NCBI GenBank assembly: GCA_020632635.1
Contig: JACKFE010000002.1
Span: 495,625 to 559,624 of the forward strand
Source of the DNA: Nitrospiraceae bacterium
GTDB lineage: Bacteria > Nitrospirota > Nitrospiria > Nitrospirales > UBA8639
Direction: 5' to 3'
Length of the DNA stretch: 64,000 bases
Part shown: positions 1-64,000 of the stretch, in pieces
How positions within the stretch are numbered: the stretch's first letter is position 1
How the letters are laid out: each line of letters opens with the position of its first letter
Notes under the pieces: model-generated
Database searches by the model: none
Told to the model about the DNA's origin: nothing
The model's input: the letters and a program-made list of their open reading frames with translations, nothing else
Translations under genes and position numbers: made by a program

Positions 1-1
1 G

Positions 2-808
2 CAGGGCTATCCGCAGGATCCCAATAGCCCTCTCGGCTATCCCACACAAGATCCCTATGCCCAACAATCGTATCCCACGGATCCCTATGCTCAGCCCGCA
101 TACCCGCAAGCTCCTTCTGGGCAAGCCTATCCGGAAACGGCTTACAATCAACAATATCCCACCGGCCAATCGGATTCCCAAACGGGAACGGAAATCGGAA
201 TCCAGACTCAGGGAACAGGAACCCCAATCGGATTGGACGTGGTGATGGTCAAGAAAACGATACGGAATGGCGCGTCGGTCGTCCTTCCGATCAAAGATGG
301 CGATGCACTCAAGGACGGACGAGGGAATGCGGCAGCCGGCGATAAGTTCCGTGTCATGTTCCGCCCGAATTCTGACGGGTATGTGTACGTGATTGCCATC
401 GATGGGTCAGGATGGGCGCAAGGTATTTTCCCGCCCCCGACTTCACCATTGGCCAATCCTGTGAAGGCGGGGCAACAGTACGTTCTACCGGAAGGCAATA
501 ATTGGTTCAGCCTCGATCAATATAAAGGCATTGAAACACTCTTCTTCGTCGCCTCACCGGAAAAACGTGATGACATCGAAGAAGTACTCCAAAGCATCAC
601 CGGGCGCGAGAGGCCTGCCTCGGAAAACCCGCAACAAGTCACCAAAGTGGCGATGGTTCCATATGGGGTGGGAGGGGCCAGGCCGGGGAAAACCCCATTC
701 AATGTGAAATCAGGGACCGATCAGGATCAGACCATTATTCCAACGAGTTATCTGGCACAACAAGCTGGACAGGATCTTCGGTTGACCCGATGGTTCCGCC
801 ATGAATAA
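2..808 (+). CDS. Secreted/lipoprotein paralog with a P/Y/Q-rich region and a C-terminal DUF4384-like domain; 5' end cut by the window edge
   Basis: Frame 2 is open from nt 2 (QGYPQDPNSPLGYPTQDPYAQQSYP...) and runs into listed ORF 233..808. The C-terminal ~190 aa are collinear with and highly similar to the C-terminus of the next gene. It has the motif GDKFRVMFRPxxDGYVYVIAxDGSxWAQGIFP. Confidence 0.75.
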   Translation, partial: QGYPQDPNSPLGYPTQDPYAQQSYPTDPYAQPAYPQAPSGQAYPETAYNQQYPTGQSDSQTGTEIGIQTQGTGTPIGLDVVMVKKTIRNGASVVLPIKDGDALKDGRGNAAAGDKFRVMFRPNSDGYVYVIAIDGSGWAQGIFPPPTSPLANPVKAGQQYVLPEGNNWFSLDQYKGIETLFFVASPEKRDDIEEVLQSITGRERPASENPQQVTKVAMVPYGVGGARPGKTPFNVKSGTDQDQTIIPTSYLAQQAGQDLRLTRWFRHE

Positions 809-861
809 GGTCAATTGTTGGTGATCCCCTCGAAAACACGAAAAAACGGAACGGCACGGTT

Positions 862-2265
862 ATGACACGATCCCCCATTGCCTCTCGTCTGACGCCCCTG
901 TTACTCGCAAGCCTTCTGAGCGGATGTGCGGCTTTGCCCTTTATCATTCCACCGCTGGTGGAGTTCGGTGCGAACCTTCTGTCAACGGCGGCGACCAATT
1001 ATGGAGAATCCCACCAGCAAAACATGCAAAACCTGCTGACGTCGCTTCGTCAGACGACTAACCCCTCTTATACCCCGGGGATTGTGACCGATCCATACGG
1101 ACAGGGTGGATATGGACAAACCGGATATCCCAACCAGGATTATCCTGATCAACAAGGATATGGCGGCTATCAAACCTATCCTTCCTCACCGGCTTATGGT
1201 CAACAACCCTATGATCCCTATCAAGGTCAACAACCGGGCTACGGGGGAGGCACACCCTATCCAACGGACCCGTACGCCAGCCAAGGTCAACCGGTTGATC
1301 CCTCTTTCGGTTCTCCGATCTATCCTGGCCAACAGGCCTCTGCACCGGGATATCCTGTAAATCCGCAACCCTCGTACCCTCAACAAGGTGAGGCAGGCAG
1401 TGGCTATCCGGGATACCAAAATTCTTATCCGAACCAGCCACAGTATCCGAATCAACCGGCGTATCCCAATAACCAAAATCCCTATCCACAACAGCCCTAT
1501 ATTGAACAGGGCCAACCCTACCCAGGGACTTCATACCCGACCAACCCGCCGACGCAACCCTCTTACAACCCGTATGACCATGCAGGACTGTCTTCGCCAT
1601 CTGGATATCCAAATCAACCCACTGAGTCCCTGGAAAATCCGATACCGAGCGAGACTCAACCGGTTCAGCCTGCTGCGGAGCCCATCAGTTTGGACGTGCT
1701 GCTCGTCAAAAAACACCTGGTCAATGGCGTTCAGTCGTATCTTCCGATCAAAGACGGAGACGTACTTATGGACGGGCGCGGAAACCCGCAAGCCGGCGAT
1801 AAGTTCCGTGTCATGTTCCGCCCCCACCAAGATGGCTACGTGTACGTGATCGCCGTGGATGGGTCGGCCTGGGCACAGGGGATCTTTCCTTCCGCCTCCA
1901 CGCCATTCGCGAACCCTGTCAAAGCCGGGCAGCAATACATCTTGCCCGAAGGCAACAACTGGTTCAGTCTCGATCAATTCAAGGGCATTGAAACCATCTT
2001 TTTTGTCACTTCTCCGGCACCCCGGAAAGATATCGAAGACATTCTCACGACCATCACCGGACGCGAACGGAGTCCGCTTGAAAAACCTCAGGCCGTCAGC
2101 GAACCCGCCATCGTGCCACATGGCTATTCCGGAACGAGACCCGGAAATTCACCATTTGCCGTACAAACTTCGACTCAGCAAAAACACGAACTGCTCCCAA
2201 CCACCTATTTCGTCCAAACCGCCGGCGAAGACCTCCGCATCACCCGTTGGTTCAGACATCAGTAA
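862..2265 (+). CDS. Lipoprotein with a long P/Y/Q/G-rich low-complexity region and a C-terminal DUF4384-like domain
   Basis: 467-aa ORF with a lipobox-like N-terminus (LLLASLLSGCAA). About 200 aa of GYPxQ/PYxQ repeats. The C-terminal domain is paralogous to gene 2..808. Confidence 0.8.
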   Translation: MTRSPIASRLTPLLLASLLSGCAALPFIIPPLVEFGANLLSTAATNYGESHQQNMQNLLTSLRQTTNPSYTPGIVTDPYGQGGYGQTGYPNQDYPDQQGYGGYQTYPSSPAYGQQPYDPYQGQQPGYGGGTPYPTDPYASQGQPVDPSFGSPIYPGQQASAPGYPVNPQPSYPQQGEAGSGYPGYQNSYPNQPQYPNQPAYPNNQNPYPQQPYIEQGQPYPGTSYPTNPPTQPSYNPYDHAGLSSPSGYPNQPTESLENPIPSETQPVQPAAEPISLDVLLVKKHLVNGVQSYLPIKDGDVLMDGRGNPQAGDKFRVMFRPHQDGYVYVIAVDGSAWAQGIFPSASTPFANPVKAGQQYILPEGNNWFSLDQFKGIETIFFVTSPAPRKDIEDILTTITGRERSPLEKPQAVSEPAIVPHGYSGTRPGNSPFAVQTSTQQKHELLPTTYFVQTAGEDLRITRWFRHQ

Positions 2266-2534
2266 AAGATTTCACATCTTCATACTAACTCCCTGCAATA
2301 GGAATGTGAGTAAGTACGGTGATCATTTCGGAATCGAATAACGACTTCGATAAAAAAGGCAACGAACCGCAGGCTGCACCGACACGCCTGACGACCAACG
2401 TGTTTTGTTCTTCACCTTATAAAAAGGCAGGATGAACTCATGTGTAGACGGTCTCTCTCTCCCCTTGTTCGAAATACCTCCAAAAAGAGGCGATCCGCCA
2501 GACTCTCCTCGCGATCATCACGATCCTCACGATT

Positions 2535-4727
2535 TTGTGGATGCCTGGACTTCAGGCGTCGGCCTCGGCACAAACACCATTTGAACAAGCGTGTTTCAAT
2601 GCCATTCAAGGCAAAATTCCTTGGTCACGAGAGGGATCAACCACGTGGCATCCGCCTAACCTGGAGACGTTGTGCCGTGGGGTCAGTCATTACCAAGCCC
2701 GCATCCTCTGCTTCCAAAATGGCATCGCCGGACACAACGATTGGAGACGAGCGACCCAGGAATGTCAGAACGTCGGCATCGCGACCGCCTCGGAACAAGC
2801 CTGCTTCAACGCCGTCCAGAATAAAATCCCCTGGTCACGAAATGGATCAACGGCATGGAGTCCGTTGAACGTCGAGGCATTATGCCGCGGAGTCGACAAC
2901 CACTCGGCCCGCATCACCTGCTTTCAGAACGGTATCGCCGCACACAACGACTGGAACCGGGCGACAAAAGAATGTCAAAGCGTCGGAATCGCCGCCGCAA
3001 TTCAACCAAAGGCGCCTGCGGTGCAGGCGCAGCCCCTACCAGGCATTCCCAGGCTCACACAACCACCGTCAGTGGGTGACACCATCAGCGCCAAGGACGA
3101 TTTGGGCAACAGCCTAGGATGCCTGAGCATCAAGGGGCAGCCCTTGATGTCCGACGGGACGATCAATATCGTGACCCATTCGTCCTGTGACCTCAGGTGG
3201 GTGAATAACAACAACCGTGTCCAGACTTCCATCAACCGGGAGGCCTATTGCCTGGATATCAGTCCCCAGAAGGCCGGCCCCGGATGGGGTGGGCAGAACA
3301 TCATCGCCGCCCCGTGCCATGATACCCCAAGCCAGAAATGGCAGTATGAAAATCTCAAAGACTTGGTTTCGACCTACAACGGCGCCAAGATCTTTCTGTT
3401 TGTGGACGTCAGGTACGGCCGCAACGACGTGGCTGGATGGTCAAGCGGGCGCTTTCGTTGGTCTGCCAGCATACTCAGCAAACCCTACTATGTTCCTATG
3501 CTCAATGGCGTGATTGGACAGCCTCAAGACGATGGATCGATCCTTTATCCAAACAAGGATGGAAGTTATGTCAAACGGTTACCGAATGGGGTACTCCAAA
3601 ACTTTTCAGCTCCTCCGGGTTTTCGTCCCTTCAGCTTGATCACTCAACATGAAAAGTCCCCACAAATCAAACATGTCATGCAACTGGTAACGACCATCAA
3701 GTCTGGGGACTCGACGGTGGTAGACACGAACATCAAAGGGTTCGTAGAGGCTTTTAATTCCCGTGGCGAAATCGGTGATTACGACCATCCCAGCGGAATC
3801 ACGATGACACCACGAGGGCGATTAGTGTTTGCCATGGCCAGGGGTGGCCAAAGCCACTCCAATTATGGAGTATTGATTTACAGCTCTCCGAATATTTTGA
3901 ATGACTCCTCACCCACGTGGGAGATGAAGGAAGTACTGGGTTGGCATCCAAACAGCATACAAGCCGTTGGAGAAATCGTCGTGGTCTCTCACCGGGTACA
4001 TGACGGTTCAACGACTATCGACTTCTTTCTGCTTCCAACCCCAGGAGTCAGCGAAGGCTTCCAACACCTTCACTATCTATCGAAGGACAGCACAAATAAT
4101 CCCTTGCCTGGTGGAGAAGCGGTCGGCCTCACCTACAATGAAAAGGAAGAACGGTTTTATCTGGCAATCGGTGACGGATCCGTGACCGGCAATCCGATGG
4201 GAAATCTATCCGTCTACCGTACCGAAGTGGGAGAAAGTCTCTTAAATAGCCGCACCCGTTTTACCCCTTGGGGTCAATGGGCCACATATGAATTCTCGAA
4301 TTCGGGGCAGGGCAACCACCTCGTTACCGATACCGAAGGAAAGATGTATTCACTCGCCACGCTCAGCAGTCATGACCAGCCATCCAATGGAGAAATCGCG
4401 AAATGGTGCGGAACAGGGCATTTTTCGGCGCAATTCAAGGATCATCTGGTAGCTGTGCCCTATAGACTTCCCCATGGGAGTACCTACCATTCCACGGTAG
4501 GGATTACGCAGAATCAATGCATTACCCACAGACCCTCATGGCGATTTGGGGGTGGTGTCGCCCCTCTGCCGGATGGTTCTATGGTCGCCCTTTGGGCGGG
4601 ACGATGGAATGTCTTGTTCGAAAATCTAGCCGGCTTAATTGCAGGGGCGGACAGCGGTACATTTGGCAACAGTTTTGTTTTCTCGGACGATGATTTCGAA
4701 TATGCCTACCAAATCCTGCGTCCTTGA
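2535..4727 (+). CDS. Large secreted protein with two tandem 70-aa Cys repeats, a ricin/QxW-like segment and a large C-terminal domain; start codon uncertain
   Basis: 730-aa ORF. The hydrophobic signal-like segment (TLLAIITILTILWMPGLQASASA) begins upstream of the first canonical start (TTG at 2535) in the same frame. It carries the QKWQYE motif, and its C-terminal region shares motifs with the middle of gene 57693..59861. Confidence 0.7.
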   Translation: MWMPGLQASASAQTPFEQACFNAIQGKIPWSREGSTTWHPPNLETLCRGVSHYQARILCFQNGIAGHNDWRRATQECQNVGIATASEQACFNAVQNKIPWSRNGSTAWSPLNVEALCRGVDNHSARITCFQNGIAAHNDWNRATKECQSVGIAAAIQPKAPAVQAQPLPGIPRLTQPPSVGDTISAKDDLGNSLGCLSIKGQPLMSDGTINIVTHSSCDLRWVNNNNRVQTSINREAYCLDISPQKAGPGWGGQNIIAAPCHDTPSQKWQYENLKDLVSTYNGAKIFLFVDVRYGRNDVAGWSSGRFRWSASILSKPYYVPMLNGVIGQPQDDGSILYPNKDGSYVKRLPNGVLQNFSAPPGFRPFSLITQHEKSPQIKHVMQLVTTIKSGDSTVVDTNIKGFVEAFNSRGEIGDYDHPSGITMTPRGRLVFAMARGGQSHSNYGVLIYSSPNILNDSSPTWEMKEVLGWHPNSIQAVGEIVVVSHRVHDGSTTIDFFLLPTPGVSEGFQHLHYLSKDSTNNPLPGGEAVGLTYNEKEERFYLAIGDGSVTGNPMGNLSVYRTEVGESLLNSRTRFTPWGQWATYEFSNSGQGNHLVTDTEGKMYSLATLSSHDQPSNGEIAKWCGTGHFSAQFKDHLVAVPYRLPHGSTYHSTVGITQNQCITHRPSWRFGGGVAPLPDGSMVALWAGRWNVLFENLAGLIAGADSGTFGNSFVFSDDDFEYAYQILRP
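2583..3002 (+). repeat. Tandem in-frame duplication, 2 x 210 nt (70 aa each)
   Basis: EQACFNAIQGKIPWSREGSTTWHPPNLETLCRGVSHYQARILCFQNGIAGHNDWRRATQECQNVGIATAS is followed by the near-identical EQACFNAVQNKIPWSRNGSTAWSPLNVEALCRGVDNHSARITCFQNGIAAHNDWNRATKECQSVGIAAA. The unit boundary is at 2792/2793. Confidence 0.9.
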
Positions 4728-4929
4728 TGCAAAACTCGAATGTCAGCCCCTGCTTCTGCAGCACCCATTGGGTAAGGCAAGAGCACGATTGGGGCTCTTT
4801 CAATTGGGAGGACAAGTATTGCCACCAACTCATTGTTTAACAGAATTTATCTAAAATACAACAAGCACCTGTCGTCAAGATGAGTGAACGAACGGAACCC
4901 TTTAAACCTATTTCAGTCAGAAGGAACGA

Positions 4930-5434
4930 GGTAAGTGGAGGAAATTAATTGCAATAGCTGGGAGGAGTTTGAAGAGAAGGGTTCAGCTCTCTCATACCTG
5001 CGGTCACATCTCTAACCGAAAAACCTTGGGTACTTGAAGAATATTCCTCTGATGATGCGGCCAGACCTCAGCCTCCTCCCGGCTACGAATTCATGGTATA
5101 TCTTCGGCACCATGGCTTTCCTTCACCGCTCTTAGATTGGACTCAATCCCCTTATGTTGCCGCCTTTTTTGCATTTCGGTCTAAACCAACCCCCACAGAT
5201 GAGGATAGGAATGTCGCGATCTATTCCTATGTAGAATACCCTGAAGGCGAGAAAAGGGTTTCTGGGCATACGGCTTCATTAGTTGGACTTGGGCCCTATA
5301 TTTTGACTCATAAAAGACATTACACCCAACAATGCGAATACACCATTTGCAAAAAAGATGTAGACCAAAATTATGTCTATTGCCCCCACGAGGAAGCCTT
5401 TTCTAGAAATACCGAAAGCCAAGACCACCTGTAG
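4930..5434 (+). pseudogene. Degraded FRG-domain gene fragment
   Basis: ORF 5093..5434 contains the FRG-type core RHHGFPSPLLDWTQSPYVAAFFAF. The expected upstream part (NSWEEFEEK...) lies in another frame, and there is no intact full-length ORF. Confidence 0.5.
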
Positions 5435-5701
5435 GCCAAAGCCTTCGATTGGTCGGGGCATTCCTTCAATCTGTTGGACATATTCTTTCTGCATCACCCT
5501 AATGCGTCTCTTCAAAATCCGCATATTTCTTGCCTATCCTGGCTATTCTGTCTACACAGCATAAACTTTGCAAAGTATCTCGTTAGGTTCTGACATATCA
5601 TCGCCTGGAGTGACGAGGCACGGCCTGTCGCCTCCCTCGCGATACGTGAAACGAACAGAATATTCATTGCGGCTTCATTAGAATCATGAGGAATCTCGGT
5701 C

Positions 5702-7243
5702 ATGATGGTACGGATTCAGATAGTGGTTGTCATGTTGGTGCTTTGGCCTCTGCACGCCGGGGCAGGCTTCACCTTCGATCATGTCGTGCAGAAAGCCAAA
5801 CTCCTGGCGGAACAACCGTATGAAGCCCCTGTCCCGGTTTCGAAGTTTATGCGTGAATTGCCCTATGACGCCTATCAGGGCATTCGATTTAATCCGGACC
5901 GGAGTCTCTGGAAAGAGAGCCGATCGAATTTCCAGGTGATGTTCGTTCCACCAGGCCTGTATTACACCCATCCCGTGACCTTGAATGTCATTGATGCCGA
6001 AGGACCGCATACGCTCTCCTTCAAAAAAGCCGACTTTGTCTTTGCCGATCCCGAAGTCGAAAAACGCGTGCCGGCCGATCTGGGATATGCCGGATTCAAA
6101 CTCACCTTTCCGTTAAATAAGAAAAACGAACAGAACCAGTTCTTGGTTTTCGCTGGCGGCAGTTATTTTCGAGGAGTCGGAAAAGACAACGTCTTTGGTC
6201 TTTCGGGACGGGGACTCGCGATCGATACCGGTCTCCCAAGCGGGGAAGAATTCCCCGCCTTCATTGAATTCTGGTTGGTGCGCCCCGCTCCGGAGGCCAC
6301 GGACATGGAGGTCTATGGTTTGCTGGACAGCCCAAGCTTGAGCGGGGCTTACCGGTTCCATATTTTTCCGGGCAATCCGACCACCATCAAAGTCCAGACC
6401 TTTCTTTTCCCCAAAAAAACCATCCAATTAGCGGGGATGGCCCCTCTGTCGAGCATGTTTTTTTACGGAGAAAACACACCCCGACCGGCTGGAGAGTGGC
6501 GCCGGGAAGTGCATGACTCTGATGGATTGCAAATTCATGATGGGATGAGCGGCGAATGGCTCTGGCGCCCCTTGCTGAATCCGAATACGCTGGAAATGGA
6601 CTTTTTTAGCACCCACAACGTTCAAGGGTTCGGCTTGCTGCAACGAGATGGGCAATTTTCTAATTATGAAGATCTAGGCACACATTATGAAAAGCGGCCA
6701 AGCGCCTGGGTGGAACCGCAAGGTGACTGGAAACAAGGAAAAATCACACTCGTTCAACTTCCCACGGCCGACGAAACCCATGACAACATTGTCGCGTTTT
6801 GGTCACCCAACGGTCCCCTATCGCCAGGCACACCACTCGAACTGGCCTACCATGTAGGCTTTGGAAAAGGCGACATCGCTCAGAACCCCTTGGCCGTGGC
6901 CATCAACACCTTTATCGGTGACGGCAATCGGATTGGTGGTGGGCACGTCCCACAAGCTTATCGCATGATCATCGATTTTGCCGGTGGTCCACTGAGTAAG
7001 TTGCCCGAGCACGCTCCTATCAATGGCCAGGTGACTGCGTTGGAGGGAGGAGAAATTTTAGAGCATTTTGTGGAGTATCATGAACCGGTCAAAGGGTGGC
7101 GATTATCCATCCTTGCCAAACCCGCTCATAAAAAACCGCTGCATGTTCGCGCATTCTTGAATACCGATTCGACAACGTTGAGTGAAACCTGGACCTACCG
7201 GTTACCGCCCAACAATCACATTCTCGCCGAGGAAAAAGAATAA
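5702..7243 (+). CDS. opgG: Periplasmic glucan biosynthesis protein G (OpgG/MdoG family)
   Basis: 513 aa with a signal peptide. It is collinear with E. coli MdoG as I recall it (GLSARGLAIDTxLPSGEEFPxF, HDSDGL, GFGLLQRD, DETxDNIVAFW, LSETWTYxLP). Confidence 0.92.
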   Translation: MMVRIQIVVVMLVLWPLHAGAGFTFDHVVQKAKLLAEQPYEAPVPVSKFMRELPYDAYQGIRFNPDRSLWKESRSNFQVMFVPPGLYYTHPVTLNVIDAEGPHTLSFKKADFVFADPEVEKRVPADLGYAGFKLTFPLNKKNEQNQFLVFAGGSYFRGVGKDNVFGLSGRGLAIDTGLPSGEEFPAFIEFWLVRPAPEATDMEVYGLLDSPSLSGAYRFHIFPGNPTTIKVQTFLFPKKTIQLAGMAPLSSMFFYGENTPRPAGEWRREVHDSDGLQIHDGMSGEWLWRPLLNPNTLEMDFFSTHNVQGFGLLQRDGQFSNYEDLGTHYEKRPSAWVEPQGDWKQGKITLVQLPTADETHDNIVAFWSPNGPLSPGTPLELAYHVGFGKGDIAQNPLAVAINTFIGDGNRIGGGHVPQAYRMIIDFAGGPLSKLPEHAPINGQVTALEGGEILEHFVEYHEPVKGWRLSILAKPAHKKPLHVRAFLNTDSTTLSETWTYRLPPNNHILAEEKE

Positions 7244-7491
7244 TGGCCTCCACACTTGCCGAACACACGCTTTCTAAAATATGCGATTATCTTTCGGCTA
7301 TGGGGATATCCCTCACTCGGGACGTCACCCTGCACGCGCTCGCGCTGGTCGAAGAAGGCCTGGCATCCCAGACAACGGACCCCGCCTCATTTGTCATGAA
7401 GCGAGTGAGGGAACACTTTGGAATTCACGACCTCACGCTTCCTCCTGCGGCCCCCCCCATCAAGCGGGGGAGTATGAGATTTGAACAATGA
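7243..7491 (+). CDS. Small hypothetical protein (82 aa) wedged between opgG and opgH
   Basis: Its ATG overlaps the opgG stop (TAATG), and its stop overlaps the opgH start (ATGA). No family recognised. Confidence 0.45.
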   Translation: MASTLAEHTLSKICDYLSAMGISLTRDVTLHALALVEEGLASQTTDPASFVMKRVREHFGIHDLTLPPAAPPIKRGSMRFEQ

Positions 7492-9629
7492 AAACCCCTG
7501 ACGCCCTATTCGAAACACTTCATCGTCCGGTCACCGCCGACGTGCCCACGAGCTGGAAACTCACGGCCTATTTCCGCCGGACCTTGCTCACCCTGCTGGT
7601 CTTCACGCAAACCGTGGTGGCGACCTCATACATGACCGCCGTCCTTCCCTACCACGGGGGAAATGTGGTGGAACTGGGCATCATCGCCCTATTTTTTCTT
7701 CTATTTGGGTGGATTTCGATCGGATTTTGGATTGGCATGTTCGGTTTTATCATCCGCATGTCCGGAGGCGACCCGCATGCTCCGCTCGCCCGCCATCCCT
7801 TGACGGAACTGGAAACCCAACCGATGGCCCGCACAGCCGTCGTGATGCCGATCTATCATGAACCTATTGCCCGGACCTTCGCCGGGATTCGCTCGGTGTA
7901 TCGATCATTGGAGCAAACCGGACGGATTGAGCATTTTGATTTCTTCATTCTGTCCGACAGTCGAAACCCCGATGTCTGGTTGGCCGAACAAGCTAGCTGG
8001 CATCGGCTCTGTCAGGAATTGGGAGCGGACAACCGCCTATTTTACCGGCGACGATCTCTGAACCAACATTATAAAAGCGGGAATATTGCCGACTTTCTCC
8101 GTCGTTGGGGCCGGAACTATGACTATATGGTCGTACTTGATGCCGATAGTCTCATGGGTGGCGAGACCCTGGTCAAGATGGTGCAACTCATGCAAGCCGA
8201 ACCACAAATGGGTATCCTGCAAACCAGTCCCACGTTGCTGAATGCCCGTTCGATGTTTGCTCGGGTTCAACAGTTCGCGAACCAAGTCTATGGCCCGTTA
8301 TTTACGACGGGCTTAGCCTCGCTTCAACTGGGTGAAGCAGTCTACTGGGGTCATAATGCGATCATGCGCACGCAGGCCTTCATGCGGCATGGGGGACTGA
8401 AACGACTCAACGGGCCAGGGCTCTTCCACGGCCCGATTCTTAGTCACGATTTTGTGGAAGCCGCCTTGATGGGGCGCGCAGGATATGAGGTGTGGCTCGA
8501 GCCTGATTTATTGAACAGCTATGAAGAATCCCCTCCGACCTTAGTCGATGATTTGCAGCGCGATAAACGGTGGGCCAAAGGGAATCTGCAACATCTTTGG
8601 GTCATGCTCTTTGAGCCACGATTACGTCTGGCTCACCGCATGGCTTTCTTGAACGGAATTATGTCCTATCTCGCCTCTCCGTTATGGTTGGCCTTTCTAA
8701 CCCTGACCACCATCGAGGCGGCTCGTCTCGTCCTGTATCCCATCGACTATTTTCCCGAACCCCATAGCTTATTTCCTCTGTGGCCTGAATGGAATCCGGA
8801 TTGGGCGATCGGACTGGCCGGCAGTACGTTCTTCCTGTTGTTTGTGCCAAAAGTTTTGGCCATCATCGATGTGGCGCGGAGTCGTCGACGGAAGCACCAT
8901 GGTGGCCTGATCCGGCTACTGGCCAGTGTCTTCTTGGAAATTTTTGTCTCATCTTTGTTGGCCCCCATTCGCATGCTGGCGCATACTCGCTTTGTTCTGG
9001 AATCCTTGCTCAACGTAACATTGCGGTGGGCTGGACAGAATCGGACGGATGAGACCAGCTGGTGGGCCGCCATTCTTCATCAAGCGCCTGGCACATTGAT
9101 TGCGGGGTCCTGGGCTGCCTTCGCCTTTTGGCTTGATGACATGTTTTTATATTGGTCCTTGCCGGTAGCCGTGCCGTTGATCCTTGCGGCACCCACTTCG
9201 GTGTTTCTCAGCCGGGTTGGCCCCGGCGACTGCCTGAAACGTTGGAAATTTTGTCTGGTGCCGGAGGAACAGCATGGTTCACCCTTATTGAGCGGGATGA
9301 ACGGAAAACCATCAACGGGACCAGAGGTCTCCAGTTCATCCTCTCCCTCGGTACAAGCCATCATCGACCCTGTCCTCAATCAGGTGCACCAAGCCTTGGC
9401 TCATGCCCATCGAGGTGGAAAAAAACAGGAAATGATCCTGGCACTTCGCAATCGATGTTTTCAAAATGGTCCATACGCCCTGACCCCAAAAGAGCTCAGT
9501 CATCTCGTCCGAGACCGAGCCAGCCTGCAATGGCTGCACGAACAGGCCTGGCAGGCCTTACCCGACTCCTACTGGGGCAAAGCCCTTCAACGTCATTTCC
9601 ACCACCGAACAGAATTGGCGATCAACTAA
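7488..9629 (+). CDS. opgH: Glucan biosynthesis glucosyltransferase H (OpgH/MdoH, GT2)
   Basis: 713 aa with multiple TM segments. GT2 motifs VLDADSLM and LQRDKRWAKGNLQH. Sits downstream of opgG. Confidence 0.92.
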   Translation: MKTPDALFETLHRPVTADVPTSWKLTAYFRRTLLTLLVFTQTVVATSYMTAVLPYHGGNVVELGIIALFFLLFGWISIGFWIGMFGFIIRMSGGDPHAPLARHPLTELETQPMARTAVVMPIYHEPIARTFAGIRSVYRSLEQTGRIEHFDFFILSDSRNPDVWLAEQASWHRLCQELGADNRLFYRRRSLNQHYKSGNIADFLRRWGRNYDYMVVLDADSLMGGETLVKMVQLMQAEPQMGILQTSPTLLNARSMFARVQQFANQVYGPLFTTGLASLQLGEAVYWGHNAIMRTQAFMRHGGLKRLNGPGLFHGPILSHDFVEAALMGRAGYEVWLEPDLLNSYEESPPTLVDDLQRDKRWAKGNLQHLWVMLFEPRLRLAHRMAFLNGIMSYLASPLWLAFLTLTTIEAARLVLYPIDYFPEPHSLFPLWPEWNPDWAIGLAGSTFFLLFVPKVLAIIDVARSRRRKHHGGLIRLLASVFLEIFVSSLLAPIRMLAHTRFVLESLLNVTLRWAGQNRTDETSWWAAILHQAPGTLIAGSWAAFAFWLDDMFLYWSLPVAVPLILAAPTSVFLSRVGPGDCLKRWKFCLVPEEQHGSPLLSGMNGKPSTGPEVSSSSSPSVQAIIDPVLNQVHQALAHAHRGGKKQEMILALRNRCFQNGPYALTPKELSHLVRDRASLQWLHEQAWQALPDSYWGKALQRHFHHRTELAIN

Positions 9630-9712
9630 CCGTTCGCGTTGTACTCATGCGCCACAATGCCACAGCTTGAGAACTCCACGGGTATGAATGAACATTCTCG
9701 TACAGTGGACTT

Positions 9713-9739
9713 ACGGAGCACCGGAATCCGGCACTCCGT
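9713..9739. terminator. Imperfect hairpin between convergent genes
   Basis: acggagcaccgg-aat-ccggcactccgt forms a stem of 6+4 bp with a 2-nt internal mismatch. There is no clear U-tract. Confidence 0.3.
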
Positions 9740-9821
9740 TCTATCGTCCAATACTCATCAAGCAGGATGGATGCTCGACGTTTTTCAATAACCCTTGCCG
9801 ACCGTTCCTGCCAAGCTGCCC

Positions 9822-11036
9822 TTAATAGCCTTTACGAGTGTTCCCCGGATCATATTGGGCCTTTTGCAATTCGTCTTCAGGGACCTTAAGGAGGCGCCAT
9901 GGCATACCAGGAACATTGCTCGATTGCAGCTGTCCATTGACGCTAATCAGGAATTTGCCGGATGTCCGGTGCTTCAAATGGTAGGTGAGAGGGACTTCGA
10001 CATTGGTTAGCTTTCCCTCAGGACCATACCCTTGTTGCGTGCCGGTCTCGGCCACTTGAGTATCCCAGAGATCATTGATGTTGGTGGGACTTCCTGCCCC
10101 TGGGACCAACCCTTGGCCAAGAACAATATTGCCGCCCACAATGGAAAGGTTGGCACGCGTCCATCGATTAACAATCTGAGCGGAATAGTTCGGCGGGTGG
10201 CCGGTGGGAGAAAGAGAAGAAGGCACAAGAATGACCCATTGATTATCAAGAGCCGAACTGTTGATGGCCCCTGTTTGAACCACCCCCCCATTAGCCATAA
10301 GACCACGCGCGGCACTCTTTTCTACGATGCGAATAAATCGTTGCGTTGGCAGAAACTGAAAATAGGGTGGCATGGGACTCACACCGGGTGTGGTGGGACT
10401 CATAGGGTTTTCTGGAACAGCCGGGGCAGGGGCTGAAGCTTTATATAATGGGACAGACGGAATTTTTGAGGGAAAAAAGGCTAAACCGATCCGCCAAGGC
10501 TTCCCGCGTACAGAGCTCAGCACGGTCATTCCGTTTTGGCTGATCAAGTATTTGCCGGTCTGCCGGTGTTTGATATGGTAATTCAGTGGACCATAGACAT
10601 CGCTCTCCCTCCCGTCAGGCCCAATCGCTTTTTGATTCCCCATGTCCCCAGCTTCGATATTCCACAGGTAACTAAGATTATCAAATGTTTCTGATAGGCC
10701 TGTGAGCCTGGGCGTGGGGATAAAACTCGGCACACCATTATCGACAGACAAATACTCCTTCATCCAACGATTCACAATATACACCGATGTACTATCAACG
10801 CCGGTTCTGCTGTCGATAGCCGGGAGCAACCACCACTGCGCGCTCCACCAGCCTGGCTGAAATCCACTGACCGCCACTTTTCGAGTCTCGATATTGATGC
10901 CACCCCCAGAGCTGGCATCAAGAATGCGGACAAGTTGGTTGGTATCCTGAGCCATCACAGCACCGGCAAATCCCATCACGAATACCAGGCTCCCCATGAC
11001 CATGACACCCACGACGTGCCGAACAAAGGCACTCAT
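9822..11036 (-). CDS. Secreted protein made of two tandem ~170-aa repeats with beta-trefoil-like QxW motifs
   Basis: Start chosen at the internal Met (MSAFVRHVVGVMVMGSLVFVMGFAGAVMAQD), which gives a signal peptide. Internal duplication: VNRWMKEYLSVDNG...PLNYHIKHRQTGKYLISQNG versus VNRWTRANLSIVGG...PLTYHLKHRTSGKFLISVNG. Confidence 0.7.
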   Translation of the reverse strand: MSAFVRHVVGVMVMGSLVFVMGFAGAVMAQDTNQLVRILDASSGGGINIETRKVAVSGFQPGWWSAQWWLLPAIDSRTGVDSTSVYIVNRWMKEYLSVDNGVPSFIPTPRLTGLSETFDNLSYLWNIEAGDMGNQKAIGPDGRESDVYGPLNYHIKHRQTGKYLISQNGMTVLSSVRGKPWRIGLAFFPSKIPSVPLYKASAPAPAVPENPMSPTTPGVSPMPPYFQFLPTQRFIRIVEKSAARGLMANGGVVQTGAINSSALDNQWVILVPSSLSPTGHPPNYSAQIVNRWTRANLSIVGGNIVLGQGLVPGAGSPTNINDLWDTQVAETGTQQGYGPEGKLTNVEVPLTYHLKHRTSGKFLISVNGQLQSSNVPGMPWRLLKVPEDELQKAQYDPGNTRKGY

Positions 11037-11593
11037 GATCGTCTCCACTCGACTTCCGATGCCCTTGAATATTCTCAAATTGAGCCGACAACCTCCCATA
11101 GACATGCTGTGCCTCCCCTCTGTTCCCGATCGCTGGAATGAATAACCAGAATAAATGTTTTTTGAATGAAGAAAATGTATCGGCATACTTTCACTGCGGT
11201 CAACCAACCCAATCAATCATCCTGACTCCTCGATTGATCTAGGACCATGTCGAGGCTTTATAAAGACCCAGGTATCTCTGAGTGTTGGTCGATTCCTCCA
11301 GAAAACGGTTCAAAGGTCATCACTCATCATTTATGTTGAACGATGCCCTTGGCCATTTCCTCATCCATCTAAGATTTTCTTTCTTCCCCTAGTTCATTTG
11401 AGGGGGTCGAGATTAAAGAGTGACCTGGGTTTTCCTCATCACGTAAAATCGGGAAAGACTTGGGAGGACCAATACTCCTCATTCAAATTCTGTGAAGAAG
11501 ATTGGCGTGAACCGTTAGTCTTTGATGTTCGACTGACTGGTTATTCTGAGCATTTCATTTCTTCACTCCTTCTCGTATAAAGGAACGTTCCCC

Positions 11594-13540
11594 ATGCCCC
11601 TACATCATGTCGTCGCCAAACTGTGTTTCGTGCTGACCATTGGACTGTTGACCACTGTAATCATCGCCCCGGCTTGGGCCACCGTCCCGATGAATTCGGT
11701 GACTTTGGACAAAGCCGCATATTTCCTCGGACCGGACGGCGAAACCATTCTATTGCAAGCAGGGGACTATTCTTTGGAACCCTTGGCCGATGGCCTCATG
11801 GTTCACCCAGCCGGAGACCAACAAACTATTGCCGTCCAAGGCTCCTTAAAACTCCATAACCTGGATCTACAGGAACCGGTAGCCACGTCGATCCCCGGAC
11901 AACCGGAGAGTGAAACCGCCGACAGACATATCTTGGCCCTGCTCCTCCCGGGAGGAATGACGGTCGAAGCTGACGGCACATACAGCGGCATCCGCTCACG
12001 TGCGGTCAGCCCGCAGGAACTCATCACGGACCCCATGACGGTCTACCTAGACAAACCAATCCATTTTCAATCGGCGGAAGACCAGGATATCGTTCCCCCG
12101 GTCGGCACCTACAATGTGGAATTAGCCGATCAGAAGATTCGTTTGATAGCCATGGATGGCAATGGGGATTTCCTGCTTGAGACTCAAAAAAGTTCCCACG
12201 AAGGCGGTCTACAAGTGCCTGTCGCCCTCTCACTCCCTGGGGCCGCGGGAGAGGAAGCAGACTTGCACTACGTCGTACTGCTGCTTCCCGATGGGGCGAA
12301 CTTCCAAGCCCTTGGAACGTATAGTGGCGTCCGTCCACGCGGACTATTCGACTTTGTCGGCAAGGCCGTCCAAAGTGCCGGTCGTGAGGTGAACAAATTC
12401 GGAAAAAATGCCGGGCGGACCATTCAACAAGCTAAGAAAACGGTGGACAATGCCACACGCCCCATCGGACAAACCATCAATAAGTCCGTGCAAGACGTGG
12501 GGAAAGGACTCGGTCAAGCCAAACAAAATCTTGATAAGGCCACCCGGCCTATCGGACAGGGTATCAACAAGGCCGCTCAAGACGTGGGAAAGGGTCTGAA
12601 TCAAGCCGGAAAAGATGTGGGACGATTTGCCCAGCAAGCCGCGCTGGAAGCTAAAAAGCAGGCAGAATGGTTGGCCAAACAAGCGGCGATGGGTGCGCTG
12701 GAAGTGGCCAAAGCCGCTTGCAAAGCCGGATTAACCGCCAGCCGGATTGCGGCTGACATTCAGGGAAGGATTCTGGGACCGATTATGGGTGCGTTAGCCA
12801 AGGCCTTCCAATTAGACAAAACCCAAACGGCTCTCCGCCAAGCGTTACAGGTCATTAAACAAAAACAAGGCCCCGCCATCCAGGAAGCAATCAATGCCGG
12901 CCTCACGATCACTGAACCCAAAAATCTCAAGACCGTCAAACAATTAATGGACCCCAACCAGATGTGCGAAAGCCCAGGGGCCACCGTTCAACACACATTC
13001 AAAACCATGATTGGGGCACCTCTTCGCGCAGCCCTCACCAAGTCACAAAACGCGAACCCATCTCCCATCCGCTCCCGTGGGACATTCGCCTCGGCCAACA
13101 TCGGAATCGGGGGCAATCTCGCCAAGGTGGGTGGAGGTGAGTTGGGCGTCAGTTATGCCTTTGACTTTGTGCATACACCCCATTGGTATCTGGACCTGGC
13201 CGCCATGCTCAAAACCAACGTAGGCGGCGGCGGTGGGGTCTCCATCGGAATTTTCCCAAAAGTGAATCCCGATGCCGTCGGCGGGTGGTTTCTCGGAGTG
13301 GGTGTCGGATTTCCATTTCCTCATCCCAAATTGGCAAAAGCCATGGATGCCGGCTTGGATGTCTTTTTCGAATTCCCCTTGCAAATTACCCCTCCCTTTA
13401 ATTTCAAGTGGAATTTGACATCTCCACAATTTTTCTTGGACCACTTTCAAGGATTCTCCGTGAGTGTAGGAGCCGGGAAGAGCGTCTCGCCTGTCGATAT
13501 TGCCCTGAAAGCCGGCGTGGGAATCAAGCTGACGAAATAA
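11594..13540 (+). CDS. Secreted protein with two tandem copies of the shared N-terminal module, K/Q/A-rich helical repeats and a Gly-rich C-terminal domain
   Basis: Signal peptide (…IIAPAWATVP). Module copy 1 is ~11699..12004 (ends GTYSGIRSRA) and copy 2 is ~12035..12343 (ends GTYSGVRPRG). Repeats of ATRPIGQxINKxxQDVGKGL. The C-terminus is similar to that of gene 27923..29293. Confidence 0.8.
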   Translation: MPLHHVVAKLCFVLTIGLLTTVIIAPAWATVPMNSVTLDKAAYFLGPDGETILLQAGDYSLEPLADGLMVHPAGDQQTIAVQGSLKLHNLDLQEPVATSIPGQPESETADRHILALLLPGGMTVEADGTYSGIRSRAVSPQELITDPMTVYLDKPIHFQSAEDQDIVPPVGTYNVELADQKIRLIAMDGNGDFLLETQKSSHEGGLQVPVALSLPGAAGEEADLHYVVLLLPDGANFQALGTYSGVRPRGLFDFVGKAVQSAGREVNKFGKNAGRTIQQAKKTVDNATRPIGQTINKSVQDVGKGLGQAKQNLDKATRPIGQGINKAAQDVGKGLNQAGKDVGRFAQQAALEAKKQAEWLAKQAAMGALEVAKAACKAGLTASRIAADIQGRILGPIMGALAKAFQLDKTQTALRQALQVIKQKQGPAIQEAINAGLTITEPKNLKTVKQLMDPNQMCESPGATVQHTFKTMIGAPLRAALTKSQNANPSPIRSRGTFASANIGIGGNLAKVGGGELGVSYAFDFVHTPHWYLDLAAMLKTNVGGGGGVSIGIFPKVNPDAVGGWFLGVGVGFPFPHPKLAKAMDAGLDVFFEFPLQITPPFNFKWNLTSPQFFLDHFQGFSVSVGAGKSVSPVDIALKAGVGIKLTK

Positions 13541-13723
13541 TAAATGTCCTTTTTTGAAACTGATAAAAAGGGCATCACGTCTTTCACGTGCCCCAGCACG
13601 CTTACAGTCATGGAACGAGACATTCTCTGTTATAATATCCATCAAACACCATCCATCCCGATGATCACCAAGGGAAAGGCTGGAAAATGGGCTTTTACTT
13701 CTTATTGCCTTGAGGAATGCTTT

Positions 13724-14500
13724 ATGACATGGATCAACACCCTTCGTTCATCCTTCGCTCTTACTTTGGCAACATGCCTGCTGACCTTCAACCCTATTCA
13801 AGCCTTGGCGGAGTCAGCATACACGCCCGATGATCCGGCGTTTGAGAAGGCTATAGAGAAGGTCGTTGAGAAGTACATAATTACCCACCCGGAGGTCATT
13901 GAACTCACCCTTCAAGGGTTACAGGCCAAACGGGAAGCGGAAAAACAGGACCAGATCCGCACAGTCATTGCAACCAAACAGGATGACCTGTTAAACGACC
14001 CCGACTCGCCCGTAAGCGGGAATCCCAATGGGGATGTGACCGTCGTGGAATTTTTTGACTACCGGTGTGGCTATTGTAAACGGGTCGCGGCTGCAGTGAC
14101 CCAGCTCCAAAAAGACGACCCAGAGGTACGTATTGTGTACAAAGACTTTCCCATTTTGGGAGAAGCCTCTGAACTCGCTGCTCGGGCGGCCCTGGCCGCT
14201 GGGTTACAGAACAAACATCTGGCGTTTCATGAAGCGTTATTGGCCAGTAAACACGAAGTCAACAAGAATGAACTGTTGCGAATTGCCAAGGAAGTCGGGC
14301 TTGACATCCAACGTCTTGAAAAGGATATGGCCAAACCCGAATGGGAAGCTGTGATCAAAAAAAACCGGGCTTTGGCCTCAGCCTTAGGTATCACGGGGAC
14401 ACCAGGCTTCATCGCAGGGACCGAACTCGTTCCAGGGGCTGTGAACCTAGATGGTCTGAAGTCACTTGTTTCCCAGGCACGAAATGTCTCACAACCCTAA
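13724..14500 (+). CDS. DsbA-family thiol:disulfide oxidoreductase (periplasmic)
   Basis: Start set at the internal ATG at 13724, giving signal peptide MTWINTLRSSFALTLATCLLTFNPIQALA. Thioredoxin-fold active site FFDYRCGYCKR. TGTPGF cis-Pro region. Confidence 0.8.
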   Translation: MTWINTLRSSFALTLATCLLTFNPIQALAESAYTPDDPAFEKAIEKVVEKYIITHPEVIELTLQGLQAKREAEKQDQIRTVIATKQDDLLNDPDSPVSGNPNGDVTVVEFFDYRCGYCKRVAAAVTQLQKDDPEVRIVYKDFPILGEASELAARAALAAGLQNKHLAFHEALLASKHEVNKNELLRIAKEVGLDIQRLEKDMAKPEWEAVIKKNRALASALGITGTPGFIAGTELVPGAVNLDGLKSLVSQARNVSQP

Positions 14501-15112
14501 TACGTCTTTCTTTCTAGCACATCCGGCACAGAACCTTCCTCCAGCAATAGACTGAATGAGTCGAGCATTGGAATTTGCGCAACCGGGAACATTTCTTGAC
14601 TACCCTTACCTCTTTCCCATCTCAGTTTTTCTTTAGATTTTCCCCACCCACCCTGAACCCCCTTTTTCCTTTCAATATAGTGAGGTTCGAATAACAAAAA
14701 AGAGATTGCAGAAAATCACGGAGAAGAGTAACGTACCTCTTCGCATAATGATTACACTCTCTCCCCTGAGGAATCGTTGGTATGTTGACCGTGCTTTGCT
14801 TATGCGGTTTTCATGGCTCTGATTCTCATAGGCTTTCCTGTCTTTTCTCTCAAAAAATCCGTTCACTAGTCTGGAGAATAAACCTCTCGGAAAAGACTTC
14901 AGCCTCTTTTCCTCAAGAAATATCTTTCTATATCTATTTCAAAGACTTACACATTTTGAACCTTTTATCCCTTCCGTTCGACGGACCATTGACGTCAAAA
15001 ATTCCGGTTTATAGAAACTCGCTTCGGTAGACCGACAAAAATGGCACTTATGGATTTGACTCCTGGCAACCTCCATTCTCCTCTCCCCACCAGCAACCCC
15101 GGGATGGACATG

Positions 15113-15178
15113 CCCTGGGATGGCTTTCGGCACGGCTGTGATCCTCCTGAGATCAGGATCGCCTCAATGTTCTCTTCG
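15113..15178 (+). promoter_or_regulatory. Conserved ~65-nt 5'-region element, copy A (core GGCTGTGATCCTC)
   Basis: Aligns with 17390..17455 with an identical 13-nt core. It lies ~200 nt upstream of the start at 15345. The core plus flank (gatcctcctga) resembles an anti-Shine-Dalgarno sequence. Confidence 0.3.
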
Positions 15179-15344
15179 TGCATCCCTAGCCGGCCACTGA
15201 GTCTCTTGCCCTCGTGGCCATCGTTTGCTTGTCATTTTTCCTACTTTCCCCATTTCCTTAAGCCAGTGCTTCGATTTTGTGCAAGAACACTTCGGTTTAC
15301 CAACTTTATCTGTTTGGCTCATTTTTCCTTCAAAGGAGTCCGCA

Positions 15345-17219
15345 ATGTTTGGCCGTCTTCCTCTCTCTTGTCTAATCCTGGCTTCTTGTCTTGGTGTCCT
15401 GGCAGTAGGCGAAGTTCCTGTTATCTCAATCTCCCTGGCGGGTGAACACCCCTCAAAAGAGACGATTGAAGAGTTCACCCTGCCTGCCATTGAACTTCCC
15501 AGCTCCCTCCATTTTGAGGCACCTGATGGCAGGGAAATTCAAATTTCTGCGGGCACCTATGGATTGTTCTCCGATCAACCCTCTACCTTGACACTTCTTC
15601 CGGAATCGGACAGTGCCCCGACTACAATCCGGGCGGAGGAAATCATACTCGCCGAAGAACTCAGTGCTCCGGTTGCCAGAATACTCATAGAAAATGATCA
15701 GACGACACACCTCCTCCTCTTGTTACCGACTGGACAAGGGTTGGAGGCAATAGGGTCTGTCAGCCAGGTTACCTCACGAGGGAATTTTAGTTTTAATCGG
15801 AAAGCCAGTGCTTCAGCGATTAGCCAAACTCTGACAACACCCAATACTTCAGTTGCCTCTTCCTCAATACAGCGTGAGGCCGTCATAGGGAAATCTCCGG
15901 GAGAAACACTCATTCCCGACGGCCTTCCTACGGGGCTCCCAGGACAAGCACCATTTGGAGTCAGGGTATTGGGCGTCGTCTATGACCCCAAGGCTCCCAA
16001 CCGCCAAGGCCTTCGAGAATTGGTAAACCGACCGGAAATTCTTCGTCAAACCATCACAGCTGCGTGGGAATCTTCACGAAGCAACACCTGCGATGACCTG
16101 AGAGCTCGGTTAGGGCAGGGAGACCTCATCTATTCAGGGGTCACCCTGTATGACCTTGTCTGTAACATGGGGGAAATCACCGATTTTGCCATGCAATCCC
16201 AGGGTCCTTCTTCCGTCGTGTTGCACCTCAACATCCCCGGAAATTATTTGGAGTTTACGAGCACTACTCCCAGTGCCTTGGGAAGTTACGCGGATCCTCG
16301 GTTTTCCGTTCGATATGACCTGCGCGTCATGCTCACACTGTCCATTTCTGGTGGAGACCGCCTCATACGCGTCCAAAAGGCCGCCGCAAGCATCCAGAAC
16401 GCCAAATTGGACTCGCATGGTCTCGTCGGTGATTTGATCCTGACACTCGGGAATTTCTTCACCAATGGAAAACTCACTCCCCTCGCGGAATCCGCCTTGA
16501 ATAGCGCACGGGTTGATCTGACACGGCAAGTGAGCACAAAAATCGAGCCGGCCAATGCGCTGCTAAAAACGCCACCCGGCATGACCTATGCGGGGCGGTG
16601 GGTACGACGGAACACGCTCATTATCGTGTATGCTCCCCTGCCTGGTCCCCTCCCTCTTCAAAATGGGTGGGTGGCCGGTACCATACGATGGAAAAAAGAA
16701 TATGGGGCGACCAATCCCCCTTCCTGTTCGGGACTTTCGTTTAGGTCTACAGTCCAAACAGGGCCGGCCCCCCTTGAAGACCCGGATACCGGGTCCGTCG
16801 GACCGCCACCAACCAAAATCATCGATGGAAGCACCACCGCAGGCCCCTTCCTGGAACAAGGCGGGGAATATACCTGCGCTTATAAGGTGGCCGGATTGTT
16901 CGCCGGAATTCCGAACACTGTCCAGGGGCAAGCACGTGGTCTCACCACCGCGTTGCAATCCAACAACCAATTCTTGGTCACCGGGATAAAGATGGCCCCC
17001 AAAGGTTGGAATGGGCGCATCAATCCCACTCCCGGAACCGCCGGGAAAGATTTTTCCCTAGACCTGTTTATGACGAGTCCCGGCGTGGCTGTGATCACTG
17101 GGAAACAATTCGTGACCCCCAAAAACCCGGGCGATCCAGCTCCATTTCGCCGAGTGATTCAAGGTTCTGTCAAACGACAATCGGGCATTTTTCAACAAAC
17201 ACCGACATTACGCCGATGA
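15345..17219 (+). CDS. Secreted protein with the shared N-terminal module and a large uncharacterised C-terminal region
   Basis: ATG at 15345 is preceded by AAGGAG (15332-15337). Signal peptide MFGRLPLSCLILASCLGVLAVGE. The module ends LLLLPTGQGLEAIGSVSQVTSRG. Confidence 0.8.
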   Translation: MFGRLPLSCLILASCLGVLAVGEVPVISISLAGEHPSKETIEEFTLPAIELPSSLHFEAPDGREIQISAGTYGLFSDQPSTLTLLPESDSAPTTIRAEEIILAEELSAPVARILIENDQTTHLLLLLPTGQGLEAIGSVSQVTSRGNFSFNRKASASAISQTLTTPNTSVASSSIQREAVIGKSPGETLIPDGLPTGLPGQAPFGVRVLGVVYDPKAPNRQGLRELVNRPEILRQTITAAWESSRSNTCDDLRARLGQGDLIYSGVTLYDLVCNMGEITDFAMQSQGPSSVVLHLNIPGNYLEFTSTTPSALGSYADPRFSVRYDLRVMLTLSISGGDRLIRVQKAAASIQNAKLDSHGLVGDLILTLGNFFTNGKLTPLAESALNSARVDLTRQVSTKIEPANALLKTPPGMTYAGRWVRRNTLIIVYAPLPGPLPLQNGWVAGTIRWKKEYGATNPPSCSGLSFRSTVQTGPAPLEDPDTGSVGPPPTKIIDGSTTAGPFLEQGGEYTCAYKVAGLFAGIPNTVQGQARGLTTALQSNNQFLVTGIKMAPKGWNGRINPTPGTAGKDFSLDLFMTSPGVAVITGKQFVTPKNPGDPAPFRRVIQGSVKRQSGIFQQTPTLRR

Positions 17220-17389
17220 CCCCTAACCAAGAGGTTGAACCCTTTCGCTTATCTCTTCGACCTATCATCGCCAGACGAAAACCGGCCGAGGATCATTCCC
17301 AAAGAGCCCACAAAGAAAGAGACCCGATGAAATTCAGGAAAATTCATTTTTCGCAATTGCAACCAACCTGCAATCTCAACCTGAAGATT

Positions 17390-17455
17390 CCTTGGGGTCG
17401 ATACCGTCATGGCTGTGATCCTCAGCGATCAAGAGATCCCAGATTTTCTCGAAGC
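17390..17455 (+). promoter_or_regulatory. Conserved ~65-nt 5'-region element, copy B
   Basis: Same core GGCTGTGATCCTC (17411-17423). It lies ~240 nt upstream of the start at 17660. Confidence 0.3.
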
Positions 17456-17659
17456 CGAGCTCCTTTTTCCATCAATCCTCCCGTTATTTTTCGTTCCCTG
17501 GAAAATGGAAAGACGTCTCTCCAATTTCTCTTGACGATCTTTTTCTATCCACAACCCTATACCCTAGCCTCTTTCCTGTTCGACAAGCCTCTCAAAAGAC
17601 TTCTCTTCTCCTACGGATTCTTTGATGATTTTCATCTAATAAATTTTATGAGGTGACCA

Positions 17660-18865
17660 ATGATGACATTCTCCAGGTTTATGCGCTATGGAATGACCAC
17701 CGCAATTCTGACCACGGCGGTCTCCATTCCGGCTATCGCCTTTGTCGGACAAGACCCAACAATCATCCAACAGAGTTGTCAACTGACTCAGGTCTCGGCC
17801 CGGCTCGGTCCTGACGGCAGCACTCATTATTCTATCCTCGGAACTTGTAACGGCAGCTCAATCAGTGGGGAATTGGCCTATGCCTCCAACCATCAGACAG
17901 CCGAAAAATTTTCGTATCGAGGAGCCCAATTTACTACGAGGGCCATCTGTCCGGAAGACCCATGGATTTCCTCGACAACATGCGAAGACCAACAGGTTAT
18001 CGCAAAAGGGGCCGATCCCGGTTCCCTTCTTCAATTTCCAGTCCCCTTGTCCCGTCACGTCGTAAGGTCATCCGAGGTCTTTCAGCATGCAAAGACTCAT
18101 GCTACGAAGCCTAACCCACCAGGCCCACCGGTGAAAGCCAGAGCTGAGATTCGATTCGGCCGCAATACCACGGTCTTTTGGCTCGGTCCTGGCCAGGAAG
18201 GTCAATTCGGTCCGTATCTGAATTTTGTCGTAGAAGCTCGGCCGAAAGGGGCGGAAGGCGCAGCCTGGACCAGCCTTGGAGGCACGAAACGGCATACCGC
18301 TCCAGACTACCGACTATCAGTAAAACTGCCCGAACCAATTGCCGGGTTTCCAGGGTGGGAATTGCGGGCTTGCTCCACCACAGTATTAGCCAAGACCTGC
18401 ACCGGTCCGTTTATTCCCACACTCGCCGCTCTGTCCGATCGTCAGACGACAGAAAATGCGAAACGTCACACTTCCCCTCCTGTCACGGTCACGCCTCAAG
18501 CGACTATGAAAGTCCCCACGCCTCAACTTGGAGGTGCTCAAGGCTCAACTCCCCACACCCCTCCCGCGAGTAGTTCCTCTCCGCCACCGATTCGGTCGTT
18601 TGGAAAAGCCAAACCCTCTTCCCCCATAGATAGTACCGCCCTCAATCCGCAACCCTTACCCCCTAAATCCCTCGGAATCATACAGGCTCCATCGCCGGGG
18701 AGCTCGTCCGCCTTAAATCCACAACCACTTCCTCCGAAGTCTTTTGGTTTCGGAAAGATTCTGAGACGAGGCATACCGGAAGGGGAAACCTCCCCGGAGG
18801 AGTCGCAGGCTGAAAACGAACCAGCTTCGGATGGATCCATTTCTGAGGAAAAGAATTCACCATGA
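17660..18865 (+). CDS. Secreted protein with a C-terminal ALNPQPLPPKS repeat, an ILRRGI motif and an acidic tail
   Basis: 401 aa with a signal peptide (…AVSIPAIAFVGQD). C-terminus: SFGKAKPSSP...ALNPQPLPPKSLG...ALNPQPLPPKSFGFGKILRRGIPEGETSPEESQAENE. The stop overlaps the lnt start (ATGA). Confidence 0.75.
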   Translation: MMTFSRFMRYGMTTAILTTAVSIPAIAFVGQDPTIIQQSCQLTQVSARLGPDGSTHYSILGTCNGSSISGELAYASNHQTAEKFSYRGAQFTTRAICPEDPWISSTTCEDQQVIAKGADPGSLLQFPVPLSRHVVRSSEVFQHAKTHATKPNPPGPPVKARAEIRFGRNTTVFWLGPGQEGQFGPYLNFVVEARPKGAEGAAWTSLGGTKRHTAPDYRLSVKLPEPIAGFPGWELRACSTTVLAKTCTGPFIPTLAALSDRQTTENAKRHTSPPVTVTPQATMKVPTPQLGGAQGSTPHTPPASSSSPPPIRSFGKAKPSSPIDSTALNPQPLPPKSLGIIQAPSPGSSSALNPQPLPPKSFGFGKILRRGIPEGETSPEESQAENEPASDGSISEEKNSP

Positions 18866-20526
18866 TAACCTTGGAAAAATGGGCCTCGTCAGTTTCGACT
18901 CGGAGAGGTTTTGGTTTTCCCTTGTCGTCACTCAATGACTGGGGCCTGGCCCTCATCTATACCTGTCTAGGGGCATTCCTATTTGTCTTGGCATATCCGC
19001 CCTGGAACTTGGGTGTACTCACCGGATGGATGGCATTCATTCCGCTATTGGCCTGCGTGGCCCACACCACCTACGTCCGTGCGGGAATGTTGGGATGGCT
19101 CTTTGGCCTGATAGCCAATCTCGGGGTTTTTCATTGGCTTTTGGCAGTTCCAGGCTTTCACTGGTACCACTTTTTTCTATTGGACGCCTATCTGGCCCTG
19201 TATCCGGCCGTGTGGGCATTGCTCGCTTGTCGATTCGCTCACGGGTCGTGGATGGCCCATCTGGCCCTCGCCGGAGCATGGGTAGTCTTGGACTACCTTC
19301 GTGGCCATGCCGGCTTTCTGGCCTTGCCATGGATCACACTGGCTCAATCGCAAATCGCGAACCTCCCTCTCCTACAATCCGCTCAGATTTTCGGGGAACC
19401 GGTCGTCACCTTTTTTGTCATATTGGGTAATTTGGTGCTCTGGAATGCCCTGGCTAAAAAAGAATTCCGAACCGCCTGGATCTGTGCCTGGCCAATCATC
19501 ACAGCCATGGCTTTGGGAGCAATCAGCCTCATCTCCAATGAAATGGAAGAACATCAAACAATTATCGTCGGAGCTTTGAAAACGGAATATCCTGCCAACC
19601 AGGTTGCAATGACTGATCCGACAGTCCGCTTTGAAAATTTGATGCGCTTTCTTACCAAGGAAACTCCTCGGGAAGTCAGGCTGATCGCCCTGCCAGAATC
19701 GACTCTGATCAACCCTCGACGGTTTCCAGCACAGATCGACAGGCTCCAAAAACTGGCCGAAGGACGAAACCTCACGCTGATAACCGGTATCGCGGAGAAC
19801 ACCAAATTTGACCGTTCCCCAGTGGATGAACTCTTTCCCTCCTCCGCATTGAGAAGCGGAGCGTGGATTTTCACTCCTGACAGACAGATTCCTGAGCATT
19901 ATGAAAAATCACGTTTAGTTCCATTTGCGGAAGAAATGCCCCTGCGACAATGGATAACATGGCCGACTTGGCTCATTCCGCCTCTTCCTGAAGTCGCTCG
20001 GGCACAAAGCCCTCTGACCTTTGCTATTCCCGGAAATATCCGCGTGGGAATCATGATCTGTTGGGAATCACTCTTTTCGGACCATGCCAGAACACTCATC
20101 CAAGACGAGGCCGCAATTCTGGTCATGCTGGCCAACGAGGGCTGGTTTACGGATCCGGCCAGCGCTCAGCACATTCTCACGGCATACATGCGCGCAGTGG
20201 AGACGCACCGACCGGTGATGGTCTCCAGTAATATGGGCGCTCCTCTTGTGATTGATCCGTTCGGCCGGCGGCTGAACACGACGGCGTCAGTCCCTGGGAT
20301 GGAGTGGGCCACAGCCCCAATTCCCCTCCTGAGGGAACCAACCTTCTACGTGAGGCATGGCGACGTCTTCGTCTTTGGGTGCGGTCTTTTCCTCGTGTCG
20401 ATAGGATTTTTTCAGAGTCTTCGCAATCTCACAACGAGATGCAGCTTTCTTACGAGAAGGAAAAAGATCAACCCTCATACTTCAAAACGAGATTTGACTT
20501 GCGGAAAGAGGTCCTCCGCCTGGTGA
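18862..20526 (+). CDS. lnt: Apolipoprotein N-acyltransferase
   Basis: N-terminal polytopic membrane region plus a C-terminal CN-hydrolase domain. Lnt-like blocks: LPESTL, YEKSRLVPFAEEMP, IMICWESLF, LANEGWF. Confidence 0.88.
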   Translation: MITLEKWASSVSTRRGFGFPLSSLNDWGLALIYTCLGAFLFVLAYPPWNLGVLTGWMAFIPLLACVAHTTYVRAGMLGWLFGLIANLGVFHWLLAVPGFHWYHFFLLDAYLALYPAVWALLACRFAHGSWMAHLALAGAWVVLDYLRGHAGFLALPWITLAQSQIANLPLLQSAQIFGEPVVTFFVILGNLVLWNALAKKEFRTAWICAWPIITAMALGAISLISNEMEEHQTIIVGALKTEYPANQVAMTDPTVRFENLMRFLTKETPREVRLIALPESTLINPRRFPAQIDRLQKLAEGRNLTLITGIAENTKFDRSPVDELFPSSALRSGAWIFTPDRQIPEHYEKSRLVPFAEEMPLRQWITWPTWLIPPLPEVARAQSPLTFAIPGNIRVGIMICWESLFSDHARTLIQDEAAILVMLANEGWFTDPASAQHILTAYMRAVETHRPVMVSSNMGAPLVIDPFGRRLNTTASVPGMEWATAPIPLLREPTFYVRHGDVFVFGCGLFLVSIGFFQSLRNLTTRCSFLTRRKKINPHTSKRDLTCGKRSSAW

Positions 20527-20555
20527 CCGGTAGAACCGCATGCTTTAGTAGGAGA

Positions 20556-22376
20556 ATGAAAATGAGATGCTCTGGAATAACTCGAATTTCTCTTCTAATC
20601 GTATTTTTTTTGGGAAGCCTTGCTCCCCTTTCATCAACCTGGGGGAGGCTCGCCCCGTACGACGGCATTGGTGGGCCAGGGGGAAATCCATTTTCCTTGG
20701 AATGCGGGCAATCAGCGATCTTGGTCGGAATAATAGGCCGATCCGGTTCGGTGATCGATCAGCTTGGAGGGTTATGCGTCAAGATCGATCCCGCGTCAGG
20801 CACCTGGGTCGGCGGGGTGTATGAAACAGCTCGAGCTGGCGGCAACGGGGGAGTTCCCTTCAAACAGGTATGTTCGGTAGGCGAGGCCTTAGCGGGTATC
20901 GAGGGAGCGACACGTTATTTTAGCGGGACCCTCCTGGTCTCCTCGCTCAAAATCGTCTGTATCCGGTTGCGGATTCGAATCGAGGACCAGCCTTCCATCA
21001 TGGGATACCGTCTGGTTGGCATTTATGGTGATCACGATCCGTTAAAAACAAGTGCCCTACAAGACTTGTGCTACCCACTCCTCTCGGGAACCAACCGTTC
21101 ACAGGATCAATGGAGTCCTGTTGGACTCAAGCTAGAGGGCCGGTCTGGCGTATACCTTGATCGCATTCACATACACTGCGGAAGCCTCCCCTTCGCCAAA
21201 GAAGGCTACAAAATCACCTTTGCCGCCAAACCTTCTGGTGTCATCCCAGAAGGGACTCCCCTGAAAATTACTTGGAGGGCGACTGGACCGATTCCAGAGC
21301 TTACACCTCCCCTTCAAGCCAGTTGGGTCATATTGGACCACACCCATAGCCGATCAGGAGTCATCGGTTCTCAGCCCGCCAAGATGACGCAGCCCTGTGC
21401 CTTTGCCAAAGCACCTTGTATCGACTCGTGGACCTCTTCACTCTCCGGGTTTGAGGTGACGTTTCTAAACCTTCCTCCCGCCAAATACTCTATCGTAGTG
21501 ACCGTGAGACCAAACGCAGGTGGCAACCAATCAGAAGGTCAATGGGAATTCGAAGTCAAAGACAATATCCTGCGGAAGATCTCTCTGTCGCCAAACCCCA
21601 TTGGTAGTGGCAGCACTACCACTGCAACGTTTGAGTTGGTTGGCCCAGCCCCCCTAAGCGGAAAAACCATTTATCTTTCTAGCTCCAACTCGGAACTGGT
21701 TCCAATACCCGAAACCTTAGTCATCCCAGAAGGGACCACCTCAGCCACGCTTCTTCTCAAGGCCAACTCGTTGACACTTGCCGGACAAACGACGATCCGT
21801 GCCTCCACCCGCAAGCCGGTGAAGGCCCTGGTTCCCTATAGTGCAAACTCGAAAATTTTCCAACGAGGAATACCTGATACAAGAGAAATATCTGATCAGG
21901 CAGCCCCGGAGGAAGATGCGACAGAACATCAGGCTCCAATCTTGGAGGGTCCAGCCCCAGAGCCACTTCCCCTAACCGATGAGGAAAAATCCGTCCAGTC
22001 GCTAGAGGACAAAGAAGCCCAAGATGCTTCTCCGCTCGACTCCCAAGTGACTGAACGTGGCATTAAGAGTTTTGGGAAACGCAATCTTTCCTCCCCAACC
22101 TTGCCAATCCTTTCACTCAAACCCAATCAAGGAACGATGCGAACCACACCCGAGGGTGCCAAGACTCCACCCCCTCCAGGAGTTCCCATACCCTATCCTA
22201 ATATTCCAAAGGAAAATGTCCTCAGCGGACCCTCCTCGATTCAAGAAAGGATGAAAATTGATACCCAGACTTTATCGAGGCCTGGCTCCACGAAAGAAAT
22301 CATACTGACCGTTCAATCATCGGCAAATCGCATCAACCCAACACTCAGGCCTACATTGCCGTCATTACAAAAATAA
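20556..22376 (+). CDS. Secreted protein with an N-terminal jacalin-like lectin domain, Ig-like middle regions and a C-terminal FQRGI motif plus acidic/Pro-rich tail
   Basis: ATG at 20556 follows TAGGAG. Signal peptide MKMRCSGITRISLLIVFFLGSLAPLSSTWG. GGPGGNPFSLECGQSAILVGIIGRSGSVIDQLGGLC is similar to the C-terminal domain of gene 52575..53543. Confidence 0.75.
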   Translation: MKMRCSGITRISLLIVFFLGSLAPLSSTWGRLAPYDGIGGPGGNPFSLECGQSAILVGIIGRSGSVIDQLGGLCVKIDPASGTWVGGVYETARAGGNGGVPFKQVCSVGEALAGIEGATRYFSGTLLVSSLKIVCIRLRIRIEDQPSIMGYRLVGIYGDHDPLKTSALQDLCYPLLSGTNRSQDQWSPVGLKLEGRSGVYLDRIHIHCGSLPFAKEGYKITFAAKPSGVIPEGTPLKITWRATGPIPELTPPLQASWVILDHTHSRSGVIGSQPAKMTQPCAFAKAPCIDSWTSSLSGFEVTFLNLPPAKYSIVVTVRPNAGGNQSEGQWEFEVKDNILRKISLSPNPIGSGSTTTATFELVGPAPLSGKTIYLSSSNSELVPIPETLVIPEGTTSATLLLKANSLTLAGQTTIRASTRKPVKALVPYSANSKIFQRGIPDTREISDQAAPEEDATEHQAPILEGPAPEPLPLTDEEKSVQSLEDKEAQDASPLDSQVTERGIKSFGKRNLSSPTLPILSLKPNQGTMRTTPEGAKTPPPPGVPIPYPNIPKENVLSGPSSIQERMKIDTQTLSRPGSTKEIILTVQSSANRINPTLRPTLPSLQK

Positions 22377-22408
22377 CCACATATCTAACGAGGACCACCA
22401 ACAACCCC

Positions 22409-23080
22409 ATGAAATCCCTGGCCTTTCTTCTCCAAACCCTTCTCCTTCTATTCGTATTAGAAATCGTGTTGGCCAGTTCCTGGGCACACACAAGCCAAGG
22501 AATGGAATCTTCATCACCATATTCAGTCCTACAAATTGATCACCCGATGGAGTTCCAAATGGAGGACAATCAGATTGTTCATCTCCCGCCTGATACCTAC
22601 GCCGTCTTTTCCGATGAAGCAGATCGTCTTCACATTCGCTCCCTTTCTATCAATACCTCCTACAACATTCCTGCAAACCTCATCTCTCATCAGGAATCGC
22701 TTCGAATTCCCCTAGCCCTCGTCATTGTCGAATCGGATAAGAGCAGACATATCACCCTGCTACTCCCGGATGGCCGAGGGTTGGATGCTATCGGAACAAC
22801 AATCATGATTCAGAGTCGGGGAGTAGGTCCTGGAGCCTCTTTTCAATTTTCACGAGAAAAGCGCTATACCGGCGTCATCCTCCAACAAGGCCGTGTCGCC
22901 ACCGACAACGACTGGAACGAAAAGGACTCCGTTTCGTCTACCGGCCCCTCAGACCAACCGCCCGAATCAACGCCCTCCTACGGAAAGGTGACGTTAGACA
23001 AAGGCCGTTTTCAACTCGATAGAGACGCTCGTCGTGTCTTATTCAGGAGATGCAAGACATGTTGGAAGTCACAGCAATAA
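22409..23080 (+). CDS. Small secreted protein made of the shared N-terminal module and a short tail
   Basis: Signal peptide (…LEIVLASSWA). The module ends HITLLLPDGRGLDAIGTTIMIQSRG. Confidence 0.75.
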   Translation: MKSLAFLLQTLLLLFVLEIVLASSWAHTSQGMESSSPYSVLQIDHPMEFQMEDNQIVHLPPDTYAVFSDEADRLHIRSLSINTSYNIPANLISHQESLRIPLALVIVESDKSRHITLLLPDGRGLDAIGTTIMIQSRGVGPGASFQFSREKRYTGVILQQGRVATDNDWNEKDSVSSTGPSDQPPESTPSYGKVTLDKGRFQLDRDARRVLFRRCKTCWKSQQ

Positions 23081-23343
23081 ACCATGAGACCCAGATAAAT
23101 CCCGGGCAAATGGCGCCGCTGATTCAAGGACAGCCAAAACGCCCCCTCCTGCGCATGCCGAGGGTTGGACCTGGGGCCATACGGCGACGCGGAATCGAGG
23201 GCGAACAACCGGATAACAGCACGAGTGAACAACCACCGACGGAACCCGGACATCGAAAGGAGAAGGCCCCCCGGGTGAATAAGCCCTTGACCGGAATGGA
23301 TCTGAATGAACTCAGGTTTCTGATCGCTGAGGAGAGCCAGTAG
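23050..23343 (+). CDS. Possible small ORF, or a frameshifted C-terminal extension of the preceding gene, carrying IRRRGIEGE and an acidic tail
   Basis: It contains the island-wide motif (AIRRRGIEGEQPDNSTSEQPPTE) but has no signal peptide of its own. It overlaps the end of 22409..23080 in another frame. Confidence 0.35.
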   Translation: MQDMLEVTAINHETQINPGQMAPLIQGQPKRPLLRMPRVGPGAIRRRGIEGEQPDNSTSEQPPTEPGHRKEKAPRVNKPLTGMDLNELRFLIAEESQ

Positions 23344-23424
23344 ATCATAAGCCGGCATGGGCAATTTCTGCGAAATAGAGAGTCAACAAGCGCAGTACAC
23401 CATCAACTTACACAGGAGACAAAC

Positions 23425-23856
23425 ATGCGTCACACAATGGCGGTTCTTGCAGTCGGCATCGCTATCTGGTTCTTCGGTCTGCCCCTCAACGCGCAGGCAA
23501 AACCCAAGTCCCAAGTCTTCGGGTGCACAACGGCAGATCTCAATACGAACTTCGGATCATCATGTACCCATCAAGCGGAGCAGGATATTTTGCAGGGACA
23601 TTCCTATATTCATATCTTGGTGTGTGAAGGCGGCCAGATGAAGTGCTGCACAATTAGCTCGACGAATCAAATCCAAACTTGTCGAAGACCAGCTGGTTCT
23701 GCCGCGTTGTTAGGGGGGGTCAACAAATTCAATCAGGGTCAGGTGTTCAGACGCGGAATCGAGAGCGAAGAGGAAGCCGACGAAGAAACGACGATTCCAA
23801 CATGGCTGACGGAGTCCTGGTTAAAAGAGCATGAAGGAGAAAAGCCGTCGAAGTAA
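23425..23856 (+). CDS. Small Cys-containing secreted protein with a C-terminal FRRGIESEEEADEE tail
   Basis: 143 aa. Signal peptide MRHTMAVLAVGIAIWFFGLPLNAQA. Six Cys in the mature part. RRGI plus acidic tail motif. Confidence 0.7.
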   Translation: MRHTMAVLAVGIAIWFFGLPLNAQAKPKSQVFGCTTADLNTNFGSSCTHQAEQDILQGHSYIHILVCEGGQMKCCTISSTNQIQTCRRPAGSAALLGGVNKFNQGQVFRRGIESEEEADEETTIPTWLTESWLKEHEGEKPSK

Positions 23857-24205
23857 GCAGGCGGGGGGGCTGGGCCATCCTTCCCCCCCAAGTACCGTTT
23901 TTCGAAAAGAGATCATCCTATGATGGTTATGATCGACTGGATTATCTGTAGTGATTCGGGTGGAATGACTGTTTCCCAGTCTTCTCGCCCAGAAACTCCT
24001 GAAACACCCTTGAGAATAAACACCATTACACGAAATCAATCCTCGAATTCTCTCATCGCCTGCGACCATCGGACTCAACAAAGCGGAACATCGTCCACCA
24101 AACGTGTTCGGTATCTTTCTCACGGGGGTTCATGAAAAGCAACTGAGGAGTAAGGAGAAGTATGTATCCCTAATTTCGTCCGGACAAACCCAAGGAGAAT
24201 CGTAC

Positions 24206-27200
24206 ATGAACATAAAACTTTCGCTTGTCTTGGTCTGGGGATTACTCGTAGGAGGAACCCTCGTCGTCCATCCTCCCTCCGTTGGGGCCATCGGCGGGCA
24301 ATTCGGGTTGGAATTTGCCATTGACGCGCCCTGGCGGCTGGAGCCGATTCCCACACAGATCCCTGCGGCACAACGCTTTGGATTAATCAAATACGGACCC
24401 ATTCCCATCGTCATTGCATTCCATGATGCCATTTTCGACGATGAGCGAGGATTCATCGCGAAACAATTTGTCGGACAGATTCATGTCGGGGCATTAAAGG
24501 AAATCCGTGTCGTAGAACGGAGCGCCCAAGATGGCCCCATTCCCACCACCGTCATTCCCCTACCCCAGTTACGGGAAATAGAAAGCAAACGAACGGTTTC
24601 GACCGCTCAAAGCGAACCCCCACATAAGGTGTGTCATCCGTACCTCGGAGAAGATTGTCGCTCCTTACATTGGATCAATGATACCCATGAATGGCATGCG
24701 ATGTTTTGGTATACACCGAAGAAACCCATCTCACCAGGGACCAATATCCAACTCGAAGTCACCGTGGTCACCGAGTACAGTGGGGATAAACGGGAGTTCA
24801 CCAACTTTCTGGTCGTCCATGCGGGCGAGGCCCCGTTACCTCGCTTCAGCAATGACTGGTTATATGGAGATTTTCATTATCACTCGCAAATGTCGGACAA
24901 CGAGGGAGAATCCGCCTATTCCTACCGGAACGTCGTGCGGGCTCTGGGCGCCATGGGGATGGATTTCGTGTTTGCGACCGATCATGCCTCCGGCGGTGTG
25001 CAGGTCGACGGGGGTGTCGATGTGTTTCGCTGCGGCAGTCAAGAGGGATTCAAATGCATTCCCAACCCCAATACGTGCCCCCTGCTCAAACAGCCCAGTC
25101 CGTGCAAAAAATTTGCGTGGACCGAAGCCCGGGATCTGAATTCGGCACGCTTTGCCGCCGCCAAACTGATTCTCTATGGGGCCGATGGCGCCAATGAAGC
25201 CATTGCCAAAGATTCCGATACCGGCGGGATCGCGAATCTCCGTTCACGTGGGTTGCTGCCCCAGGTCTTTATGGGTGAAGAGCTGGATGCCTGGCCGGAG
25301 ATGTCAGCCGAAGAGCAACGTCTGGGAATTATCCGATTCGGCGACGGCCTCCAGTACAAATGGCCCGATTCGAACAAATGCATCAGCAAAAAAGGCTTGG
25401 ATGCCTGCCGCACCATCTATTCCAAGCCTTACGCCGAGCGGGACCACCGAAGCTTCCTCGTTCTGGACGAACAAGGAATTCCCATCGAAGAAACCATCGA
25501 AGCGGAGCTGGGCGGCAGGCACATCTCTCTTTTCGGATCGGAGTTCAGTCTGGAAGGGATGGCAAAGGTCGTCAACGCCTTCGCTCCGGACGGCACCAAA
25601 CCGTTTGGTTCCCGCCAACACATCGTATATATGCCCTTCAACGCAGCCGGGGGAACCCCCATCATCCGAGACCATCGCGGGTTCATCTCCAGCGACACCA
25701 GCAAATTCGGGGGGGGAACCCGTCGCCTGGAAGAAGTCGCAGGAGAGATGCAATCCAAAGGAGTTGGGTTTTTGGCCCACCCGCTGGTCAGCCGTGGTCC
25801 GGGGGGACCAGGCCCCGACGTGGTTCCGTATTCTCAAATCGCGCTGGATCGGGCGTGGAGTTCTCCGGCCATTCTGGGACTGCAATTTTGGAATGAAAAC
25901 GACCGGCGCTTCGCCGGACCGACCAGACTTGAACCGGCCGTGATGTTCGACAACGATCGAAAATACGTGTACAACCTTCCCTGGGACCGGTTCAGAGTTT
26001 CCGATCCGAACTGGTATTGGAAACGAGGCACCGTTCATCATGGTCAACAACTCTACGACGAACTGTATCACAGCACCTTCACCTGGGATCAGTACCTTCG
26101 CAAAGGCCTGGACCCGTTACAGACACAAGGTCTGAACTGGTTGTCTAAAGGTGAACCGCGCAAGTGGTTTATGGCTGGCGGGTCTGATTCTCATGGTGAT
26201 TTGAACTATCGTCGGTACGGTCGGCCCTGCAACGGCCAATGGTGTGATGCCCCCGTCGGCGATACGGCCATCGGCAAACCCCGCAACTTGGTATTAGTCG
26301 GTTCCCCGCAAGGGGCACCAACACCCGCGCTTCCCAATGTGAAACGACATACGAATCAACAGGTCATCGACTCGCTTCGAGCGGGACAGTTCGGAGTCAC
26401 CGACGGGCCCGCCTTGCGTATTGCCATTGATAAAAATCGCAACGGCAAGATTGACGAGTCTGACTATCAAATGGGCTCGACCTTCAACTTCTACCCTGGT
26501 GAACACATTCCGCTACTCATTGAATGGAAATCTTCGCCGGAATTCGGCCCGATTTCCCAGGTCGACGTGTACGTCGGCACCCAGGCCAATACGTTTGCGC
26601 CCAAGGACCACGGACCAATCCTGCCACGAGGTCCGAATCGCAATGCCGAATATGGAGGGTACCGGCCAGACCCATCCAGCGTCCTTCAGATCAAGTTGAT
26701 GGATAATACCGTCACCAATACCGACGGCAATCAGGGTGGGAATTTGGCACCCAACATTACCGCAGAAACACCGTTCCATGGTCAGGCCCAGGTCTTTCTG
26801 GGTCCCAACCAATTCGGTCTCGCTCAACGGGACCACGCCTTGTTCTATGTCAGGGCCTTTGCCAAAACCAGTGGGCTCATCTTTGCCAACAACAAATTTC
26901 TGTTTCAATGTCCGAAGACCGACCTGGCGGGCAACAGTTGCAGCGGTCGGCTGGCCTACTCTAACCCGATTTGGGGGAGATACCAGGTTTCTTGTCCAGC
27001 AAAACAACATCCTTTGCCGAGCACCCAACCGGGGGTGTTGCAATTTTTCAAATCCTCTCCCTCCCTCGATAGCGATAACAATCATGTGCCAGACACCTGC
27101 GAGCGGGAGATTGCCGATCCCTGTCCGCCCGCGCCAGTCGTTGGTGGAGGTGGTCCCGGTGGACGACTGGGACAATTGACTCCGCTCGGCCAAGCCGGTC

Positions 27201-27565
27201 AGCCTGGAGTTGCCGTTGATCCCAGCCGCACCCCAAATACGCCGCAACCGGCGAAAGCCATCCCGGCCAATTCATGCCAGATGGTGAAAGCCCTTGCCGT
27301 GCCATCTCACGTGACAGACGTTCTGCCCTCCGGAGTCCTTCAAGCAGACGGAGTCCTGACTCCTTCCACCTCCCCAACTCCTACTCCACCGTCACCCGGA
27401 ACCGTGAAGCCGGTTATCCCAAAAGTGTTCAAATCCATCCCCTTCGGCATTCGGAAACGAGGGATTGACGAGGCTCCTTCTCACGAACCGGAAGCGGAAC
27501 TTCCTGCTGCTGAACCCATGCCGAATCAATCGGAAGGTGAAATACAGCCCGAGGCAGGCAACTAA
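24206..27565 (+). CDS. Large secreted PHP-domain-like metal-dependent phosphoesterase with a C-terminal Pro-rich region, RKRGI motif and acidic tail
   Basis: ATG at 24206 follows AAGGAG. Signal peptide MNIKLSLVLVWGLLVGGTLVV. PHP-like motifs YGDFHYHSQMSDNEG, FVFATDHASG and AGGSDSHGD. The C-terminus is FGIRKRGIDEAPSHEPEAE. Confidence 0.7.
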   Translation: MNIKLSLVLVWGLLVGGTLVVHPPSVGAIGGQFGLEFAIDAPWRLEPIPTQIPAAQRFGLIKYGPIPIVIAFHDAIFDDERGFIAKQFVGQIHVGALKEIRVVERSAQDGPIPTTVIPLPQLREIESKRTVSTAQSEPPHKVCHPYLGEDCRSLHWINDTHEWHAMFWYTPKKPISPGTNIQLEVTVVTEYSGDKREFTNFLVVHAGEAPLPRFSNDWLYGDFHYHSQMSDNEGESAYSYRNVVRALGAMGMDFVFATDHASGGVQVDGGVDVFRCGSQEGFKCIPNPNTCPLLKQPSPCKKFAWTEARDLNSARFAAAKLILYGADGANEAIAKDSDTGGIANLRSRGLLPQVFMGEELDAWPEMSAEEQRLGIIRFGDGLQYKWPDSNKCISKKGLDACRTIYSKPYAERDHRSFLVLDEQGIPIEETIEAELGGRHISLFGSEFSLEGMAKVVNAFAPDGTKPFGSRQHIVYMPFNAAGGTPIIRDHRGFISSDTSKFGGGTRRLEEVAGEMQSKGVGFLAHPLVSRGPGGPGPDVVPYSQIALDRAWSSPAILGLQFWNENDRRFAGPTRLEPAVMFDNDRKYVYNLPWDRFRVSDPNWYWKRGTVHHGQQLYDELYHSTFTWDQYLRKGLDPLQTQGLNWLSKGEPRKWFMAGGSDSHGDLNYRRYGRPCNGQWCDAPVGDTAIGKPRNLVLVGSPQGAPTPALPNVKRHTNQQVIDSLRAGQFGVTDGPALRIAIDKNRNGKIDESDYQMGSTFNFYPGEHIPLLIEWKSSPEFGPISQVDVYVGTQANTFAPKDHGPILPRGPNRNAEYGGYRPDPSSVLQIKLMDNTVTNTDGNQGGNLAPNITAETPFHGQAQVFLGPNQFGLAQRDHALFYVRAFAKTSGLIFANNKFLFQCPKTDLAGNSCSGRLAYSNPIWGRYQVSCPAKQHPLPSTQPGVLQFFKSSPSLDSDNNHVPDTCEREIADPCPPAPVVGGGGPGGRLGQLTPLGQAGQPGVAVDPSRTPNTPQPAKAIPANSCQMVKALAVPSHVTDVLPSGVLQADGVLTPSTSPTPTPPSPGTVKPVIPKVFKSIPFGIRKRGIDEAPSHEPEAELPAAEPMPNQSEGEIQPEAGN

Positions 27566-27696
27566 CCAAAGGATGAACAAACCCCAAGCAAGAAGGTGCC
27601 CATGAATTCGTATATTTCTAGACGAGATCAACTCCCTACTCTTGAAACCGGGTAAGTCTGCACGAGACTCCTCCACCGAAATCCGCCTGAAACCCC

Positions 27697-27730
27697 GGCT
27701 GGGCTTTCATAACGAAAGCCCAGCCTTTTT
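27697..27730 (+). terminator. Rho-independent terminator
   Basis: Perfect 12-bp stem ggctgggctttc / gaaagcccagcc, loop ataac, followed by TTTTT. It lies downstream of gene 24206..27565. Confidence 0.85.
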
Positions 27731-27922
27731 CTCTCAATTTCTCCACAAAACCCCTTTTGCCTTGACATTTCCTAGCAATTCCCTTTTAGTGGACCGATCC
27801 CAATACAACGACATTCTGAAAAGTGCCAAAACGGGTGAACCGAACCTCCCATGAGATCGACTCATGGGATAGATGACTATTTTTTTACTTCTTTCTAAAT
27901 AATAAATGAAGGGATACAGCCA

Positions 27923-29293
27923 ATGACCTTCCCGCAACCCAAACAACTTTTGTATTCGTTGCTCGCCTGCGTATCGTTGCAGGCCGGTCTTCCTTTCGCT
28001 CACGCCTCAGTGCCGGATGAGACAACGACCATCACACTGGACAAAGCCGTTCACTTTTTAGGGACGGACGGCAGCGATGTCGTGGCTAATCCAGGGGAAT
28101 ACAGCGTCGAAACGGCGCAGGAATGGCTCCGGCTCATTCCAGGCACTCAACGCCGGGACGCCCTCCTAATCGAATCGCAAAAAGGTACCCATGAAGTCGG
28201 TGTCGAAGTGCCGATCGTGATCTCCACACCAGGGACCGAACCTGATGCATTAGACGTACACGTGGTCCAATACCTGAACCCGGATGGCACCAGTCTGGTC
28301 GCCACAGGCACATATAGCGGGATTCAATCCCGTGGACTCTTCGATGCCGCCAAGAAAGCCGCCGCCCAAGCTAGAGCAAGAGCCGAAGCAGCCAGACGGG
28401 CAGCAGCCGCGAAAGCAGCGGCGGCGGCAGCGAAAGCCAAACAGGTGGCTGAAGCGGCTCGCATGGCTGCCTTGAAGGCCAAACAAGAAGCGGAACGGAT
28501 CGCCAAAGAAGCCGCCGCCCAAGCCACTCAACTGGCCAAAATTGCGGCTTGCAAGGCAACGGTCGGTGCCTTAAAGGCCGGAAAAGCTGTGGCGACGTTC
28601 ATGCAACAAGTTATCCCCACCGCTAAACAACGGAAGACCAGCGCTGACAACAGCTTTAAACACGATGCCAACTTCCGGGATCAATTACTGTCGCAAATCA
28701 CCAATAAGCTTCAGGCCCACCAGCAAAAAGTCCCGGAATTAAAGCGAATCGCGATCGCCATGAATAACCCCCAAAACCGGGCAAAACTGGATGCCATTTT
28801 CGGAACCGATCAATTCTGTACGGATTCCATTGGAGAGATGCAGCGAAAACTCATTCAGGCCGGCTTGGCTCCAAACTTTGCCTTGATTCAAAGCCGAGGA
28901 GTTGATGATCCCCACTTTTATATTGGCTATCAAATCACCCTGGGCGGTGGTGTTGCAGCAGGCGCGCAAGCCGGGTTGATGGGAGTCGTGGATTTTCATG
29001 GCAATGGGGGAAAATATTGGTTCATCGGACCCCAGGCCATTACCAATGCCGCCGTGGGCTTAACCGCGGAGGTGGCCTTTTATCCTAGTGTGCCGCTGAG
29101 CTCCTTTGATGGATGGGGAGCCGGTGTGGGCATTTCTGCGGGTCCACCATCCAAAATTGTTTCCGGTGCTGTAGATGTGATGCTGGACGAGACCGTCAAG
29201 AAGTTTCAGGGCTTCGGATTTGGTCCTGGAGTCGGAGTCGGCCTTTCACCGGTTGATGGGGCCTTCTCCTACACCCATTCCTGGAAGTATTAA
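27923..29293 (+). CDS. Secreted protein with the shared N-terminal module, an Ala/Lys-rich helical region and a Gly-rich C-terminal domain
   Basis: Signal peptide (…GLPFAHASVP). The module ends LVATGTYSGIQSRGLFD. AAKKAAAQARARAEAARRAAAAKAAAAAAKAK. The C-terminus is similar to that of gene 11594..13540. Confidence 0.8.
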   Translation: MTFPQPKQLLYSLLACVSLQAGLPFAHASVPDETTTITLDKAVHFLGTDGSDVVANPGEYSVETAQEWLRLIPGTQRRDALLIESQKGTHEVGVEVPIVISTPGTEPDALDVHVVQYLNPDGTSLVATGTYSGIQSRGLFDAAKKAAAQARARAEAARRAAAAKAAAAAAKAKQVAEAARMAALKAKQEAERIAKEAAAQATQLAKIAACKATVGALKAGKAVATFMQQVIPTAKQRKTSADNSFKHDANFRDQLLSQITNKLQAHQQKVPELKRIAIAMNNPQNRAKLDAIFGTDQFCTDSIGEMQRKLIQAGLAPNFALIQSRGVDDPHFYIGYQITLGGGVAAGAQAGLMGVVDFHGNGGKYWFIGPQAITNAAVGLTAEVAFYPSVPLSSFDGWGAGVGISAGPPSKIVSGAVDVMLDETVKKFQGFGFGPGVGVGLSPVDGAFSYTHSWKY

Positions 29294-29385
29294 TACTCTC
29301 ATAATACACGGTGATAAAAAATCAAGAGGACCGGCCCTGCTTCGCCAATCTAGTTCGTTAAAATGACTGCCGAAAGGAATGTTCC

Positions 29386-29892
29386 ATGGCAAGACTGCAC
29401 TCCCTTCCACGCATCATCACCCTCATCAGCCTGCTTACTGGCATCGGAAGTTCCCAGGCTTTGGCGGCTGATGTGAGTCCAAATATCCAGGATCGGTATT
29501 CTTCTCCATCAAAGGGGAGAGTGTTGTTGCCATCGGAGAAGCCCCGAACGCCCAAACAGCCCCCAACGATTGAACAACGTTTGGATTATCTGACGTCGAA
29601 AATAGCAACCCTGGAGCAGACCGTTACCACCCTTCAGAGTCAAGTCATTGTTCAAACCCAACAGATTGCCCAACTGCGTCAAGTCATTTCCGTGCACTCA
29701 TCCGGCGCCGTCACGATACAAGCTCCCAACATCCTCAACATCTCTGCCGGCAGTACAGTAAAGCTGGAAGCGAGTTTGGTCGATGTCAAAGCCGGGCTGA
29801 CGGGCGTGCATGGCGTCTTGAAGGCAGATACGGTTATTACCACGAATGTGATCTCGCCATCCTATTCACCTGGCGCCGGAAATATTTGGTAA
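29386..29892 (+). CDS. Secreted coiled-coil protein with a short beta-helix/spike-like C-terminus (paralog of 43966 and 45476)
   Basis: Signal peptide (…GIGSSQALAADV). Heptad region LDYLTSKIATLEQTVTTLQSQVIVQTQQIAQLRQVI. C-terminus VTIQAPNILNISAGSTVKLEASLVDVKAG... Confidence 0.65.
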   Translation: MARLHSLPRIITLISLLTGIGSSQALAADVSPNIQDRYSSPSKGRVLLPSEKPRTPKQPPTIEQRLDYLTSKIATLEQTVTTLQSQVIVQTQQIAQLRQVISVHSSGAVTIQAPNILNISAGSTVKLEASLVDVKAGLTGVHGVLKADTVITTNVISPSYSPGAGNIW

Positions 29893-30439
29893 ATCAAAAA
29901 GTCCGACAGTCCCTAAAAATCTAAGGATTCAGCACCAGCATCACACCTCGTTGCACCAGTAGAACTATAGCACCGCTACTGACGTTGACCGTATCATTGA
30001 AGTCGATCCCCCGAACGGTTCCTTGCCCAACTCCCCTAAATGGCACAAACCAGTTGTCCACCTCTACCATGGAGCGGAGGGAGGCAGGAATACAGAGCCC
30101 CCCACTCATTGGGAATGGTAGTGGAAAATGTATAATCCATACACATGCCAGACATCCCTGTCGCAGTAACCGTATTGGTTGCGAACCGGAACACGACCAG
30201 TCACTCAATCTCAAAAATTTTAGTTGTTGATGATGACGAAGACATTCGTTCCGTCATTAGAGAAATCCTTCCATGGAGAAGGTGACAAGGTTGCCTTGCC
30301 GCCTTCGGTGAAAAGGAGGCGGGATGTTTGGGGACAGAAATTTTTCATAGTGTCTTGCTGGATCCGATGCGGGAAAATAAAACGATGGCGTAGGGGTCAA
30401 CCTAGGACTTCCAAATATTTCGAACTCAAAACCTGTGGA

Positions 30440-31258
30440 TTAAGGGAGGGGAATCTCTCTGAGGACAGGGTTACCTTGATTCTGCTTGATGGCCTCCTCC
30501 TCAACCCTATCAGCCTCTGTCTGTGTTTGATTCTTCCCTGACATTGGCGGAATGGCTGCCGGAGGCGATTGATCTTCCTGAAGCGGAGAAGGGTTTTCTT
30601 GCCCCGGCTGAAAGCTTTGGACAGGAGGCCAGCCTTCCTGCTCCTTGGGGGTATATAGCCGATGCACTTCTTTGTTTATTTCTTCTACAACGTATTCATG
30701 CCTCAGAGCCTTGGAGGAGCCGGTTCCCGGAGTGTCGTAAAGGATATGGCCTTTCCGGATACTCACAACCGGCAGCCCATCGTTTCCATATACCAGATCC
30801 TCGATAATCCGAAACCGTCCAGACGGACAATCCACTATAGGACAATCAATGGCTGTATTCTGATGAACAAACAGAAGATCCCGGCTTCCTACCTGGAATT
30901 GGGGTATATGGGAAACCTCCAAGTACCGGCCATCGGATGCCTGTCCGCCCAAAAATCGCAGCGTTAAATGAGTCCCTTCTGCAGAACGCCCTTTCAGCAA
31001 ATATTCGATTCGATAAGTAACATATGTCGAGGGTACAACATTGGGAGCATCAGGACTTTCTCGACTCTCACGAAATTCCAGTTTCTCCACCGTTCCCGAA
31101 AAAATAAATCCGGCCTCTTTCACCATGTAGGAGAGGGACGGTTCCGAGCCCGGCTCCCTCATCACCCCCTGGCTATACCCAGGATGTCCCAGTATCAGCG
31201 TCCAGGCTACCACAACCAGGATGAGTGGGGATCCATAGGCAGGCCTCGCATTACACAT
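30440..31258 (-). CDS. Secreted protein, paralog family A (CPxVDCxxGRFR domain plus a P/E-rich tail)
   Basis: 272 aa with a signal peptide. TYVTYRIEYLLKGRSAEGTHLTLRFLGG...DCPIVDCPSGRFRII aligns with gene 32620..33780. Confidence 0.7.
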   Translation of the reverse strand: MCNARPAYGSPLILVVVAWTLILGHPGYSQGVMREPGSEPSLSYMVKEAGFIFSGTVEKLEFRESRESPDAPNVVPSTYVTYRIEYLLKGRSAEGTHLTLRFLGGQASDGRYLEVSHIPQFQVGSRDLLFVHQNTAIDCPIVDCPSGRFRIIEDLVYGNDGLPVVSIRKGHILYDTPGTGSSKALRHEYVVEEINKEVHRLYTPKEQEGWPPVQSFQPGQENPSPLQEDQSPPAAIPPMSGKNQTQTEADRVEEEAIKQNQGNPVLREIPLP

Positions 31259-31443
31259 GGCTCAAGGCTCCTCGGCAGCCCCATCTGTTGTGAACGGTCA
31301 ACATAAAGCGATGTTTCTCATTGAAAAATTGTACGCTCAACTCCTGAAACAGCTCAACATTGTCATCCCATTCACCTCCAGAGAGCGGGTAGAACGAAGA
31401 TCTACCCGCTCCCTTTGGTTCATCCAAGTCAGAGGACGTGCCA

Positions 31444-32532
31444 CTAATTGATCCGAATCCCCACATACGAGGAATTATTCGCCTCATTGCTTTCCGCAAT
31501 GGCGTTATCGGGATCAATGATCGCGCCTATGTGGTAATTAGCCCCACTCGTTAAATCATTGGGAATCGTAAGAGTGGTATTTTTCGTGGTATACACGGTG
31601 TTTCGACACACCGAAACACTGCCGGTGCCAATATGCCGGTCCCAGGTCGTAATCAGATCATTGGTTGAAATATAGTATTTCACTGGAACATTATTCTTGC
31701 ATCCTGATCCCAAGTTTTCATACGACATTTCAAGGCGTATTGGTTGGCCTTTGTTTACACGATATCGTGGTTCGCCTGCATCATTGAACGAAGACACCAC
31801 ACTCGTTCCCGCCGAATTCCAAACCCTGGTCCGTGCATGGGTGCTGTATTCTCCACTGGATCCGGTCCATCGCCAATGGGCGATGGCCACATCATTGGTA
31901 TTGTTATCGTTTCCGTACAGATCGACGGCGCCGTTACTGGCATCTTCTCCGGGATAAGCATACGCGGTAGAGCCGTTCGCATGCATATGGGTGCTATCTG
32001 AACCCATCGCGTTATAGGTATAGGACACGTGCTTCAGCCCAAGCGCATGGCCCAATTCATGAACGGCGACCGTCTGAAAGGAGCGAGAACCTCCTCCATA
32101 CCCCGAGAGGGTCTTTTTGTTATGGGTATAGTGGTAAGGCGTGGTGTTTCTAAAGACCACATCCGCTTCAACCAGATGCCCGGTCAAACAGGTATACCAA
32201 TAGTAGGCCACGGCCGGAGCATTCAGGTTGTCCGTCCACCAGACTTCATTTTGGAAATTCCCCTTTCCCACCCCCGGTTCGTTATAGCTCAACGTGAAGG
32301 TAAATTTGCTGGGATTTTGGTTCCAAAGGTTAATTGACTCCGTCAAGGCATTTCTCCAGGGTCCGGCCGGGAATCCTGTACCGGACGCTCGCATCTGCAC
32401 CGAATTAGATCCCCATTTCTGTGTGATCCCGGCACATTTAATTTTCTCGTATGAATGACCCACCGCCGGGGAACAAACCGTGACCAGTAGAGACAACAAC
32501 ACAAAATGTTTGATTTTCATTTCTTCCTCCAT
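31444..32532 (-). CDS. Secreted metzincin-type zinc metalloprotease with a C-terminal CARDB-like domain
   Basis: Signal peptide. HELGHALGLKH (HExxHxxGxxH), with NAMG downstream. The C-terminus ends ...IIDPDNAIAESNEANNSSYV, typical of CARDB. Confidence 0.75.
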   Translation of the reverse strand: MEEEMKIKHFVLLSLLVTVCSPAVGHSYEKIKCAGITQKWGSNSVQMRASGTGFPAGPWRNALTESINLWNQNPSKFTFTLSYNEPGVGKGNFQNEVWWTDNLNAPAVAYYWYTCLTGHLVEADVVFRNTTPYHYTHNKKTLSGYGGGSRSFQTVAVHELGHALGLKHVSYTYNAMGSDSTHMHANGSTAYAYPGEDASNGAVDLYGNDNNTNDVAIAHWRWTGSSGEYSTHARTRVWNSAGTSVVSSFNDAGEPRYRVNKGQPIRLEMSYENLGSGCKNNVPVKYYISTNDLITTWDRHIGTGSVSVCRNTVYTTKNTTLTIPNDLTSGANYHIGAIIDPDNAIAESNEANNSSYVGIRIN

Positions 32533-32619
32533 CAGTCGAGATAATGATGTTCAAAGTGAAATGGCTTAAACTTTATGTCCTAATCAATTCTGAGATTCTG
32601 CGCATGAACCCAAAGGATT

Positions 32620-33780
32620 TCAGGGTTGGAGATTTCCCATAGGCCCTGGATCCTCCTCGCCATCGAATAGCATATTTCCTTCCAACGGCAGGATTTCCTC
32701 TTCTTCCGCTCCTCCCGACTCAATCCCGCGTGGAATGACACGAAGAGGCTTTTGGATTTTAAGATTCGGAAGTAGTGGCCGTTGAATTTCCAAGTTCGGT
32801 TTGATCTGCAAATTGGGCTTCAATCCGCCTGGAGGCCCTTCTTTGAACACGGGATTCATGGCATTTTTCATCAACCATTCAGCTTCTTGTTTATCGAACT
32901 CATTCAAAGGGGCAGCCTCCGGTCGCTCAGGCGCCACTCGCATAGTGGGAGCCTGAGGAGAATGAGGGCGAAGTTTCAACGCCTGGCCTGGCCGCATACT
33001 CTGGACCGGTTTCAGCGCCGCGAGTTTTTCCGGCCGGATTTTGGCTTTTTCCTGGGCCACACGATCTCGGAATTTGAGCATATTTAAATGCTCCCCTGGA
33101 ATTCTCAACTGTTCGCCTTGGTTATATTGCCCCTTGCCTTGTTCTGCTCCCTCCGCGTCATCAGGGTCAATTTCAAAATTAAACGGCAAATTGCCGATCT
33201 TATTATTCATCACCTCAGGCAGCCGATGTTGTTTGCCAAAGAAGATATTTCCTTGAGCTGTCAGTCTGACTTCATGCCCGTCATTGGTAAACATGTGATT
33301 ATTGATCACCCGGAAACGCCCCTTGTCGCAGTCGACCAAAGGACAGTCCGACTCTCCGTTACTTTGGACAAACACCAAATCCCGTTCCCCCACATCAAAC
33401 AGAGGGGAATTCGACACAACCAGAATACGGCCATCCTTGGCCGGTCCACCCAAAAAGCGCAGCGTTACGTTTTTACCTTCGGTGGCTTGTCCCTTTTCGA
33501 TATTTTCAATTTGATAGGTCACAAATGTTTGGGGCAGCTCGCCTTCTTCCGATTCGGTTCCTTGAGCCATCCCGTATTCCACCTTCGAAACCACTCCTTG
33601 AAAAATCAGTTCGGCCTGATCGGTCATGGTCCTCAAGCTTGTTCGCGGCGGTTCATGGGCATGCGCGACTGGGTTGAAGCAGGCGACTCCTGCCACTGCC
33701 AATGCCGTGATCCATCCCATGGTGGAGATAGCTCTTCTTGTCTGACTGTGTTCTCTAACCATTGTGTTGCTCCTTCTCAA
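32620..33780 (-). CDS. Secreted protein, paralog family A, with a C-terminal LQIKP repeat, IPRGIESGG motif and acidic tail
   Basis: 386 aa. TFVTYQIENIEKGQATEGKNVTLRFLGG...DCPLVDCDKGRFRVI. Tail: KPNLQIKPNLEIQRPLLPNLKIQKPLRVIPRGIESGGAEEEE. Confidence 0.7.
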   Translation of the reverse strand: MRRSNTMVREHSQTRRAISTMGWITALAVAGVACFNPVAHAHEPPRTSLRTMTDQAELIFQGVVSKVEYGMAQGTESEEGELPQTFVTYQIENIEKGQATEGKNVTLRFLGGPAKDGRILVVSNSPLFDVGERDLVFVQSNGESDCPLVDCDKGRFRVINNHMFTNDGHEVRLTAQGNIFFGKQHRLPEVMNNKIGNLPFNFEIDPDDAEGAEQGKGQYNQGEQLRIPGEHLNMLKFRDRVAQEKAKIRPEKLAALKPVQSMRPGQALKLRPHSPQAPTMRVAPERPEAAPLNEFDKQEAEWLMKNAMNPVFKEGPPGGLKPNLQIKPNLEIQRPLLPNLKIQKPLRVIPRGIESGGAEEEEILPLEGNMLFDGEEDPGPMGNLQP

Positions 33781-34463
33781 TGAGTGATTTCATCATGAGA
33801 CACCTGTGTCTCTGTCCATTTTCTTTTTCTGCTTCACCAATCCCTGACAACCCCAGGGAATCAACCTGAAACTTCCTCAGGCAGAAAGAGGGCCGGTGGC
33901 CCCCGAGAACCCTTCCGACACGAATGCATGACAGTTTGGCTATTCATGAGTTCCCTCACCGACGCTGTACTGCGTCCAATTTGGTATGCCTGTCGGTTAT
34001 TTTTCGTTTTTCAAGTGGTATGTCGCTCTCCCTTTGATTTTGGTTCAATGATTTTTTCGTATTCACCAACCACCAGGCATTATGCCTTTATCAATTTTCA
34101 TACCAATCGAAAAACCCCAAAAAATCCGCAAAACGGAGGGTTCTTCTTGCCGGTCTCTCTCGAAAAATTCCCTTTGAGATACAAGTCGTATCTTATGGGA
34201 TACGAACCAACGCGATTGCCGACGGGATCACGATTCCAATACACCTGGACCTTGCCGACGATCTTCTTTGGGACGCCCTCTGTTTTGGACAACGGTCTTT
34301 TCAAAGACGAGTCATTCACTCTCCTCATTAATTGGAGGCTGATATCTTTCACCTTCCTTCCCATGATCCATATTGATACATTGCATCCATCGATCTGGAT
34401 TGTTGGACAATTCAAAAATCATTTGATGTAACGCATCGCCCTGTTCTCCCCAAGACATTCGGC

Positions 34464-36185
34464 ATGGCAAGGATTGTGACTCACCAGCACTCTCATCCCT
34501 TCAGAGTCAATCTTGGAATTGGCTTGGTTCTTCTCATCGCTGTCCTAATCGTTACCTGGCCTTTAGCCCTTCATTGGAAACAAACGGTAGGATTAGGCAC
34601 CGAACAAGAAGCGACAGTTCCACTGTTTAATGCCTGGACTCTTTGGTGGGTAGGCGATCGCGTAGGGCATGGATTCGCCCACTTTTGGCAGGCGCCCATT
34701 TTTTTCCCCAGTGAAGGGACCTTCACATTTTCTGAACCTCAACCTCTGACAGGCATGTTGGCATTCCTGGCCAGCCGCTGGCTGCCTTCTCCAATTGCCG
34801 CATACAACGGAGCGATTTTATTCTGTCTCTGGCTCAATGGAGTATTCGGGTACCGGTTGGGCCGAGCCTTCCAGATTCCCTGGTGGCCGGCCTTGTTGGG
34901 TGGATTACTCTTCATCAGCCTCCCGGTCACACAAAAATTCTTGGGAGTTCTTCCCCTCATTCCCTTGTTCGGTGTGTTATGGGCGCTGGAAGGATTCATC
35001 CGATTCGGGCGCGAAGGATCATGGCGGACAGCCATCTGGACCGGCATTGGCTTACTCGTTCTCCTCTTCACTTCCCAACAACTGGCACTCTTATTCGTTC
35101 TGTTCATGTTCCCAGCCGGGCTCCTGGCCTTGGCCCAACAACATATGTCCTCCGGAGCGGTTCTCAAATTGGGAGGGGTCGCCATGGGGGTTCTGTTGGT
35201 GGCCGGCTGGTATGCCTGGTATCCCATAACCCTACATCAATCATTAGACTTCACACGGTCTGAACATCTGGTCAATCTGCTCTCCGCCCGTTTTTCGGAT
35301 TATCTTTCTAAGCCTATTTCCGGCTCCTTTCCCTTCCCTCCGCGGGAAGACCTTCTCTCGGACACCGGAGGCCTCTTCCCGGGATTCGTGCTGATCGCAA
35401 TGGCAGGTTGGGGGGGGATTCAGGGGATTAAAAGCAGCGAGTCATACGGATGGACGTGGTATGCCATCGGAAGCGGAACCATGGCTTTCCTGCTGTCGTT
35501 GGGCACCCATTCCGTTCTTGACGGAGGAATGACTTTGGGGTTCCTACGGGATTGGGTGCCTGGGTTTCATGAATTACGAAGTCCGTTTCGATTTGCTATT
35601 TTTGTGCAGATATTCCTGGGCTTGTTGGGTGTGCTTGGGATTCGGCATCTCTATATTCACAATACGGCTTGGATTCATCGGATCATACTTGGGCTTATCA
35701 TGGTGTGTGGGATGGCCGAAAATCTGTCAGTCCCCCAACCACTGGCCCATGTTCCTACTTCATCGCCTTCTCCGTGGACAACATGGCTGAGCACACATCC
35801 AGAACGCCGGATTCTCGCCCATGTCCCCTTTCCCTCCGGCCTTCACGTCTCCGATTATCAAATCGAAACCACCCGGATGCTGGCGCAGACGATCCATCAC
35901 AAACCTCTTATTAACGGATACTCCGGATTTTTTCCCCCGGGCTATATCCAATTCCAATCAGATATGGCCAAGAATTTCCCTTCTCCGTTTTTGCTCTGTT
36001 TTCTAGGCAACGAACTGAAGGTCGACACGCTCGTTATCGACCGATCCTGGCAGGAAGCCCATCGCGACCAAATGGAAGCATTTCCTGAACTATCGAAGAT
36101 TGCTTACGATGACGAGGATGTGGTGATTATCGAGATCGGACCGTCGCAGGAGACCTGTCCTCCGTTAACAGCCCCTCTACCCTGA
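34464..36185 (+). CDS. Polytopic integral membrane protein, possibly a GT-C-type glycosyltransferase
   Basis: 573 aa with more than 10 hydrophobic segments followed by a soluble C-terminal part. It is convergent with a polyprenyl-phosphate-type GT2 gene. No specific family recognised. Confidence 0.5.
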   Translation: MARIVTHQHSHPFRVNLGIGLVLLIAVLIVTWPLALHWKQTVGLGTEQEATVPLFNAWTLWWVGDRVGHGFAHFWQAPIFFPSEGTFTFSEPQPLTGMLAFLASRWLPSPIAAYNGAILFCLWLNGVFGYRLGRAFQIPWWPALLGGLLFISLPVTQKFLGVLPLIPLFGVLWALEGFIRFGREGSWRTAIWTGIGLLVLLFTSQQLALLFVLFMFPAGLLALAQQHMSSGAVLKLGGVAMGVLLVAGWYAWYPITLHQSLDFTRSEHLVNLLSARFSDYLSKPISGSFPFPPREDLLSDTGGLFPGFVLIAMAGWGGIQGIKSSESYGWTWYAIGSGTMAFLLSLGTHSVLDGGMTLGFLRDWVPGFHELRSPFRFAIFVQIFLGLLGVLGIRHLYIHNTAWIHRIILGLIMVCGMAENLSVPQPLAHVPTSSPSPWTTWLSTHPERRILAHVPFPSGLHVSDYQIETTRMLAQTIHHKPLINGYSGFFPPGYIQFQSDMAKNFPSPFLLCFLGNELKVDTLVIDRSWQEAHRDQMEAFPELSKIAYDDEDVVIIEIGPSQETCPPLTAPLP

Positions 36186-36962
36186 TGATGACAACCGTCG
36201 AGTACGGTAGCGGTATAACGTCCTGATTGACTGCAGACCATCTCTCCATCTGATTTTTTTCCCGTCGGCTTTACTCCGGGGAGCATAGGAAATAGGAACT
36301 TCTGTGATCCGCCAATGTTGTTGGGCGATTTTTAACGTCAACTCCAGTTCCATATCGAAGCCTGACTCTTCCAGAGTGATGGCCTCCAGGACTTCCTTTT
36401 TCAAGACCTTGTATCCTGTCCAGACGTCGGTGATCGCCAATCCCGTCAACGCATTGGCGAGGCCAGTAAACATCTTGTTGCCCCAATAAGATATCAATGG
36501 CCACGTTCCCTGCCATTCCCCCAAAAATCGAGAGCCGTAGACGACATCCGCCTGATCAGTCAGCAAGGGCTCCAAGAGACGAGGATAGGCTTGAGGATCA
36601 TATTCCAAATCGGCGTCTTGTACGATTAGGATGCTGCCTTTGGCATTTTGAAATCCAGTCTTCAGGGCCGCGCCTTTTCCTTGGTTCGATGAGTGAACAA
36701 TGACCTGGACAGGCGCCAATTCGGCCAGACACTGATCAGACGATTCCCCTCGTACATTTTCACGACCGCAGCCAGGCCCGAACCGCTCCTGAAGCCACTC
36801 CCGTGTCCCATCGTTGGATCCATCATCCACGATAATCAGTTCTTTGAAGATCTCCGTTTTTTGAACTCGCTTCACAATCGCTTCAATGGTTTTTCGCTCG
36901 TTATAAACCGGCATCACGATACTAACCAGTTGTATTTTTGATTTTTTTTCGTTTTGAACCAT
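36177..36962 (-). CDS. Family 2 glycosyltransferase (polyprenyl/dolichyl-phosphate sugar synthase-like)
   Basis: VSIVMPVYNERKTIEAIV, IIVDDGSNDGT and QDADLEYDP are classic GT2 (GT-A) motifs. Confidence 0.8.
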   Translation of the reverse strand: MVQNEKKSKIQLVSIVMPVYNERKTIEAIVKRVQKTEIFKELIIVDDGSNDGTREWLQERFGPGCGRENVRGESSDQCLAELAPVQVIVHSSNQGKGAALKTGFQNAKGSILIVQDADLEYDPQAYPRLLEPLLTDQADVVYGSRFLGEWQGTWPLISYWGNKMFTGLANALTGLAITDVWTGYKVLKKEVLEAITLEESGFDMELELTLKIAQQHWRITEVPISYAPRSKADGKKIRWRDGLQSIRTLYRYRTRRLSSSG

Positions 36963-37145
36963 GGCCGGTCGCCTTCCGACTCACAAATACAAATAATGAA
37001 ACTCTTTTGGCTAGCCTACCATGAACTTTTCCATAATTCTCTTTTCCGTCATTGCTTTTTCCGCAAAGTCGACTACAATGATCCCTCGACGGTTTGGGAC
37101 GGTCCCACTTTCTGTTCATGGGATTTTTCACCACAGGAGTAGGAC

Positions 37146-37667
37146 ATGAATGCACGACTTTCCTCAATCCCTTCATCGCATAGTCAGAGTCGTACGAAGA
37201 GCGTGCTACGCCGATTGAGCCGGGCCAAGGCGCTTCGCTTTTGTGGAACCCTGTGCTTCCTCCTTACGGTCATGGGATGCCGTGGTTCAGATGCTCCCCC
37301 GGTGTCTCATGGTGGTCCGGTTCACGATCACGTCAGCTTGGTCGATACCCTTCGAACACAAGGCTTCACCGTTGAACCCACGGGTCCGGTCACACAACCA
37401 TTTTTCCCTGTACCCGGACAAACCCTCCACGTGGAGGGTCAGGACATCCAAGTCTTTGAATTCTCCGATGCGGACGCCGCCAAATCTCAGGCTGAGGAAA
37501 TTTCCCCGGATGGAATGACTGTTGGACAAACGGCTGTGCAATGGGTTCATCCTCCTCATTTTTTCACCGCAGGAAAAATTATCGTCTTGTACGTGGGCAC
37601 AGACCGTAAGTTTCTCAATCAAATAAAGACGGTGCTCGGGGAACCCATTACCCAACACGTCCCTTAA
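37146..37667 (+). CDS. Hypothetical lipoprotein
   Basis: 173 aa. N-terminal basic region then CFLLTVMGCRG (lipobox-like). No family recognised. Confidence 0.55.
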   Translation: MNARLSSIPSSHSQSRTKSVLRRLSRAKALRFCGTLCFLLTVMGCRGSDAPPVSHGGPVHDHVSLVDTLRTQGFTVEPTGPVTQPFFPVPGQTLHVEGQDIQVFEFSDADAAKSQAEEISPDGMTVGQTAVQWVHPPHFFTAGKIIVLYVGTDRKFLNQIKTVLGEPITQHVP

Positions 37668-37770
37668 CCCCATGCCAATATTTAAAAAGTATAGAAAGAC
37701 TCAGCCAACACTCGCGGGATACCGTGCAGATATCCCGGTCTATCCATCATCAAACTCAAGGAGGTTGCAC

Positions 37771-38298
37771 ATGAGAGGGAAAATCCTGACCGGATTTCTT
37801 GCTCTGATTGCTCTTGGATTATTGGCCCTGAATGTTCAGGTCAGTAACGCACACAAATGGGGCAATTGGCATTGGGACAAAAGCACCATCAACATGTGGG
37901 TGTATGGGAGCAAACAAACCGAATCGAAAGCCGCCATTAAAGATTGGGATGACCATACCGACCTCAAGCTCCCATTAAAATCATCGCATACCGATGTCAG
38001 TGTCTTCGGGGCCAATGCGGGCAATACGGGCTGGGCGGGCCTGGCCTCCATCAAAGAATACGAATTTGATTGGTGGGATAAATGGTGCTGGTGCAGGATT
38101 AAACATGCCCATGCACAATTTAACACCTATTACAATTATTCAAGCGCCAGCGTGCAGGGTGTGCAATGTCAGGAAGTGGGGCATACATTCGGGCTGGACC
38201 ATAGTGCAACCAATGGATGCATGGCGAAAGGCTATTACAGCCCCAACTCGAATTACACCAACAGTCACAATTGGTCTGACATTAATTCGATGTATTAA
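37771..38298 (+). CDS. Small secreted metzincin-like (snapalysin/M7-M10-like) protein with an atypical QExxHxxGxxH motif
   Basis: ATG at 37771 follows AAGGAGG. Signal peptide MRGKILTGFLALIALGLLALNVQVSNA. The motif is VQCQEVGHTFGLDHS, with Gln where the first zinc-ligand His is expected. Confidence 0.55.
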   Translation: MRGKILTGFLALIALGLLALNVQVSNAHKWGNWHWDKSTINMWVYGSKQTESKAAIKDWDDHTDLKLPLKSSHTDVSVFGANAGNTGWAGLASIKEYEFDWWDKWCWCRIKHAHAQFNTYYNYSSASVQGVQCQEVGHTFGLDHSATNGCMAKGYYSPNSNYTNSHNWSDINSMY

Positions 38299-38357
38299 CC
38301 ACGCAAGGGCACCTGGTAGATCACTCAATGATCGTACACACCACAAGGAGAGCACCT

Positions 38358-39236
38358 ATGAACTCGAACTCTTTCAATCGGTTTCTTCAAGGAACCATTG
38401 CGATCTTGTTTCTGGCCTTTGCCGGACAAGTCGGATATCAATATGCGTTCCATAAACCCGAACCGGTCCTGATGGCGGCCTGGGCGTTTGAACCTCGTAA
38501 TCTTGCAGAGGCCAAAGGGTTGGCTCAAGAGGTTGTTGAAGCCCAAGTTACCAATATTGAGCGTGCCGATGACTTAGTCATTCCTGCTCCGGGAGAGCCC
38601 GGGAATGTTGAACGAATTGCCATTGAAGTCGTCAGTATGAAGGTCAAGGGGGCCATGAAAGGACAGCCGGCCCAAGACATTCAAGTTTTCCGGACGGCTG
38701 GCATTCCTGTCACCCGGAATGACATGCCGAACATGAAGGATGCCCCGCCCAAACCCAGAGGAGCGTCCAATCCCCCCTCTCGACCGACCCCATTCGTGGC
38801 GAACACCATTAACATTCATGATGACCAAGCGTACAAGGTAGGGGAAAGTTACGTCATGTTTTTACGTAATGGCCCTCAAGTCAAGGTAAAAGGCCAAAAA
38901 GTCGCCACAAAAATTCTGTTAAATCCCAGCACACGGTTCCGGGTTGAACCAGACAATAGAATCACCCCAACTATTCCTGACGGACTGGGGCAATCTTTTA
39001 AGGGAAAGGCGTTGCAGCAATTTAAAGCCGACATTCAGCAAATTACGGAACGGGCTCCAATCCCAGGGAAACTTCCTGGCCAATTCGTTCTACCCAAGCT
39101 TCAGATCAAACCGGGTATCCAACCAGGTCTGATTCGGCCAAGAGGCCTAGAAGGGGCACCAGCTCCGGAAGGCATGGAGGAGGAATTGGGGGAAATGGAA
39201 GTACCTACGGAGGGTGAAGCTCCCGAGCTCCAATAA
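38358..39236 (+). CDS. Secreted protein, distant member of paralog family A, with a LQIKP motif, RPRGLEG and an acidic tail
   Basis: ATG at 38358 follows AAGGAG. Signal/anchor segment TIAILFLAFAGQVGYQYA. Tail: LPKLQIKPGIQPGLIRPRGLEGAPAPEGMEEELGEME. Confidence 0.65.
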   Translation: MNSNSFNRFLQGTIAILFLAFAGQVGYQYAFHKPEPVLMAAWAFEPRNLAEAKGLAQEVVEAQVTNIERADDLVIPAPGEPGNVERIAIEVVSMKVKGAMKGQPAQDIQVFRTAGIPVTRNDMPNMKDAPPKPRGASNPPSRPTPFVANTINIHDDQAYKVGESYVMFLRNGPQVKVKGQKVATKILLNPSTRFRVEPDNRITPTIPDGLGQSFKGKALQQFKADIQQITERAPIPGKLPGQFVLPKLQIKPGIQPGLIRPRGLEGAPAPEGMEEELGEMEVPTEGEAPELQ

Positions 39237-39272
39237 TCCTGACAGGCTCATTATTTCACCTTGTTATTTACC

Positions 39273-39311
39273 TGAACCCCCTGGGAAATTATCATTTCCC
39301 AGGGGGTTCAG
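39273..39311 (+). terminator. Strong hairpin downstream of gene 38358..39236
   Basis: 17-bp perfect stem ctgaaccccctgggaaa / tttcccagggggttcag around a short central loop. No obvious U-tract follows. Confidence 0.55.
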
Positions 39312-40205
39312 ACTTCTCAGGGTATCAGCGGAAAAACCCATCTGAACCGTTTACGAGAATTCATATTTCTTTCCCTGTCACAATGGAAAACTCACACAGA
39401 TTCCCCTTGTATACAAACATAAGATCCGTCAACGCATTGACAACACCCGTCAAACTGTCTGAGTCAGTGATTCACCAATCCAAGGGTCAGTGTTGTGAGC
39501 ACGGATTCATTACTGGCTTTTCGCACTCATCACACCCATTGGCCTATATTTGGAAGACTGAGCCCATCAACATCACCAAACAGTACATTCCCATGGGTTT
39601 CGCTTACCTCTATGACGTCCCCAATCTCTCATCCCCTGCCTTTGCTTTTGAATACCTCCGTTCGGAGGCTTCTTCGTTAAAATCTCACTTGGCATCAAGA
39701 TTGCTTTTTCTTTAATCAGAAAAAGGGAATTCCCTTATTTCTAGGTAAAGAGATGCCAAAACCCCACAAATGGGGAATTTAACAAACACTGATTTTGTAT
39801 TAAAAATTTTTGCTGAGGACTCAATGACAAAGCAACAAGACTCTAAAAAGCGGACGTTCCTCCTCTCAACATGGGGCCACCTGGGCCTTTCAGGGCTCAT
39901 TGGGGAATGGGAAACAAGACTAGCCAATAAGTATCCTGCGCAAGGCGGCCAAACTGTTCGGCGACCTGCGCCACTCAAAAAACCAAAACCCGTAGACCCC
40001 GCGTAGAATCCCAAACTCTCTTTTCTCCCCCAACTCATCACACTCTTTTATAGCTTGCCCCACAATCGGCCAGACTTCGCGCTCTTAGTCCACCCTTGAA
40101 ACCCATTCAGCACCTTCGCCGCCAAGGATTGCGCATACTGACTAATTCTCGTAAGGTATACCTCTAACCTATCTAAACAGGTGTTTTCTCGAGTCCGAGA
40201 GAGTC

Positions 40206-41390
40206 GTGAGAATCAATATGAACCGCTTCCTTGTAACCCTCATCATGGGTGTCTGTTATCTCGTAACCTCCGTCACGGTGGGAGTCGCAGGACAACCTAA
40301 TATTGTATTAAGTCGTGCCCTCCACTTTCCTGCTCCAGATGGAACGTCAATCGCCCTCAGTCCCGGAAAATATTTTATCGAACAGGCCGGATCTACCACA
40401 CTGCGACTGATCCCTGAGGGAACCTCTCCCGGGGCTGCCCAGGTGATCCACGCCGATGCATTAACTCATGAACAATATGAATTGTTCTCACCCATGGCTC
40501 TCACCCGACCGCAGAAAAATAACGAATATCTCATTGAACTGCTCATGCCTGGTGGCATTCGGCTAGAAGCCAAAGGGTCGACTCATGCTCCCCCATCCGG
40601 CCCCTCGCTCAGAACCGAACCTGTGCCCACAGCCTCAACACCAGACGTTCCACCTTCGCCTCACGTTCCGGTCGTCGAAACTCCGAAATCTGTTCATCCC
40701 ATCGCACAAGAGCCTATATTAGAAGATTCGATGGCCACAGCAAGCTCTCCTAGCATTACTTCAACTTCGGTACCGGTTCTTCCGTATCAGGCCCCAGAAG
40801 TCGCATCTCAAGGCAAACGCATCATTGTTGACAAACAAGAGACGGGAAAAGATCCAATTTTTCTTTCAGTCCTCTCCCCGGATCATATCGGCTTGACCAT
40901 TTTTGAACAGCCCGCGCTCTTTTGGTTTATCGGGAATCAAACCGATCATCCCGTAGACGTCATGATCACCGATGAAAATAATACGCAAATGCTCTTGGAT
41001 GTCCGCATGCTTCCGCCCATTCGGCCAGGCATTCACAAAGTTGAACTCAAAGATTATGGGATAAAACTTCACCCAGACACGACGTATCAGTGGAAAATCA
41101 TGCTGCAAGGTTCCACTCAAGGAGAATCTCTGGTCACCAGTGGATGGATCATGAGAATTACGCCACCTTCAAACCTGATCAATATCCCGCAACAGCCGAC
41201 CTTGCAAGCCGCGCCCCTGGAACAATTGATGGAAGCCGGCTTGTGGTACGATGCCTTTTGGGCATTGTCGGAACGCATTCAATCTCATCCTACTGACACC
41301 ATTGCTCTCGAACAGCGTGCAGGCCTTTTTGAACAAGTCGGACTGTTTCCCCCGGCCCAACATGACCGGTCCCATATTCAAGGACCATAG
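40206..41390 (+). CDS. Secreted protein with the shared N-terminal module (divergent) and a C-terminal DUF928-like domain
   Basis: Alternative ATG at 40218 (MNRFLVTLIMGVCYLVTSVTVGVAG). Module: LSRALHFPAPDGTSIALSPGKYFIEQ...IELLMPGGIRLEAKGS. DUF928-like blocks: PALFWFI, TTYQWKI, AGLWYDAFWAL. Confidence 0.75.
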   Translation: MRINMNRFLVTLIMGVCYLVTSVTVGVAGQPNIVLSRALHFPAPDGTSIALSPGKYFIEQAGSTTLRLIPEGTSPGAAQVIHADALTHEQYELFSPMALTRPQKNNEYLIELLMPGGIRLEAKGSTHAPPSGPSLRTEPVPTASTPDVPPSPHVPVVETPKSVHPIAQEPILEDSMATASSPSITSTSVPVLPYQAPEVASQGKRIIVDKQETGKDPIFLSVLSPDHIGLTIFEQPALFWFIGNQTDHPVDVMITDENNTQMLLDVRMLPPIRPGIHKVELKDYGIKLHPDTTYQWKIMLQGSTQGESLVTSGWIMRITPPSNLINIPQQPTLQAAPLEQLMEAGLWYDAFWALSERIQSHPTDTIALEQRAGLFEQVGLFPPAQHDRSHIQGP

Positions 41391-41756
41391 AAGGTTTTTC
41401 ACCGACCAATGTGTTATTCCCTACCTTCCGTTTTTCGTTCCAGGATTTTTTCTCTCCCCTTATGAACACAAGGCGCCCCCGGCCCAGAAGATAATTTTTC
41501 TTATCTGACCTCCCCAGGCTGCAGAAAATCTCTTTCCCCTTCAATTTCTTCTGATAAGCATCGAAAAAAAATGAAATCGTACATTGCAATACCGGGTCCT
41601 TTCCATGTCCACTTCGCCTCAAGTACGCTCCCCCAATCCAAGAAATTCCATATAACAAAGATACGCCGACAATGAACCCTACCCCCTTGATAAACGACTC
41701 ACATGAAATAGGCTCATGGTCCAACGATGACTATTTTTTTTAGGGAGAACCGAACA

Positions 41757-43073
41757 ATGCAACCGCACACCCCCACACCAGCCAATATCCAACCTTCCCG
41801 AAGAGAGTTTCTCAAGAAGGCTGGAATTCTCACAGGTGGAATCCTGGCCTTGGGCCTGCCACTTCCACTCAGACAGGCCTCATCCGCCTTGGCGGCTGCA
41901 CCGCCATCTGATTCCGTCCGTTACGCTTTGGATCTTGGGGGCCAAATCGCAGGCCCGATCATCTCCTTGGATAGTGGATTTACTTCTGGGCAAGTGGTGG
42001 AAGGACGGCTGGGCCAATCTTTGTCTTCCAAGAAACATCTGGCCACCATTGTGCCTGAGGACGTCTTTCTCGAATGTAGAAATAATATGACCAAGGATTT
42101 CTATCTCTGGATCCAACAGGCATTGGGCGAACAGGCGCCAAAAAGAAGCGGAGGCATTCTGACCATGAGCATGGGAAACCAACTCTTGGACCGGCAAATG
42201 TTTACCGACGCGTTCATCACTGAGGTCACGTTCCCCGCCCTGGATCGGACTTCGACCATTCAGGCCTCAATTGGTCTGAAATTGAAGCCCCGGCAATGGA
42301 GCTATCAATCCGGAGGCAGCCAGATAGCCTTTCCAACAGGAGTCAATCTAGGCGGGTGGCTGTCCTCTCATTTCCGCGTCGGAATCTCCGGACTGGAATC
42401 CGCATGCGCCCATATTGTGAAAGTGGACTCTTTGGTCTGGAAACAATCCCTGAGCATGGCCCCGGACAGGCTTTCGTTCACCAGCGGACCCATTCAGACA
42501 CCAAATCTGGTCGTAACTCTCCCTCGCACACAGGCCGGTCCCTTTACCGAATGGTTTAAACAATTCGTCATTAATGGAAAATCTTCCGATTCCGACGAAC
42601 GTTCAGGGTCATTGGAGTTCCTGGCACCTGACCAGCAAACGGTATTATTCAAACTGAACTTTGAACATCTCGGTATTTTTCGGATGTCGCCCATAACCCT
42701 TTCCCCCACCAACGCCACCCCACTCGTCAAAGTAGAAATGTACTGCGAAACCCTGAGATTGACCGAATTCCCCAGCCCAGGACCGGCACAAACGCCCCTG
42801 ACACCGGCAATGGTTCTGGGAGTCTACCGCCACAACCCGGTCCAAAACGCTTGGCATGAAGGCTCGATTACTCAGGAGGGCGCCACACTCCGCTGGACGA
42901 ATAAAGCTGGAGCCACTTGGCGATTGGTACCCGACCTTGCCAACCAGCGGTTATTGGCTGAAGGACCCGATAACCCGTATGCCCAATATGGGTCAAAGGA
43001 ATTCAAATTGATCATGGAAAACGGCTTTATCAAAGGGTTCGCCTTCGGCGGGGGAACATACCTGAAACAATAA
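41757..43073 (+). CDS. Tat-exported protein with two tandem phage tail-tube (gp19/TIGR02241-like) domains and an extra C-terminal domain
   Basis: ATG at 41757 follows AGGGAG. Twin-arginine motif SRREFLKKAG. The pattern FxLDLGG...(E)VVE...KKH...FLEC...FYLWIQQAL...GGILTM...DAFITEVTFPALD...IGLKLKP resembles tube proteins. Paralog of 61223..62314. Confidence 0.55.
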   Translation: MQPHTPTPANIQPSRREFLKKAGILTGGILALGLPLPLRQASSALAAAPPSDSVRYALDLGGQIAGPIISLDSGFTSGQVVEGRLGQSLSSKKHLATIVPEDVFLECRNNMTKDFYLWIQQALGEQAPKRSGGILTMSMGNQLLDRQMFTDAFITEVTFPALDRTSTIQASIGLKLKPRQWSYQSGGSQIAFPTGVNLGGWLSSHFRVGISGLESACAHIVKVDSLVWKQSLSMAPDRLSFTSGPIQTPNLVVTLPRTQAGPFTEWFKQFVINGKSSDSDERSGSLEFLAPDQQTVLFKLNFEHLGIFRMSPITLSPTNATPLVKVEMYCETLRLTEFPSPGPAQTPLTPAMVLGVYRHNPVQNAWHEGSITQEGATLRWTNKAGATWRLVPDLANQRLLAEGPDNPYAQYGSKEFKLIMENGFIKGFAFGGGTYLKQ

Positions 43074-43309
43074 GGTCGCAGACCAAACAAGCATGCATGC
43101 AATCGTTATTCATGCATGGAAGTACGTCATATGATCTGATCAGGCAAAGAAATGAAGATCTGTACTCTCTGCCTCATTTTTACCCCTAGGTTGTTGCTTT
43201 TCACCTGAGGGTCTCAGGACGCCGACCTCATCCTTCAACAATAACTAAAAGAGGTGACGAGAGACACGTTGGGGAATCGTGGAGTGAGCGGGCAAGGAAC
43301 ACGCCAGCA

Positions 43310-43662
43310 ATGACGGCAAAGCATATGTCCATTGATGAATATGACCAATTGCTGCTTCAATCCGGAAACGCTTCAATACTCCTCCTCAATAATAGTGCCA
43401 TGCCTATCAATGGAAAAATTCTTTCCCTGGTTCAGGATCAGCCTCAATTGTATGGTCCATGGCACTTGCGGAGTATCATCACAATCCCGCACAAAATGAT
43501 TGGCACATGAGCATGAGCTGGATCGAACAAGATCAAGCCAGTAATCTGCGAGGAAGCTCCTGGATGTGTGGGCTTTCGTTCAATACATTCTTCTCGTTAA
43601 TTATTTCTCCCAAAACACTCTTCTCTCCCTTTTCATCTCAGTACCGTACGAATTTATTCTAA
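43310..43662 (+). pseudogene. Frameshifted remnant resembling the C-terminal domain of gene 41757..43073
   Basis: Two overlapping short ORFs. LAEYHHNPAQNDWHMSMSWIEQD compares with LGVYRHNPVQNAWHEGSITQEG of the upstream gene. Confidence 0.35.
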
Positions 43663-43965
43663 GTCGGTTCAGACTGACACGGAGTACGGCTTTTCCATCT
43701 GTCTCTTTCTGCGTGAACGCTTGGAATAAATACCTACCTCATTCTTCGTAAATATTGAATCTTGTGCCGAAAAATCTCCTCAAACTGTGGAAATTGACTT
43801 CACACTCGTGACTTGGCCTCTTTACACTAACCGTTAGCAACCCCCACACAATTTCATCCAATAAATGGGCTTGAACCTCCCAAGACCTTCAAGCGACTGA
43901 CTTGAAAAATATGGAAACCCAATGATTCCCCATTCAATCCTGTTCACCCTTGAAAGGAATGACAT

Positions 43966-44535
43966 ATGCGGATACTCATTTTCACGTTCATCGTCAGCTT
44001 GTGGCTTCACGGATCCCTTGCGCATGCGGCTGATCCACAAAACACCAAACAGGTTCTCGAGTTACAACGACAAGTGTCGATCCTCCAACAGGAAGTCACA
44101 CGCCTAACAAGGATCATAGATGCGTCGCCAGACGGCACCATACGCATCACCGCGCCCCAGCACAAACAGGAAACGACAGGAGGCAATGTCCAAACCTCCA
44201 TCAGTGGACAACAGGTCTTGCACATCGGGCAGGCTGTTTCTGAACGGATCGGCACCACACAATCCATTGCAATCGGAACCACCCAGTCTGTCTCTGTCGA
44301 ACAAGATGCGCAGCACACCGCAGGACGCAATGCCATTCACCAAGCGGGTGGCGATCTCACATTGATGGCCGGGAAACGTACGATCATCACGGCGGGCGAT
44401 CAATTGATCCTAAAAACGGGACAAGCCTCGATCATACTGAATAAAAACGGAGATATTCTCCTGCAAGGCAAGGACATCCAAATCAAGGGGTCTGGCCAGG
44501 TCAACATGAAAGGATCAAAGGTCACCACACAATAA
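43966..44535 (+). CDS. Secreted coiled-coil protein with a VgrG/gp5-needle-like beta-helical C-terminus
   Basis: Signal peptide MRILIFTFIVSLWLHGSLAHA. Heptads VLELQRQVSILQQEVTRLTRII. C-terminus: GDLTLMAGKRTIITAGDQLILKTGQASIILNKNGDILLQGKDIQIKGSGQVNMKGSKV. Confidence 0.65.
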   Translation: MRILIFTFIVSLWLHGSLAHAADPQNTKQVLELQRQVSILQQEVTRLTRIIDASPDGTIRITAPQHKQETTGGNVQTSISGQQVLHIGQAVSERIGTTQSIAIGTTQSVSVEQDAQHTAGRNAIHQAGGDLTLMAGKRTIITAGDQLILKTGQASIILNKNGDILLQGKDIQIKGSGQVNMKGSKVTTQ

Positions 44536-44704
44536 GGAGGCTATGGCAGTGAGAGATCGCTCTTGAGAAATGGGGCGACTGCAAACAATGCCATTCTGAC
44601 ACTTATCGCTCAAAACGATTCACGATGGCATGTCGCTGTGTATCGGGGAAGGCAGTGGCTTGTTGATTCTCATGTTCCCCTAGTACAGAAAGGAGTTGGT
44701 ACCC

Positions 44705-45373
44705 ATGAAACACTCATGTCCAACCACCCTCACCCTTCTAAAGAATCTGGGTCTCTCGGCCCTTGTATTCACCTTTGTCGTGGGCTGCTCAACCACACAG
44801 ACGCCCCCATCCGAAATCGCCTCGGTGGAAGAAATCCAGGAGGTCGAAGCGGGCAATGACCCAGCCATGGAGGGAACGGATGCGGGAGCCCCTCAAGACT
44901 GCGTGGACAATGATGAACGACCGGCCTGTCACGTAAAATCCAGAGGACTCGGATTTGTTCCCATTAAGGTGAAAAGTGAAACCACCCAACGATGTCTGCG
45001 CCCGAACGGCGGAAGCACTGCCGAAAATGTCGAAATTATCATGTCGACTTGTTCAGAGACGAAAAGCCGCCGGTGGTACCGGGAGCAAGGGGTGTATGCA
45101 GGCGGGGACAAGATCATCAACTTGAACTCCGGAAAATGTATCGAACGAGTCGGGACCGTCCTGCGACAACGGACTTGCGCCAACTCATCTAACCCCACCA
45201 GTGCCCACAACCAAACTTGGGTCTTTCAAGGAACTCCTCCCTTCGGAAGCGGAGACTTTTTGAAGTCCTGGACATCGGAAGGCGGATGCGCCCGAGCCAT
45301 GAATGCAACGAACGTCCGAATGTCGACGTGCCAAAACGATGCAAACCGACGCTGGTATCAATCGGCCTTTTAA
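44705..45373 (+). CDS. Lipoprotein with a ricin-type beta-trefoil lectin domain
   Basis: ATG at 44705 follows AAAGGAG. Lipobox ALVFTFVVGCS. Three QxW-like motifs (RRWYRE, QTWVFQ, RRWYQS) with paired Cys. Confidence 0.75.
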   Translation: MKHSCPTTLTLLKNLGLSALVFTFVVGCSTTQTPPSEIASVEEIQEVEAGNDPAMEGTDAGAPQDCVDNDERPACHVKSRGLGFVPIKVKSETTQRCLRPNGGSTAENVEIIMSTCSETKSRRWYREQGVYAGGDKIINLNSGKCIERVGTVLRQRTCANSSNPTSAHNQTWVFQGTPPFGSGDFLKSWTSEGGCARAMNATNVRMSTCQNDANRRWYQSAF

Positions 45374-45475
45374 GAGAACCAAATACCTGTCAACCACTTA
45401 GGCAGGAAGGAGGCATTCTCCTTCCTGCCCAGGCAAAACGTGACGTTGGACCTTACGACAAGAGGAGTTTCTCTC

Positions 45476-46012
45476 ATGAGACCATTCCAAATCCCCCTCA
45501 TCGCATTGTTGTTTGCGCTACAATTATCTGTCGCCTTGGCAGCGGATCCCAGCTTTCGGCAGGCCCAGCCGCATCAGATGGCTCCCCAACGGGGCAGCAC
45601 GATTCCTCAATTGCAACTGACACCAGACTATCTCTACCAACAAATCACGGCTCTCCAACAGCAGGTCGTCACCCTTCAAGGTCAAGTAAATCTCCTGCGG
45701 TCCGTGGTTCAGGTTTCTCAAACGGAAACGACGATCCAAGCTGAAAATCTCAGCCTAAAAGCCACGAAGGCTCTAGCCCTGAACTCAGGAAAGGACACCA
45801 CTCTCACCGTTGAGAATGAATTCACACTCACTAGCGCCAAAGACTTGCTGATCAAAAGTGGGAAAACTGCCAACGTGGAAGGTGGCGCCCTTTTGAACCT
45901 CAAAGCCCCACAGGTCAAACTGAATAATGGCAGCAAACCAATGGCCACCGTCGGAAGTATTGTGTCCGGAGGAAAAGTTATCTCAGGGAGTCCAACCATT
46001 TTCGGCCCCTAA
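45476..46012 (+). CDS. Secreted coiled-coil protein with a spike/needle-like C-terminus (paralog of 29386 and 43966)
   Basis: ATG at 45476 follows AGAGGAG. Signal peptide MRPFQIPLIALLFALQLSVALAA. Heptads ITALQQQVVTLQGQVNLLRSVV. C-terminus: LLNLKAPQVKLNNGSKPMATVGSIVSGGKVISGSPTIFGP. Confidence 0.65.
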   Translation: MRPFQIPLIALLFALQLSVALAADPSFRQAQPHQMAPQRGSTIPQLQLTPDYLYQQITALQQQVVTLQGQVNLLRSVVQVSQTETTIQAENLSLKATKALALNSGKDTTLTVENEFTLTSAKDLLIKSGKTANVEGGALLNLKAPQVKLNNGSKPMATVGSIVSGGKVISGSPTIFGP

Positions 46013-46058
46013 GTTGTCCATTATGCCTCGATCACTCAACAAGAGGAGTATGCCTATC

Positions 46059-48167
46059 ATGACTCGATACCCCCTATGCCTGCTGACTTGTCTCTTGGCT
46101 GTCATCTGTTGGCCCCCTCACTCAAGCCTGGGTGCCATAGACGATCCCTTTACCTCCATCCAGCTGGACAAAGCCGTCCACTTTCTGGCGGCCGACGGAA
46201 GTGATGTAGAAGTCGACCCCGGCACCTACAACGTGGAACCCGCAGAAGAGTGGGTTCGATTGGTTCCCGAGAAACGTCGAGATGCGGTCCTCATCGAAGC
46301 GAAGGAGCGGACTCATCCCCTTACCCTTGAGCATCCCTTGGCTATGGCCTTTTCCGGGAACGCTCCCGATGAAGCCGATCATCAGTATGTGATGCTCTTG
46401 TTACCAGGTGGACGGAGCTTGGAAGCCACAGGCACTTACAGTGGAGTCCGCCCCAGAGGGTTCAATCTCGGACAAGCGTTTAACAACGCAAAAAACACGG
46501 CGACTAATGCCTATAACCAAGCCAAATCGACTGCCAATCAAGCGGCCAAAAACGCCGCCAATGCGGCACAACAGGCGGGGCAACAGGCTCAAGAAACCGC
46601 ACAACAAGCAGCTCAACAAGGCCAACAGGCTGCCCAGCAAGCCCAACAGAGAGCCCGGCAGGCGGCTTCGCAGGTGCAACAAGGGATGCAGCAGGGCATG
46701 CAAGACGCGCAAGCGGCAGCGTTGCGTGCGAAACGAGCAGTCGAACAAGGAGCCCGACAAGCCGGTCAGGCCATTGGAGGGGCCATTCAAACTCAAGTCA
46801 ACAATCTCAAAAACAATCCCATGGTCGCCCAACTGGAAAGCGAAATTCAAACCTTGGAGGCAGTCAGAAAGCTCAACCTGGACCCCCTGTTCACTTGTCT
46901 CCGGCAACAATCGGGACAGGGTGCTGCGAACGTACCGCAATTGGTGCAGCGATTTGCCACCAGTCCGCCGGCATTCGCTAACTGGCTTTTTCAAGAGGTC
47001 ATGCAAGAGTGGGAACGGAGCTTTGGGGAGATCATGGCCGAACAACTGCAAACCCTTCGGAATCCCTCCCGCACTGCGCCACAAGGACCGGAAGTGATCG
47101 CCATGGCCTTTCGATCTCTCGAAAAATTAGCCAACAAGGGCCCAGGGGGGCGCTGCCTCATGCAGTTCGTCCGGCCCCACCTGCAGGCGATCCAAGCCAC
47201 ATCTGGACAACTTCAACAGACGATCCAGGCTCAAGGACAACGCATGTTTGACAACCAGGTAGCGCCCATTCTGTATGGGAGCTTGAGTAAACAAATTGGA
47301 GACCTGGTGTCTGCGGCCTTAACCCTGACACCACAAGACATCGCCCGCGCCAAGACCCAATCAAGAGGCATCCCGCTGCAACAACGAGGGACAGCCGATG
47401 GCGGAACGACCTTCAATGGCATCGTGAGCCGAGGGTTTTCCGGAGAAGATGCCAAGGCCCTCTTGGGGGAGATCGTTCCCGGCTTAGGCGACATCATCGA
47501 CATCAAAAATGCGGTATTGGCCGACCAATTACTAAACCCCCGTGAGTTGTCCAGAGCGGCCTCCCAGGTTGAGTCCCTGACGAAATTCCTCAATAACCCT
47601 ACACAACGCCAACAGGCCTTGACCGGTGTCCGGACGGCCTTGGATCCCAACACGCCATGGACGGAATCCTTGTACATCGACATCGGCATGGAGATTATCC
47701 GGGTGGTGGGGAAAAACTACATCGATAGCGAATTACCGGGAGGCGGGAGTTTTCTCATTCGATCGGGAGTGGAACTGCTGGACTTCGGCGAACAAACCGT
47801 GGGGACTGTCGTCCAAAGCGCCGCGGGCCTCGTTCCTGAAGTCGGTGGAATCGTATCCGGCATCGCCAAAGTCACGCCGGACGTCATCTGGAAATTGACC
47901 ATTAACAATCTGATCGTAGGCAGTGTCAAAGCCGGAGCCCATTATGCCTATGGCAAAGTCATCGATGAGGCCAAGAATGCATTGAAAAACAACCAAACCT
48001 ACGCCGCCATTCAACGTCATGCCGGGCCGTTATCAGCACTGCTCCGGTATTTACCCTCGAAACAGCAAATTATTCTTTTGGCCAGTACTCATACGGAGGA
48101 CACCCGCAAAGCCTTGGAACGCTACAACCGCAGCGTGCTGCAACTGGCCGAAGCCGCCGCTCGGTAA
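46059..48167 (+). CDS. Secreted protein with the shared N-terminal module, a Q/A-rich helical region and a large C-terminal domain
   Basis: ATG at 46059 lies ~10 nt after GGAG. Signal peptide MTRYPLCLLTCLLAVICWPPHSSLGA. The module ends LLLPGGRSLEATGTYSGVRPRG. AAQQAGQQAQETAQQAAQQGQQAAQQAQQ. Confidence 0.8.
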   Translation: MTRYPLCLLTCLLAVICWPPHSSLGAIDDPFTSIQLDKAVHFLAADGSDVEVDPGTYNVEPAEEWVRLVPEKRRDAVLIEAKERTHPLTLEHPLAMAFSGNAPDEADHQYVMLLLPGGRSLEATGTYSGVRPRGFNLGQAFNNAKNTATNAYNQAKSTANQAAKNAANAAQQAGQQAQETAQQAAQQGQQAAQQAQQRARQAASQVQQGMQQGMQDAQAAALRAKRAVEQGARQAGQAIGGAIQTQVNNLKNNPMVAQLESEIQTLEAVRKLNLDPLFTCLRQQSGQGAANVPQLVQRFATSPPAFANWLFQEVMQEWERSFGEIMAEQLQTLRNPSRTAPQGPEVIAMAFRSLEKLANKGPGGRCLMQFVRPHLQAIQATSGQLQQTIQAQGQRMFDNQVAPILYGSLSKQIGDLVSAALTLTPQDIARAKTQSRGIPLQQRGTADGGTTFNGIVSRGFSGEDAKALLGEIVPGLGDIIDIKNAVLADQLLNPRELSRAASQVESLTKFLNNPTQRQQALTGVRTALDPNTPWTESLYIDIGMEIIRVVGKNYIDSELPGGGSFLIRSGVELLDFGEQTVGTVVQSAAGLVPEVGGIVSGIAKVTPDVIWKLTINNLIVGSVKAGAHYAYGKVIDEAKNALKNNQTYAAIQRHAGPLSALLRYLPSKQQIILLASTHTEDTRKALERYNRSVLQLAEAAAR

Positions 48168-48218
48168 CACCAAAAAGAGCAAAAGGCAATCAGATTCCTC
48201 GCACCACAAGGAGGCCTT

Positions 48219-50288
48219 ATGAAATTCAAAAAACATACGATCGTATTATCCATGGCCGTGGCGATTCTCGCCTCCTCTATAATAAGCATTGCCCCGGCCC
48301 TAGCCGGTACGATCATTACCTTGGAGCAACCCGTCCACTTTCTGAATGCGGAGGGCAGCGACATCATCCTCGAAGCCGGACAGTATGAACTGGCCTCAGC
48401 CGATGCATGGCTACGCGTAACCCCGAGCGACGGACAAGCCGTCGATGCGCTTCTTTTGGAAGCCGTGACCGCACCACATGAGGAAGCGGTCACGGAACCA
48501 TCGGCCCTTTCGGTCCAAGGAGAACAGGCGGATCGCCATCATTTAGTCTTGTTGTTGCCGGACGGCAAACAACTGGAAGCCGTCGGCACGTATTCCGGCA
48601 TCCGTCCACGAGGAGGGTTACGGACTCTTTCTCCCGCCCGCCGAACGCTCGCACTGAACCAGGCCTCATCTTCCACAAGCCCGAAAGTTTCGTCGAGTAC
48701 GCCGACCATAAACCAAGGACAACTGAGCATCCAACCGGGGCCGAGACTGGGAGGCGGCATCAATGTTCCTCAGCCTCCTCTCCAGACAACCGGGAAACCC
48801 GTGCCGAATCCCCCGATTCTCGTTAGTCCGACAGAAAATTTCGAAATTACCGGTTCCGCCTCCCCACAAAAATATTTCACCTGGCATCCCCCAACGTCAG
48901 GTCCAGGCATCTCGTCCTATCGATTTAAAATGGAGGAGGCCGATAATCCCTCAGGCTATGTCTTGGGTCCGACGCCGGTTCCGGCGACATCGGGGACCAC
49001 CATTGCCACATCCCAAATCATTTCGTATCAGTATCGGGGCAAGCGGATACGATGGAGCGTTCAAGCCTGCACCTCGGATGGCCAATGCAGTGCTCCGGCT
49101 TCCCGGATTCTGGTGTGGTCCACAGGACTTCGCCCCCCGCAATTACGTTTTCCTGAATCCGGAGCCACGGTCACCACCTTACAACCCCGCCTTGAATGGT
49201 CGGAGGTTCGCGAGGCGACGTATTATTTGGTGTGCGTCTCTAAGCCGGGAGTCCAATGCCCATCACGCGAGACCGCGCCTGGCAGCAATCCCCATTCCGT
49301 CGTCATCAAAAGGATTGGTCCGTCGAACACGGTGGCTGCGCCGGACCTCACCCAGTTTTTCGGAGAACAGATGAATTGGACAGTGTCCGCCTGCACCACC
49401 GATGGGAACTGCGCCATCCAACCTCAAGTCCGGCCTATCACGATCGCTCAAGCGCCAACCCTACGCAACGGTGGCATCACGTTACGTCCTAGCCGGGCAT
49501 TCGAATGGGTCTCCAACTCCAACGCACCGCAATTCAAACTGTGTGTCTTTACGCAGGGAACCGCCTGTGCGGCTTCCGGAAATCTATTGGAACAAGACGT
49601 AAGCCGGAACAATGGTAAGTTACAGACCGATATTCCCATCCTGAATCAGCTACGATCAATGGCGGGAAAGGGGGTACGGTGGCAAGTCGCGGCCTGTACC
49701 CCCAGGAAATGTCTTTGGTCCACCCCCGCGACCGTATACATCCCGGAATCCGTGTGGCGGGTCATATTCAGCGTCCGGTATATCGACCTCTTTCATGATT
49801 GTGATGAGGCCAGCCCAGGCGACTTAAAGTTTTCATTCCGGGCAAGCATCAGTCCAGAGAATGGCTACTACGAACGCACGTCCGTGAGTAATTTCGACTT
49901 CGGCAATTATAACAATTTCGAATCGGGAACCCAGATTTACGTTGGAAGGCCATTCGCCACCCTTCCCGAGGCCATCCCAGGCGATGAGATCTCGGTGTGG
50001 GGCGTAGCCTATGATTGCGATCGAGCATCCTGTGGTGAAGAAGTGGTCGAGCTACTGACCACCGGGAGCGACGACAAACTTGGAGACATCCCACGTAGGA
50101 ACTGGAAAAGTCATCGGACCGACTCAGCGAGTCCGCTGGGCTGGCTGGAGAGCGATAACTTGCTCGAAATCCAAAGCCGCAACACCAGTTGCTATGCCCT
50201 GATCCAAGGATTACGAGGAACCGATCAAGGACGCTTTGACCATACGTTTTCCGTCTTCTACGAAGTGCAAAAGACAAAAATCTGGTAG
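48219..50288 (+). CDS. Secreted protein with the shared N-terminal module, three Cys-containing ~90-aa repeats and an unknown C-terminal domain
   Basis: Signal peptide (…IISIAPALAG). The module ends LLLPDGKQLEAVGTYSGIRPRG. Repeats carry RWSVQACTSDGQC, NWTVSACTTDGNC and RWQVAACTPRKC. Confidence 0.8.
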   Translation: MKFKKHTIVLSMAVAILASSIISIAPALAGTIITLEQPVHFLNAEGSDIILEAGQYELASADAWLRVTPSDGQAVDALLLEAVTAPHEEAVTEPSALSVQGEQADRHHLVLLLPDGKQLEAVGTYSGIRPRGGLRTLSPARRTLALNQASSSTSPKVSSSTPTINQGQLSIQPGPRLGGGINVPQPPLQTTGKPVPNPPILVSPTENFEITGSASPQKYFTWHPPTSGPGISSYRFKMEEADNPSGYVLGPTPVPATSGTTIATSQIISYQYRGKRIRWSVQACTSDGQCSAPASRILVWSTGLRPPQLRFPESGATVTTLQPRLEWSEVREATYYLVCVSKPGVQCPSRETAPGSNPHSVVIKRIGPSNTVAAPDLTQFFGEQMNWTVSACTTDGNCAIQPQVRPITIAQAPTLRNGGITLRPSRAFEWVSNSNAPQFKLCVFTQGTACAASGNLLEQDVSRNNGKLQTDIPILNQLRSMAGKGVRWQVAACTPRKCLWSTPATVYIPESVWRVIFSVRYIDLFHDCDEASPGDLKFSFRASISPENGYYERTSVSNFDFGNYNNFESGTQIYVGRPFATLPEAIPGDEISVWGVAYDCDRASCGEEVVELLTTGSDDKLGDIPRRNWKSHRTDSASPLGWLESDNLLEIQSRNTSCYALIQGLRGTDQGRFDHTFSVFYEVQKTKIW

Positions 50289-50341
50289 AGCCATGTGGAA
50301 AATCGGGAATGCATAATCACCCACAAGGGGGACTTGGGACA

Positions 50342-52495
50342 ATGAACATACTGTTAATTCTTCTATTCATGGGCCTGCTCACTAGCGTAAGTGTAGCGGA
50401 ACAAGTTCCCATACAAGACCCTGTTGTCGTTCAATTTACTCAGCCCGTATTCTTTGTGAGTCCCGACGGAACACCCTATCTCGTCATGCCCGATACTTAT
50501 ACGGTGGAGCCGGCGCATCCCTGGCTGCGACTCATTCCAGCAGAACGGAAAGACGCCATTCTCATTGAAGCGGCCACAATCAACCATGAGGAATCTCTAC
50601 AAACTCAGACAGCGGTGATCATCGAATCTGAAACGGGGAAGATACATCTCTTGCTGCTGTTCCCTGATGGAAAAGCGCTGGAGGCGAGAGGATCTTCCAG
50701 CGGAATTCAATCGCGAGCAATCTTGCGGGCAACGCTGTCACAAAGACAAATTCAGCAGGCTTTGACGGCAAAACGTCCCTCCAGCCCTAAGCTCTCTTTT
50801 TCCCCCGTTCCCTCAACATCCAAGCCCACGGTCACGCCCCAACTTCCGGGCAATCCTCAAGTCCAGGTTCAGGGAAGCCCGCCGGTTCCCGTACTGGATC
50901 AACCGGCACCGAATGCTTCTCTCGCCAATCCCGCGTTGTCATTTCGATGGCATCCGCCCTCCACGAATCCTGCCCAAACCCGGTACGAATTATGTGTGGC
51001 TGAAGCTGGCACGGTGTGCGGAGCCGCTCAGACGTCTATCGTATTCAAGACAGTGGAAGCTGCAGCGCAGGCGGGAACCGCTCAATATGAATTGGGAATC
51101 GAACCGCCTGCTGGGTCAGCCCAAAACACAACCGGCACCCCGATCACCATCAACCGGTATGATGTCACACTACCGATTCGGTTCCAGGGAAAACGTCTCC
51201 ACTGGTTAATCAGAGCCTGTGCTCCCAATCCGAATAAACTCGTTCTAGGAGGGGGAATAGCGGAAAGCTGTTCACAGTCGAGCCAAAGAACACTTCAATG
51301 GCCACTGCCCCCACCCAAACTTGAGGAACCAGGGATGAACAGTGTCCTGGAGACACTTCGTCCGACATTCCATTGGGGATATGATGCCCTCCAAGGAGTT
51401 GACTATTTTTTATTGTGTCTCTCCAAACCAGGCATCGCATGCCCTAAACAAGCCACGACAACGGACACTACCCTAGTGGTTCAAGTGCCTGTCAATATAA
51501 GCCAATCGCCAAGATCATACAGCCCATCGAGCGACTGGACATTCTTGAGAAACGGACCCTTTCATTGGACCGTCGCAGCCTGTAACCGCACGTTTGGCTG
51601 TCTCTACCAACAGGCTGTGCGCCAAATCTCCCTGGCAAAGCCAGCCGCTCCCATCCTGATCAGCCCGGCTCCAACCGTCGCACTGGGGCTCACGAATTAT
51701 TATTCCAACGGTAATCCACGATCGGAACATCCTGTATCATTCGCGTGGCAATCCGTTCCCAAGGCCAGTCTGTATAGCATTTGTCTCGCACCAATGGGCC
51801 AACCCTGTGGTCCACCTCCCGGTCCCGCGCCTGAGAGTTCGGGAATGATGTTCCGCTCCGGGACAACTCCAGGCACCAATCTCACCCTCCAACTTCCCAA
51901 CGATTTGTGGTGGGATCACGAACAAGGGACTCGATTCCAATGGACCGTATCGGCCTGTAACAGCGTTGGAGTCTGCACGGCCTCCTCACCCCGCCCGGTT
52001 CAATTCAAAGTTTCGATCCATAGCTTTGCCAATCTCTATCCCACGTTTCAATCCAGCCAGTGCACGAATTGTCACGGCATGGCCAATCACAATGCCAAAT
52101 ATCAGCAACATGTCAGTGCAGGCCGATTTCCAGCCGGAACCAATCCCACGACCGGAACGATTTGCGCCAATTGTCACACGGCGGAACGGGGCTTTGCCGA
52201 CGGGTGGAGAGCCCCCTCGGCAAGCTTGGACTTCACCGGCAAAACGTTCGGTGAGACCTGTTCCATGATTCGACACGGAGCCACTTACACACAAAAGGGG
52301 ATGAAACAGCATCTTCTGACAGACGAGCTGGTAACCTGGGCGGTCAGGCATTTACCGGGGAATCCGGTTGTCAATCTCGCATTGTGGGTCCAACGAGTTA
52401 CCAATTGGCTCTCCAAGGCCAATGATTACGAATACCCGTCGGGACGTCCGGAACCGTACACGGTGCGCTGCGGTTCACTGCCAATCGGGGAATAA
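50342..52495 (+). CDS. Secreted protein with the shared N-terminal module, Cys-containing repeats and a C-terminal domain with two CxxCH heme-binding motifs
   Basis: ATG at 50342 (alternative 50309). Signal peptide MNILLILLFMGLLTSVSVAEQ. The module ends LLLFPDGKALEARGSSSGIQSRA. Repeats: HWLIRACAPN, HWTVAACNRTFGC, QWTVSACNSVGVC. Heme motifs: CTNCHG and CANCHT. Confidence 0.8.
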   Translation: MNILLILLFMGLLTSVSVAEQVPIQDPVVVQFTQPVFFVSPDGTPYLVMPDTYTVEPAHPWLRLIPAERKDAILIEAATINHEESLQTQTAVIIESETGKIHLLLLFPDGKALEARGSSSGIQSRAILRATLSQRQIQQALTAKRPSSPKLSFSPVPSTSKPTVTPQLPGNPQVQVQGSPPVPVLDQPAPNASLANPALSFRWHPPSTNPAQTRYELCVAEAGTVCGAAQTSIVFKTVEAAAQAGTAQYELGIEPPAGSAQNTTGTPITINRYDVTLPIRFQGKRLHWLIRACAPNPNKLVLGGGIAESCSQSSQRTLQWPLPPPKLEEPGMNSVLETLRPTFHWGYDALQGVDYFLLCLSKPGIACPKQATTTDTTLVVQVPVNISQSPRSYSPSSDWTFLRNGPFHWTVAACNRTFGCLYQQAVRQISLAKPAAPILISPAPTVALGLTNYYSNGNPRSEHPVSFAWQSVPKASLYSICLAPMGQPCGPPPGPAPESSGMMFRSGTTPGTNLTLQLPNDLWWDHEQGTRFQWTVSACNSVGVCTASSPRPVQFKVSIHSFANLYPTFQSSQCTNCHGMANHNAKYQQHVSAGRFPAGTNPTTGTICANCHTAERGFADGWRAPSASLDFTGKTFGETCSMIRHGATYTQKGMKQHLLTDELVTWAVRHLPGNPVVNLALWVQRVTNWLSKANDYEYPSGRPEPYTVRCGSLPIGE

Positions 52496-52574
52496 ACAGA
52501 CAGAGAATCAGAGGAGAAAACCCAGGTACGACAACAAAAATCTCAATACACCTTGATTTAGGGAGGGCGAAATC

Positions 52575-53543
52575 ATGCAAATTCCCAAATGTAAAATTCT
52601 GTTAATGATAGCCGGAACATTAATGGGTTGGTGGCTGGCAGGCCTCGCCCCAGCCTTGGCCGACACCACCGTGACCTTGGAGCAACCCATTCACTTTTTG
52701 AATGCCGAAGGCAGTGACATCGTCCTCGATGCCGGACAGTATGAACTCGCGTCAACCGATACCTGGCTGCGCGTGACTCCGAGCGAAGGGCAAGCGGTCG
52801 ATGCGCTGCTCTTGGAAGCCCAAGCAGCCACCCATGATGAGTCGCTCACCGAACCACTGGCGGTTTCCGCGCAAGGCGAATCGCCAGATGTGCACCACCT
52901 GGCCCTGTTGCTGCCGGGCGGGAAACGATTGGAGGCCATTGGAACCTACAGCGGCCTCCGATCAAGAGGCACGTTTTCGTTGCTAACGATTCAGCGATTA
53001 AGAACCTTGAGTTCAACCTCACAAAGCACGACACCGACTGAATATTCTACTCCCCTATTTGGTGGGTCGGGAGGCACCCGGAGCTATAACCTGGATTGCG
53101 GTACCCAATCCGTCCTTGTGGGAGTGGTTTACAAGTCTGGGATGTGGCTTGATGCCATTGGGAGTATTTGTCAGCAAATCAATCCCCAAACCGGCGCCTT
53201 AGGAAATGAGTTTACCAGAGGGCCAGTTGGGGGAAGTGGGGGAATTGCCAAGATAGCCCGATGTAACAACGGCCAGGTTGTTCAGGGGTTCAAGGCCCGT
53301 TCGGGCCAGTTCGTCCATGGTGGGAGCCTACTCTGCAGTCCATGGGACCAGGCAGCCAAGGCACCCCAATACTCGGAATGTTTCGCCGGCTGCCCTTTAG
53401 GGAGGTTCAAAAGCTTCGGAGCCGGTGGTACTCAATCTGACATATTTTTCTGCCCAAGCGGAAAGGCCGGGAAGGCTTTTCGCGGAAAATATGGGTGGTA
53501 TATCGACAGCCTCCGCTTTGTGTGTGATTTATGGGATAAATAA
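52575..53543 (+). CDS. Secreted protein with the shared N-terminal module and a jacalin-like lectin domain
   Basis: Signal peptide (…WWLAGLAPALADT). The module ends LLLPGGKRLEAIGTYSGLRSRG. GGSGGTRSYNLDCGTQSVLVGVVYKSGMWLDAIGSIC is similar to the N-terminal domain of gene 20556..22376. Confidence 0.8.
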   Translation: MQIPKCKILLMIAGTLMGWWLAGLAPALADTTVTLEQPIHFLNAEGSDIVLDAGQYELASTDTWLRVTPSEGQAVDALLLEAQAATHDESLTEPLAVSAQGESPDVHHLALLLPGGKRLEAIGTYSGLRSRGTFSLLTIQRLRTLSSTSQSTTPTEYSTPLFGGSGGTRSYNLDCGTQSVLVGVVYKSGMWLDAIGSICQQINPQTGALGNEFTRGPVGGSGGIAKIARCNNGQVVQGFKARSGQFVHGGSLLCSPWDQAAKAPQYSECFAGCPLGRFKSFGAGGTQSDIFFCPSGKAGKAFRGKYGWYIDSLRFVCDLWDK

Positions 53544-53592
53544 CATGGGGCGCGGCAACATCAGAAGCCAATTTCGATAGGGCCGGGGTCGA

Positions 53593-53616
53593 GGCGGACA
53601 GGGCACTCTGTCCGCC
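53593..53616 (+). terminator. GC-rich hairpin downstream of gene 52575..53543
   Basis: ggcggacag-ggcact-ctgtccgcc forms a 9-bp stem. The downstream T-run is weak. Confidence 0.4.
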
Positions 53617-53684
53617 CCGCCCGCTCTTTCCTAGGCCACCACAAAATACAGCATCTATTGCAACAAGCATAAAGGAGACCGTTC

Positions 53685-54314
53685 ATGAGAATGCCTTTTA
53701 CATTAGCCATTGGGATCTTGTGCCTGAGCATGGGAAGCCCCGGCTCAACAGGAGCTGCCCCCAATCCCGATCTAGAAGCGCTGGCTCAAGGTTCTGTGGT
53801 GCAGTTCAGCGGGACGGAGCGGATCTCCCAGCCGTTTGTGTTCGACTTGGATATCACCGCCCCTCACCCTGCCCTCGATTTTGACAATATCGTCGGGCGG
53901 CCCTTTCAGATTGCCGTAGCTCGAGGCCGGGCGGTGGCCGGGATGGTAGAACGGGTAGAACAGAGGGGAGTGTCCGGTCGACAAGGCCAGTATCGCATCC
54001 GCCTCGTGCCGGCCCCCAATTGCCCGGTCGTCTTGGGAAGCATGTGGAACGGAAAAGACCTGTCTCCCACTCAGCAGCCACCGAATAAATTCCTGTCACT
54101 GTTCCAAAGCCGTTCGACAACCGGTACGTTAAATGAAATTCTCTTCGACGCCACGCAGGACAAGGAACGGTTGATCATGCGGTCCGGCAATCAGTATCTC
54201 TCCCTGAGCCCGCAAGGCATCACCGCCTCCACAGCTATCACCGTTCCCACAACGACAGTTCCCAAGCTTCAATCTTCGCCTCGATTGAATTTTCAGAACA
54301 GGCCAAATAGGTAA
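53685..54314 (+). CDS. Signal-peptide-bearing miniature VgrG-like protein (N-terminal gp27-like start fused to a gp5 OB-end/needle-start segment)
   Basis: Signal peptide MRMPFTLAIGILCLSMGSPGSTGAAP. VQFSGTERISQPFVFDLDITAP...IVGRPFQIAV...GQYRIRLVPAP matches the VgrG N-terminus pattern. It is followed directly by PVVLGSMWNGKDLSP...LNEILFDATQDKERLIM, matching the PxVxGSLWNG...NExxFDDxxGxE block. Confidence 0.6.
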   Translation: MRMPFTLAIGILCLSMGSPGSTGAAPNPDLEALAQGSVVQFSGTERISQPFVFDLDITAPHPALDFDNIVGRPFQIAVARGRAVAGMVERVEQRGVSGRQGQYRIRLVPAPNCPVVLGSMWNGKDLSPTQQPPNKFLSLFQSRSTTGTLNEILFDATQDKERLIMRSGNQYLSLSPQGITASTAITVPTTTVPKLQSSPRLNFQNRPNR

Positions 54315-54409
54315 ACCAAATGCGTCAGGCTCCCTCCCCCTCTAATATAACGCTCCCCATACCTGCCATTATGAGAAGGGAGACGTAGTCTTTAAAGGAG
54401 GTTAATGCC

Positions 54410-57400
54410 ATGAGACGATTTCTTATCATCTCCATGTGGTTCCTCATCGGTAGTTTGATGGCTATAGATTCTCATCTCGAAGCCGGGAGTGACCTTCATC
54501 TTCCGCAGGTGACGCTAAACCAGTCGACCTCATTTCTCGGCTCGGATGGGGACACTATCGAAGTGCCATCTGGAACGTACACAGTGGAACAGGCTGATAA
54601 CTGGATTCGACTCCAACAAGACGAGCGTCGTGATGCCATCATCCTGCAGGCGAGCCCCCTAACACATATAGAGCCTGTCACCCATTCACAAGCCATACTG
54701 AAACAACACGGATTCAACGAATTTCAGCTCATGCTACTACTCCCAGATGGAACCGGCCTCACTGTCACGGGACAGAGCCAGTTAACATCACGAGGGATTT
54801 CGGCGCTGGCCCGTTCACCGACTTCTCCAAAAAGCGCTGGGGGAAAAAGTACCCTTCCTCAGGGCCTTGGATCGGCATCAGCCGGCATTCCCCAAGTGAC
54901 CCAAGCTCGGCCAACCGTGGACGTTCCCACATCCACCGCCTCGCCACTCTTTGAAGCGACTTACTTGCCCTCGTTTAAAGGGACGCGCATGCTGGAAGGT
55001 CGCGTCTCACGCCTCCCCGTCAGCGCCTTTCACCAGCAAATCATTACTAGTACGACCGGGCTCGAACTGCGGACCCGATGCCTGGGTGAGAACGACACGG
55101 GTATGATCGTCGACATGTCCTCCAATCCCATGACCGATACCTTGGAGCCGATCCCCAGAGGACTGTCGCACACCCTACCTCCGACGAGACTGACCACTCT
55201 CTACAATGACGATCATCCCTCGGCAGAAGGGAACCATCTGGGAAGTTATATTTGTGCAACCTGCCAATCTCCTGCGCCACCTACCTCGATTCGAGCCACA
55301 GTGTACGTTTTCAGCCAACGTCGGGCTACGGCCTATTGTACGTTGGAAAAGAAAGAACCCACCGGCTGGCAACCGCTGACCAACCCTCCGTTTCAACATT
55401 TTGGCGGGACCCTGGTGGATGTCGGCCCGCTCCAACCACATGACTACCTGGAAGTTCAAACCCAAGACTTCACCGGATGGCCGGACTATCAAGCCAAGGA
55501 TTATGATACCCGCATGCTTCTCTTCCAACCGACCAGTCCGGCAAACGGATTACTCTATAACGAAAATGCCCGTTCGGATCGTGATCCCAAAATCGTCATT
55601 CCCAATAGCGCCTGGAGCCATGGATCCAATTACGTGTTACTTGGAAAATCTCAGCCACACACTCAATCTAACAAAGGGGTCGAGGTGAACATTGACCTCG
55701 TACGTGGACCGTTGAACCATGGCCAATCTTCTCATACATTTGGCACCTCCCATCTTCTCTCACCAGGTCGGTACTATGTGTGGCTGTATGCGAAAACCAC
55801 TTCGCCGGTCGGGACTCCAACCCCGAAGCCCCATTCGTCCGCCGACATGAACAGGGCTCTTGAGAATGGATTTACCTGCCCACCGATCATTACCCCCAAG
55901 TCGTCCACAAAAAATCCTCAGTTGAGGGGAACGCTCAACTCCAGGGCATTCGACTTTCGGATTATCGCCAAGCAAAACGGCGCTTGGACAGAACGAAAAC
56001 GCCGGACAATCCTGAAAGGCCAAATGGGTGCGAAGGCGGGAGATCTGAATCTTTTCCTCATGGACCTCGATGTGCCCATTCCCACCGAGATCGCCGTTGA
56101 AGTTCAACATCCAACTCAAGATGTGGAATTTTTCCCACAATGGCGGGTTATGCGGAATCCGGATGCCAGTGATTTCACGGTGGCATCTTTTAATACCCTC
56201 TACGACTCCGGTTCACCTCATGCAAGGAAAACCCGTAATGCGGCCAACCTCCTAGCTTCCCGTGGCATGATTCAACCTGGCACCGGGGCCATTCTTGAGC
56301 CCACTGACCAGGCACCCTGGCAATGGGATGCTGATCTCATTGGTCTGCAAGAACTCAGAGACGGAGATGACGATGGATTTGCGGAATACTTTTACGCGGA
56401 TGTTTTTGCCCGAGAAGCGATGCAGATGGGCTCTCGATCCTGGAATGTCATTCGAGGGCAGGACGAAGACTTCCCGAATGCGGTGGCCACCGATGGGCGG
56501 GGTCCGGTGTTTATCACCGAGCACCTTTGGAGGAGTGGGAATGCCAACAACATTTTCCTTCCGAATTCACTTCTGAAGAAAGCCCGTTGCAAGACCTATG
56601 ACCGAACCAATGAATATGAATGTGCCTTGGAGGATGGAGCCAGCGATTTTGTCAAGACGTTTGGCATCCCGGGTCAAATCAGTATCCCACGTTATCGGTC
56701 AGTGACCGCATCCGGACAGCAAGAAGCTGATCGGCCGATCATGGTAGTCAATCTTCATTTGGCTGACGGATCCTCCGGTTGGTTGAAGAGACGCAACCAA
56801 CTCAATAATCTCATGACCAAACTCCGCACCTTTCTCAAGGAAAACCCCTCGGCCTTTAACAGTGAGGGGAAAAACCACCCACACCATTACCAAAATCGAA
56901 TCCTCTTACTCGGCGATTTCAATTGGTCTGCGCATCATTGCGGCGAGCACTATTGGTTCTTGCACACCCTTCGGGAAGCGTTCGGCTATGCGGTGGACGT
57001 ATCGATGGCTGCCAATGACAATGACATGCATGATCGCATGGGCGCCATCGGCTCCAATGGTATTCCACAGAACTGGGAAAGTGCCAAAAGTTGGAAAAAG
57101 GACCCGTCCCGCCATACCAAGTTTCCCTGGTGGATGACTACCCACCGAGGGAAAGCAGGGAACCTGTATGACCGGAATGAACGGTACGATGCCATGATGT
57201 TAGTCGGAGCCGGATGGGCCTATGACGATCCGGTCCGAGAGTATGAAGTTCTGTGGGATCGAAACGGCAATAATCCATTGAATGGTGACTCAAAGGGTGG
57301 TGTGGAAATGGCCGACACGGGGAACCTCGTCACCCAAAATGGGTACCGCCCTCAATATGCGTTGAAATGCCGAAAACCAAGTTGCGAGGAGGAAGATCGG

Positions 57401-57484
57401 ACGAACTCAACGAAACCAGGCGACCCGGCCTTAGATTCTGATCATTTACCCATTCGAGCACGACTTCGGGTTTTTATCCGATAA
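54410..57484 (+). CDS. Secreted protein with the shared N-terminal module, a large middle region and a C-terminal endonuclease/exonuclease/phosphatase (EEP) domain
   Basis: Signal peptide (…LMAIDSHLEAG). The module ends LLLPDGTGLTVTGQSQLTSRG. EEP motifs: FTVASFNTL, LIGLQEL, VVNLHL, LLGDFNW, LDSDHLPIRARL. Confidence 0.8.
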   Translation: MRRFLIISMWFLIGSLMAIDSHLEAGSDLHLPQVTLNQSTSFLGSDGDTIEVPSGTYTVEQADNWIRLQQDERRDAIILQASPLTHIEPVTHSQAILKQHGFNEFQLMLLLPDGTGLTVTGQSQLTSRGISALARSPTSPKSAGGKSTLPQGLGSASAGIPQVTQARPTVDVPTSTASPLFEATYLPSFKGTRMLEGRVSRLPVSAFHQQIITSTTGLELRTRCLGENDTGMIVDMSSNPMTDTLEPIPRGLSHTLPPTRLTTLYNDDHPSAEGNHLGSYICATCQSPAPPTSIRATVYVFSQRRATAYCTLEKKEPTGWQPLTNPPFQHFGGTLVDVGPLQPHDYLEVQTQDFTGWPDYQAKDYDTRMLLFQPTSPANGLLYNENARSDRDPKIVIPNSAWSHGSNYVLLGKSQPHTQSNKGVEVNIDLVRGPLNHGQSSHTFGTSHLLSPGRYYVWLYAKTTSPVGTPTPKPHSSADMNRALENGFTCPPIITPKSSTKNPQLRGTLNSRAFDFRIIAKQNGAWTERKRRTILKGQMGAKAGDLNLFLMDLDVPIPTEIAVEVQHPTQDVEFFPQWRVMRNPDASDFTVASFNTLYDSGSPHARKTRNAANLLASRGMIQPGTGAILEPTDQAPWQWDADLIGLQELRDGDDDGFAEYFYADVFAREAMQMGSRSWNVIRGQDEDFPNAVATDGRGPVFITEHLWRSGNANNIFLPNSLLKKARCKTYDRTNEYECALEDGASDFVKTFGIPGQISIPRYRSVTASGQQEADRPIMVVNLHLADGSSGWLKRRNQLNNLMTKLRTFLKENPSAFNSEGKNHPHHYQNRILLLGDFNWSAHHCGEHYWFLHTLREAFGYAVDVSMAANDNDMHDRMGAIGSNGIPQNWESAKSWKKDPSRHTKFPWWMTTHRGKAGNLYDRNERYDAMMLVGAGWAYDDPVREYEVLWDRNGNNPLNGDSKGGVEMADTGNLVTQNGYRPQYALKCRKPSCEEEDRTNSTKPGDPALDSDHLPIRARLRVFIR

Positions 57485-57692
57485 GGTCGCGATACCTTGC
57501 AGCTTGCTCATGGCGGAACTCAGATCAGAGGTGAGCGATGAAGTGGATCTGACGTTCACACACAGCGCCCCTCGTCATCGGAGATCCAAAACCAGAGTCC
57601 CACGTGACGAAAGCTGCAACCGTCGCCTGGGTTGAAAACTCCGGTTCTCCCGGCTAGGCCTTAATCTCGATCACGACAGGTTAGGAGGGAAT

Positions 57693-59861
57693 ATGCGAGC
57701 ATATTGGACAGTTATTCTTTTGAGCTTGATGATCCATGCAAGCATGGGCACGGTCTATTCAGCATCCGCTCCACCGAAAATTTCTGTGGAAACGCCTATA
57801 TACTTCTCTGCCGCCGACGGGAGTGAAATGCTTCTCACACCTCACGTCTATTCGGTGCAAAGTCGAGATCCATTCCTAGAAATGCGACCCGTCGGGGCAG
57901 ACAGAAAAGAGACGATATTACTCAACGCGACCATCGGCACCCACCAGGAGTCTGTTGGGTCAACTACTGCCTTCCTCACAACAGGAGATGAAGAGAATTC
58001 GTATCATCTTGTTCTGTTGAAGCCGGAGGGAACCGCTTACGAGGCTATCGGCACGACGACAAGTCTCCGCTCCAGGGGAACCACGACACGCCTCACCCCA
58101 ATCCGTGTACAGTCTCTCCTGCAAAATCTGAAGAGCCAGACTGTACCGCTCAACAGACCGCCCCTTTTCCCCATCCCGACTATCCCGCCATCAGAGGTAC
58201 AGACCACGAACCCGTGCGTTCGGGATGTTCGCGAGGATTTCCTCAAAATACGGACGCATGGCGATAAACTCGGGTTCCGTCATACTCAATCACCCGGAGC
58301 CTATACTGGAAGTGGCAGTTCTCATTATCAGGGCATTCAACGATTGGGCAATTATCTGGCCATATCCGGCAGTGCAGCCCATGCCGGTGAAATTATGGTC
58401 GTCGAAATGCAGTCCAGAGCAAAGACCGGCCGGTTTCGTTCCAATCGGCTCTCCTCAAATACGCCCCCCAACAATGACCGGGTTATCAAAGTCATTGAAG
58501 CCAGTCGCACCCTGACTCACGCTGGTGGATTTCAGATCATGGGAGAGGTGCTGGCCGTCGGGGTAGAAGGAAGCAATCAATCCGAAGTGGTGTTCTATAA
58601 CATCAAAGATCCGACCAATCCACAAGAGCTGTACCGGATTTCGCGTTCGGGAACCATCGGAGGGTTTAGCGAGAAACCCAGTGCCGGAGCAACAGCCCTG
58701 GTACAACGCCCGGATGGTCGCTTTCTCCTACTAGTCGGACGGTCGGATTCCAACGTTCTGGATTTCTACCTCTCCCGAAATGCCAATATCCTGACCAACA
58801 CATTTGTCCACGTCGATTCCTGGCACGAGCATGAACTGCAAGGCATGGATCGGGAATTTGGAAACTATCAGAACATCAACTTCGTCCGGCAATGTGACGG
58901 CCAGGTCTTTGTTGTTGGACTTCATAAAAACGTGAACCTAGGAGGCATCCTCAGCGGAGGAGAGGATTGGGCCGATTTGTTTAAACTGGAACTGCTTCAA
59001 ATCGGACAAATCGGAAATCCCGGTATCCTCCGTCATCATACGGTCGTTACGAAAATCGCGAACCGGCATCTGTACTGCCATGACATCTGCGACTTCGATG
59101 CAGGCGCTGGCGTGTATGTCGATTCACAGGGAGAATTGTTCATCTATGGAGTGGAACATTGGCGGCACAAGGGCATTGTCCGGTTCAATGAATTCAGGCC
59201 GGTTCCCTCATCCGTCTCACCTCCCCTGCTCGACCTCAATCAGACCTGGATCGAACTCTATGACGACCGTGCCTTTGGCGATCGCAGTATCATGATCGAT
59301 TTCCGTGACCATTCATTGAGAAATTTTTCTGACTATGATCAAGTTGAAGGATTCGAGGACAAAACCTCCTCCGCCAAGTGGGTCATTCCCTCGGGTTGGC
59401 AATACTTGCTGTTTGAGGACAAATCATTCAAGGGACGCTTGCTCAGACTGTCCGGGACCGGCGGTCTAGGAGCCATTTCCGACTTCAGCCCCAGAGATTG
59501 GAACGATACAGTCTCATCCTCAAAATTTTCTCCCGTCACGATCACACAACTCGGCCAAGCCTGGGTCGAACTTTTCGATGATCATACGTTTAAAGACCGG
59601 CGTCTGAGGATAAACGGAGGTTCGGCTGGAATTTCTAATTACCAAAATATCACTGTGGAAGGACAACGAGGATTTGGGGACAACGTCTCTTCAGCCCGAT
59701 ACATGATCCCCAATGGTTTGGTTTACCGCTTATATGAACATGACTCTTATCGGGGAAAAACCTTGGATTTGGTAGGCACCGGACGAATCGAGGAAATTCC
59801 TGATTTCACTACCCGAAGCTTCAATGACCAAGTCTCTTCGTCCAGATTTATCACACCATAG
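57693..59861 (+). CDS. Secreted protein with the shared N-terminal module, a middle domain related to the C-terminus of gene 2535..4727, and two beta-gamma-crystallin domains
   Basis: Signal peptide (…MIHASMGTVYSA). The module ends LLKPEGTAYEAIGTTTSLRSRG. Four Greek-key motifs: LYDDRAFGDR, LFEDKSFKGR, LFDDHTFKDR, LYEHDSYRGK, each followed by VSSxK/R[FY]. Confidence 0.8.
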   Translation: MRAYWTVILLSLMIHASMGTVYSASAPPKISVETPIYFSAADGSEMLLTPHVYSVQSRDPFLEMRPVGADRKETILLNATIGTHQESVGSTTAFLTTGDEENSYHLVLLKPEGTAYEAIGTTTSLRSRGTTTRLTPIRVQSLLQNLKSQTVPLNRPPLFPIPTIPPSEVQTTNPCVRDVREDFLKIRTHGDKLGFRHTQSPGAYTGSGSSHYQGIQRLGNYLAISGSAAHAGEIMVVEMQSRAKTGRFRSNRLSSNTPPNNDRVIKVIEASRTLTHAGGFQIMGEVLAVGVEGSNQSEVVFYNIKDPTNPQELYRISRSGTIGGFSEKPSAGATALVQRPDGRFLLLVGRSDSNVLDFYLSRNANILTNTFVHVDSWHEHELQGMDREFGNYQNINFVRQCDGQVFVVGLHKNVNLGGILSGGEDWADLFKLELLQIGQIGNPGILRHHTVVTKIANRHLYCHDICDFDAGAGVYVDSQGELFIYGVEHWRHKGIVRFNEFRPVPSSVSPPLLDLNQTWIELYDDRAFGDRSIMIDFRDHSLRNFSDYDQVEGFEDKTSSAKWVIPSGWQYLLFEDKSFKGRLLRLSGTGGLGAISDFSPRDWNDTVSSSKFSPVTITQLGQAWVELFDDHTFKDRRLRINGGSAGISNYQNITVEGQRGFGDNVSSARYMIPNGLVYRLYEHDSYRGKTLDLVGTGRIEEIPDFTTRSFNDQVSSSRFITP

Positions 59862-60450
59862 GAACCCTCTAGACTTGAGCACCTACTCCATCTCGATACG
59901 CCGCCGTATCTCTTTCGATACGACCGACCGTCGATATTCCTGAAATTGTATACGCCTTCGCCTCCAGTGTACTCATTTTCCCTGTCATCATCCATAGATA
60001 CCTAAAACCAACCAAGCCATGAATCCACTGGGCTCAGATGGCATAAGGGTTGCGTAACCCATTGAACAAGAACACGCGCTGGGATGACAACGATGACAAA
60101 GAAAGAGAATCATCCACCAGATTTCCTTGATGCCGATCTCCCTACCATAGGAGCACGGTCGATCTCTTATCGGAGTGTCAAAATCAGAAGGGACCGTTCG
60201 CTCTACCCCATTGAAAGCATAGATAAAACGATGGTTATGAGAAAAACGGCTGTCCGTCTCTTGGAATCACCTGAGGGGGAACTCTCCGACTGGACGAATC
60301 ACTTTCTATCCTGTGATTCAAGGATCTTGTGCAGGCCGAATATCCCCATGATGCATATACGTTCGCTGTCTCACAAAAGACATTTTTTGTCCCAAATGTG
60401 CCAATTTCATGACATGGTCTGAATAGCCGCTTGACGAGGAGGGAAGCCCC

Positions 60451-60666
60451 ATGGATGACATCATGAGCATTTCTCGATCATTGGAAAAAGGGATGTACAT
60501 TTTGCGGGAAGGCGATTGCCTATGGAGAATCGATGAAAAAGGCAGGGTCGAGGACATGGCCACGGGCCTGACTCGAGTCTTCGAACAACTGGCTTTTATT
60601 CAGCAATGGAAAACGCCGTCACGAGGCATTTTTGAGGAACATCCCCAACAAGATCCGTCAATTTAA
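60451..60666 (+). CDS. Hypothetical small ORF (71 aa)
   Basis: An ORF only, with no signal peptide. It contains PSRGIFEE, which resembles the island motif. Weak support. Confidence 0.25.
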   Translation: MDDIMSISRSLEKGMYILREGDCLWRIDEKGRVEDMATGLTRVFEQLAFIQQWKTPSRGIFEEHPQQDPSI

Positions 60667-61222
60667 CAGGCAACGATACGGTGCAGTCCGATCTGCTTTC
60701 AGGTATTTCCTGTATCCCCTCCCCCTCGAGTGCCTAAGAAGAGTAAATCCAAATGCATCTGCCTTCACCTTTTAGGTAGGAACGACTCTCGGTCTCATTG
60801 AGAAAATTTGAATGTCAAAAAATACAAAGGATTTCGCTACTGCAGGGATCAATATGACTGAAAAAAATTGATAAGGCTCATACCCGACGGAATAACGAAC
60901 CATAGTTCAAGTGTGGGAGGGATGCCTCGCCCTACGAGACAGCATGCGGATGTGGCACATCAATAATGTGATCGTCGACTGTTATGTTCGGAGGCATACC
61001 AAAATCTTTGAGCTCCTTTCCGGCATGCCAGGCAGGGAATTCCGTTTCCTAATTTTCCTCACACATTAATTTCTTGTCAGGCCCATTTCGCTCACCTCCT
61101 GCCCGGAATGACGCCTACAGCACATCGTCCTCTTACATCCTCCCCTATTCCTTAACACCTTACGACGTTCAAAACATTCGGGTGGATGATTGCGCTGCCC
61201 AAGCCCTACCAATTTTGAGGCT

Positions 61223-62314
61223 TCACCCAAACTCGGGGACGACCTTTTCGCAATACATTTCAACCTGCACATACCCCGGCTTGTCAGGAAGTCGCACCAC
61301 ACTCACGATACCAAGATGCTCAAGGTGGAGCGTAAAAACCACTGTATTGTTTTGAGTGGGGGATAACCATCGCAGGGTTCCCTTTTTTTCAAACCTGTCC
61401 GCATTCAACCCCTTAATGACAAAATTGGCATGCCAATCATAAAAGGGCTGGGCCTGAGTTTCGGGAAGCACTACCTTTACATTTGAATAATCTTGAGGCT
61501 TCGTTCCCGGAAAGCCGGAAACCGTCGGATTTGGAGGAAGGAGGCCTGCGGAAAATATTGGGGTCTCGACTCGGGCGACTTGTTGAATGCCCCCCCAACC
61601 ATCAATAGAAAAATGAAAATAGCCTTTCAACGGGGTACTAGACATAGAAGGCTTGACGAATTGAGAGGCCGCATAGCTTCCAGAAACACGTTGAGTTTGC
61701 ATGACACCGATAGTCACACGAAGGGACGCTGAGTGCCCAGGTAAAGCAATATCGGCATCTGGGAACGATAACTCCCGCAAAAAGCCCCCAGAAAATTGGA
61801 GCTCATTTCCTTGTTCTGCAAAGCGATCCTTCATGAAGATTGAACCGGTAATCGCCTGAGTGGCTCCTTGAAGGCTGTTGACCAGCCAGTTATTAAATGA
61901 CTGGCCTGGAACAGGAAGGTAATAGAACACCAGATCACGGTATGTGAATCCCTGAATGTGTTTGAAAATCCGACCCTCCATCCCCTGCTGGCCGGAAGAG
62001 GATCGTCCCGCTGCTTCACCTCCCTCAAATCTGAATATCTCCAGAGGGCTCCCACCAAAAGACAATCCAAAGATTTGTGGATATCCCATCAATGGATCGG
62101 GAACAATTTCCCTTGGCGGCGACTGCCGGGACGGCTGAGATATGTCGGCATTGACTTCAGGAATCGACAAGGCTGCTAAGGCTGCCCCAGCCCCTTGGAA
62201 AACCCCAAGGGGAAGGCCAACCGCGGCTAACCCACCCATACTAGCCAGCCAGAGAAATCCCCTCCGTGAGAGAGCCCCATCCGAATCCCGTGGTCCTGGT
62301 TCCGCTGAATTCAT
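61223..62314 (-). CDS. Tat-exported protein with two tandem tail-tube-like domains (paralog of 41757..43073)
   Basis: Twin-arginine motif LSRRGFLWLASMGGLAAVG. Its second domain aligns with that of the paralog: VVLPETQAQPFYDWHANFVIKG...GTLRWLSP...VVFTLHLEHLGIVSV...VQVEMYCEKV versus VTLPRTQAGPFTEWFKQFVING...GSLEFLAP...VLFKLNFEHLGIFRM...VKVEMYCETL. Confidence 0.55.
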   Translation of the reverse strand: MNSAEPGPRDSDGALSRRGFLWLASMGGLAAVGLPLGVFQGAGAALAALSIPEVNADISQPSRQSPPREIVPDPLMGYPQIFGLSFGGSPLEIFRFEGGEAAGRSSSGQQGMEGRIFKHIQGFTYRDLVFYYLPVPGQSFNNWLVNSLQGATQAITGSIFMKDRFAEQGNELQFSGGFLRELSFPDADIALPGHSASLRVTIGVMQTQRVSGSYAASQFVKPSMSSTPLKGYFHFSIDGWGGIQQVARVETPIFSAGLLPPNPTVSGFPGTKPQDYSNVKVVLPETQAQPFYDWHANFVIKGLNADRFEKKGTLRWLSPTQNNTVVFTLHLEHLGIVSVVRLPDKPGYVQVEMYCEKVVPEFG

Positions 62315-62728
62315 CTTTCATTCCCCCGTTTTTAGAGATATGTGTCCGGAAATTTACCACGATGCCAAGGGAATCATTTGGCGCCTTGAGCTTACCAAAT
62401 GAGTCGAAAAATACGCTCTATCGGTTCACGTCGTTCACAGAAACTTTCCTTAACCCTCTCCAGAAAGGGTTTTTGAGGGGGATAATTTGGGAAAAAGGTC
62501 CAACGGAGCAAACCCTGGCTCTTTCGGAAGTTAATCTTTTAAGATGGAAGCGGGTTCAAATGAAAAACTTGAAAATCAATGATTCTACGTATTTCTGAAA
62601 TTAAAGCAAGACTGAAGAAGGGGAGAAACCGATATTTCCATTTGTTTCAGATCACCGAACCATTTCCCCACCACACACGACCTACTGGATAATAAGGCGA
62701 CTGACCCCAAGCTACTCAAATTGACCGT

Positions 62729-64000
62729 ATGAACATCACCTCCCCCTTTGTTTTTCACGTTGCAAAAACTTTCCGATTTCTGACAGTCAATTTAATCATC
62801 GGGATATTTCTTCTTTGGCCCTCTCTGACGACATTCGCCCAGGATATCCAACCTCGCACACTCATCGGACATACTAACGAAATTTTCGGCTTGGCATTTG
62901 ATGCCACCAGCCACACAGTGGCTTCCGCCAGCGCCGATCAGACGATTCGCCTTTGGGATGCGCAGACCGGACGGCTTCAAAAGGAACTGCATGGGCACAC
63001 CGCCACGATTCGTAGCCTGGCCTTTTCACCAAAGGGTCCGTGGCTCGCTTCCGGGGCCAGTGATAAAACAACGAAAGTCTGGGACATCACCACTGGGAAG
63101 GAAGTGGTGTCCTTTAGTTCCGTATTCGGCAATATTCGAGCGGTCGCCTTCTCACCAGATGGGGAAATCCTGGCCAGTACCGGTGACGGAGGAAGTCTCC
63201 GGCTCTTGAACTGGAAGGAGAAAAAAGAATTGAAGGCCATGAAAAGCGGCTTCGGCATTACGTATGCCGTGGCCTTTTCTCCCTCAGATACCCTCATTGC
63301 GACGGGAGGCAGCGATACGGTTGTCCATTTATGGAATCCATCCACCGGACAGCAACAAACCACGCTCAGCGGGCATACCAAATCGGTCCTGGCCGTGGCC
63401 TTTTCCCCTGACGGTAACCTGCTTGCCAGTGGATCGGCCGATGGCACGATTCGCCTCTGGGAACCCAGAACGGGCCGGGAAAGAGGGACGCTCAGCGGAC
63501 ATACCGGAGAAGTCCATGCAGTGGGATTCACCACCAATGGGTCCACCATTGTGTCAGCAGGGACGGATGGCACCGTCCGATTTTGGGACAGCACTACCGG
63601 AAAACCATTGGGAACATTTACAGGGCACCGTGGGCCGGTATGGGCCTTGGCCCTTTCTCCGAACGGATCTTATCTGGCCACGGGAGGGCGAGATCGATCA
63701 ATCCACCTTCAGGCCTCCACCCCTCCCAAGACAGAAAGCCCCAGAATCACCACCGGCCCCATCATTCCACGGGATGCCGACGTGGGGCCGCCCCCCGTCC
63801 CCCCACCGCATGCGGAAGCTGATTTTTTTATCCAGCCTCATCAACTGAAAGCCGGCGATGCACTCACGGTGCATCTTCAAGTCGCCAATACGGGCAAGGG
63901 GCCTCTCTATCGATTCTCAGCTAAAACGACAAGCCCTCTCTCTTTGCTACAGGACAAACACTTTTACTTTGGCAAAATCCTTCCAGGGCAATCCAAGTCT
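62729..64000 (+). CDS. WD40-repeat protein with an N-terminal signal/anchor; 3' end cut by the window edge
   Basis: ATG at 62729, and the frame stays open to nt 64000; it is not in the ORF track because it has no stop. MNITSPFVFHVAKTFRFLTVNLIIGIFLLWPSLTTFAQD is followed by at least 7 WD repeats (GHTxxVxxxAFSPDGxxLASGSxDxTIRLWD). Confidence 0.88.
   Translation, partial: MNITSPFVFHVAKTFRFLTVNLIIGIFLLWPSLTTFAQDIQPRTLIGHTNEIFGLAFDATSHTVASASADQTIRLWDAQTGRLQKELHGHTATIRSLAFSPKGPWLASGASDKTTKVWDITTGKEVVSFSSVFGNIRAVAFSPDGEILASTGDGGSLRLLNWKEKKELKAMKSGFGITYAVAFSPSDTLIATGGSDTVVHLWNPSTGQQQTTLSGHTKSVLAVAFSPDGNLLASGSADGTIRLWEPRTGRERGTLSGHTGEVHAVGFTTNGSTIVSAGTDGTVRFWDSTTGKPLGTFTGHRGPVWALALSPNGSYLATGGRDRSIHLQASTPPKTESPRITTGPIIPRDADVGPPPVPPPHAEADFFIQPHQLKAGDALTVHLQVANTGKGPLYRFSAKTTSPLSLLQDKHFYFGKILPGQSKS

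Follow-up and report, generated by a model that had tools for sequence, protein, structure and literature searches.

The needles of T4 gp5 and the T6SS protein VgrG (PF22178, PF10106) consist of 8-residue repeats with alternating hydrophobic residues, and the gpV-type central spikes of contractile injection systems (CIS) and myophages combine a Phage_base_V domain with a beta-helix that ends in ...SYTPGAGNIW. Both gp5 and VgrG are assembled in the cytoplasm, and to our knowledge no spike, tube or hub protein of a phage tail, a T6SS or an extracellular CIS is made or assembled anywhere else. The P22 tail needle gp26, T4 fibritin and reovirus sigma1 have an N-terminal parallel trimeric coil followed by a rigid C-terminal element; the combination of a coiled coil with a beta-rich rod is a common one among the attachment proteins of phages and other viruses. 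Lpp and CpoB (YbgF) are Sec-exported and contain a short trimeric coil.

Here we analyzed a 64,000-nucleotide stretch of Nitrospiraceae DNA (the window), in which three genes, A, B and C, encode small needle-like proteins. B and C show the gp5/VgrG-type pattern of alternating hydrophobic residues in 8-residue repeats, and A has the same ~65-residue C-terminus as the gpV-type spikes. However, compared with gp5 and VgrG, the three proteins lack the gp27 hub, the OB-fold and the lysozyme, in place of which a putative Sec signal peptide is followed by a coiled coil; they comprise 168-189 aa, whereas VgrG has about 600 or more, and they are predicted from their signal peptides to be Sec-exported. 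A also differs from the gpV-type spikes in having no OB domain but a signal peptide and a six-heptad coil, only the tip module being common to both. The overall design resembles that of gp26, fibritin and sigma1, but these are virion components without signal peptides, and no sequence or significant structural match between fibres of this type and A, B or C was found. Lpp and CpoB give weak profile matches in the coil only and lack a beta-helix, the conserved and informative part of A, B and C. In our main reading, to which we assign a probability of roughly 0.55, the three proteins are exported, form needle-like trimers and serve as scaffolds for partner N-module proteins, within a tube/spike module that is likewise exported and has no sheath.

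Genes A, B and C

The three ORFs reported in the initial annotation are present, all on the + strand, every peptide quoted there occurs in their translations, and the layout it described (putative signal peptide, heptad coiled coil, beta-rich C-terminus) is shared by all three:

29386..29892, + strand: protein A, 168 aa
A, aa 1-27: putative signal peptide (ALA/AD), then a linker with an invariant DRYSS motif
A, aa ~61-103 (nt 29566-29694): coiled coil of six heptads
A, aa 104-168: beta region and C-terminal tip, last residues SYSPGAGNIW
43310..43510, + strand: decayed B-like remnant
43966..44535, + strand: protein B, 189 aa
B, aa 1-21: putative signal peptide (AHA/ADP), then a short coiled coil at aa ~26-52
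B, aa 72-187 (nt 44179-44526): ~14 octad repeats, predicted VgrG/gp5-type beta-helix with a blunt KGSKVTTQ end
45476..46012, + strand: protein C, 178 aa counted from ATG 45476
C, aa 1-22: putative signal peptide (ALA/ADP), then a Pro/Gln linker with the conserved IPQLQLTPDYLYQQI
C, aa ~50-77: coiled coil, then ~8 octads (aa 84-152) and a tail (aa 153-178)

The ORF listing starts C at GTG 45440. Since the C homologues have 178 aa, matching a start at ATG 45476, and a Shine-Dalgarno sequence (AGAGGAG) lies 8 nt upstream of this ATG, we placed the start of C there, as in the initial annotation; an AAGGA ribosome-binding site is found 8-9 nt upstream of both A and B. In each protein the N-terminus carries a basic residue, then a hydrophobic stretch that leads to AxA and, at the predicted start of the mature chain, the conserved ADP; the n, h and c regions together with AxA/ADP are kept in all three family alignments, as judged by eye. 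The helical segments have a hydrophobic periodicity of 3.5 residues (shuffle p = 0.006-0.015), and all three beta-rich tails give a strong period-2 signal. Compared with shuffles, a period-8 signal is present in the tails of B (p = 0.002) and C (p = 0.023), and in the tail of A it does not rise above them (p = 0.8). Coil inserts in the C family alignment measure +14 or +28 residues and beta-region deletions in the B family alignment -8 and -48 residues, sizes that fit heptad and octad units, respectively.

Profile comparison with hhalign agrees with the earlier proposal of paralogy, the three being distant paralogues beyond chance (B-C, E = 5.5e-15; A-C, E = 2.1e-11). Because the A-B match is weak (E = 1.5e-4, probability just 51%), A and B are tied to each other mainly via C. 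When the 665 stop-to-stop ORF segments of the window were searched with the A, B and C HMMs, no further family member appeared apart from the remnant at 43310..43510 (B-profile hmmsearch E = 3.1e-5), which contains ..YDQLLLQSGNASILLLNNSAMPINGKIL.., has neither signal peptide nor coiled coil, and lies inside a gene-poor gap of ~900 bp. Homologues of the three families form 12, 58 and 21 clusters with identities of 40-75%; all named sources are Nitrospirota, and in dozens of assemblies from this phylum the reading frames are intact and do not vary in length. No member of the B or C family occurs on the viral contigs of IMG/VR. All three genes are genuine and conserved.

Two annotations were tried and rejected. 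For C as the CpoB/YbgF 'TolA-binding protein', TolA_bind_tri matched only at the level of the coil (best E = 0.011, 15/26 members) and no TPR was present. Regarding Braun lipoprotein Lpp, the mature N-terminus is A-D-P, and no cysteine follows the signal peptide in any of the three families.

Beta regions and tips

A spike- or needle-like C-terminus had been proposed, with a profile search as its check, and the search did reveal a relation to such folds: the B and C profiles match the beta-helices of solved spikes, and A shares its tip with spike proteins. The B family profile matched 9mlp_A (2.6e-7), the central spike 8kea_D (4.2e-7), VgrG 7q5p_A (1.2e-5) and 6u9e_B (8.4e-5) in the PDB, and the B motif GDQLILKTGQASIILNKNGDI aligns with its counterpart in chain 9mlp_A, which was deposited as 'Cytoplasmic protein'. 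For the C family profile, the top six PDB places are all taken by spike proteins (range to 0.02), with VgrG 8gra_I as the best (6.9e-5), followed by 9gtr_q, Gp5 9vzk_q, VgrG 9jg8_G, the Anabaena CIS spike 7b5h_AJ, and 7aef_q. The segment matched by both profiles in solved VgrGs and central spikes is the C-terminal beta-helix. In Pfam, DUF2345 was matched in 26/26 scanned C members and Gp5_trimer_C in all full-length B homologues, and homologues carry precomputed PF22178 or PF10106 matches, some of them flagged weak. The proteins of the window fall below the Pfam gathering cut-offs (B, DUF2345 26.6 bits with a cut-off of 30.7 and Gp5_trimer_C 25.3 with a cut-off of 30.9; C, DUF2345 15.4). These comparisons support homology of the B and C beta regions to spike needles. 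A has no Gp5_trimer_C or DUF2345 match in Pfam, and its profile gave no spike match in the PDB. Pfam found neither the Phage_GPD hub nor the Phage_base_V OB-fold in A, B or C, which rules them out as VgrGs; the true VgrG of the cluster is a separate gene.

A is linked to spikes by a route absent from the initial annotation, the shared C-terminal tip. Y160, P162, G163, A164, G165, N166, I167 and W168 are invariant in the A family alignment, and the last ~65 residues of A align end-to-end with the C-terminus of gpV-type spikes, terminal motif included, with E-values down to ~1e-15 in non-Nitrospira proteins. An exhaustive HMM search with the tip yielded 615 matches at E <= 1e-3; among the best 149 of these, 113 carry PG[AE]GN[IVL][WF] at the C-terminus, and Pfam assigned Phage_base_V to 17 and Phage_GPD to 2 of the 147 matches scanned. 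IMG/VR holds 25 contigs with spike ORFs that bear the terminal motif, mostly ~215-245 aa long and with a gpV-like N-terminus. At locus L026 the gene order is sheath, CIS_tube+LysM, Phage_GPD, Phage_base_V with an A-type tip, gp25 and Baseplate_J. Neither Pfam nor the solved structures nor the searchable literature yielded anything that covers this tip. Judging from these alignments, A ends in the C-terminal tip of genuine VgrG/gpV-type spikes from CIS clusters.

The tail of C, P-x-A-x-V-G-S-x-V-S-G-G-K-V-I-S-G-S-P-T-I-F, resembles one PAAR repeat and had been described as a PAAR/gpV-like tip, a claim of which the motif resemblance is what survives. The Pfam PAAR model (PF05488) matched neither C nor its isolated tail, even at E <= 10, and the PDB gave nothing significant (E about 1-2); the best PAAR match, a segment of Tse5 (PVSHVGEKVSGGVISTGSPTVHV), aligned with the tail at E = 1.3, about the same as for an unrelated enzyme with a left-handed beta-helix. 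PAAR-repeat proteins have three repeats per domain, whereas C has a single motif per chain; a C trimer might possibly build a PAAR cone.

AlphaFold2 predicted a helix from residue 62 to 100 of A (pLDDT 88-96). Confidence in the monomer models is modest (pLDDT 68 and 65); they contain extended chains without strands (pLDDT 77-88), which are compatible with a trimer but no proof of one. Foldseek with these models returned no significant match; an overlay on 7b5h_AJ reached 1.6 A over 74 columns, but with an E-value of 8. Sigma1 and a PVC tail fibre appeared among its weak matches. The coiled-coil core has I/V at the 'a' and L at the 'd' positions, which by the GCN4 rules fits dimers as well as trimers. 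A, B and C are most likely homotrimers, and a mini-spike fold is well supported.

Gene cluster and partners

The placement of the three genes among 'module-cargo' genes was confirmed, and the synteny is conserved. The other members of the module in the window are:

27923..29293, + strand: N-module protein cognate to A (N-module HMM E = 2.3e-62), ending 93 bp upstream of A
40206..41390, + strand: N-module + DUF928 protein, first in the conserved cluster (Pfam DUF928 9.8e-22; N-module match; synteny)
41727..43073, + strand: Tat-signal (SRREFLKK) tail-tube-like protein, gp19-type tube domain with C-terminal extensions
46023..48167, + strand: N-module protein cognate to C, secreted, ~700 aa, with a Gln/Ala-rich helical segment
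53685..54314, + strand: Sec-signal 'mini-VgrG' (Phage_GPD 1.7e-10)
61223..62314, - strand: second tube-like paralogue, Tat signal (SRRGFL)

The recurrent order is DUF928 protein, B, Tat-tube, C, one to five N-module genes and Sec-VgrG, or a contiguous part of it, and it is kept beyond the window in loci from 17 GTDB Nitrospirota genomes at protein identities of 45-65%. The secreted product of 27923..29293 consists of the N-module, an Ala-rich helical segment and a Gly-rich C-terminal domain, and in L002, L010, L012 and L014 a full-length orthologue immediately precedes A. The partner gene of C begins ~10-40 bp after C (the start is inferred to be 46023 or 46050, in an ORF open from 45927), with full-length orthologues directly downstream of C in L005, L008, L017, L018, L019 and L021. 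Fusions of the N-module, a coiled coil and an A-type tip occur in P0111, P0114, L008 and L016, and in the divergent locus L052, genes resembling C and A are paired with N-module genes and a gene for Hcp with a Sec signal.

The tube domain of 41727..43073 matched Phage_T4_gp19 at 8.9e-5 here and at 7.1e-23 in homologues, and in the PDB the product matched the CIS tube 8bl4_v at 2.1e-4. All 8 tube homologues have a twin-arginine motif, SRR[ED]F[LM] in seven and SRRGFL in the eighth, and all VgrG homologues have Sec signal peptides. Comparison with L001 15365-17086 identified the mini-VgrG as a version, shortened by an internal deletion, of the Sec-signal VgrG (545-573 aa) found at the end of the cluster in other genomes. 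In this window the VgrG has lost an internal part and the cluster is broken up by a ricin lectin gene and the B-like remnant, so the copy here may have partly degenerated. Neither a sheath nor a baseplate wedge gene turned up in the module, and no outer-membrane export route was identified for the exported parts. The gene module is Nitrospirales-specific. Many genes of the surrounding island encode secreted lectin-like proteins, proteases and glycosyltransferases, and related loci contain the conflict-type genes Peptidase_C14, DUF4384 and FGE-sulfatase.

Discussion

We infer the function of the mini-spikes, including their final location, partner binding and biological role, as follows. After Sec export of A, B and C, the signal peptide would be cut at AxA/ADP, and the N-terminal parallel coiled coil would put three chains in register. 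This register would nucleate a C-terminal intertwined triple-stranded beta-helix, as in T4 gp5, VgrG and gpV-type needles, so that the coiled coil would take over the role of the gp27 hub and OB-fold in holding the spike together. The tips differ: B has a blunt, VgrG-like end, A ends in ...YxPGAGNIW as on CIS central spikes, and the tail of C may cap its own helix. The module would be exported as a whole, with a Tat tail-tube protein, a Sec VgrG and many Sec N-module proteins with variable C-terminal domains. Because it contains no sheath or baseplate wedge, we propose a role for the mini-spikes other than contraction-driven puncture: in the periplasm or at the cell surface, they would be rigid trimeric scaffolds or adaptors, each of which docks its cognate N-module protein or brings it into a trimer, in the way that VgrG and PAAR serve type VI effectors. 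More tentatively, they may be needle subunits of a so far unrecognized apparatus that descends from the inner core of a CIS. Its parts (tube, VgrG hub and needles) would pass through Sec and Tat and come together outside the cytoplasm, lacking sheath and baseplate, to present or deliver polymorphic N-module proteins, and it would be confined to Nitrospirales and relatives.

Alternatively, A, B and C could be stand-alone secreted fibres or adhesins of a matrix, biofilm or surface layer, with the beta-helix as a rod and no functional tie to the tube, VgrG or N-module proteins. The many genes for secreted lectin-like proteins, proteases and glycosyltransferases in the island, its lack of a sheath or baseplate gene, and the Foldseek echoes to sigma1 and the PVC tail fibre would suit such a role. 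We nevertheless consider it unlikely, given that the genes stay in tight order with those of the Tat-tube and Sec-VgrG in genomes whose proteins are 45-65% identical, the cognate partners and N-module fusions to A, and the recurrence of the pairing with an exported tube protein of another type, Hcp, in L052.

It is far less probable that the genes are non-functional leftovers of a decayed prophage or CIS, that is, VgrG C-terminal fragments still open by chance. Decay is visible in the window in the B-like remnant and the deleted VgrG, and sheath and baseplate genes are missing, but the ORFs are intact, constant in length and equipped with invariant motifs in dozens of Nitrospirota assemblies, their ribosome-binding sites are in place, their signal peptides are conserved, and their coiled coils are found in no VgrG; moreover, the B and C families are missing from viral contigs in IMG/VR. 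An equally slim and purely conjectural idea is that exported, spike-like proteins act as periplasmic decoys or immunity factors that mimic tips and neutralize the type VI/CIS spikes, PAAR proteins or effectors of competitors, in keeping with the conflict-type genes of related loci (Peptidase_C14, DUF4384, FGE-sulfatase); it leaves the exported tube, the VgrG and the N-module fusions unexplained, and we know of no precedent for such a role of spike-tip mimics. Least probable of all are generic periplasmic coiled-coil proteins (CpoB/'TolA-binding', ZapB, Lpp-like) with tails unrelated to spikes, since the weak matches to TolA_bind_tri, Surfac_D-trimer and Lpp, which accord with the JGI labels 'TolA-binding protein' or 'ZapB' of some C homologues, are confined to the ~30-residue coil at E >= 0.01, TPR domain and lipobox cysteine are lacking, and the significant, consistent matches (VgrG, gp5, gpV spikes) come from the beta regions.

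In the reading that we prefer, exported trimeric scaffolds that partner N-module proteins, the locus departs from the cytoplasmic rule for spike, tube and hub proteins: every such part here, the three minimal needles, the tail-tube protein and VgrG, has a Sec or Tat signal, and this pattern of exported parts without a sheath is conserved in the 17 retrieved Nitrospirota genome loci. The analysis defines a minimal spike architecture, with a coiled coil in place of hub and OB-fold, and identifies a widespread spike tip, ...YTPGAGNIW; the minimal needles could serve as small self-assembling trimeric scaffolds. Nitrospira are the main nitrite oxidizers of soils, oceans and wastewater plants. If the exported parts work together, phage-tail modules would have been re-used for a new type of envelope or extracellular assembly.

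Architecture and kinship of the three proteins

The initial annotation had described three small genes, here A, B and C, encoding proteins with a signal peptide, a coiled coil and a β-rich C-terminus. All three open reading frames were present as described, and every peptide quoted from them was confirmed.

29386-29892: A, 168 aa
43966-44535: B, 189 aa
45476-46012: C, 178 aa

The automated start of C was a GTG at 45440; nearly all C homologues are 178 aa, and the ATG at 45476 is preceded, 8 nt upstream, by an AGAGGAG box. AAGGA boxes are found 8-9 nt upstream of A and of B. A promoter and terminator scan gave a signal no higher than the shuffled expectation.

The proposed common layout agrees with both the alignments and the sequence periodicity. 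In the family alignments, the N-termini, whose signal peptides were called by eye, combine a basic residue with a hydrophobic stretch and an AxA motif; the mature protein then begins with a conserved A-D-P. The helical segments have a 3.5-residue hydrophobic periodicity in all three proteins (p = 0.006-0.015 vs shuffles); judged from its residues, the coil core with I/V at a and L at d is not diagnostic of trimers. Invariant peptides lie just N-terminal of the coil in the alignments, DRYSS in A and IPQLQLTPDYLYQQI in C. The tails have a strong period-2, and a period-8 was detected in B (p = 0.002) and C (p = 0.023) and not in A by the same shuffle test. Coil insertions in the C family measure exactly 14 or 28 residues and β-region deletions in the B family exactly 8 or 48 residues, so that the natural indels fit the repeat units of the coil and the β region.

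In BLASTP, C was linked to A at 2e-8 and to B at 7e-4, with no A-B link, and family-profile comparison gave 5.5e-15 for B-C, 2.1e-11 for A-C and 1.5e-4 at 51% probability for A-B. On these profile scores, the three proteins are distant paralogues, and it is C that connects A with B. HMMs of the three families, run against 665 ORF segments of the window, found no further members except one remnant in the gene-poor gap 43074-43965:

43310-43510, + strand: B-like remnant carrying YDQLLLQSGNASILLL...

With neither a signal peptide nor a coil, this segment is a decayed piece of a B-like or VgrG-like β-helix gene, probably what is left of a pseudogene. The families comprise 21 (A), 12 (B) and 58 (C) clusters at 40-75% identity, and their named sources are all Nitrospira, Nitrospirales or Nitrospirota; the B and C families were not found among IMG/VR viral contigs at pattern-level sensitivity. 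The names "TolA-binding protein" and "ZapB" carried by C homologues were rejected as annotation driven by the coiled coil.

The β regions of B and C are related to spike needles

The suggested relation to spike needles was recovered by profile searches of B and C, which found the β-helices of VgrG, Gp5 and central spikes. In the PDB, the B family profile matched the C-terminal β-helix of 9mlp_A (2.6e-7), the central spike 8kea_D (4.2e-7) and the VgrG β-helices of 7q5p_A (1.2e-5) and 6u9e_B (8.4e-5). The top match of the C family profile was the VgrG 8gra_I (6.9e-5), followed at lower ranks by 9gtr_q, Gp5 (9vzk_q), VgrG (9jg8_G), the Anabaena contractile injection system (CIS) spike 7b5h_AJ and 7aef_q. 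Against Pfam, the window proteins alone gave sub-threshold matches for B (DUF2345, 5.8e-6; Gp5_trimer_C, 1.8e-5) and C (DUF2345, 0.016) and coiled-coil noise for A, and DUF2345 was matched in 26/26 scanned C members (best 2.7e-7). The fold is of a known kind.

The AlphaFold2 monomer of C (mean pLDDT 68) contains a helix (50-75) and then an extended chain that lacks strands (pLDDT 77-88), an appearance compatible with a single chain from an intertwined trimer. The model overlays 7b5h_AJ at 1.6 Å over 74 columns, no more than a hint at a Foldseek E-value of 8, and all Foldseek matches of the C and A monomer models in the PDB and BFVD were non-significant; Foldseek is poorly suited to an extended chain lifted from an intertwined trimer.

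The PAAR/gpV-like tip string noted at the start is, in C, a motif resemblance: the tail resembles one PAAR repeat, but isolated tails had no Pfam match and the PDB match was non-significant. In a tail-only profile search it aligned with the PAAR segment of Tse5 (8cp6_A) at E = 1.3, and the match to the left-handed β-helix of ADP-glucose pyrophosphorylase was no worse. Three C tails may build one cone.

The tip of A is shared with CIS central spikes

A had no spike match in the PDB, and its AlphaFold2 model is confident solely in a long helix (62-100). An exhaustive search of 1.84 billion representatives with the A profile returned 615 matches at E ≤ 1e-3. Beyond the close family, almost all of them pair the last ~65 residues of A (the tip) with their own C-terminus, and the terminus PG[AE]GN[IVL][WF]-COOH occurs in 113 of the best 149 of the 615. 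Among the tip matches are a 591-aa protein, P0231, consisting of Phage_GPD, an OB-fold and a helix and ending in ...SSYTPGAGNIW; P0212, named "VgrG" by JGI; and the gpV-like proteins P0198, P0157 and P0228. Pfam assigned Phage_base_V to 17 and Phage_GPD to 2 of 147 tip matches, and PHROGs assigned baseplate assembly and hub families. Spike ORFs with the A-type terminus were also found on 25 IMG/VR contigs (L026-L050), most of them ~215-245 aa with a gpV-like N-terminus. The contig L026 has the gene order sheath, CIS_tube+LysM, Phage_GPD, Phage_base_V with the A-type tip, gp25 and Baseplate_J, which is a textbook CIS core. Because genuine spikes and L026 share its terminus, A is a coiled coil joined to a CIS central-spike tip module.

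The tip itself matches no Pfam model, and a tip-only profile found no PDB structure with a YTPGAGNIW tip. A tip queried by tblastn in 50,697 records of cultured phages had no match, and neither had "PGAGNIW" in a full-text literature search. Several non-Nitrospira contigs encoding tip proteins are 2-4 kb long. As a separate observation, ...SYTPGAGN[IV]W-COOH is a widespread C-terminal tip motif on gpV/VgrG-type CIS central spikes (L026-L050; P0231, P0212, P0198).

A conserved cluster of exported tail-like parts

The window encodes 11 proteins whose signal peptide leads directly into a shared ~120-residue N-terminal module (N-module). Beyond its closing ...LLLPDG..LEA.GTYSGIRSRG come unrelated C-terminal domains, a layout like that of polymorphic toxins; the module had no Pfam or PDB match. 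These proteins and the neighbouring secreted products are as follows.

11594-13540: N-module protein with two tandem module copies
15225-17219: N-module protein
22409-23080: N-module protein
24104-27565, +: 1153-aa secreted protein with Pro/Thr-rich C-terminal tail, just upstream of the A locus; no Pfam match
27923-29293: N-module protein
30440-31258, -: secreted paralogue without assigned function
31444-32532, -: secreted matrixin-like zinc metalloprotease
32620-33780, -: secreted paralogue without assigned function
37672-38298, +: secreted matrixin-like zinc metalloprotease
38328-39236, +: secreted paralogue without assigned function
40206-41390: N-module protein
41727-43073, +: gp19-type tail-tube protein, twin-arginine signal SRREFLKK
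44696-45373, +: ricin-type β-trefoil lectin, lipoprotein-like N-terminus (..FVVGC), between B and C
46023-48167: N-module protein
48219-50288: N-module protein
50309-52495: N-module protein
52575-53543: N-module protein
53685-54314, +: mini-VgrG, 209 aa, Sec signal peptide
54410-57484: N-module protein
57693-59861: N-module protein
61223-62314, -: paralogous gp19-type tail-tube protein, twin-arginine signal SRRGFL

The two metalloproteases, one of them with a CARDB domain, are encoded in the stretch separating the A locus from the B/C cluster. The three paralogues share the motif ...LTLRFLGG..DGR.L.VS..P.F.VG.RDL.FV....DCP.VDC..GRFR and Pro-rich C-terminal tails, with no Pfam match; 30440-31258 and 32620-33780 are 33% identical (E = 1e-41), and the kinship of 38328-39236 was judged by eye.

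The tube assignment rests on Phage_T4_gp19 matches in homologues (up to 7.1e-23) and on the CIS tube 8bl4_v (2.1e-4). Both twin-arginine signals are canonical, and a Tat motif is present in 8/8 tube homologues from other Nitrospirota (SRR[ED]FL in six, SRRGFL and SRRDFM in one each); to our knowledge, a Tat-exported phage-tail tube protein has no precedent. The mini-VgrG corresponds to the two ends, ~115 N-terminal and ~95 C-terminal residues, of the 545-573-aa Sec-signal VgrG of relatives (for example 15365-17086 of locus L001), and so is an internally deleted copy. The C-terminal β-helix of the full-length Sec-VgrGs is very short.

The placement of the three genes among module-cargo genes has a counterpart in a gene order found again at loci of 17 GTDB Nitrospirota genomes and on four additional contigs: N-module-DUF928, B, Tat-tube, C, one to five N-module proteins, Sec-VgrG and further N-module proteins. 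The window differs in having the tube gene before B and the ricin-lectin gene between B and C, an insertion that no other inspected locus showed. A lies outside the B/C order, yet in every case it immediately follows a specific N-module protein, with full-length orthologues of 27923-29293 upstream of A in four loci; likewise, one particular ~700-aa N-module protein directly follows C in six loci. Furthermore, fusions with the A unit on the C-terminal side of an N-module occur in the loci L008 and L016 and in the proteins P0111 and P0114; each is a single polypeptide with the order signal peptide, N-module, linker, coil, β region and SYTPGAGNIW, and the fusion genes are located within the cluster. 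A more divergent metagenomic contig, L052, carries C-like and A-like genes with N-module genes and an Hcp:

L052 11429-11968: T6SS_HCP-domain protein, Sec-type signal peptide, adjoining the C-like, A-like and N-module genes

With this Hcp, the link of exported needles, an exported tube and the N-module is seen with two tube types.

Discussion

We observe conserved proteins joining a coil to a spike-type β region, with export signals, constant neighbour pairs and fusions, and with a tube and a VgrG in the same cluster. A, B and C would first be exported by Sec and their signal peptides cleaved. The coil could then align three chains and nucleate a triple β-helix of the gp5/VgrG type, taking over the role of the hub and OB-fold. 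The 64-kb window yielded no gene for a sheath, gp25 or baseplate J, and needles lacking a sheath could not be driven; they would most likely act as rigid trimeric scaffolds or adaptors. They may also cap the exported VgrG and tube, in an assembly that might reside in the periplasm, in the outer membrane or outside the cell. VgrG and PAAR are adaptors for type VI effectors, and we take this role as the model for A, B and C: every mini-spike would hold its own cognate N-module protein, with DRYSS in A and IPQLQLTPDYLYQQI in C as candidate docking sites in place of the covalent link of the fusions. Together with their neighbours, they may form a new sheath-less, extracytoplasmic tube/spike apparatus, a tentative reading with a probability of about 0.3.

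Less probably, A, B and C are independent surface fibres, against which the tight synteny and the N-module::A fusions argue. That they are decaying phage or CIS remnants fits some decay in the window copy and is improbable given their conservation and novel N-terminal parts; equally improbable, and pure speculation, is a role as decoys mimicking spikes. Least credible is the reading, implied by some database names, that they are generic coiled-coil proteins of the periplasm, since the coil alone matches those families.

Literature searches on VgrG, Hcp or tube proteins with Sec or Tat signals, on CIS in Nitrospira and on DUF928 found nothing relevant. The searchable literature gave no description of this architecture, in which a Sec signal and a coiled coil would replace the hub and tail-derived parts, all with export signals, form a cluster.

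Follow-up and report, generated by a model that had tools for sequence, protein, structure and literature searches.

Genes A and B of the window, the 64,000-nucleotide stretch of Nitrospiraceae DNA analysed here, encode paralogous proteins, each with a predicted twin-arginine (Tat) signal peptide followed by two tandem domains of the tail-tube fold. In Nitrospirota, these Tat-tube genes sit in a conserved cluster, and its other tail-derived parts all carry Sec-type signals. We lean towards the view that the products form a tube-spike assembly that has no sheath, does not contract and is put together outside the cytoplasm, with the secreted modN proteins as likely cargo or partners; the link to the partners is drawn from gene neighbourhood. 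The features are listed in Table 1.

Table 1. Features of the tube genes and their neighbours in the window
Feature	Position	Strand	Description and basis
Gene A	41757..43073	+	438 aa; Tat signal, tube domain 1, tube domain 2, linker, C-terminal accessory domain
A, predicted Tat signal peptide, aa 1-46	41757..41894	+	read from sequence; TIGR01409
A, tube-like domain 1, aa ~54-200	41916..42356	+	Pfam gp19 stretch, hhalign, profile matches
A, tube-like domain 2, aa ~201-340	42357..42776	+	hhalign, Foldseek; ends in conserved VKVEMYCE
A, accessory domain, ~90 aa (aa ~345-438)	42789..43070	+	homologue comparison, AF2 model
Gene B	61223..62314	-	363 aa; divergent A paralogue; Tat signal and two tube-like domains
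B, predicted Tat signal peptide, aa 1-47	62174..62314	-	read from sequence; homologue conservation
B, tube-like domain 1, aa ~80-224	61643..62077	-	boundaries from BLASTP alignment to A; family HMM
B, tube-like domain 2, aa ~225-358	61241..61642	-	BLASTP alignment to A; ends in YVQVEMYCE
modN and DUF928 protein with signal	40206..41390	+	directly upstream of A; Pfam DUF928 E 9.8e-22
Needle 1, 189 aa	43966..44535	+	Sec-type signal, coiled coil, gp5-C/VgrG-C-like beta-helix
Needle 2, ~178 aa	45476..46012 (ORF opens 45440)	+	Sec-type signal, coiled coil, repetitive beta region
modN protein	46050..48167 (ORF opens 45927)	+	ortholog of the L001 698-aa protein after needle 2
modN protein, 689 aa	48219..50288	+	C-terminus without assigned family; modN alignment
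modN protein, 728 aa	50309..52495	+	two CxxCH motifs near C-terminus; weak Pfam Cytochrome_C7
modN protein, 322 aa	52575..53543	+	modN alignment
VgrG-like gene, Sec signal, 209 aa	53685..54314	+	Pfam Phage_GPD E 1.7e-10
modN protein, 1024 aa	54410..57484	+	weak endonuclease/exonuclease/phosphatase-like region
modN protein, 722 aa	57693..59861	+	beta/gamma-crystallin-like C-terminal repeats; ortholog of L001:16302-18041
Four more modN proteins, upstream region	11594..29293	+	11594-13540 (two modN copies), 15225-17219, 22409-23080, 27923-29293; phmmer, modN alignment

Paralogy and Tube Fold of A and B

The open reading frames were found at the coordinates given in an earlier note on this DNA, which could be read as placing both on the minus strand; gene A is on the plus strand, and only gene B is on the minus strand. 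The N-terminal strings SRREFLKKAG and SRRGFLWLAS and the domain strings KKH, VFLEC, FYLWIQQAL, SGGILTM, FTDAFITEVTFPALD, IGLKLKP, VVTLPRTQAGPFTEWFKQFVING, GSLEFLAP, VLFKLNFEHLGIFRM and VKVEMYCE were present in the translations as quoted there, while the string given as FALDLGG reads YALDLGG. The N-termini of the homologues fit a start of gene A at 41757 (MQPHTP...) and not at an ATG further upstream at 41727. A and B were paralogous over their full length in BLASTP (26% identity, E 8e-25, 356 columns), and gene B matched the family HMM with an E of 8e-40. The homologues found numbered 32 for gene A and 20 for gene B, the latter all from Nitrospirota. Furthermore, counterparts with 99-100% identity (P0001 and P0177) are present in many samples. 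Gene B is located ~18 kb away from gene A.

The AF2 model of A had a mean pLDDT of 76, with the core residues 54-340 mostly above 90. When this model was searched against the PDB with Foldseek, the best matches were tandem tube proteins, namely the T5 tail tip 7qg9_G (E 2.6e-9) and, also over the full length, 8xan_A, P74-26 8ed0_A and T5 pb6 9iny_A. Half-length matches comprised PVC (Pvc1), AFP (Afp1), AlgoCIS, Anabaena CIS, T4 gp19 and Hcp, and the best matches in BFVD were major tail proteins of 300-350 aa. At the sequence level, the family profile matched the solved eCIS tubes from the Streptomyces CIS (8bl4_v, E 6e-9), Afp1 (1e-5) and Pvc1 (5e-4). Domain 1 of A was aligned by hhalign with the single-domain eCIS tubes (probability 96.9%, E 1.8e-10) and with domain 2 of the same protein (probability 96.4%, E 1.1e-9). 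Moreover, jackhmmer seeded with a genuine eCIS tube recovered all Tat forms. In the Pfam search, PF06841 covered aa 79-167 of A with 22.9 bits, below the curated threshold of 28.2, and gave no match in B, the C-terminal motif of whose domain 2 is kept across the B-type family. The AF2 core, Foldseek, family profile and hhalign results were in agreement with the tandem tube domains that the note had proposed from conservation patterns, and the structural comparison with tube proteins that it had suggested returned gp19, Hcp, Pvc1 and Afp1 among the matches.

The accessory domain of A, a low-confidence beta-rich region in the AF2 model, was missing from all homologues except the 99% identical P0001. 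An A-type accessory unit was present four times in the Sec-signal protein P0011, and a decayed copy of the C-terminal domain of A lies at 43459-43662.

Putative Exported Partners in Nitrospirota

Needle 1 gave weak Pfam matches to Gp5_trimer_C and DUF2345 and weak PHROG baseplate-hub matches, was recovered at E 7e-37 by jackhmmer with a VgrG-like seed, and was syntenic with the tube gene in L001, L003, L008 and L009. Needle 2 matched L001:11138-11674 with an E of 2e-64, and a homologue in L088 matched both needle families. The VgrG-like gene of the window has an in-frame internal deletion (209 aa vs 541 aa in relatives); its residues 2-110 and 75-207 correspond to residues 3-110 and 409-535 of L001:14055-15680, respectively. 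Signals were carried by the VgrG-like proteins in seven of the seven Nitrospirota lineages examined and by the Hcp-like proteins in five of the five examined. The partner proteins of the Nitrospirota cluster matched Phage_GPD, Phage_base_V and DUF6484 (E 9e-66) and T6SS_HCP (E 9e-24). No Hcp-like gene was found within the window, sheath, terminator and single-tube genes were absent from the window and the Nitrospirota loci, and the searches revealed no component of the outer membrane or one that would span the envelope.

The expanded set of secreted proteins in the cluster has in common modN, a new ~105-aa N-terminal all-beta module followed by varied C-termini; its AF2 model was built on residues 29-140 of the 48219..50288 protein. 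The gene at 40206..41390 was syntenic in L001-L003. The gene order in the window was rearranged compared with L001. The association of tube, needle, modN and VgrG genes persisted across Nitrospirota lineages with tube proteins only 33-51% identical, and was also shown by B-type genes (L088). Tat export of tube-like proteins had been regarded beforehand as an unusual repurposing, a reading strengthened by the signal peptides of the VgrG-like, Hcp-like and spike-tip neighbours and by the absence of a sheath.

Family Distribution and Proposed Assembly

The A/B family is cellular and comprises ~1,700-4,100 clusters at 50% identity; a Tat or Sec signal has been gained by many of its lineages, in at least eight phyla. 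Non-redundant members in the sample numbered ~105 of the Tat type and 52 of the Sec type, and invariant residues were common to members from different phyla. No phage or plasmid homologues of the tandem-tube proteins were found, and tblastn against 50,697 phage records gave no match. In Myxococcota, signal-less relatives hold the main-tube slot of sheath-containing eCIS-type operons. An eCIS ancestry is supported by L037, where the order was terminator, sheath, tandem tube twice, sheath, gp19 tube and GPD hub. A sheath gene lay within 10 kb of 26 signal-less loci vs none of the exported-type loci. The note had proposed a search for the Tat-plus-tube architecture in other genomes; tube forms with a Tat or Sec signal were found across phyla and never near sheath genes. 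Outside Nitrospirota, exported members were orphans, such as L004 among housekeeping genes, or were located beside cytoplasmic protein methyltransferases, not VgrG. At nine loci in four phyla, the methyltransferase, of two unrelated architectures, was 3-61 nt from the tube gene. An encapsulin link was also seen among relatives of the tandem-tube proteins.

The presence of tube proteins with export signals and of exported spike and hub neighbours suggests that a structure derived from phage tails is put together outside the cytoplasm. The tube proteins would fold in the cytoplasm and then leave it, already folded, through the Tat pathway. Once in the periplasm or on the cell surface, they may form trimeric, pseudo-hexameric rings of the kind known from T5 pb6 and P74-26, the structurally closest tandem tubes. 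These rings would stack on or beside the needles and a VgrG-like hub, itself a trimer. Such a tube-spike assembly would lack a sheath and be unable to contract, and the modN proteins would be its likely cargo or partners. The product of gene A might also display its accessory domain, which would correspond to the C-terminal decoration domain carried by T5 pb6.

It is rather unlikely, though by no means negligibly so, that the exported tandem-tube protein acts alone, whether as a ring, a fibre or a binding scaffold in the periplasm or on the surface, possibly methylated before export, and that its neighbours are a mere "secreted-protein island". Because exported members outside Nitrospirota have no VgrG beside them, the exported tube protein is evidently able to work without a spike. 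The orphan L004, the lack of VgrG or Hcp nearby in other phyla, the adjacent methyltransferases, the deletion in the VgrG-like gene of the window beside intact A and B, and the distant, oppositely oriented gene B all agree with solitary action. However, the Nitrospirota association is kept at low tube identity and extends to B-type genes, and it would be strange if VgrG-, Hcp- and tube-like proteins had all gained signals and clustered by coincidence, without interacting. To our knowledge, all known systems bring these proteins together in a single complex.

Signal Peptides and Export Route

In A, an n-region is followed by S14-R-R-E-F-L-K20, which matches the S-R-R-x-F-L-K consensus exactly, by a Gly/Thr-rich h-region of moderate hydrophobicity (AGILTGGILALGLPLPL) and by the c-region RQASSALA with a basic residue; cleavage was predicted after A46 (ALA-A site). 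The signal of B consists of S16-R-R-G-F-L-W22, the h-region LASMGGLAAVGLPLGVF and the c-region QGAGAALA, with predicted cleavage after A47 (ALA-A site). Against the curated TIGR01409 Tat-signal model, A scored 17.1 bits, just above the cut-off of 16.7, and B scored 10 bits, under it. The RR motif was kept in every close A-type homologue and, as LSRR[DE]F, in 16 of the 18 full-length B-type homologues. NCBI gives a B-type homologue the name [quoted passage not shown]. The pLDDT of the A signal region was below 50 in the AF2 model, as expected of a signal. In addition, the conserved Cys330 was present in 85% of the Tat forms, close to the 93% of the signal-less forms, whereas the Sec forms retained it in only 50% of cases (Fisher p 7e-6, phylogenetic non-independence ignored), which is consistent with folding of the Tat forms in the cytoplasm. 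The consensus motif, h-region, A-x-A site and family-wide conservation thus bear out the Tat signals noted earlier, export itself being predicted.

An uncleaved membrane anchor, or a Sec signal with a chance RR, by which the tube domains would be tethered or exported unfolded, is improbable. The low TIGR01409 scores would suit it, as would the clearly Sec-type signals of related members, which indicate that the tube fold can be exported by Sec; however, the exact motif of A is strictly conserved, the h-regions are rich in Gly/Thr and of no more than moderate hydrophobicity, a basic residue stands ahead of the A-x-A site, a lipobox is absent, and the RR-type members retain Cys330 like cytoplasmic and unlike Sec-type members.

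It is very improbable that the exported tube-, hub- and Hcp-like proteins serve in defence, as decoys in the periplasm that would cap or jam phage tails, tailocins or T6SS spikes on their way in. Their predicted location in the compartment crossed by incoming tail tips and their folds in common with the invaders may suit such a role, but no component matched any PADLOC defence model, the numerous large modN proteins, whose C-termini resemble enzymes and lectins, fit a cargo or partner role better, and a decoy role leaves unexplained why relatives are linked to methyltransferases and encapsulin. That A and B are decaying eCIS or prophage remnants with fortuitous signal-like N-termini is scarcely credible, since the deleted VgrG-like gene, the decayed domain copy and the rearranged gene order are outweighed by two intact reading frames, residues invariant across phyla, the numerous Tat-type and Sec-type members, the recurrence of P0001 and P0177 and the lack of phage or plasmid homologues.

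Comparison with Known Systems

The eCIS inner tubes (Afp1, Pvc1 and the Streptomyces CIS tube; PF06841 Phage_T4_gp19) have the same fold as A and B, with homology at the profile level. However, they are single domains of ~150 aa, whereas the window proteins are tandem duplications with a core of ~290 aa, carry Tat signals, fall below the Pfam curated threshold, and lack nearby genes for a sheath, baseplate, terminator or ATPase. The best full-length structural matches were the siphophage tandem tubes (T5 pb6, the T5 p140-like ring protein 7qg9_G, P74-26 TTP and DT57C), which also possess two tube domains per chain at only 6-14% identity, and which form trimeric rings with pseudo-six-fold symmetry. 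Those proteins have no signal peptide, and the window has no tape measure, capsid or terminase genes. Compared with the T6SS Hcp-VgrG and eCIS spikes, the Nitrospirota cluster partners are bona fide members of the same families, but in each the canonical core is preceded immediately by an N-terminal Sec-type signal, and no TssB/C sheath, baseplate or membrane complex was found here.

NxrA of Nitrospira is a periplasmic, classical Tat substrate. Like such substrates, A has the S-R-R-x-F-L-K motif, a weakly hydrophobic h-region, an A-x-A site and predicted pre-folded export; unlike them, A and B have no evident cofactor-binding domain. Tat is likely used not for the sake of cofactor insertion but because the proteins fold fast, oligomerise or, in other phyla, are methylated in the cytoplasm. 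No comparable exported tube system was found in the literature searched, and we know of no tail-like system in which tube, hub and spike parts are assembled anywhere but in the cytoplasm. A sheath-less tail-derived tube outside the cytoplasm, if true, would be unlike any known tail-like machine.

Sequence features of genes A and B

Two genes of the window, A and B, encode the tube-like proteins studied here. The minus strand that the earlier note seems to give for both was correct for gene B and wrong for gene A, which lies on the plus strand; all motifs quoted there were found in the two ORFs, save 'FALDLGG', whose true reading is 'YALDLGG'. The two proteins were paralogous over the whole length, with an identity of 26% (E 8e-25). 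A longer ORF of gene A opens at 41727, and its use as the start is unlikely because the homologues begin at the equivalent of 41757. In addition, gene A carries a C-terminal domain of about 90 aa with the pattern G.YRH.PVQN.WH...WTNKAG..W...NPY; P0011, another protein with a Sec signal, has four copies of this domain as its repeats. The 890-nt gap 3' of gene A contained no intact gene but held a decayed piece of this domain; therefore, acquisition of the domain by a recent fusion is suggested.

The twin-arginine motifs reported at both N-termini were confirmed, SRREFLK in A and SRRGFLW in B, each with an h-region and an A-x-A site. The N-terminus of A reads MQPHTPTPANIQP-SRREFLK-KAGILTGGILALGLPLPL-RQASSALA/AAPP. 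It matches the S/T-R-R-x-F-L-K consensus exactly; its h-region is rich in Gly and Thr, its c-region has a basic residue, and the A-x-A site is present without a lipobox. The N-terminus of B reads ...GAL-SRRGFLW-LASMGGLAAVGLPLGVF-QGAGAALA/ALS. The TIGR01409 scores of A and B were 17.1 and 10.0 bits, respectively, against a curated cut-off of 16.7. The RR motif was conserved in all close homologues of gene A (A-type) and in 16 of the 18 full-length homologues of gene B (B-type), the remaining two having Sec-like signals. PF10518 was found on one B-type homologue, and another is named by NCBI merely a 'twin-arginine translocation signal domain-containing protein'. No tat genes were detected in Pfam scans of the window ORFs of at least 150 aa, a range above small ORFs such as tatA.

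Features of the window and of related loci in other genomes (L numbers)
Feature	Position or locus	Strand	Remarks
Gene A	41757-43073	+	438 aa
Gene A C-terminal domain	42789-43070	+	about 90 aa
Decayed fragment of this domain	43459-43662
modN protein directly upstream of A	40206-41390		DUF928
Needle 1	43966-44535		Sec signal, coiled coil, beta-helix
Lectin-domain gene	44696-45373		between the two needle genes
Needle 2	45476-46012		Sec signal, coiled coil, beta-helix
modN proteins between A and B	46050-48167, 48219-50288, 50309-52495, 52575-53543, 54410-57484, 57693-59861		six, large
VgrG-like gene	53685-54314		209 aa, Sec signal, in-frame internal deletion
Gene B	61223-62314	-	363 aa
Further modN proteins	11594-13540, 15225-17219, 22409-23080, 27923-29293		four
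DUF4384 and caspase-like (Peptidase_C14) proteins	window 233-2265; L010:19000-21006; L088:13140-18734		near clusters
PKMT-type methyltransferase	L017, L022, L032, L045, L060		Verrucomicrobiota, Myxococcota
DUF7059-MTS-DUF7782 methyltransferase	L063, L076, L081, L086		Actinomycetota, Chloroflexota
Encapsulin (Linocin_M18)-linked members	L005:9126-11611, L006:4837-7819, L040:354-2954, L053:9063-11080		no signal

Tandem tail-tube fold

The proposal that each protein holds two tail-tube-like domains was borne out by the AF2 model (of A only), Foldseek, the family profile and hhalign. The AF2 model of A, computed from a 26-sequence alignment, had a mean pLDDT of 76, with residues ~54-340 mostly above 90 and the signal and the linker 343-369 disordered. 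The advised Foldseek comparison, run against the PDB, placed tandem-duplicated tube proteins at the top, aligned over 324-372 columns: the T5 tail-tip ring protein 7qg9_G (E 2.6e-9), 8xan_A, the P74-26 tail tube 8ed0_A, T5 pb6 9iny_A and DT57C. The next ranks were single-domain proteins, namely the PVC, AFP, AlgoCIS, Anabaena and Streptomyces CIS tubes, T4 gp19 and Hcp; for the PVC, AFP, AlgoCIS, Anabaena CIS, T4 gp19 and Hcp chains, the probability was 1.00 and the target-normalised TM was 0.6-0.73. Furthermore, the BFVD search with this model gave 142 matches at E<=1e-3, the best being proteins of 300-350 aa, and the named proteins among the best matches were 'major tail protein' or 'tail subunit'.

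By sequence alone, the family profile matched solved tubes of eCIS (sheath-bearing contractile injection systems such as Afp, PVC and Streptomyces CIS), with E values of 6e-9 for 8bl4_v, 1e-5 for Afp1 6rao_A and 5e-4 for Pvc1, and an iterative search seeded by an eCIS tube recovered the Tat forms. In hhalign, domain 1 of A matched the genuine single-domain eCIS tubes at 96.9% (E 1.8e-10) and domain 2 at 96.4% (E 1.1e-9); domain 2 alone failed to reach the single-domain tubes. The T4 gp19 family PF06841 matched A at 22.9 bits (E 8.3e-5) over aa 79-167 only, below the gathering cut-off of 28.2, and Pfam gave no PF06841 match in B; a precomputed match is carried by most homologues. Gene B matched the family HMM with E 8e-40, and its tube domains are predicted from its alignment to A. 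Neither protein had a match in PHROGs. The homology of A to PDB sequences was visible with the family profile and not with single-sequence phmmer, and a weak phmmer match to MOC1 resolvase (E 0.023) was dropped as spurious. At the level of structure (A only) and profile, A and B are members of the tail-tube superfamily.

Distribution and origin of the family

The profile search covered 1.84 billion representatives, of which 4,146 matched at E<=1e-3 and 1,732 still matched at E<=1e-30, and the scan of GTDB species genomes gave 167 relatives. The 80 loci kept from the latter came from Nitrospirota, Myxococcota, Chloroflexota, Acidobacteriota, Verrucomicrobiota, Armatimonadota, Symbiobacteriaceae, Actinomycetota, Burkholderiales and one archaeon. 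The search for the Tat-plus-tube architecture and its neighbourhood in other genomes, also advised earlier, showed that Tat-type members recur, with four phyla among those having methyltransferase neighbours alone; the exported-type tube component occurred in at least 8 phyla. A tblastn search with the mature core against 50,697 phage and 72,556 plasmid records found no relative.

The Myxococcota locus L037 had an eCIS-type order: Pvc16_N terminator, sheath, two tandem tubes, sheath, gp19 tube and a hub with the Phage_GPD domain (GPD). The family is thus a genuine family of contractile-tail tubes, with the main-tube position as its place in the operon. The paired tandem-tube genes of Myxococcota were adjacent paralogues with no signals. 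In L037:6791-16358 and about 25 other Myxococcota-type loci, such a pair sits in the main-tube slot, together with a normal single gp19-type tube gene. Sheath genes were present in 27 of the 87 sources (86 loci plus the window), none of these being exported-type, Nitrospirota or the window.

Among 283 non-redundant members, about 105 were Tat-type, about 52 Sec-type and about 126 without a signal, these counts being approximate because they come from a crude automated classifier with some mislabels and a sampling profile that favours Tat forms. The targeting classes were interleaved in a rough NJ tree, and targeting has therefore switched several times. This tree, which put B on a long branch and is too crude for a firm conclusion, did not support a correspondence of A and B with the paired paralogues of the Myxococcota eCIS operons. 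In addition, the nearly invariant Cys330 (EMYCE motif; VKVEMYCE in A) was kept in 85% of Tat-type, 93% of signal-less and 50% of Sec-type members (Fisher p 7e-6, uncorrected for phylogeny), the Sec-type replacement being mostly Val. As a residue pattern, this would fit cytoplasmic folding of the Tat forms and differing folding compartments.

Gene neighbourhood in the window and in related Nitrospirota

The window genes between A and B all encode secreted proteins, and much of the coding content of the window as a whole consists of secreted proteins without a Pfam match. Needle 1 was homologous to the VgrG C-terminal spike (iterated search, E 7e-37). The gene lying between the two needle genes combines a lipobox-like signal (FVVGC) with a ricin-type beta-trefoil lectin domain and is absent from the syntenic locus L001. 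In the window VgrG-like protein, residues 2-110 and 75-207 matched residues 3-110 and 409-535 of a 541-aa relative with a Sec signal (L001:14055-15680), and an Hcp-like gene was lacking in the window.

At least 11 window proteins share modN, an all-beta N-terminal module of about 105 aa that lies directly behind the signal and ends in a conserved GTYSG[IV]RSRG. The C-termini of these proteins differ widely, an architecture of polymorphic proteins; those of the six modN proteins between A and B include EEP-like and beta/gamma-crystallin-like types and CxxCH motifs. The modN AF2 model had ten strands and a pLDDT of 88; its fold had no credible match in the PDB (best E 0.028, TM about 0.3), and the module had no Pfam family. 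The large-database search retrieved only 19 short modN proteins, so the diversity of the C-terminal domains is not visible there; as far as this search reached, modN appears to be Nitrospirota-specific. Two CxxCH haem-binding motifs, CTNCHG and CANCHT, lie close to the C-terminus of one modN protein (50309-52495), which also gave a weak Cytochrome_C7 match. Genes for DUF4384 and caspase-like proteins are found repeatedly in the vicinity of the clusters, on separate Nitrospirota contigs.

The window and the Nitrospirota loci had no detectable gene for a sheath, a terminator or a single tube; a baseplate, an ATPase and an outer-membrane component were likewise undetected, and the window held no phage genes. 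PADLOC gave no match for 10 cluster proteins, and Rfam, tRNA and tmRNA scans of the whole 64-kb window were empty.

The association of tube, needles and modN was retained on related Nitrospirota contigs, though the tube proteins were just 33-51% identical. The order in these relatives was DUF928, needle 1, Tat-tube (the RR-signal tandem tube protein), needle 2, modN proteins and a full VgrG-like protein (GPD, base_V and DUF6484). Another Nitrospirota clade adds a second, B-type Tat-tube and one or two Hcp-like genes; B-type genes likewise adjoin needle 2 and modN genes (L088). N-terminal Sec-type signals were found on all 7 VgrG-like and all 5 Hcp-like proteins examined. One of the latter reads ...SYA/ATEMFLFMQGVSGEA, the signal being joined straight to a canonical Hcp N-terminus (PF05638, E 9e-24). 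Full-length VgrG-like and Hcp-like proteins bearing signals were conserved in several Nitrospirota lineages. In a Nitrospirota subgroup of Tat-tubes (P0013, P0016-P0021, P0033; L008:2859-4055, L009:3912-5105), a C-terminal tail rich in Pro and Lys/Arg ends in '...PRLPQKQ'; Arg-rich tails were also seen in Acidobacteriota and other members (L069, L070, L077, L078).

Relatives outside Nitrospirota

Outside Nitrospirota, the exported members were either orphans (L004) or adjoined protein methyltransferase genes. The methyltransferases lay 3-61 nt from the Tat-type tube gene in four phyla, except for the second L081 copy at 1,560 nt. They had two unrelated architectures and none carried a signal, which suggests that the Tat-tube may be methylated in the cytoplasm ahead of export.

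The encapsulin-linked members lay directly downstream of the shell genes and had long flexible linkers. The tails of L005, L006 and L040 were of the '...[ST]LRFR[TKA]' type (e.g., ...GTSLRFRT) and resembled cargo-loading peptides, and L053 ended in ...GASRIRPI. Furthermore, L005 and L040 had an N-terminal SAM-methyltransferase fusion, and an Hcp gene lay just upstream in L006. The encapsulin-linked tube members may represent a new type of encapsulin cargo. Taken with the methyltransferase genes, the encapsulin loci suggest that the tube protein is frequently modified in the cytoplasm, and such modification would explain the choice of Tat.

Possible mechanism and significance

From the observed motifs, fold, homology, gene clustering and partner signals, we infer that the A and B proteins reach their fold in the cytoplasm before Tat exports them. 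By analogy with the closest tandem tube proteins, the exported proteins would form trimeric pseudo-hexameric rings. The rings could join a trimeric VgrG-like hub and the needles in a sheath-less tube-spike structure outside the cytoplasm, with the modN proteins as its cargo or partners, and the C-terminal domain of gene A would serve as a surface decoration.

In the main alternative, the exported tube protein works alone in the form of a ring, fibre or scaffold, and no complex lies behind the gene clustering. For this genome, the complex model is weakened by the internal deletion in the VgrG-like gene of the window, by the missing Hcp-like gene and by the occurrence of the exported tube in other phyla as an orphan or beside a methyltransferase. 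The retained gene association and the full-length, signal-bearing partners in related Nitrospirota argue for the complex.

Tentatively, and with somewhat less than even confidence, we propose that the Nitrospirota cluster encodes an undescribed tail-derived apparatus outside the cytoplasm: a sheath-less tube-spike complex in the periplasm or at the cell surface, built from rings exported by Tat and from VgrG-like, Hcp-like and needle proteins exported by Sec, which would hold or deliver modN-tagged proteins. The same tentative proposal holds that the eCIS tandem tube was re-targeted repeatedly, by Tat or Sec to the periplasm, in many cases alongside a cytoplasmic methyltransferase of its own, and to the inside of encapsulin shells by a loading-peptide-like C-terminal tail.

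Export signals on the whole set of tail parts, conserved across Nitrospirota, would mean that assembly beyond the inner membrane is possible. If the proposal is true, the cluster would represent envelope structures or secretion devices of a new class, in a phylum that includes globally important nitrite oxidisers, and a natural case in which a self-assembling ring protein is handled by Tat. The family offers compact, exportable and apparently encapsulin-loadable tube modules, which could serve protein engineering.

Comparison with known systems

To our knowledge, the tube and spike are assembled in the cytoplasm in every characterised tail-derived machine (T6SS, eCIS, tailocins, and thylakoid- or membrane-anchored CIS). 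In the literature searched (full text, part of the journals), tube, Hcp or VgrG proteins with a signal were not described, and neither was a tube-like encapsulin cargo. At the profile level, the tubes closest to A and B in sequence are the Afp1/Pvc1-type tubes of eCIS, whereas T5 pb6 and P74-26 are the closest in architecture, with two tube domains in one chain. Compared with the PF06841 and eCIS tubes, A and B fall under the Pfam curated threshold, and their genes are without the sheath and baseplate neighbours that the signal-less Myxococcota relatives have. Unlike the tandem tubes of siphophages, they are not accompanied in the window by a tail module (tape measure, distal tail protein). 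Compared with T6SS and eCIS as systems, the sheath and baseplate are absent, and the tube, Hcp and VgrG-like parts examined bear export signals.

Follow-up and report, generated by a model that had tools for sequence, protein, structure and literature searches.

A short VgrG-like gene in a Nitrospira population as an in-frame deletion allele, and probable relic, of a VgrG-like family with a predicted Sec signal

Canonical VgrGs are assembled in the cytoplasm. Here, we ask what kind of gene encodes a 209-aa VgrG-like protein that opens with a Sec-like leader and passes abruptly from the beginning of VgrG to a block near its end: a miniature spike protein re-targeted to the Sec pathway, as the first-pass annotation of this DNA had proposed, or what is left of a longer gene. 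The ORF lies in a 64,000-nt stretch of DNA (the window, by which the whole stretch is meant) and exists as that annotation had described it. Its parts are as follows, all on the forward strand.

53672..53677, +: Shine-Dalgarno-like AAGGAG, 7 nt 5' of the ATG, as read from the sequence
53685..54314, +: mini VgrG-like ORF of 209 aa with an ATG start, an in-frame deletion allele of a VgrG-like gene whose product is predicted to be exported
53685..53756, +: putative Sec-type signal peptide, aa 1-24 (n-region MRMP, h-region FTLAIGILCLSM, c-region GSPGSTGA, candidate cleavage TGA/AP)
53763..54020, +: N-block, aa 27-112, corresponding to the first helix and five-strand sheet of the gp27-like hub
54012..54026, +: deletion junction GCC CCC AAT TGC CCG (A110-P111-N112-C113-P114), placed by alignment to a full-length ortholog; junction peptide of the product, ...LVPAPNCPVVLGSMWNGK
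54021..54272, +: C-block, aa 113-196, corresponding to the last gp5-type OB-fold strand (PVVLGSMWN) and a short beta-strand stub
54309..54314, +: stop-codon region with a TA insertion/deletion polymorphism that gives 209-aa and 220-aa forms

Profile comparisons resolved the protein into two VgrG segments. The Pfam profile Phage_GPD aligned with aa 44-110 over its positions 1-71 of 305 (E=1.7e-10; 41 bits against a cutoff of 30.1), and the NCBIfam VgrG profile TIGR03361 aligned with aa 38-110 over positions 14-90 of 513 (E=5.6e-18), while TIGR01646 took up the remainder, matching aa 111-169 with positions 420-479 of 480 (E=3.5e-11). The same two segments were recovered against VgrG1 of P. aeruginosa (PDB 4mtk), in which aa 40-111 correspond to residues 22-97 and aa 110-166 to residues 439-499. 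The passage from the N-terminal VgrG pattern to a late block, from about 14-90 to about 420-480 in VgrG numbering, is as the first-pass annotation had read it, and these alignments indicate a genuine jump of ~340 VgrG residues, far above chance. The profile or structural match to the VgrG/gpD families that it had set as a test was obtained from both Phage_GPD and TIGR03361, and Foldseek likewise returned partial VgrG matches. Its description of the gene as a VgrG with the gp27 body deleted holds in that most of this body is gone; by the profile matches, nearly all of the OB-fold was deleted as well.

At NCBI, a protein identical to the window protein (MCB9710921.1, among others) is named 'contractile injection system protein, VgrG/Pvc8 family'. 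The gp27-like hub is incomplete, being covered by the first 71 of the 305 Phage_GPD positions only. The gp5-type OB-fold domain (PF04717), which is present in the orthologs, gave no match in the window protein, where only the last strand, PVVLGSMWN, is left. No beta-helix needle was found at the C-terminus, where an AlphaFold2 (AF2) model places about five short strands after the OB remnant; in needle-fused relatives such as P0022, in which the needle is fused after the same block, this stub runs on into the beta-helix. The scores also fall below the curated cutoffs for TIGR03361 (64.8 vs 186.35 bits) and TIGR01646 (42.8 vs 121.8 bits). In hub, OB-fold, needle, score cutoffs, absence of a leader and genomic context, the window protein thus departs from what defines a VgrG/Pvc8 spike, and it should not be catalogued among the functional VgrGs.

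The AF2 model of the window protein consists of two locally confident pieces (pLDDT >95 in the N-block; pTM 0.50) that meet at a disordered junction (pLDDT <50 at residues 113-118). Foldseek superposed the N-block on PDB 2p5z over 75 columns with an rmsd of 1.7 Å; all matches to VgrG structures were partial. The leader appears in the AF2 models as a low-confidence helix only.

Full-length relatives of the window protein are numerous. Early homology searches returned partial relatives, one with the same leader followed by a gp27-like body (P0003) and two with a full OB-fold before the same C-terminal block (P0005 and P0006). With a single reconstructed ortholog of 538 aa as the query, a scan of species-representative genomes and JGI metagenomes identified intact ORFs of ~533-541 aa with an equivalent leader in six further Nitrospirales/Nitrospirota lineages (L005-L009, L011-13). 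The L011-13 genes were considered as a second 'mini' form, from a match to query residues 1-192 over 657 nt, and are in fact intact and full-length. A profile search at E<=1e-30 yielded 126 clusters, ~40 of them at ~535-540 aa and ~50, in which a DUF2345 needle is fused, at ~630-700 aa. All members with a name derive from Nitrospirota MAGs and bear the annotation of a T6SS VgrG ('T6SS tip protein VgrG'), a public label that is probably misleading for this family.

Among the intact relatives found, P0170 (539 aa) is the closest, with identities of 82% and 80% to the window protein in the two retained blocks. The proposition that all close relatives are broken was ruled out by P0170 and P0172, both intact. 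Intactness extends to the predicted fold. The L005 ortholog matches Phage_GPD over positions 1-302 of 305 (E=8.5e-64) and contains the OB domain, and the AF2 model of P0170 (pLDDT 81, pTM 0.73) shows the same N-block secondary-structure elements as the window protein and aligns with VgrG1 (4mtk) at E=9e-48 and TMq 0.75, as well as with PVC and AFP spikes (9qgm, 6j0m and 6rbk). By sequence and model, the intact family is thus predicted to have a genuine VgrG fold preceded by a signal peptide. Its signature comprises a leader of ~24 aa, 'N-P-D-L-x-A-L', an F-x-G-T-E-x-I-S-x-P-F block at an offset of ~40 and, towards the C-terminus, PVV(L/I)GSxWNGKD...GITAS. The window protein carries all of these blocks, leader included, and on this alignment evidence it is a damaged member of a Nitrospirota clade of VgrG-like proteins that are predicted to be exported. 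In the literature, we could not find a description of a signal-bearing VgrG, of Tat-exported tube proteins or of any VgrG in Nitrospira; the family is delineated here.

The leader itself was assigned by a heuristic together with conservation across orthologs rather than by a trained predictor. In the window protein, the n-region has a charge of +1, the hydrophobic core FTLAIGILCL spans 10 residues (10-12) with a Kyte-Doolittle mean of 2.64, and the c-region is made of small residues and offers a candidate cleavage site after residue 24. Most of the orthologs examined share this n/h/c pattern and the position of the candidate site. Across the family, a hydrophobic leader that sets the first conserved motif at an offset of ~40 is found in 65 of the 75 members that include this motif, whereas the canonical VgrGs from an exhaustive HMMER search (n=70) show a median motif offset of 26 and no hydrophobic leader. 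The Sec-like N-terminus noted in the first-pass annotation is supported in this way and is best described as a predicted Sec-type (SPase I) signal peptide; the remark that an export signal on a VgrG is unexpected is likewise borne out by the 70 leaderless VgrGs. Re-targeting, in contrast, is contradicted. Full-length orthologs in at least six Nitrospirales lineages already carry the leader, which by this distribution is ancestral and older than the deletion; the shortening came later, in one lineage.

A different view of the leader is that this hydrophobic N-terminus is an uncleaved membrane anchor, or irrelevant, and that the family acts on the cytoplasmic side like ordinary VgrG. The heuristic nature of the assignment and the low-confidence helix of the AF2 models are compatible with an anchor, and Pro, which at +1 blocks signal peptidase I, often follows the AA pair. 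However, most of the orthologs examined offer a candidate site one residue earlier (xxA/A, after residue 24), and the n/h/c pattern is kept across the family while the leader sequence diverges. Moreover, all partners encoded in the surrounding cluster bear export signals, including a textbook Tat motif on a tube-like protein, and no cytoplasmic T6SS or eCIS machinery is encoded nearby (see below). We consider an uncleaved or irrelevant N-terminus improbable, and the leader is treated here as a predicted signal peptide.

The extent of the loss was defined by alignment. Compared with the 538-aa ortholog reconstructed from a syntenic contig (L001), the window protein lacks exactly 326 residues, that is, 326 codons or 978 nt of a ~538-residue protein, and the same 326-residue gap is seen against the intact P0170. 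At both endpoints, intact relatives carry a codon-aligned direct repeat (x-Asn-Arg). In L001, the 5' copy reads GCC CTC AAT CGT C and the 3' copy GAC CCC AAT CGT C, giving CC[T/C]CAATCGTC with 10/11 nt in common; in L033, the copies read GCC CTC AAT CGC and GAC CCC AAT CGT, with CAATCG in common. Slippage or microhomology between these short repeats, of which this pattern is the signature, probably produced the 978-bp deletion, which removed codons ~111-436 (equivalently ~113-438). Since both repeat copies lie in one codon phase, such a deletion would be in-frame without selection, and because this outcome is automatic, the preserved frame is not evidence of selection. On its 5' side the break comes directly behind strand five of the first hub sheet, and on its 3' side it directly precedes the last OB-fold strand, at the OB/needle boundary; with breakpoints at such structural boundaries, the remnant could fold. 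What is left comprises the leader, the first helix and five-strand hub sheet, one orphan OB-fold strand and a short beta-strand stub; having lost the greater part of the hub and almost the whole OB-fold, it could not form a canonical VgrG spike. Within the 64-kb window, the deleted segment was not found at any other place.

That the deletion is an artefact of assembly or gene calling has a negligible probability. Nothing in favor of such an artefact was found, and the same junction recurs across many samples that were assembled independently and with different assemblers (MEGAHIT contigs, scaffolds and NCBI MAGs), the longest contig measuring 714,656 nt. The allele is represented by 30 protein variants (>=90% identity; 208, 209 or 220 aa) on more than 100 contigs from many samples, NCBI MAGs among them, and is fixed in one Nitrospira population. 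The variants differ by G17R, S42G, P193H, S198L and N208K and by the TA indel at the stop codon, which is the only length change; no stop or frameshift was found across the 30 variants.

This persistence raises the possibility that the window protein is a functional, minimised derivative, in which the retained first hub sheet and the C-terminal stub would, after export, act on the needle, tube or N-domain proteins encoded around it, as an adaptor, a cap or a decoy. The ORF is intact on all those contigs behind a good Shine-Dalgarno sequence, its breakpoints match secondary-structure and domain boundaries, both pieces are modeled with high local confidence, and the tube and needle genes of the window are still intact. 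The local confidence, however, may be inherited from an alignment of full-length homologs, and the codon-aligned repeat accounts for the preserved frame. Furthermore, all polymorphisms are protein-altering, one of them in the most conserved motif (S42G, within FSGTE) and one at the stop codon, and among the relatives retrieved no second lineage shares the breakpoints. One candidate for a conserved mini form, P0021 (51% identity), was rejected, as its breakpoints differ and its leader is frameshifted at its own locus.

Measures of selection were of limited use in deciding the matter. Four sites segregate in the mini gene among 11 strains, and all 4 are nonsynonymous (0 synonymous); four larger neighboring genes pooled have 28 synonymous and 24 nonsynonymous sites (pN/pS ~0.27). 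The contrast (one-sided hypergeometric p ~0.06, on strains chosen by mini-protein variant and hence a biased sample) is only suggestive of relaxed constraint, and the adjoining 322-aa gene is also skewed, with 1 synonymous and 4 nonsynonymous sites. Over the long term, dN/dS in the retained blocks (0.10-0.21) is no different from the ~0.16 obtained as a baseline for pairs of intact genes; as a test of function it could not discriminate, and it means only that the lesion is recent. A promoter and terminator scan around the gene gave nothing above shuffled expectation.

Among the relatives of the gene, different and independent lesions (nonsense, frameshifts and other deletions) were found in at least eight other lineages. 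A nonsense codon (LAY to LA*) interrupts the gene in L031, and L002 and L032 share a frameshift at about codon 280, to which L002 adds a TAG. An out-of-frame deletion via the microhomology CGTCGCCC was seen in three samples (L014-16), whereas L030 (P0021) combines a different in-frame deletion (~residues 86-400) with its frameshifted leader. In L003, a 5' truncation left the C-block alone beside an unrelated gene; P0279, P0274 and P0268 are three pieces of one split gene on a single contig; and P0237 lacks the leader and has a C-terminal frameshift. L001 carries a one-base frameshift in a T run that may be an assembly error (3.9x coverage). The C-terminal module was retained in three independent truncations (the window, L003 and L014-16), as a function for the short form might lead one to expect, and all three have their 3' breakpoint no more than a few codons away from the N-R-P-V-V site. 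Against a function, two of the three other deleted or truncated alleles are frame-disrupted (out of frame in L014-16, in the leader in L030), which points to a mutational hotspot rather than selection.

The locus is also mosaic and variable when DNA identities are compared. L033 is 94-96% identical to the window in the flanks but only 77-82% in the VgrG blocks, and it carries a full-length VgrG directly between these flanks, without the five N-domain genes that surround the mini gene in the window. L032, in turn, shares 77% with the window in the N-block and 93% in the C-block.

Taken together, the ORF is a population-fixed, in-frame deletion allele of a Nitrospirota-specific VgrG-like spike gene whose product natively has a predicted Sec signal, and we consider it probable that it persists as a relic, one of many decay products in a recombining accessory island. 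Its product would have no function or a residual one, although it may still be made and exported, and its deletion would be one of many independent decay events in this hypervariable island. The lack of any stop or frameshift in the 30 variants, the good ribosome-binding site and the intact tail-like genes nearby count against a relic; even so, a functional minimised protein seems to us unlikely. The first-pass annotation had named a decaying pseudogene with variable truncations and stops as the finding that would speak against its proposal: variable stops, frameshifts and deletions do occur in related lineages, while the window allele itself has none of the stops or frameshifts.

As an isolated gene, the mini-VgrG is an ordinary in-frame deletion remnant, and the family with predicted export signals and the cluster around it are the more notable result. 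The cluster members in the window are listed below.

40206..41390: N-domain/DUF928 protein, a cluster member
41727..43073, +: tail-tube-like protein (gp19/Pvc1/Afp1 fold, by profile matches) with a predicted Tat signal (SRREFL motif)
43966..44535, +: needle A, with signal peptide, coiled coil and gp5/VgrG beta-helix (DUF2345, Gp5_trimer_C; best ortholog E=7.8e-17)
45440..46012, +: needle B, with signal peptide, coiled coil, beta-helix and a distinct C-terminal tip, by alignment
52575..53543, +: secreted N-domain protein directly upstream of the mini gene; it adjoins the VgrG gene in L001, L005, L008 and L030
54410..57484, +: secreted N-domain protein directly downstream of the mini gene, with a weak EEP-like C-terminus
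61223..62314, -: paralog of the Tat-signal tube-like protein (SRRGFL), by motif and homology

The needle missing from the mini protein is thus encoded separately in the window, by needles A and B; the DUF2345 profile matches six of the seven members of these two needle families. The tube-like protein keeps the S/T-R-R-x-F-L motif in all orthologs and scores 17.0 against TIGR01409 (TAT_signal_seq; cutoff 16.7), and its profile matches Pvc1 (6j0b) with E=1.5e-3 over residues 17-147 of 149, the best Pfam gp19 match among the members of its family reaching E=7e-23. The N-domain, of ~110 aa, occurs in 12 copies in 11 ORFs within the window, in arrays of proteins predicted to be secreted, and has no detectable homolog in PDB, Pfam or NCBIfam. 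By tblastn synteny, the cluster is conserved across Nitrospirales (L001, L004, L005, L008 and L009), and the mini gene shares this family synteny of N-domain proteins, Tat tube-like protein and needles A and B; N-domain neighbors were also seen in L029 and L030. In the distant member P0022, a needle-A-type module is fused to the VgrG C-terminus and the next gene starts with an N-domain. Apart from the mini gene, the tail-like genes of the window cluster look intact.

When the 39 ORFs of at least 150 aa in the 64-kb window were scanned with Pfam, together with the regions flanking L001, L005, L008 and L009, no sheath, baseplate or AAA+ ATPase gene was detected; of the sheath, baseplate, Hcp/tube and ATPase genes that accompany such spikes, only one for a tube-like protein was found. 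Genes for TssB/C, Hcp, TssK or ClpV were also not found near the mini gene. In addition, every VgrG partner in the cluster bears a predicted export signal, Sec or Tat. These features suggest that the intact cluster proteins would act together after export, in a sheath-less tail-tip-like complex linked to the N-domain proteins. We can therefore propose, tentatively and as something possible rather than probable, a hitherto undescribed Nitrospirota module of which all parts are exported (a Sec hub, Sec gp5-type needles with coiled coils and a Tat-dependent Pvc1/Afp1-type tube), and which would be assembled in the periplasm or outside the cell to present or deliver the polymorphic N-domain proteins. 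Within such a module, the mini-VgrG would be either a broken copy or a naturally minimised hub. To our knowledge, all contractile-tail-derived systems (T6SS, eCIS, tailocins and phage tails) are assembled in the cytoplasm, and if assembly here really follows export, this module would be an exception to that rule. If so, Nitrospira, a key nitrifier, would possess a new envelope or extracellular apparatus tied to a large polymorphic secreted family.

Comparison with known systems places the family close to VgrG in fold and apart from it in context. With the T6SS spike VgrG/TssI (P. aeruginosa VgrG1, PDB 4MTK; E. coli c3393, PDB 2P5Z), the family has the sequence blocks and the fold in common. 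Unlike these proteins, the window protein lacks most of the hub, nearly all of the OB-fold and the needle, and the Nitrospirota family carries a Sec-type leader that canonical VgrGs do not have. The eCIS spike Pvc8/Afp8 shares the same hub and OB fold with the intact relative, and the neighboring tube-like protein matches Pvc1/Afp1. However, eCIS assembly takes place in the cytoplasm and involves a sheath, a baseplate and an AAA+ ATPase, none of which was found here, and the components here bear Sec or Tat signals.

Among very short members of the VgrG family, the Francisella VgrG (~165 aa; NF041249, T6SS_TssI_Fran) is the only natural 'mini VgrG' known to us. It consists of the needle only, is functional and cytoplasmic, and forms part of a T6SS. 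The window protein, a recent deletion product, keeps the opposite parts, namely an N-terminal hub fragment and a stub; it is needle A of the window cluster that weakly resembles NF041249 (E=0.0014). The cell-puncturing device gp27-gp5 of phage T4 divides hub and needle between two polypeptides, and so do the ~538-aa Nitrospirales forms, which lack a needle and are accompanied by needles A and B. In T4, both proteins are devoid of export signals and become part of a baseplate, whereas in Nitrospirales the hub protein retains the OB-fold, and each needle comes with a coiled coil and a predicted leader of its own.

Three independent truncations, those of the window's 209-aa mini gene (53685..54314, + strand) and of the related loci L014-16 and L003, each had a 3′ breakpoint no more than a few codons from the N-R-P-V-V site, which is the boundary between the OB-fold and the stub:

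Window, 54018..54030, 3′ breakpoint
L014, ~1370-1400, 3′ breakpoint
L003, ~310-320, 3′ breakpoint

This recurrence could reflect a mutational hotspot, the sequence being CGTC-rich, or, alternatively, it could reflect retention of the C-terminal module.

The island around the VgrG gene is hypervariable and recombining. Compared with L033, a close haplotype whose flanks are 94-96% identical, the window carries five additional genes encoding the ~110-aa N-domain (48224..53586 and 54315..59904), and in another lineage, L032, the mosaic lies inside the VgrG gene itself. The additional genes are:

Upstream of the VgrG gene, 689, 728 and 322 aa
Downstream of the VgrG gene, 1024 and 722 aa

Across 11 strains, the 322-aa gene adjoining the mini gene (52575..53543, + strand) displayed one synonymous and four nonsynonymous segregating sites; the remaining neighbours displayed pN/pS values of 0.16-0.35. 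The spacer between this gene and the mini gene contains a 9-bp perfect hairpin, GGCGGACAG-ggcact-CTGTCCGCC (~53593..53616), which lacks a downstream T run and did not register as a terminator in the scan.

Phage-tail-like components with export signals were identified on both sides of the mini gene, with a ricin-lectin lipoprotein-like gene lying among them:

41727..43073, + strand, tube-like protein with twin-arginine signal SRREFL and Pvc1/Afp1/gp19 tail-tube domain
43966..44535, + strand, needle A, ~190 aa, with signal peptide, coiled coil and gp5/VgrG beta-helix
44696..45373, ricin-lectin lipoprotein-like gene
45440..46012, + strand, needle B, ~190 aa, with the same three elements as needle A
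61223..62314, - strand, tube-like paralog with twin-arginine signal SRRGFL and Pvc1/Afp1/gp19 tail-tube domain

Both twin-arginine signals are of textbook form, and the putative Tat export of a tail-tube protein is unexpected; both paralogs also possess a second, uncharacterised domain. Compared with its counterparts in L005, L008 and L009, the tube-like protein at 41727..43073 has an additional C-terminal extension of ~90 aa. The gene order also differs, with needle A, tube-like protein and needle B in these loci of other species, and tube-like protein, needle A, ricin-lectin gene and needle B in the window (41727..46012). Needle B ends in ...VGSIVSGGKVISGSPTIFGP, which may bear a vague likeness to a PAAR-type motif.

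Downstream of intact clusters, a caspase-like (Peptidase_C14) protein was repeatedly found:

L001, 9748..13298, caspase-like region
L008, 13151..16853, caspase-like region
L005, 20744..21604, caspase-like region

In L001 and L008 it is accompanied by Sel1 repeats (on an adjacent gene in L001) and adjoins an autotransporter beta-domain protein; the scanned window ORFs showed none of the three features. Separately, the exhaustive search returned a signal-bearing family member of 780 aa (P0027) with a ~110-residue internal tandem duplication in its gp27-like body, where the stretch ETDFTFISRLMEQEGIHYHFEP... is present twice.

The N-domain occurs in 12 copies within 11 large window proteins, each copy preceded by a signal peptide:

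N-domain starts, 11699, 12041, 15483, 22535, 28025, 40281, 46152, 48294, 50426, 52650, 54485, 57774

Its consensus is ..HF...DG..I....G.Y.V......WLRL.P......A.L.EA....H.E....P.A........H.L.LLLP.G..LEA.GTYSG.RSRG, and searches of PDB, Pfam and NCBIfam returned no homologs. C-terminally the 11 proteins are unrelated (DUF928, cytochrome-c-like, EEP-like, beta/gamma-crystallin-like and jacalin-like), and the overall pattern resembles that of a polymorphic secreted-effector family.
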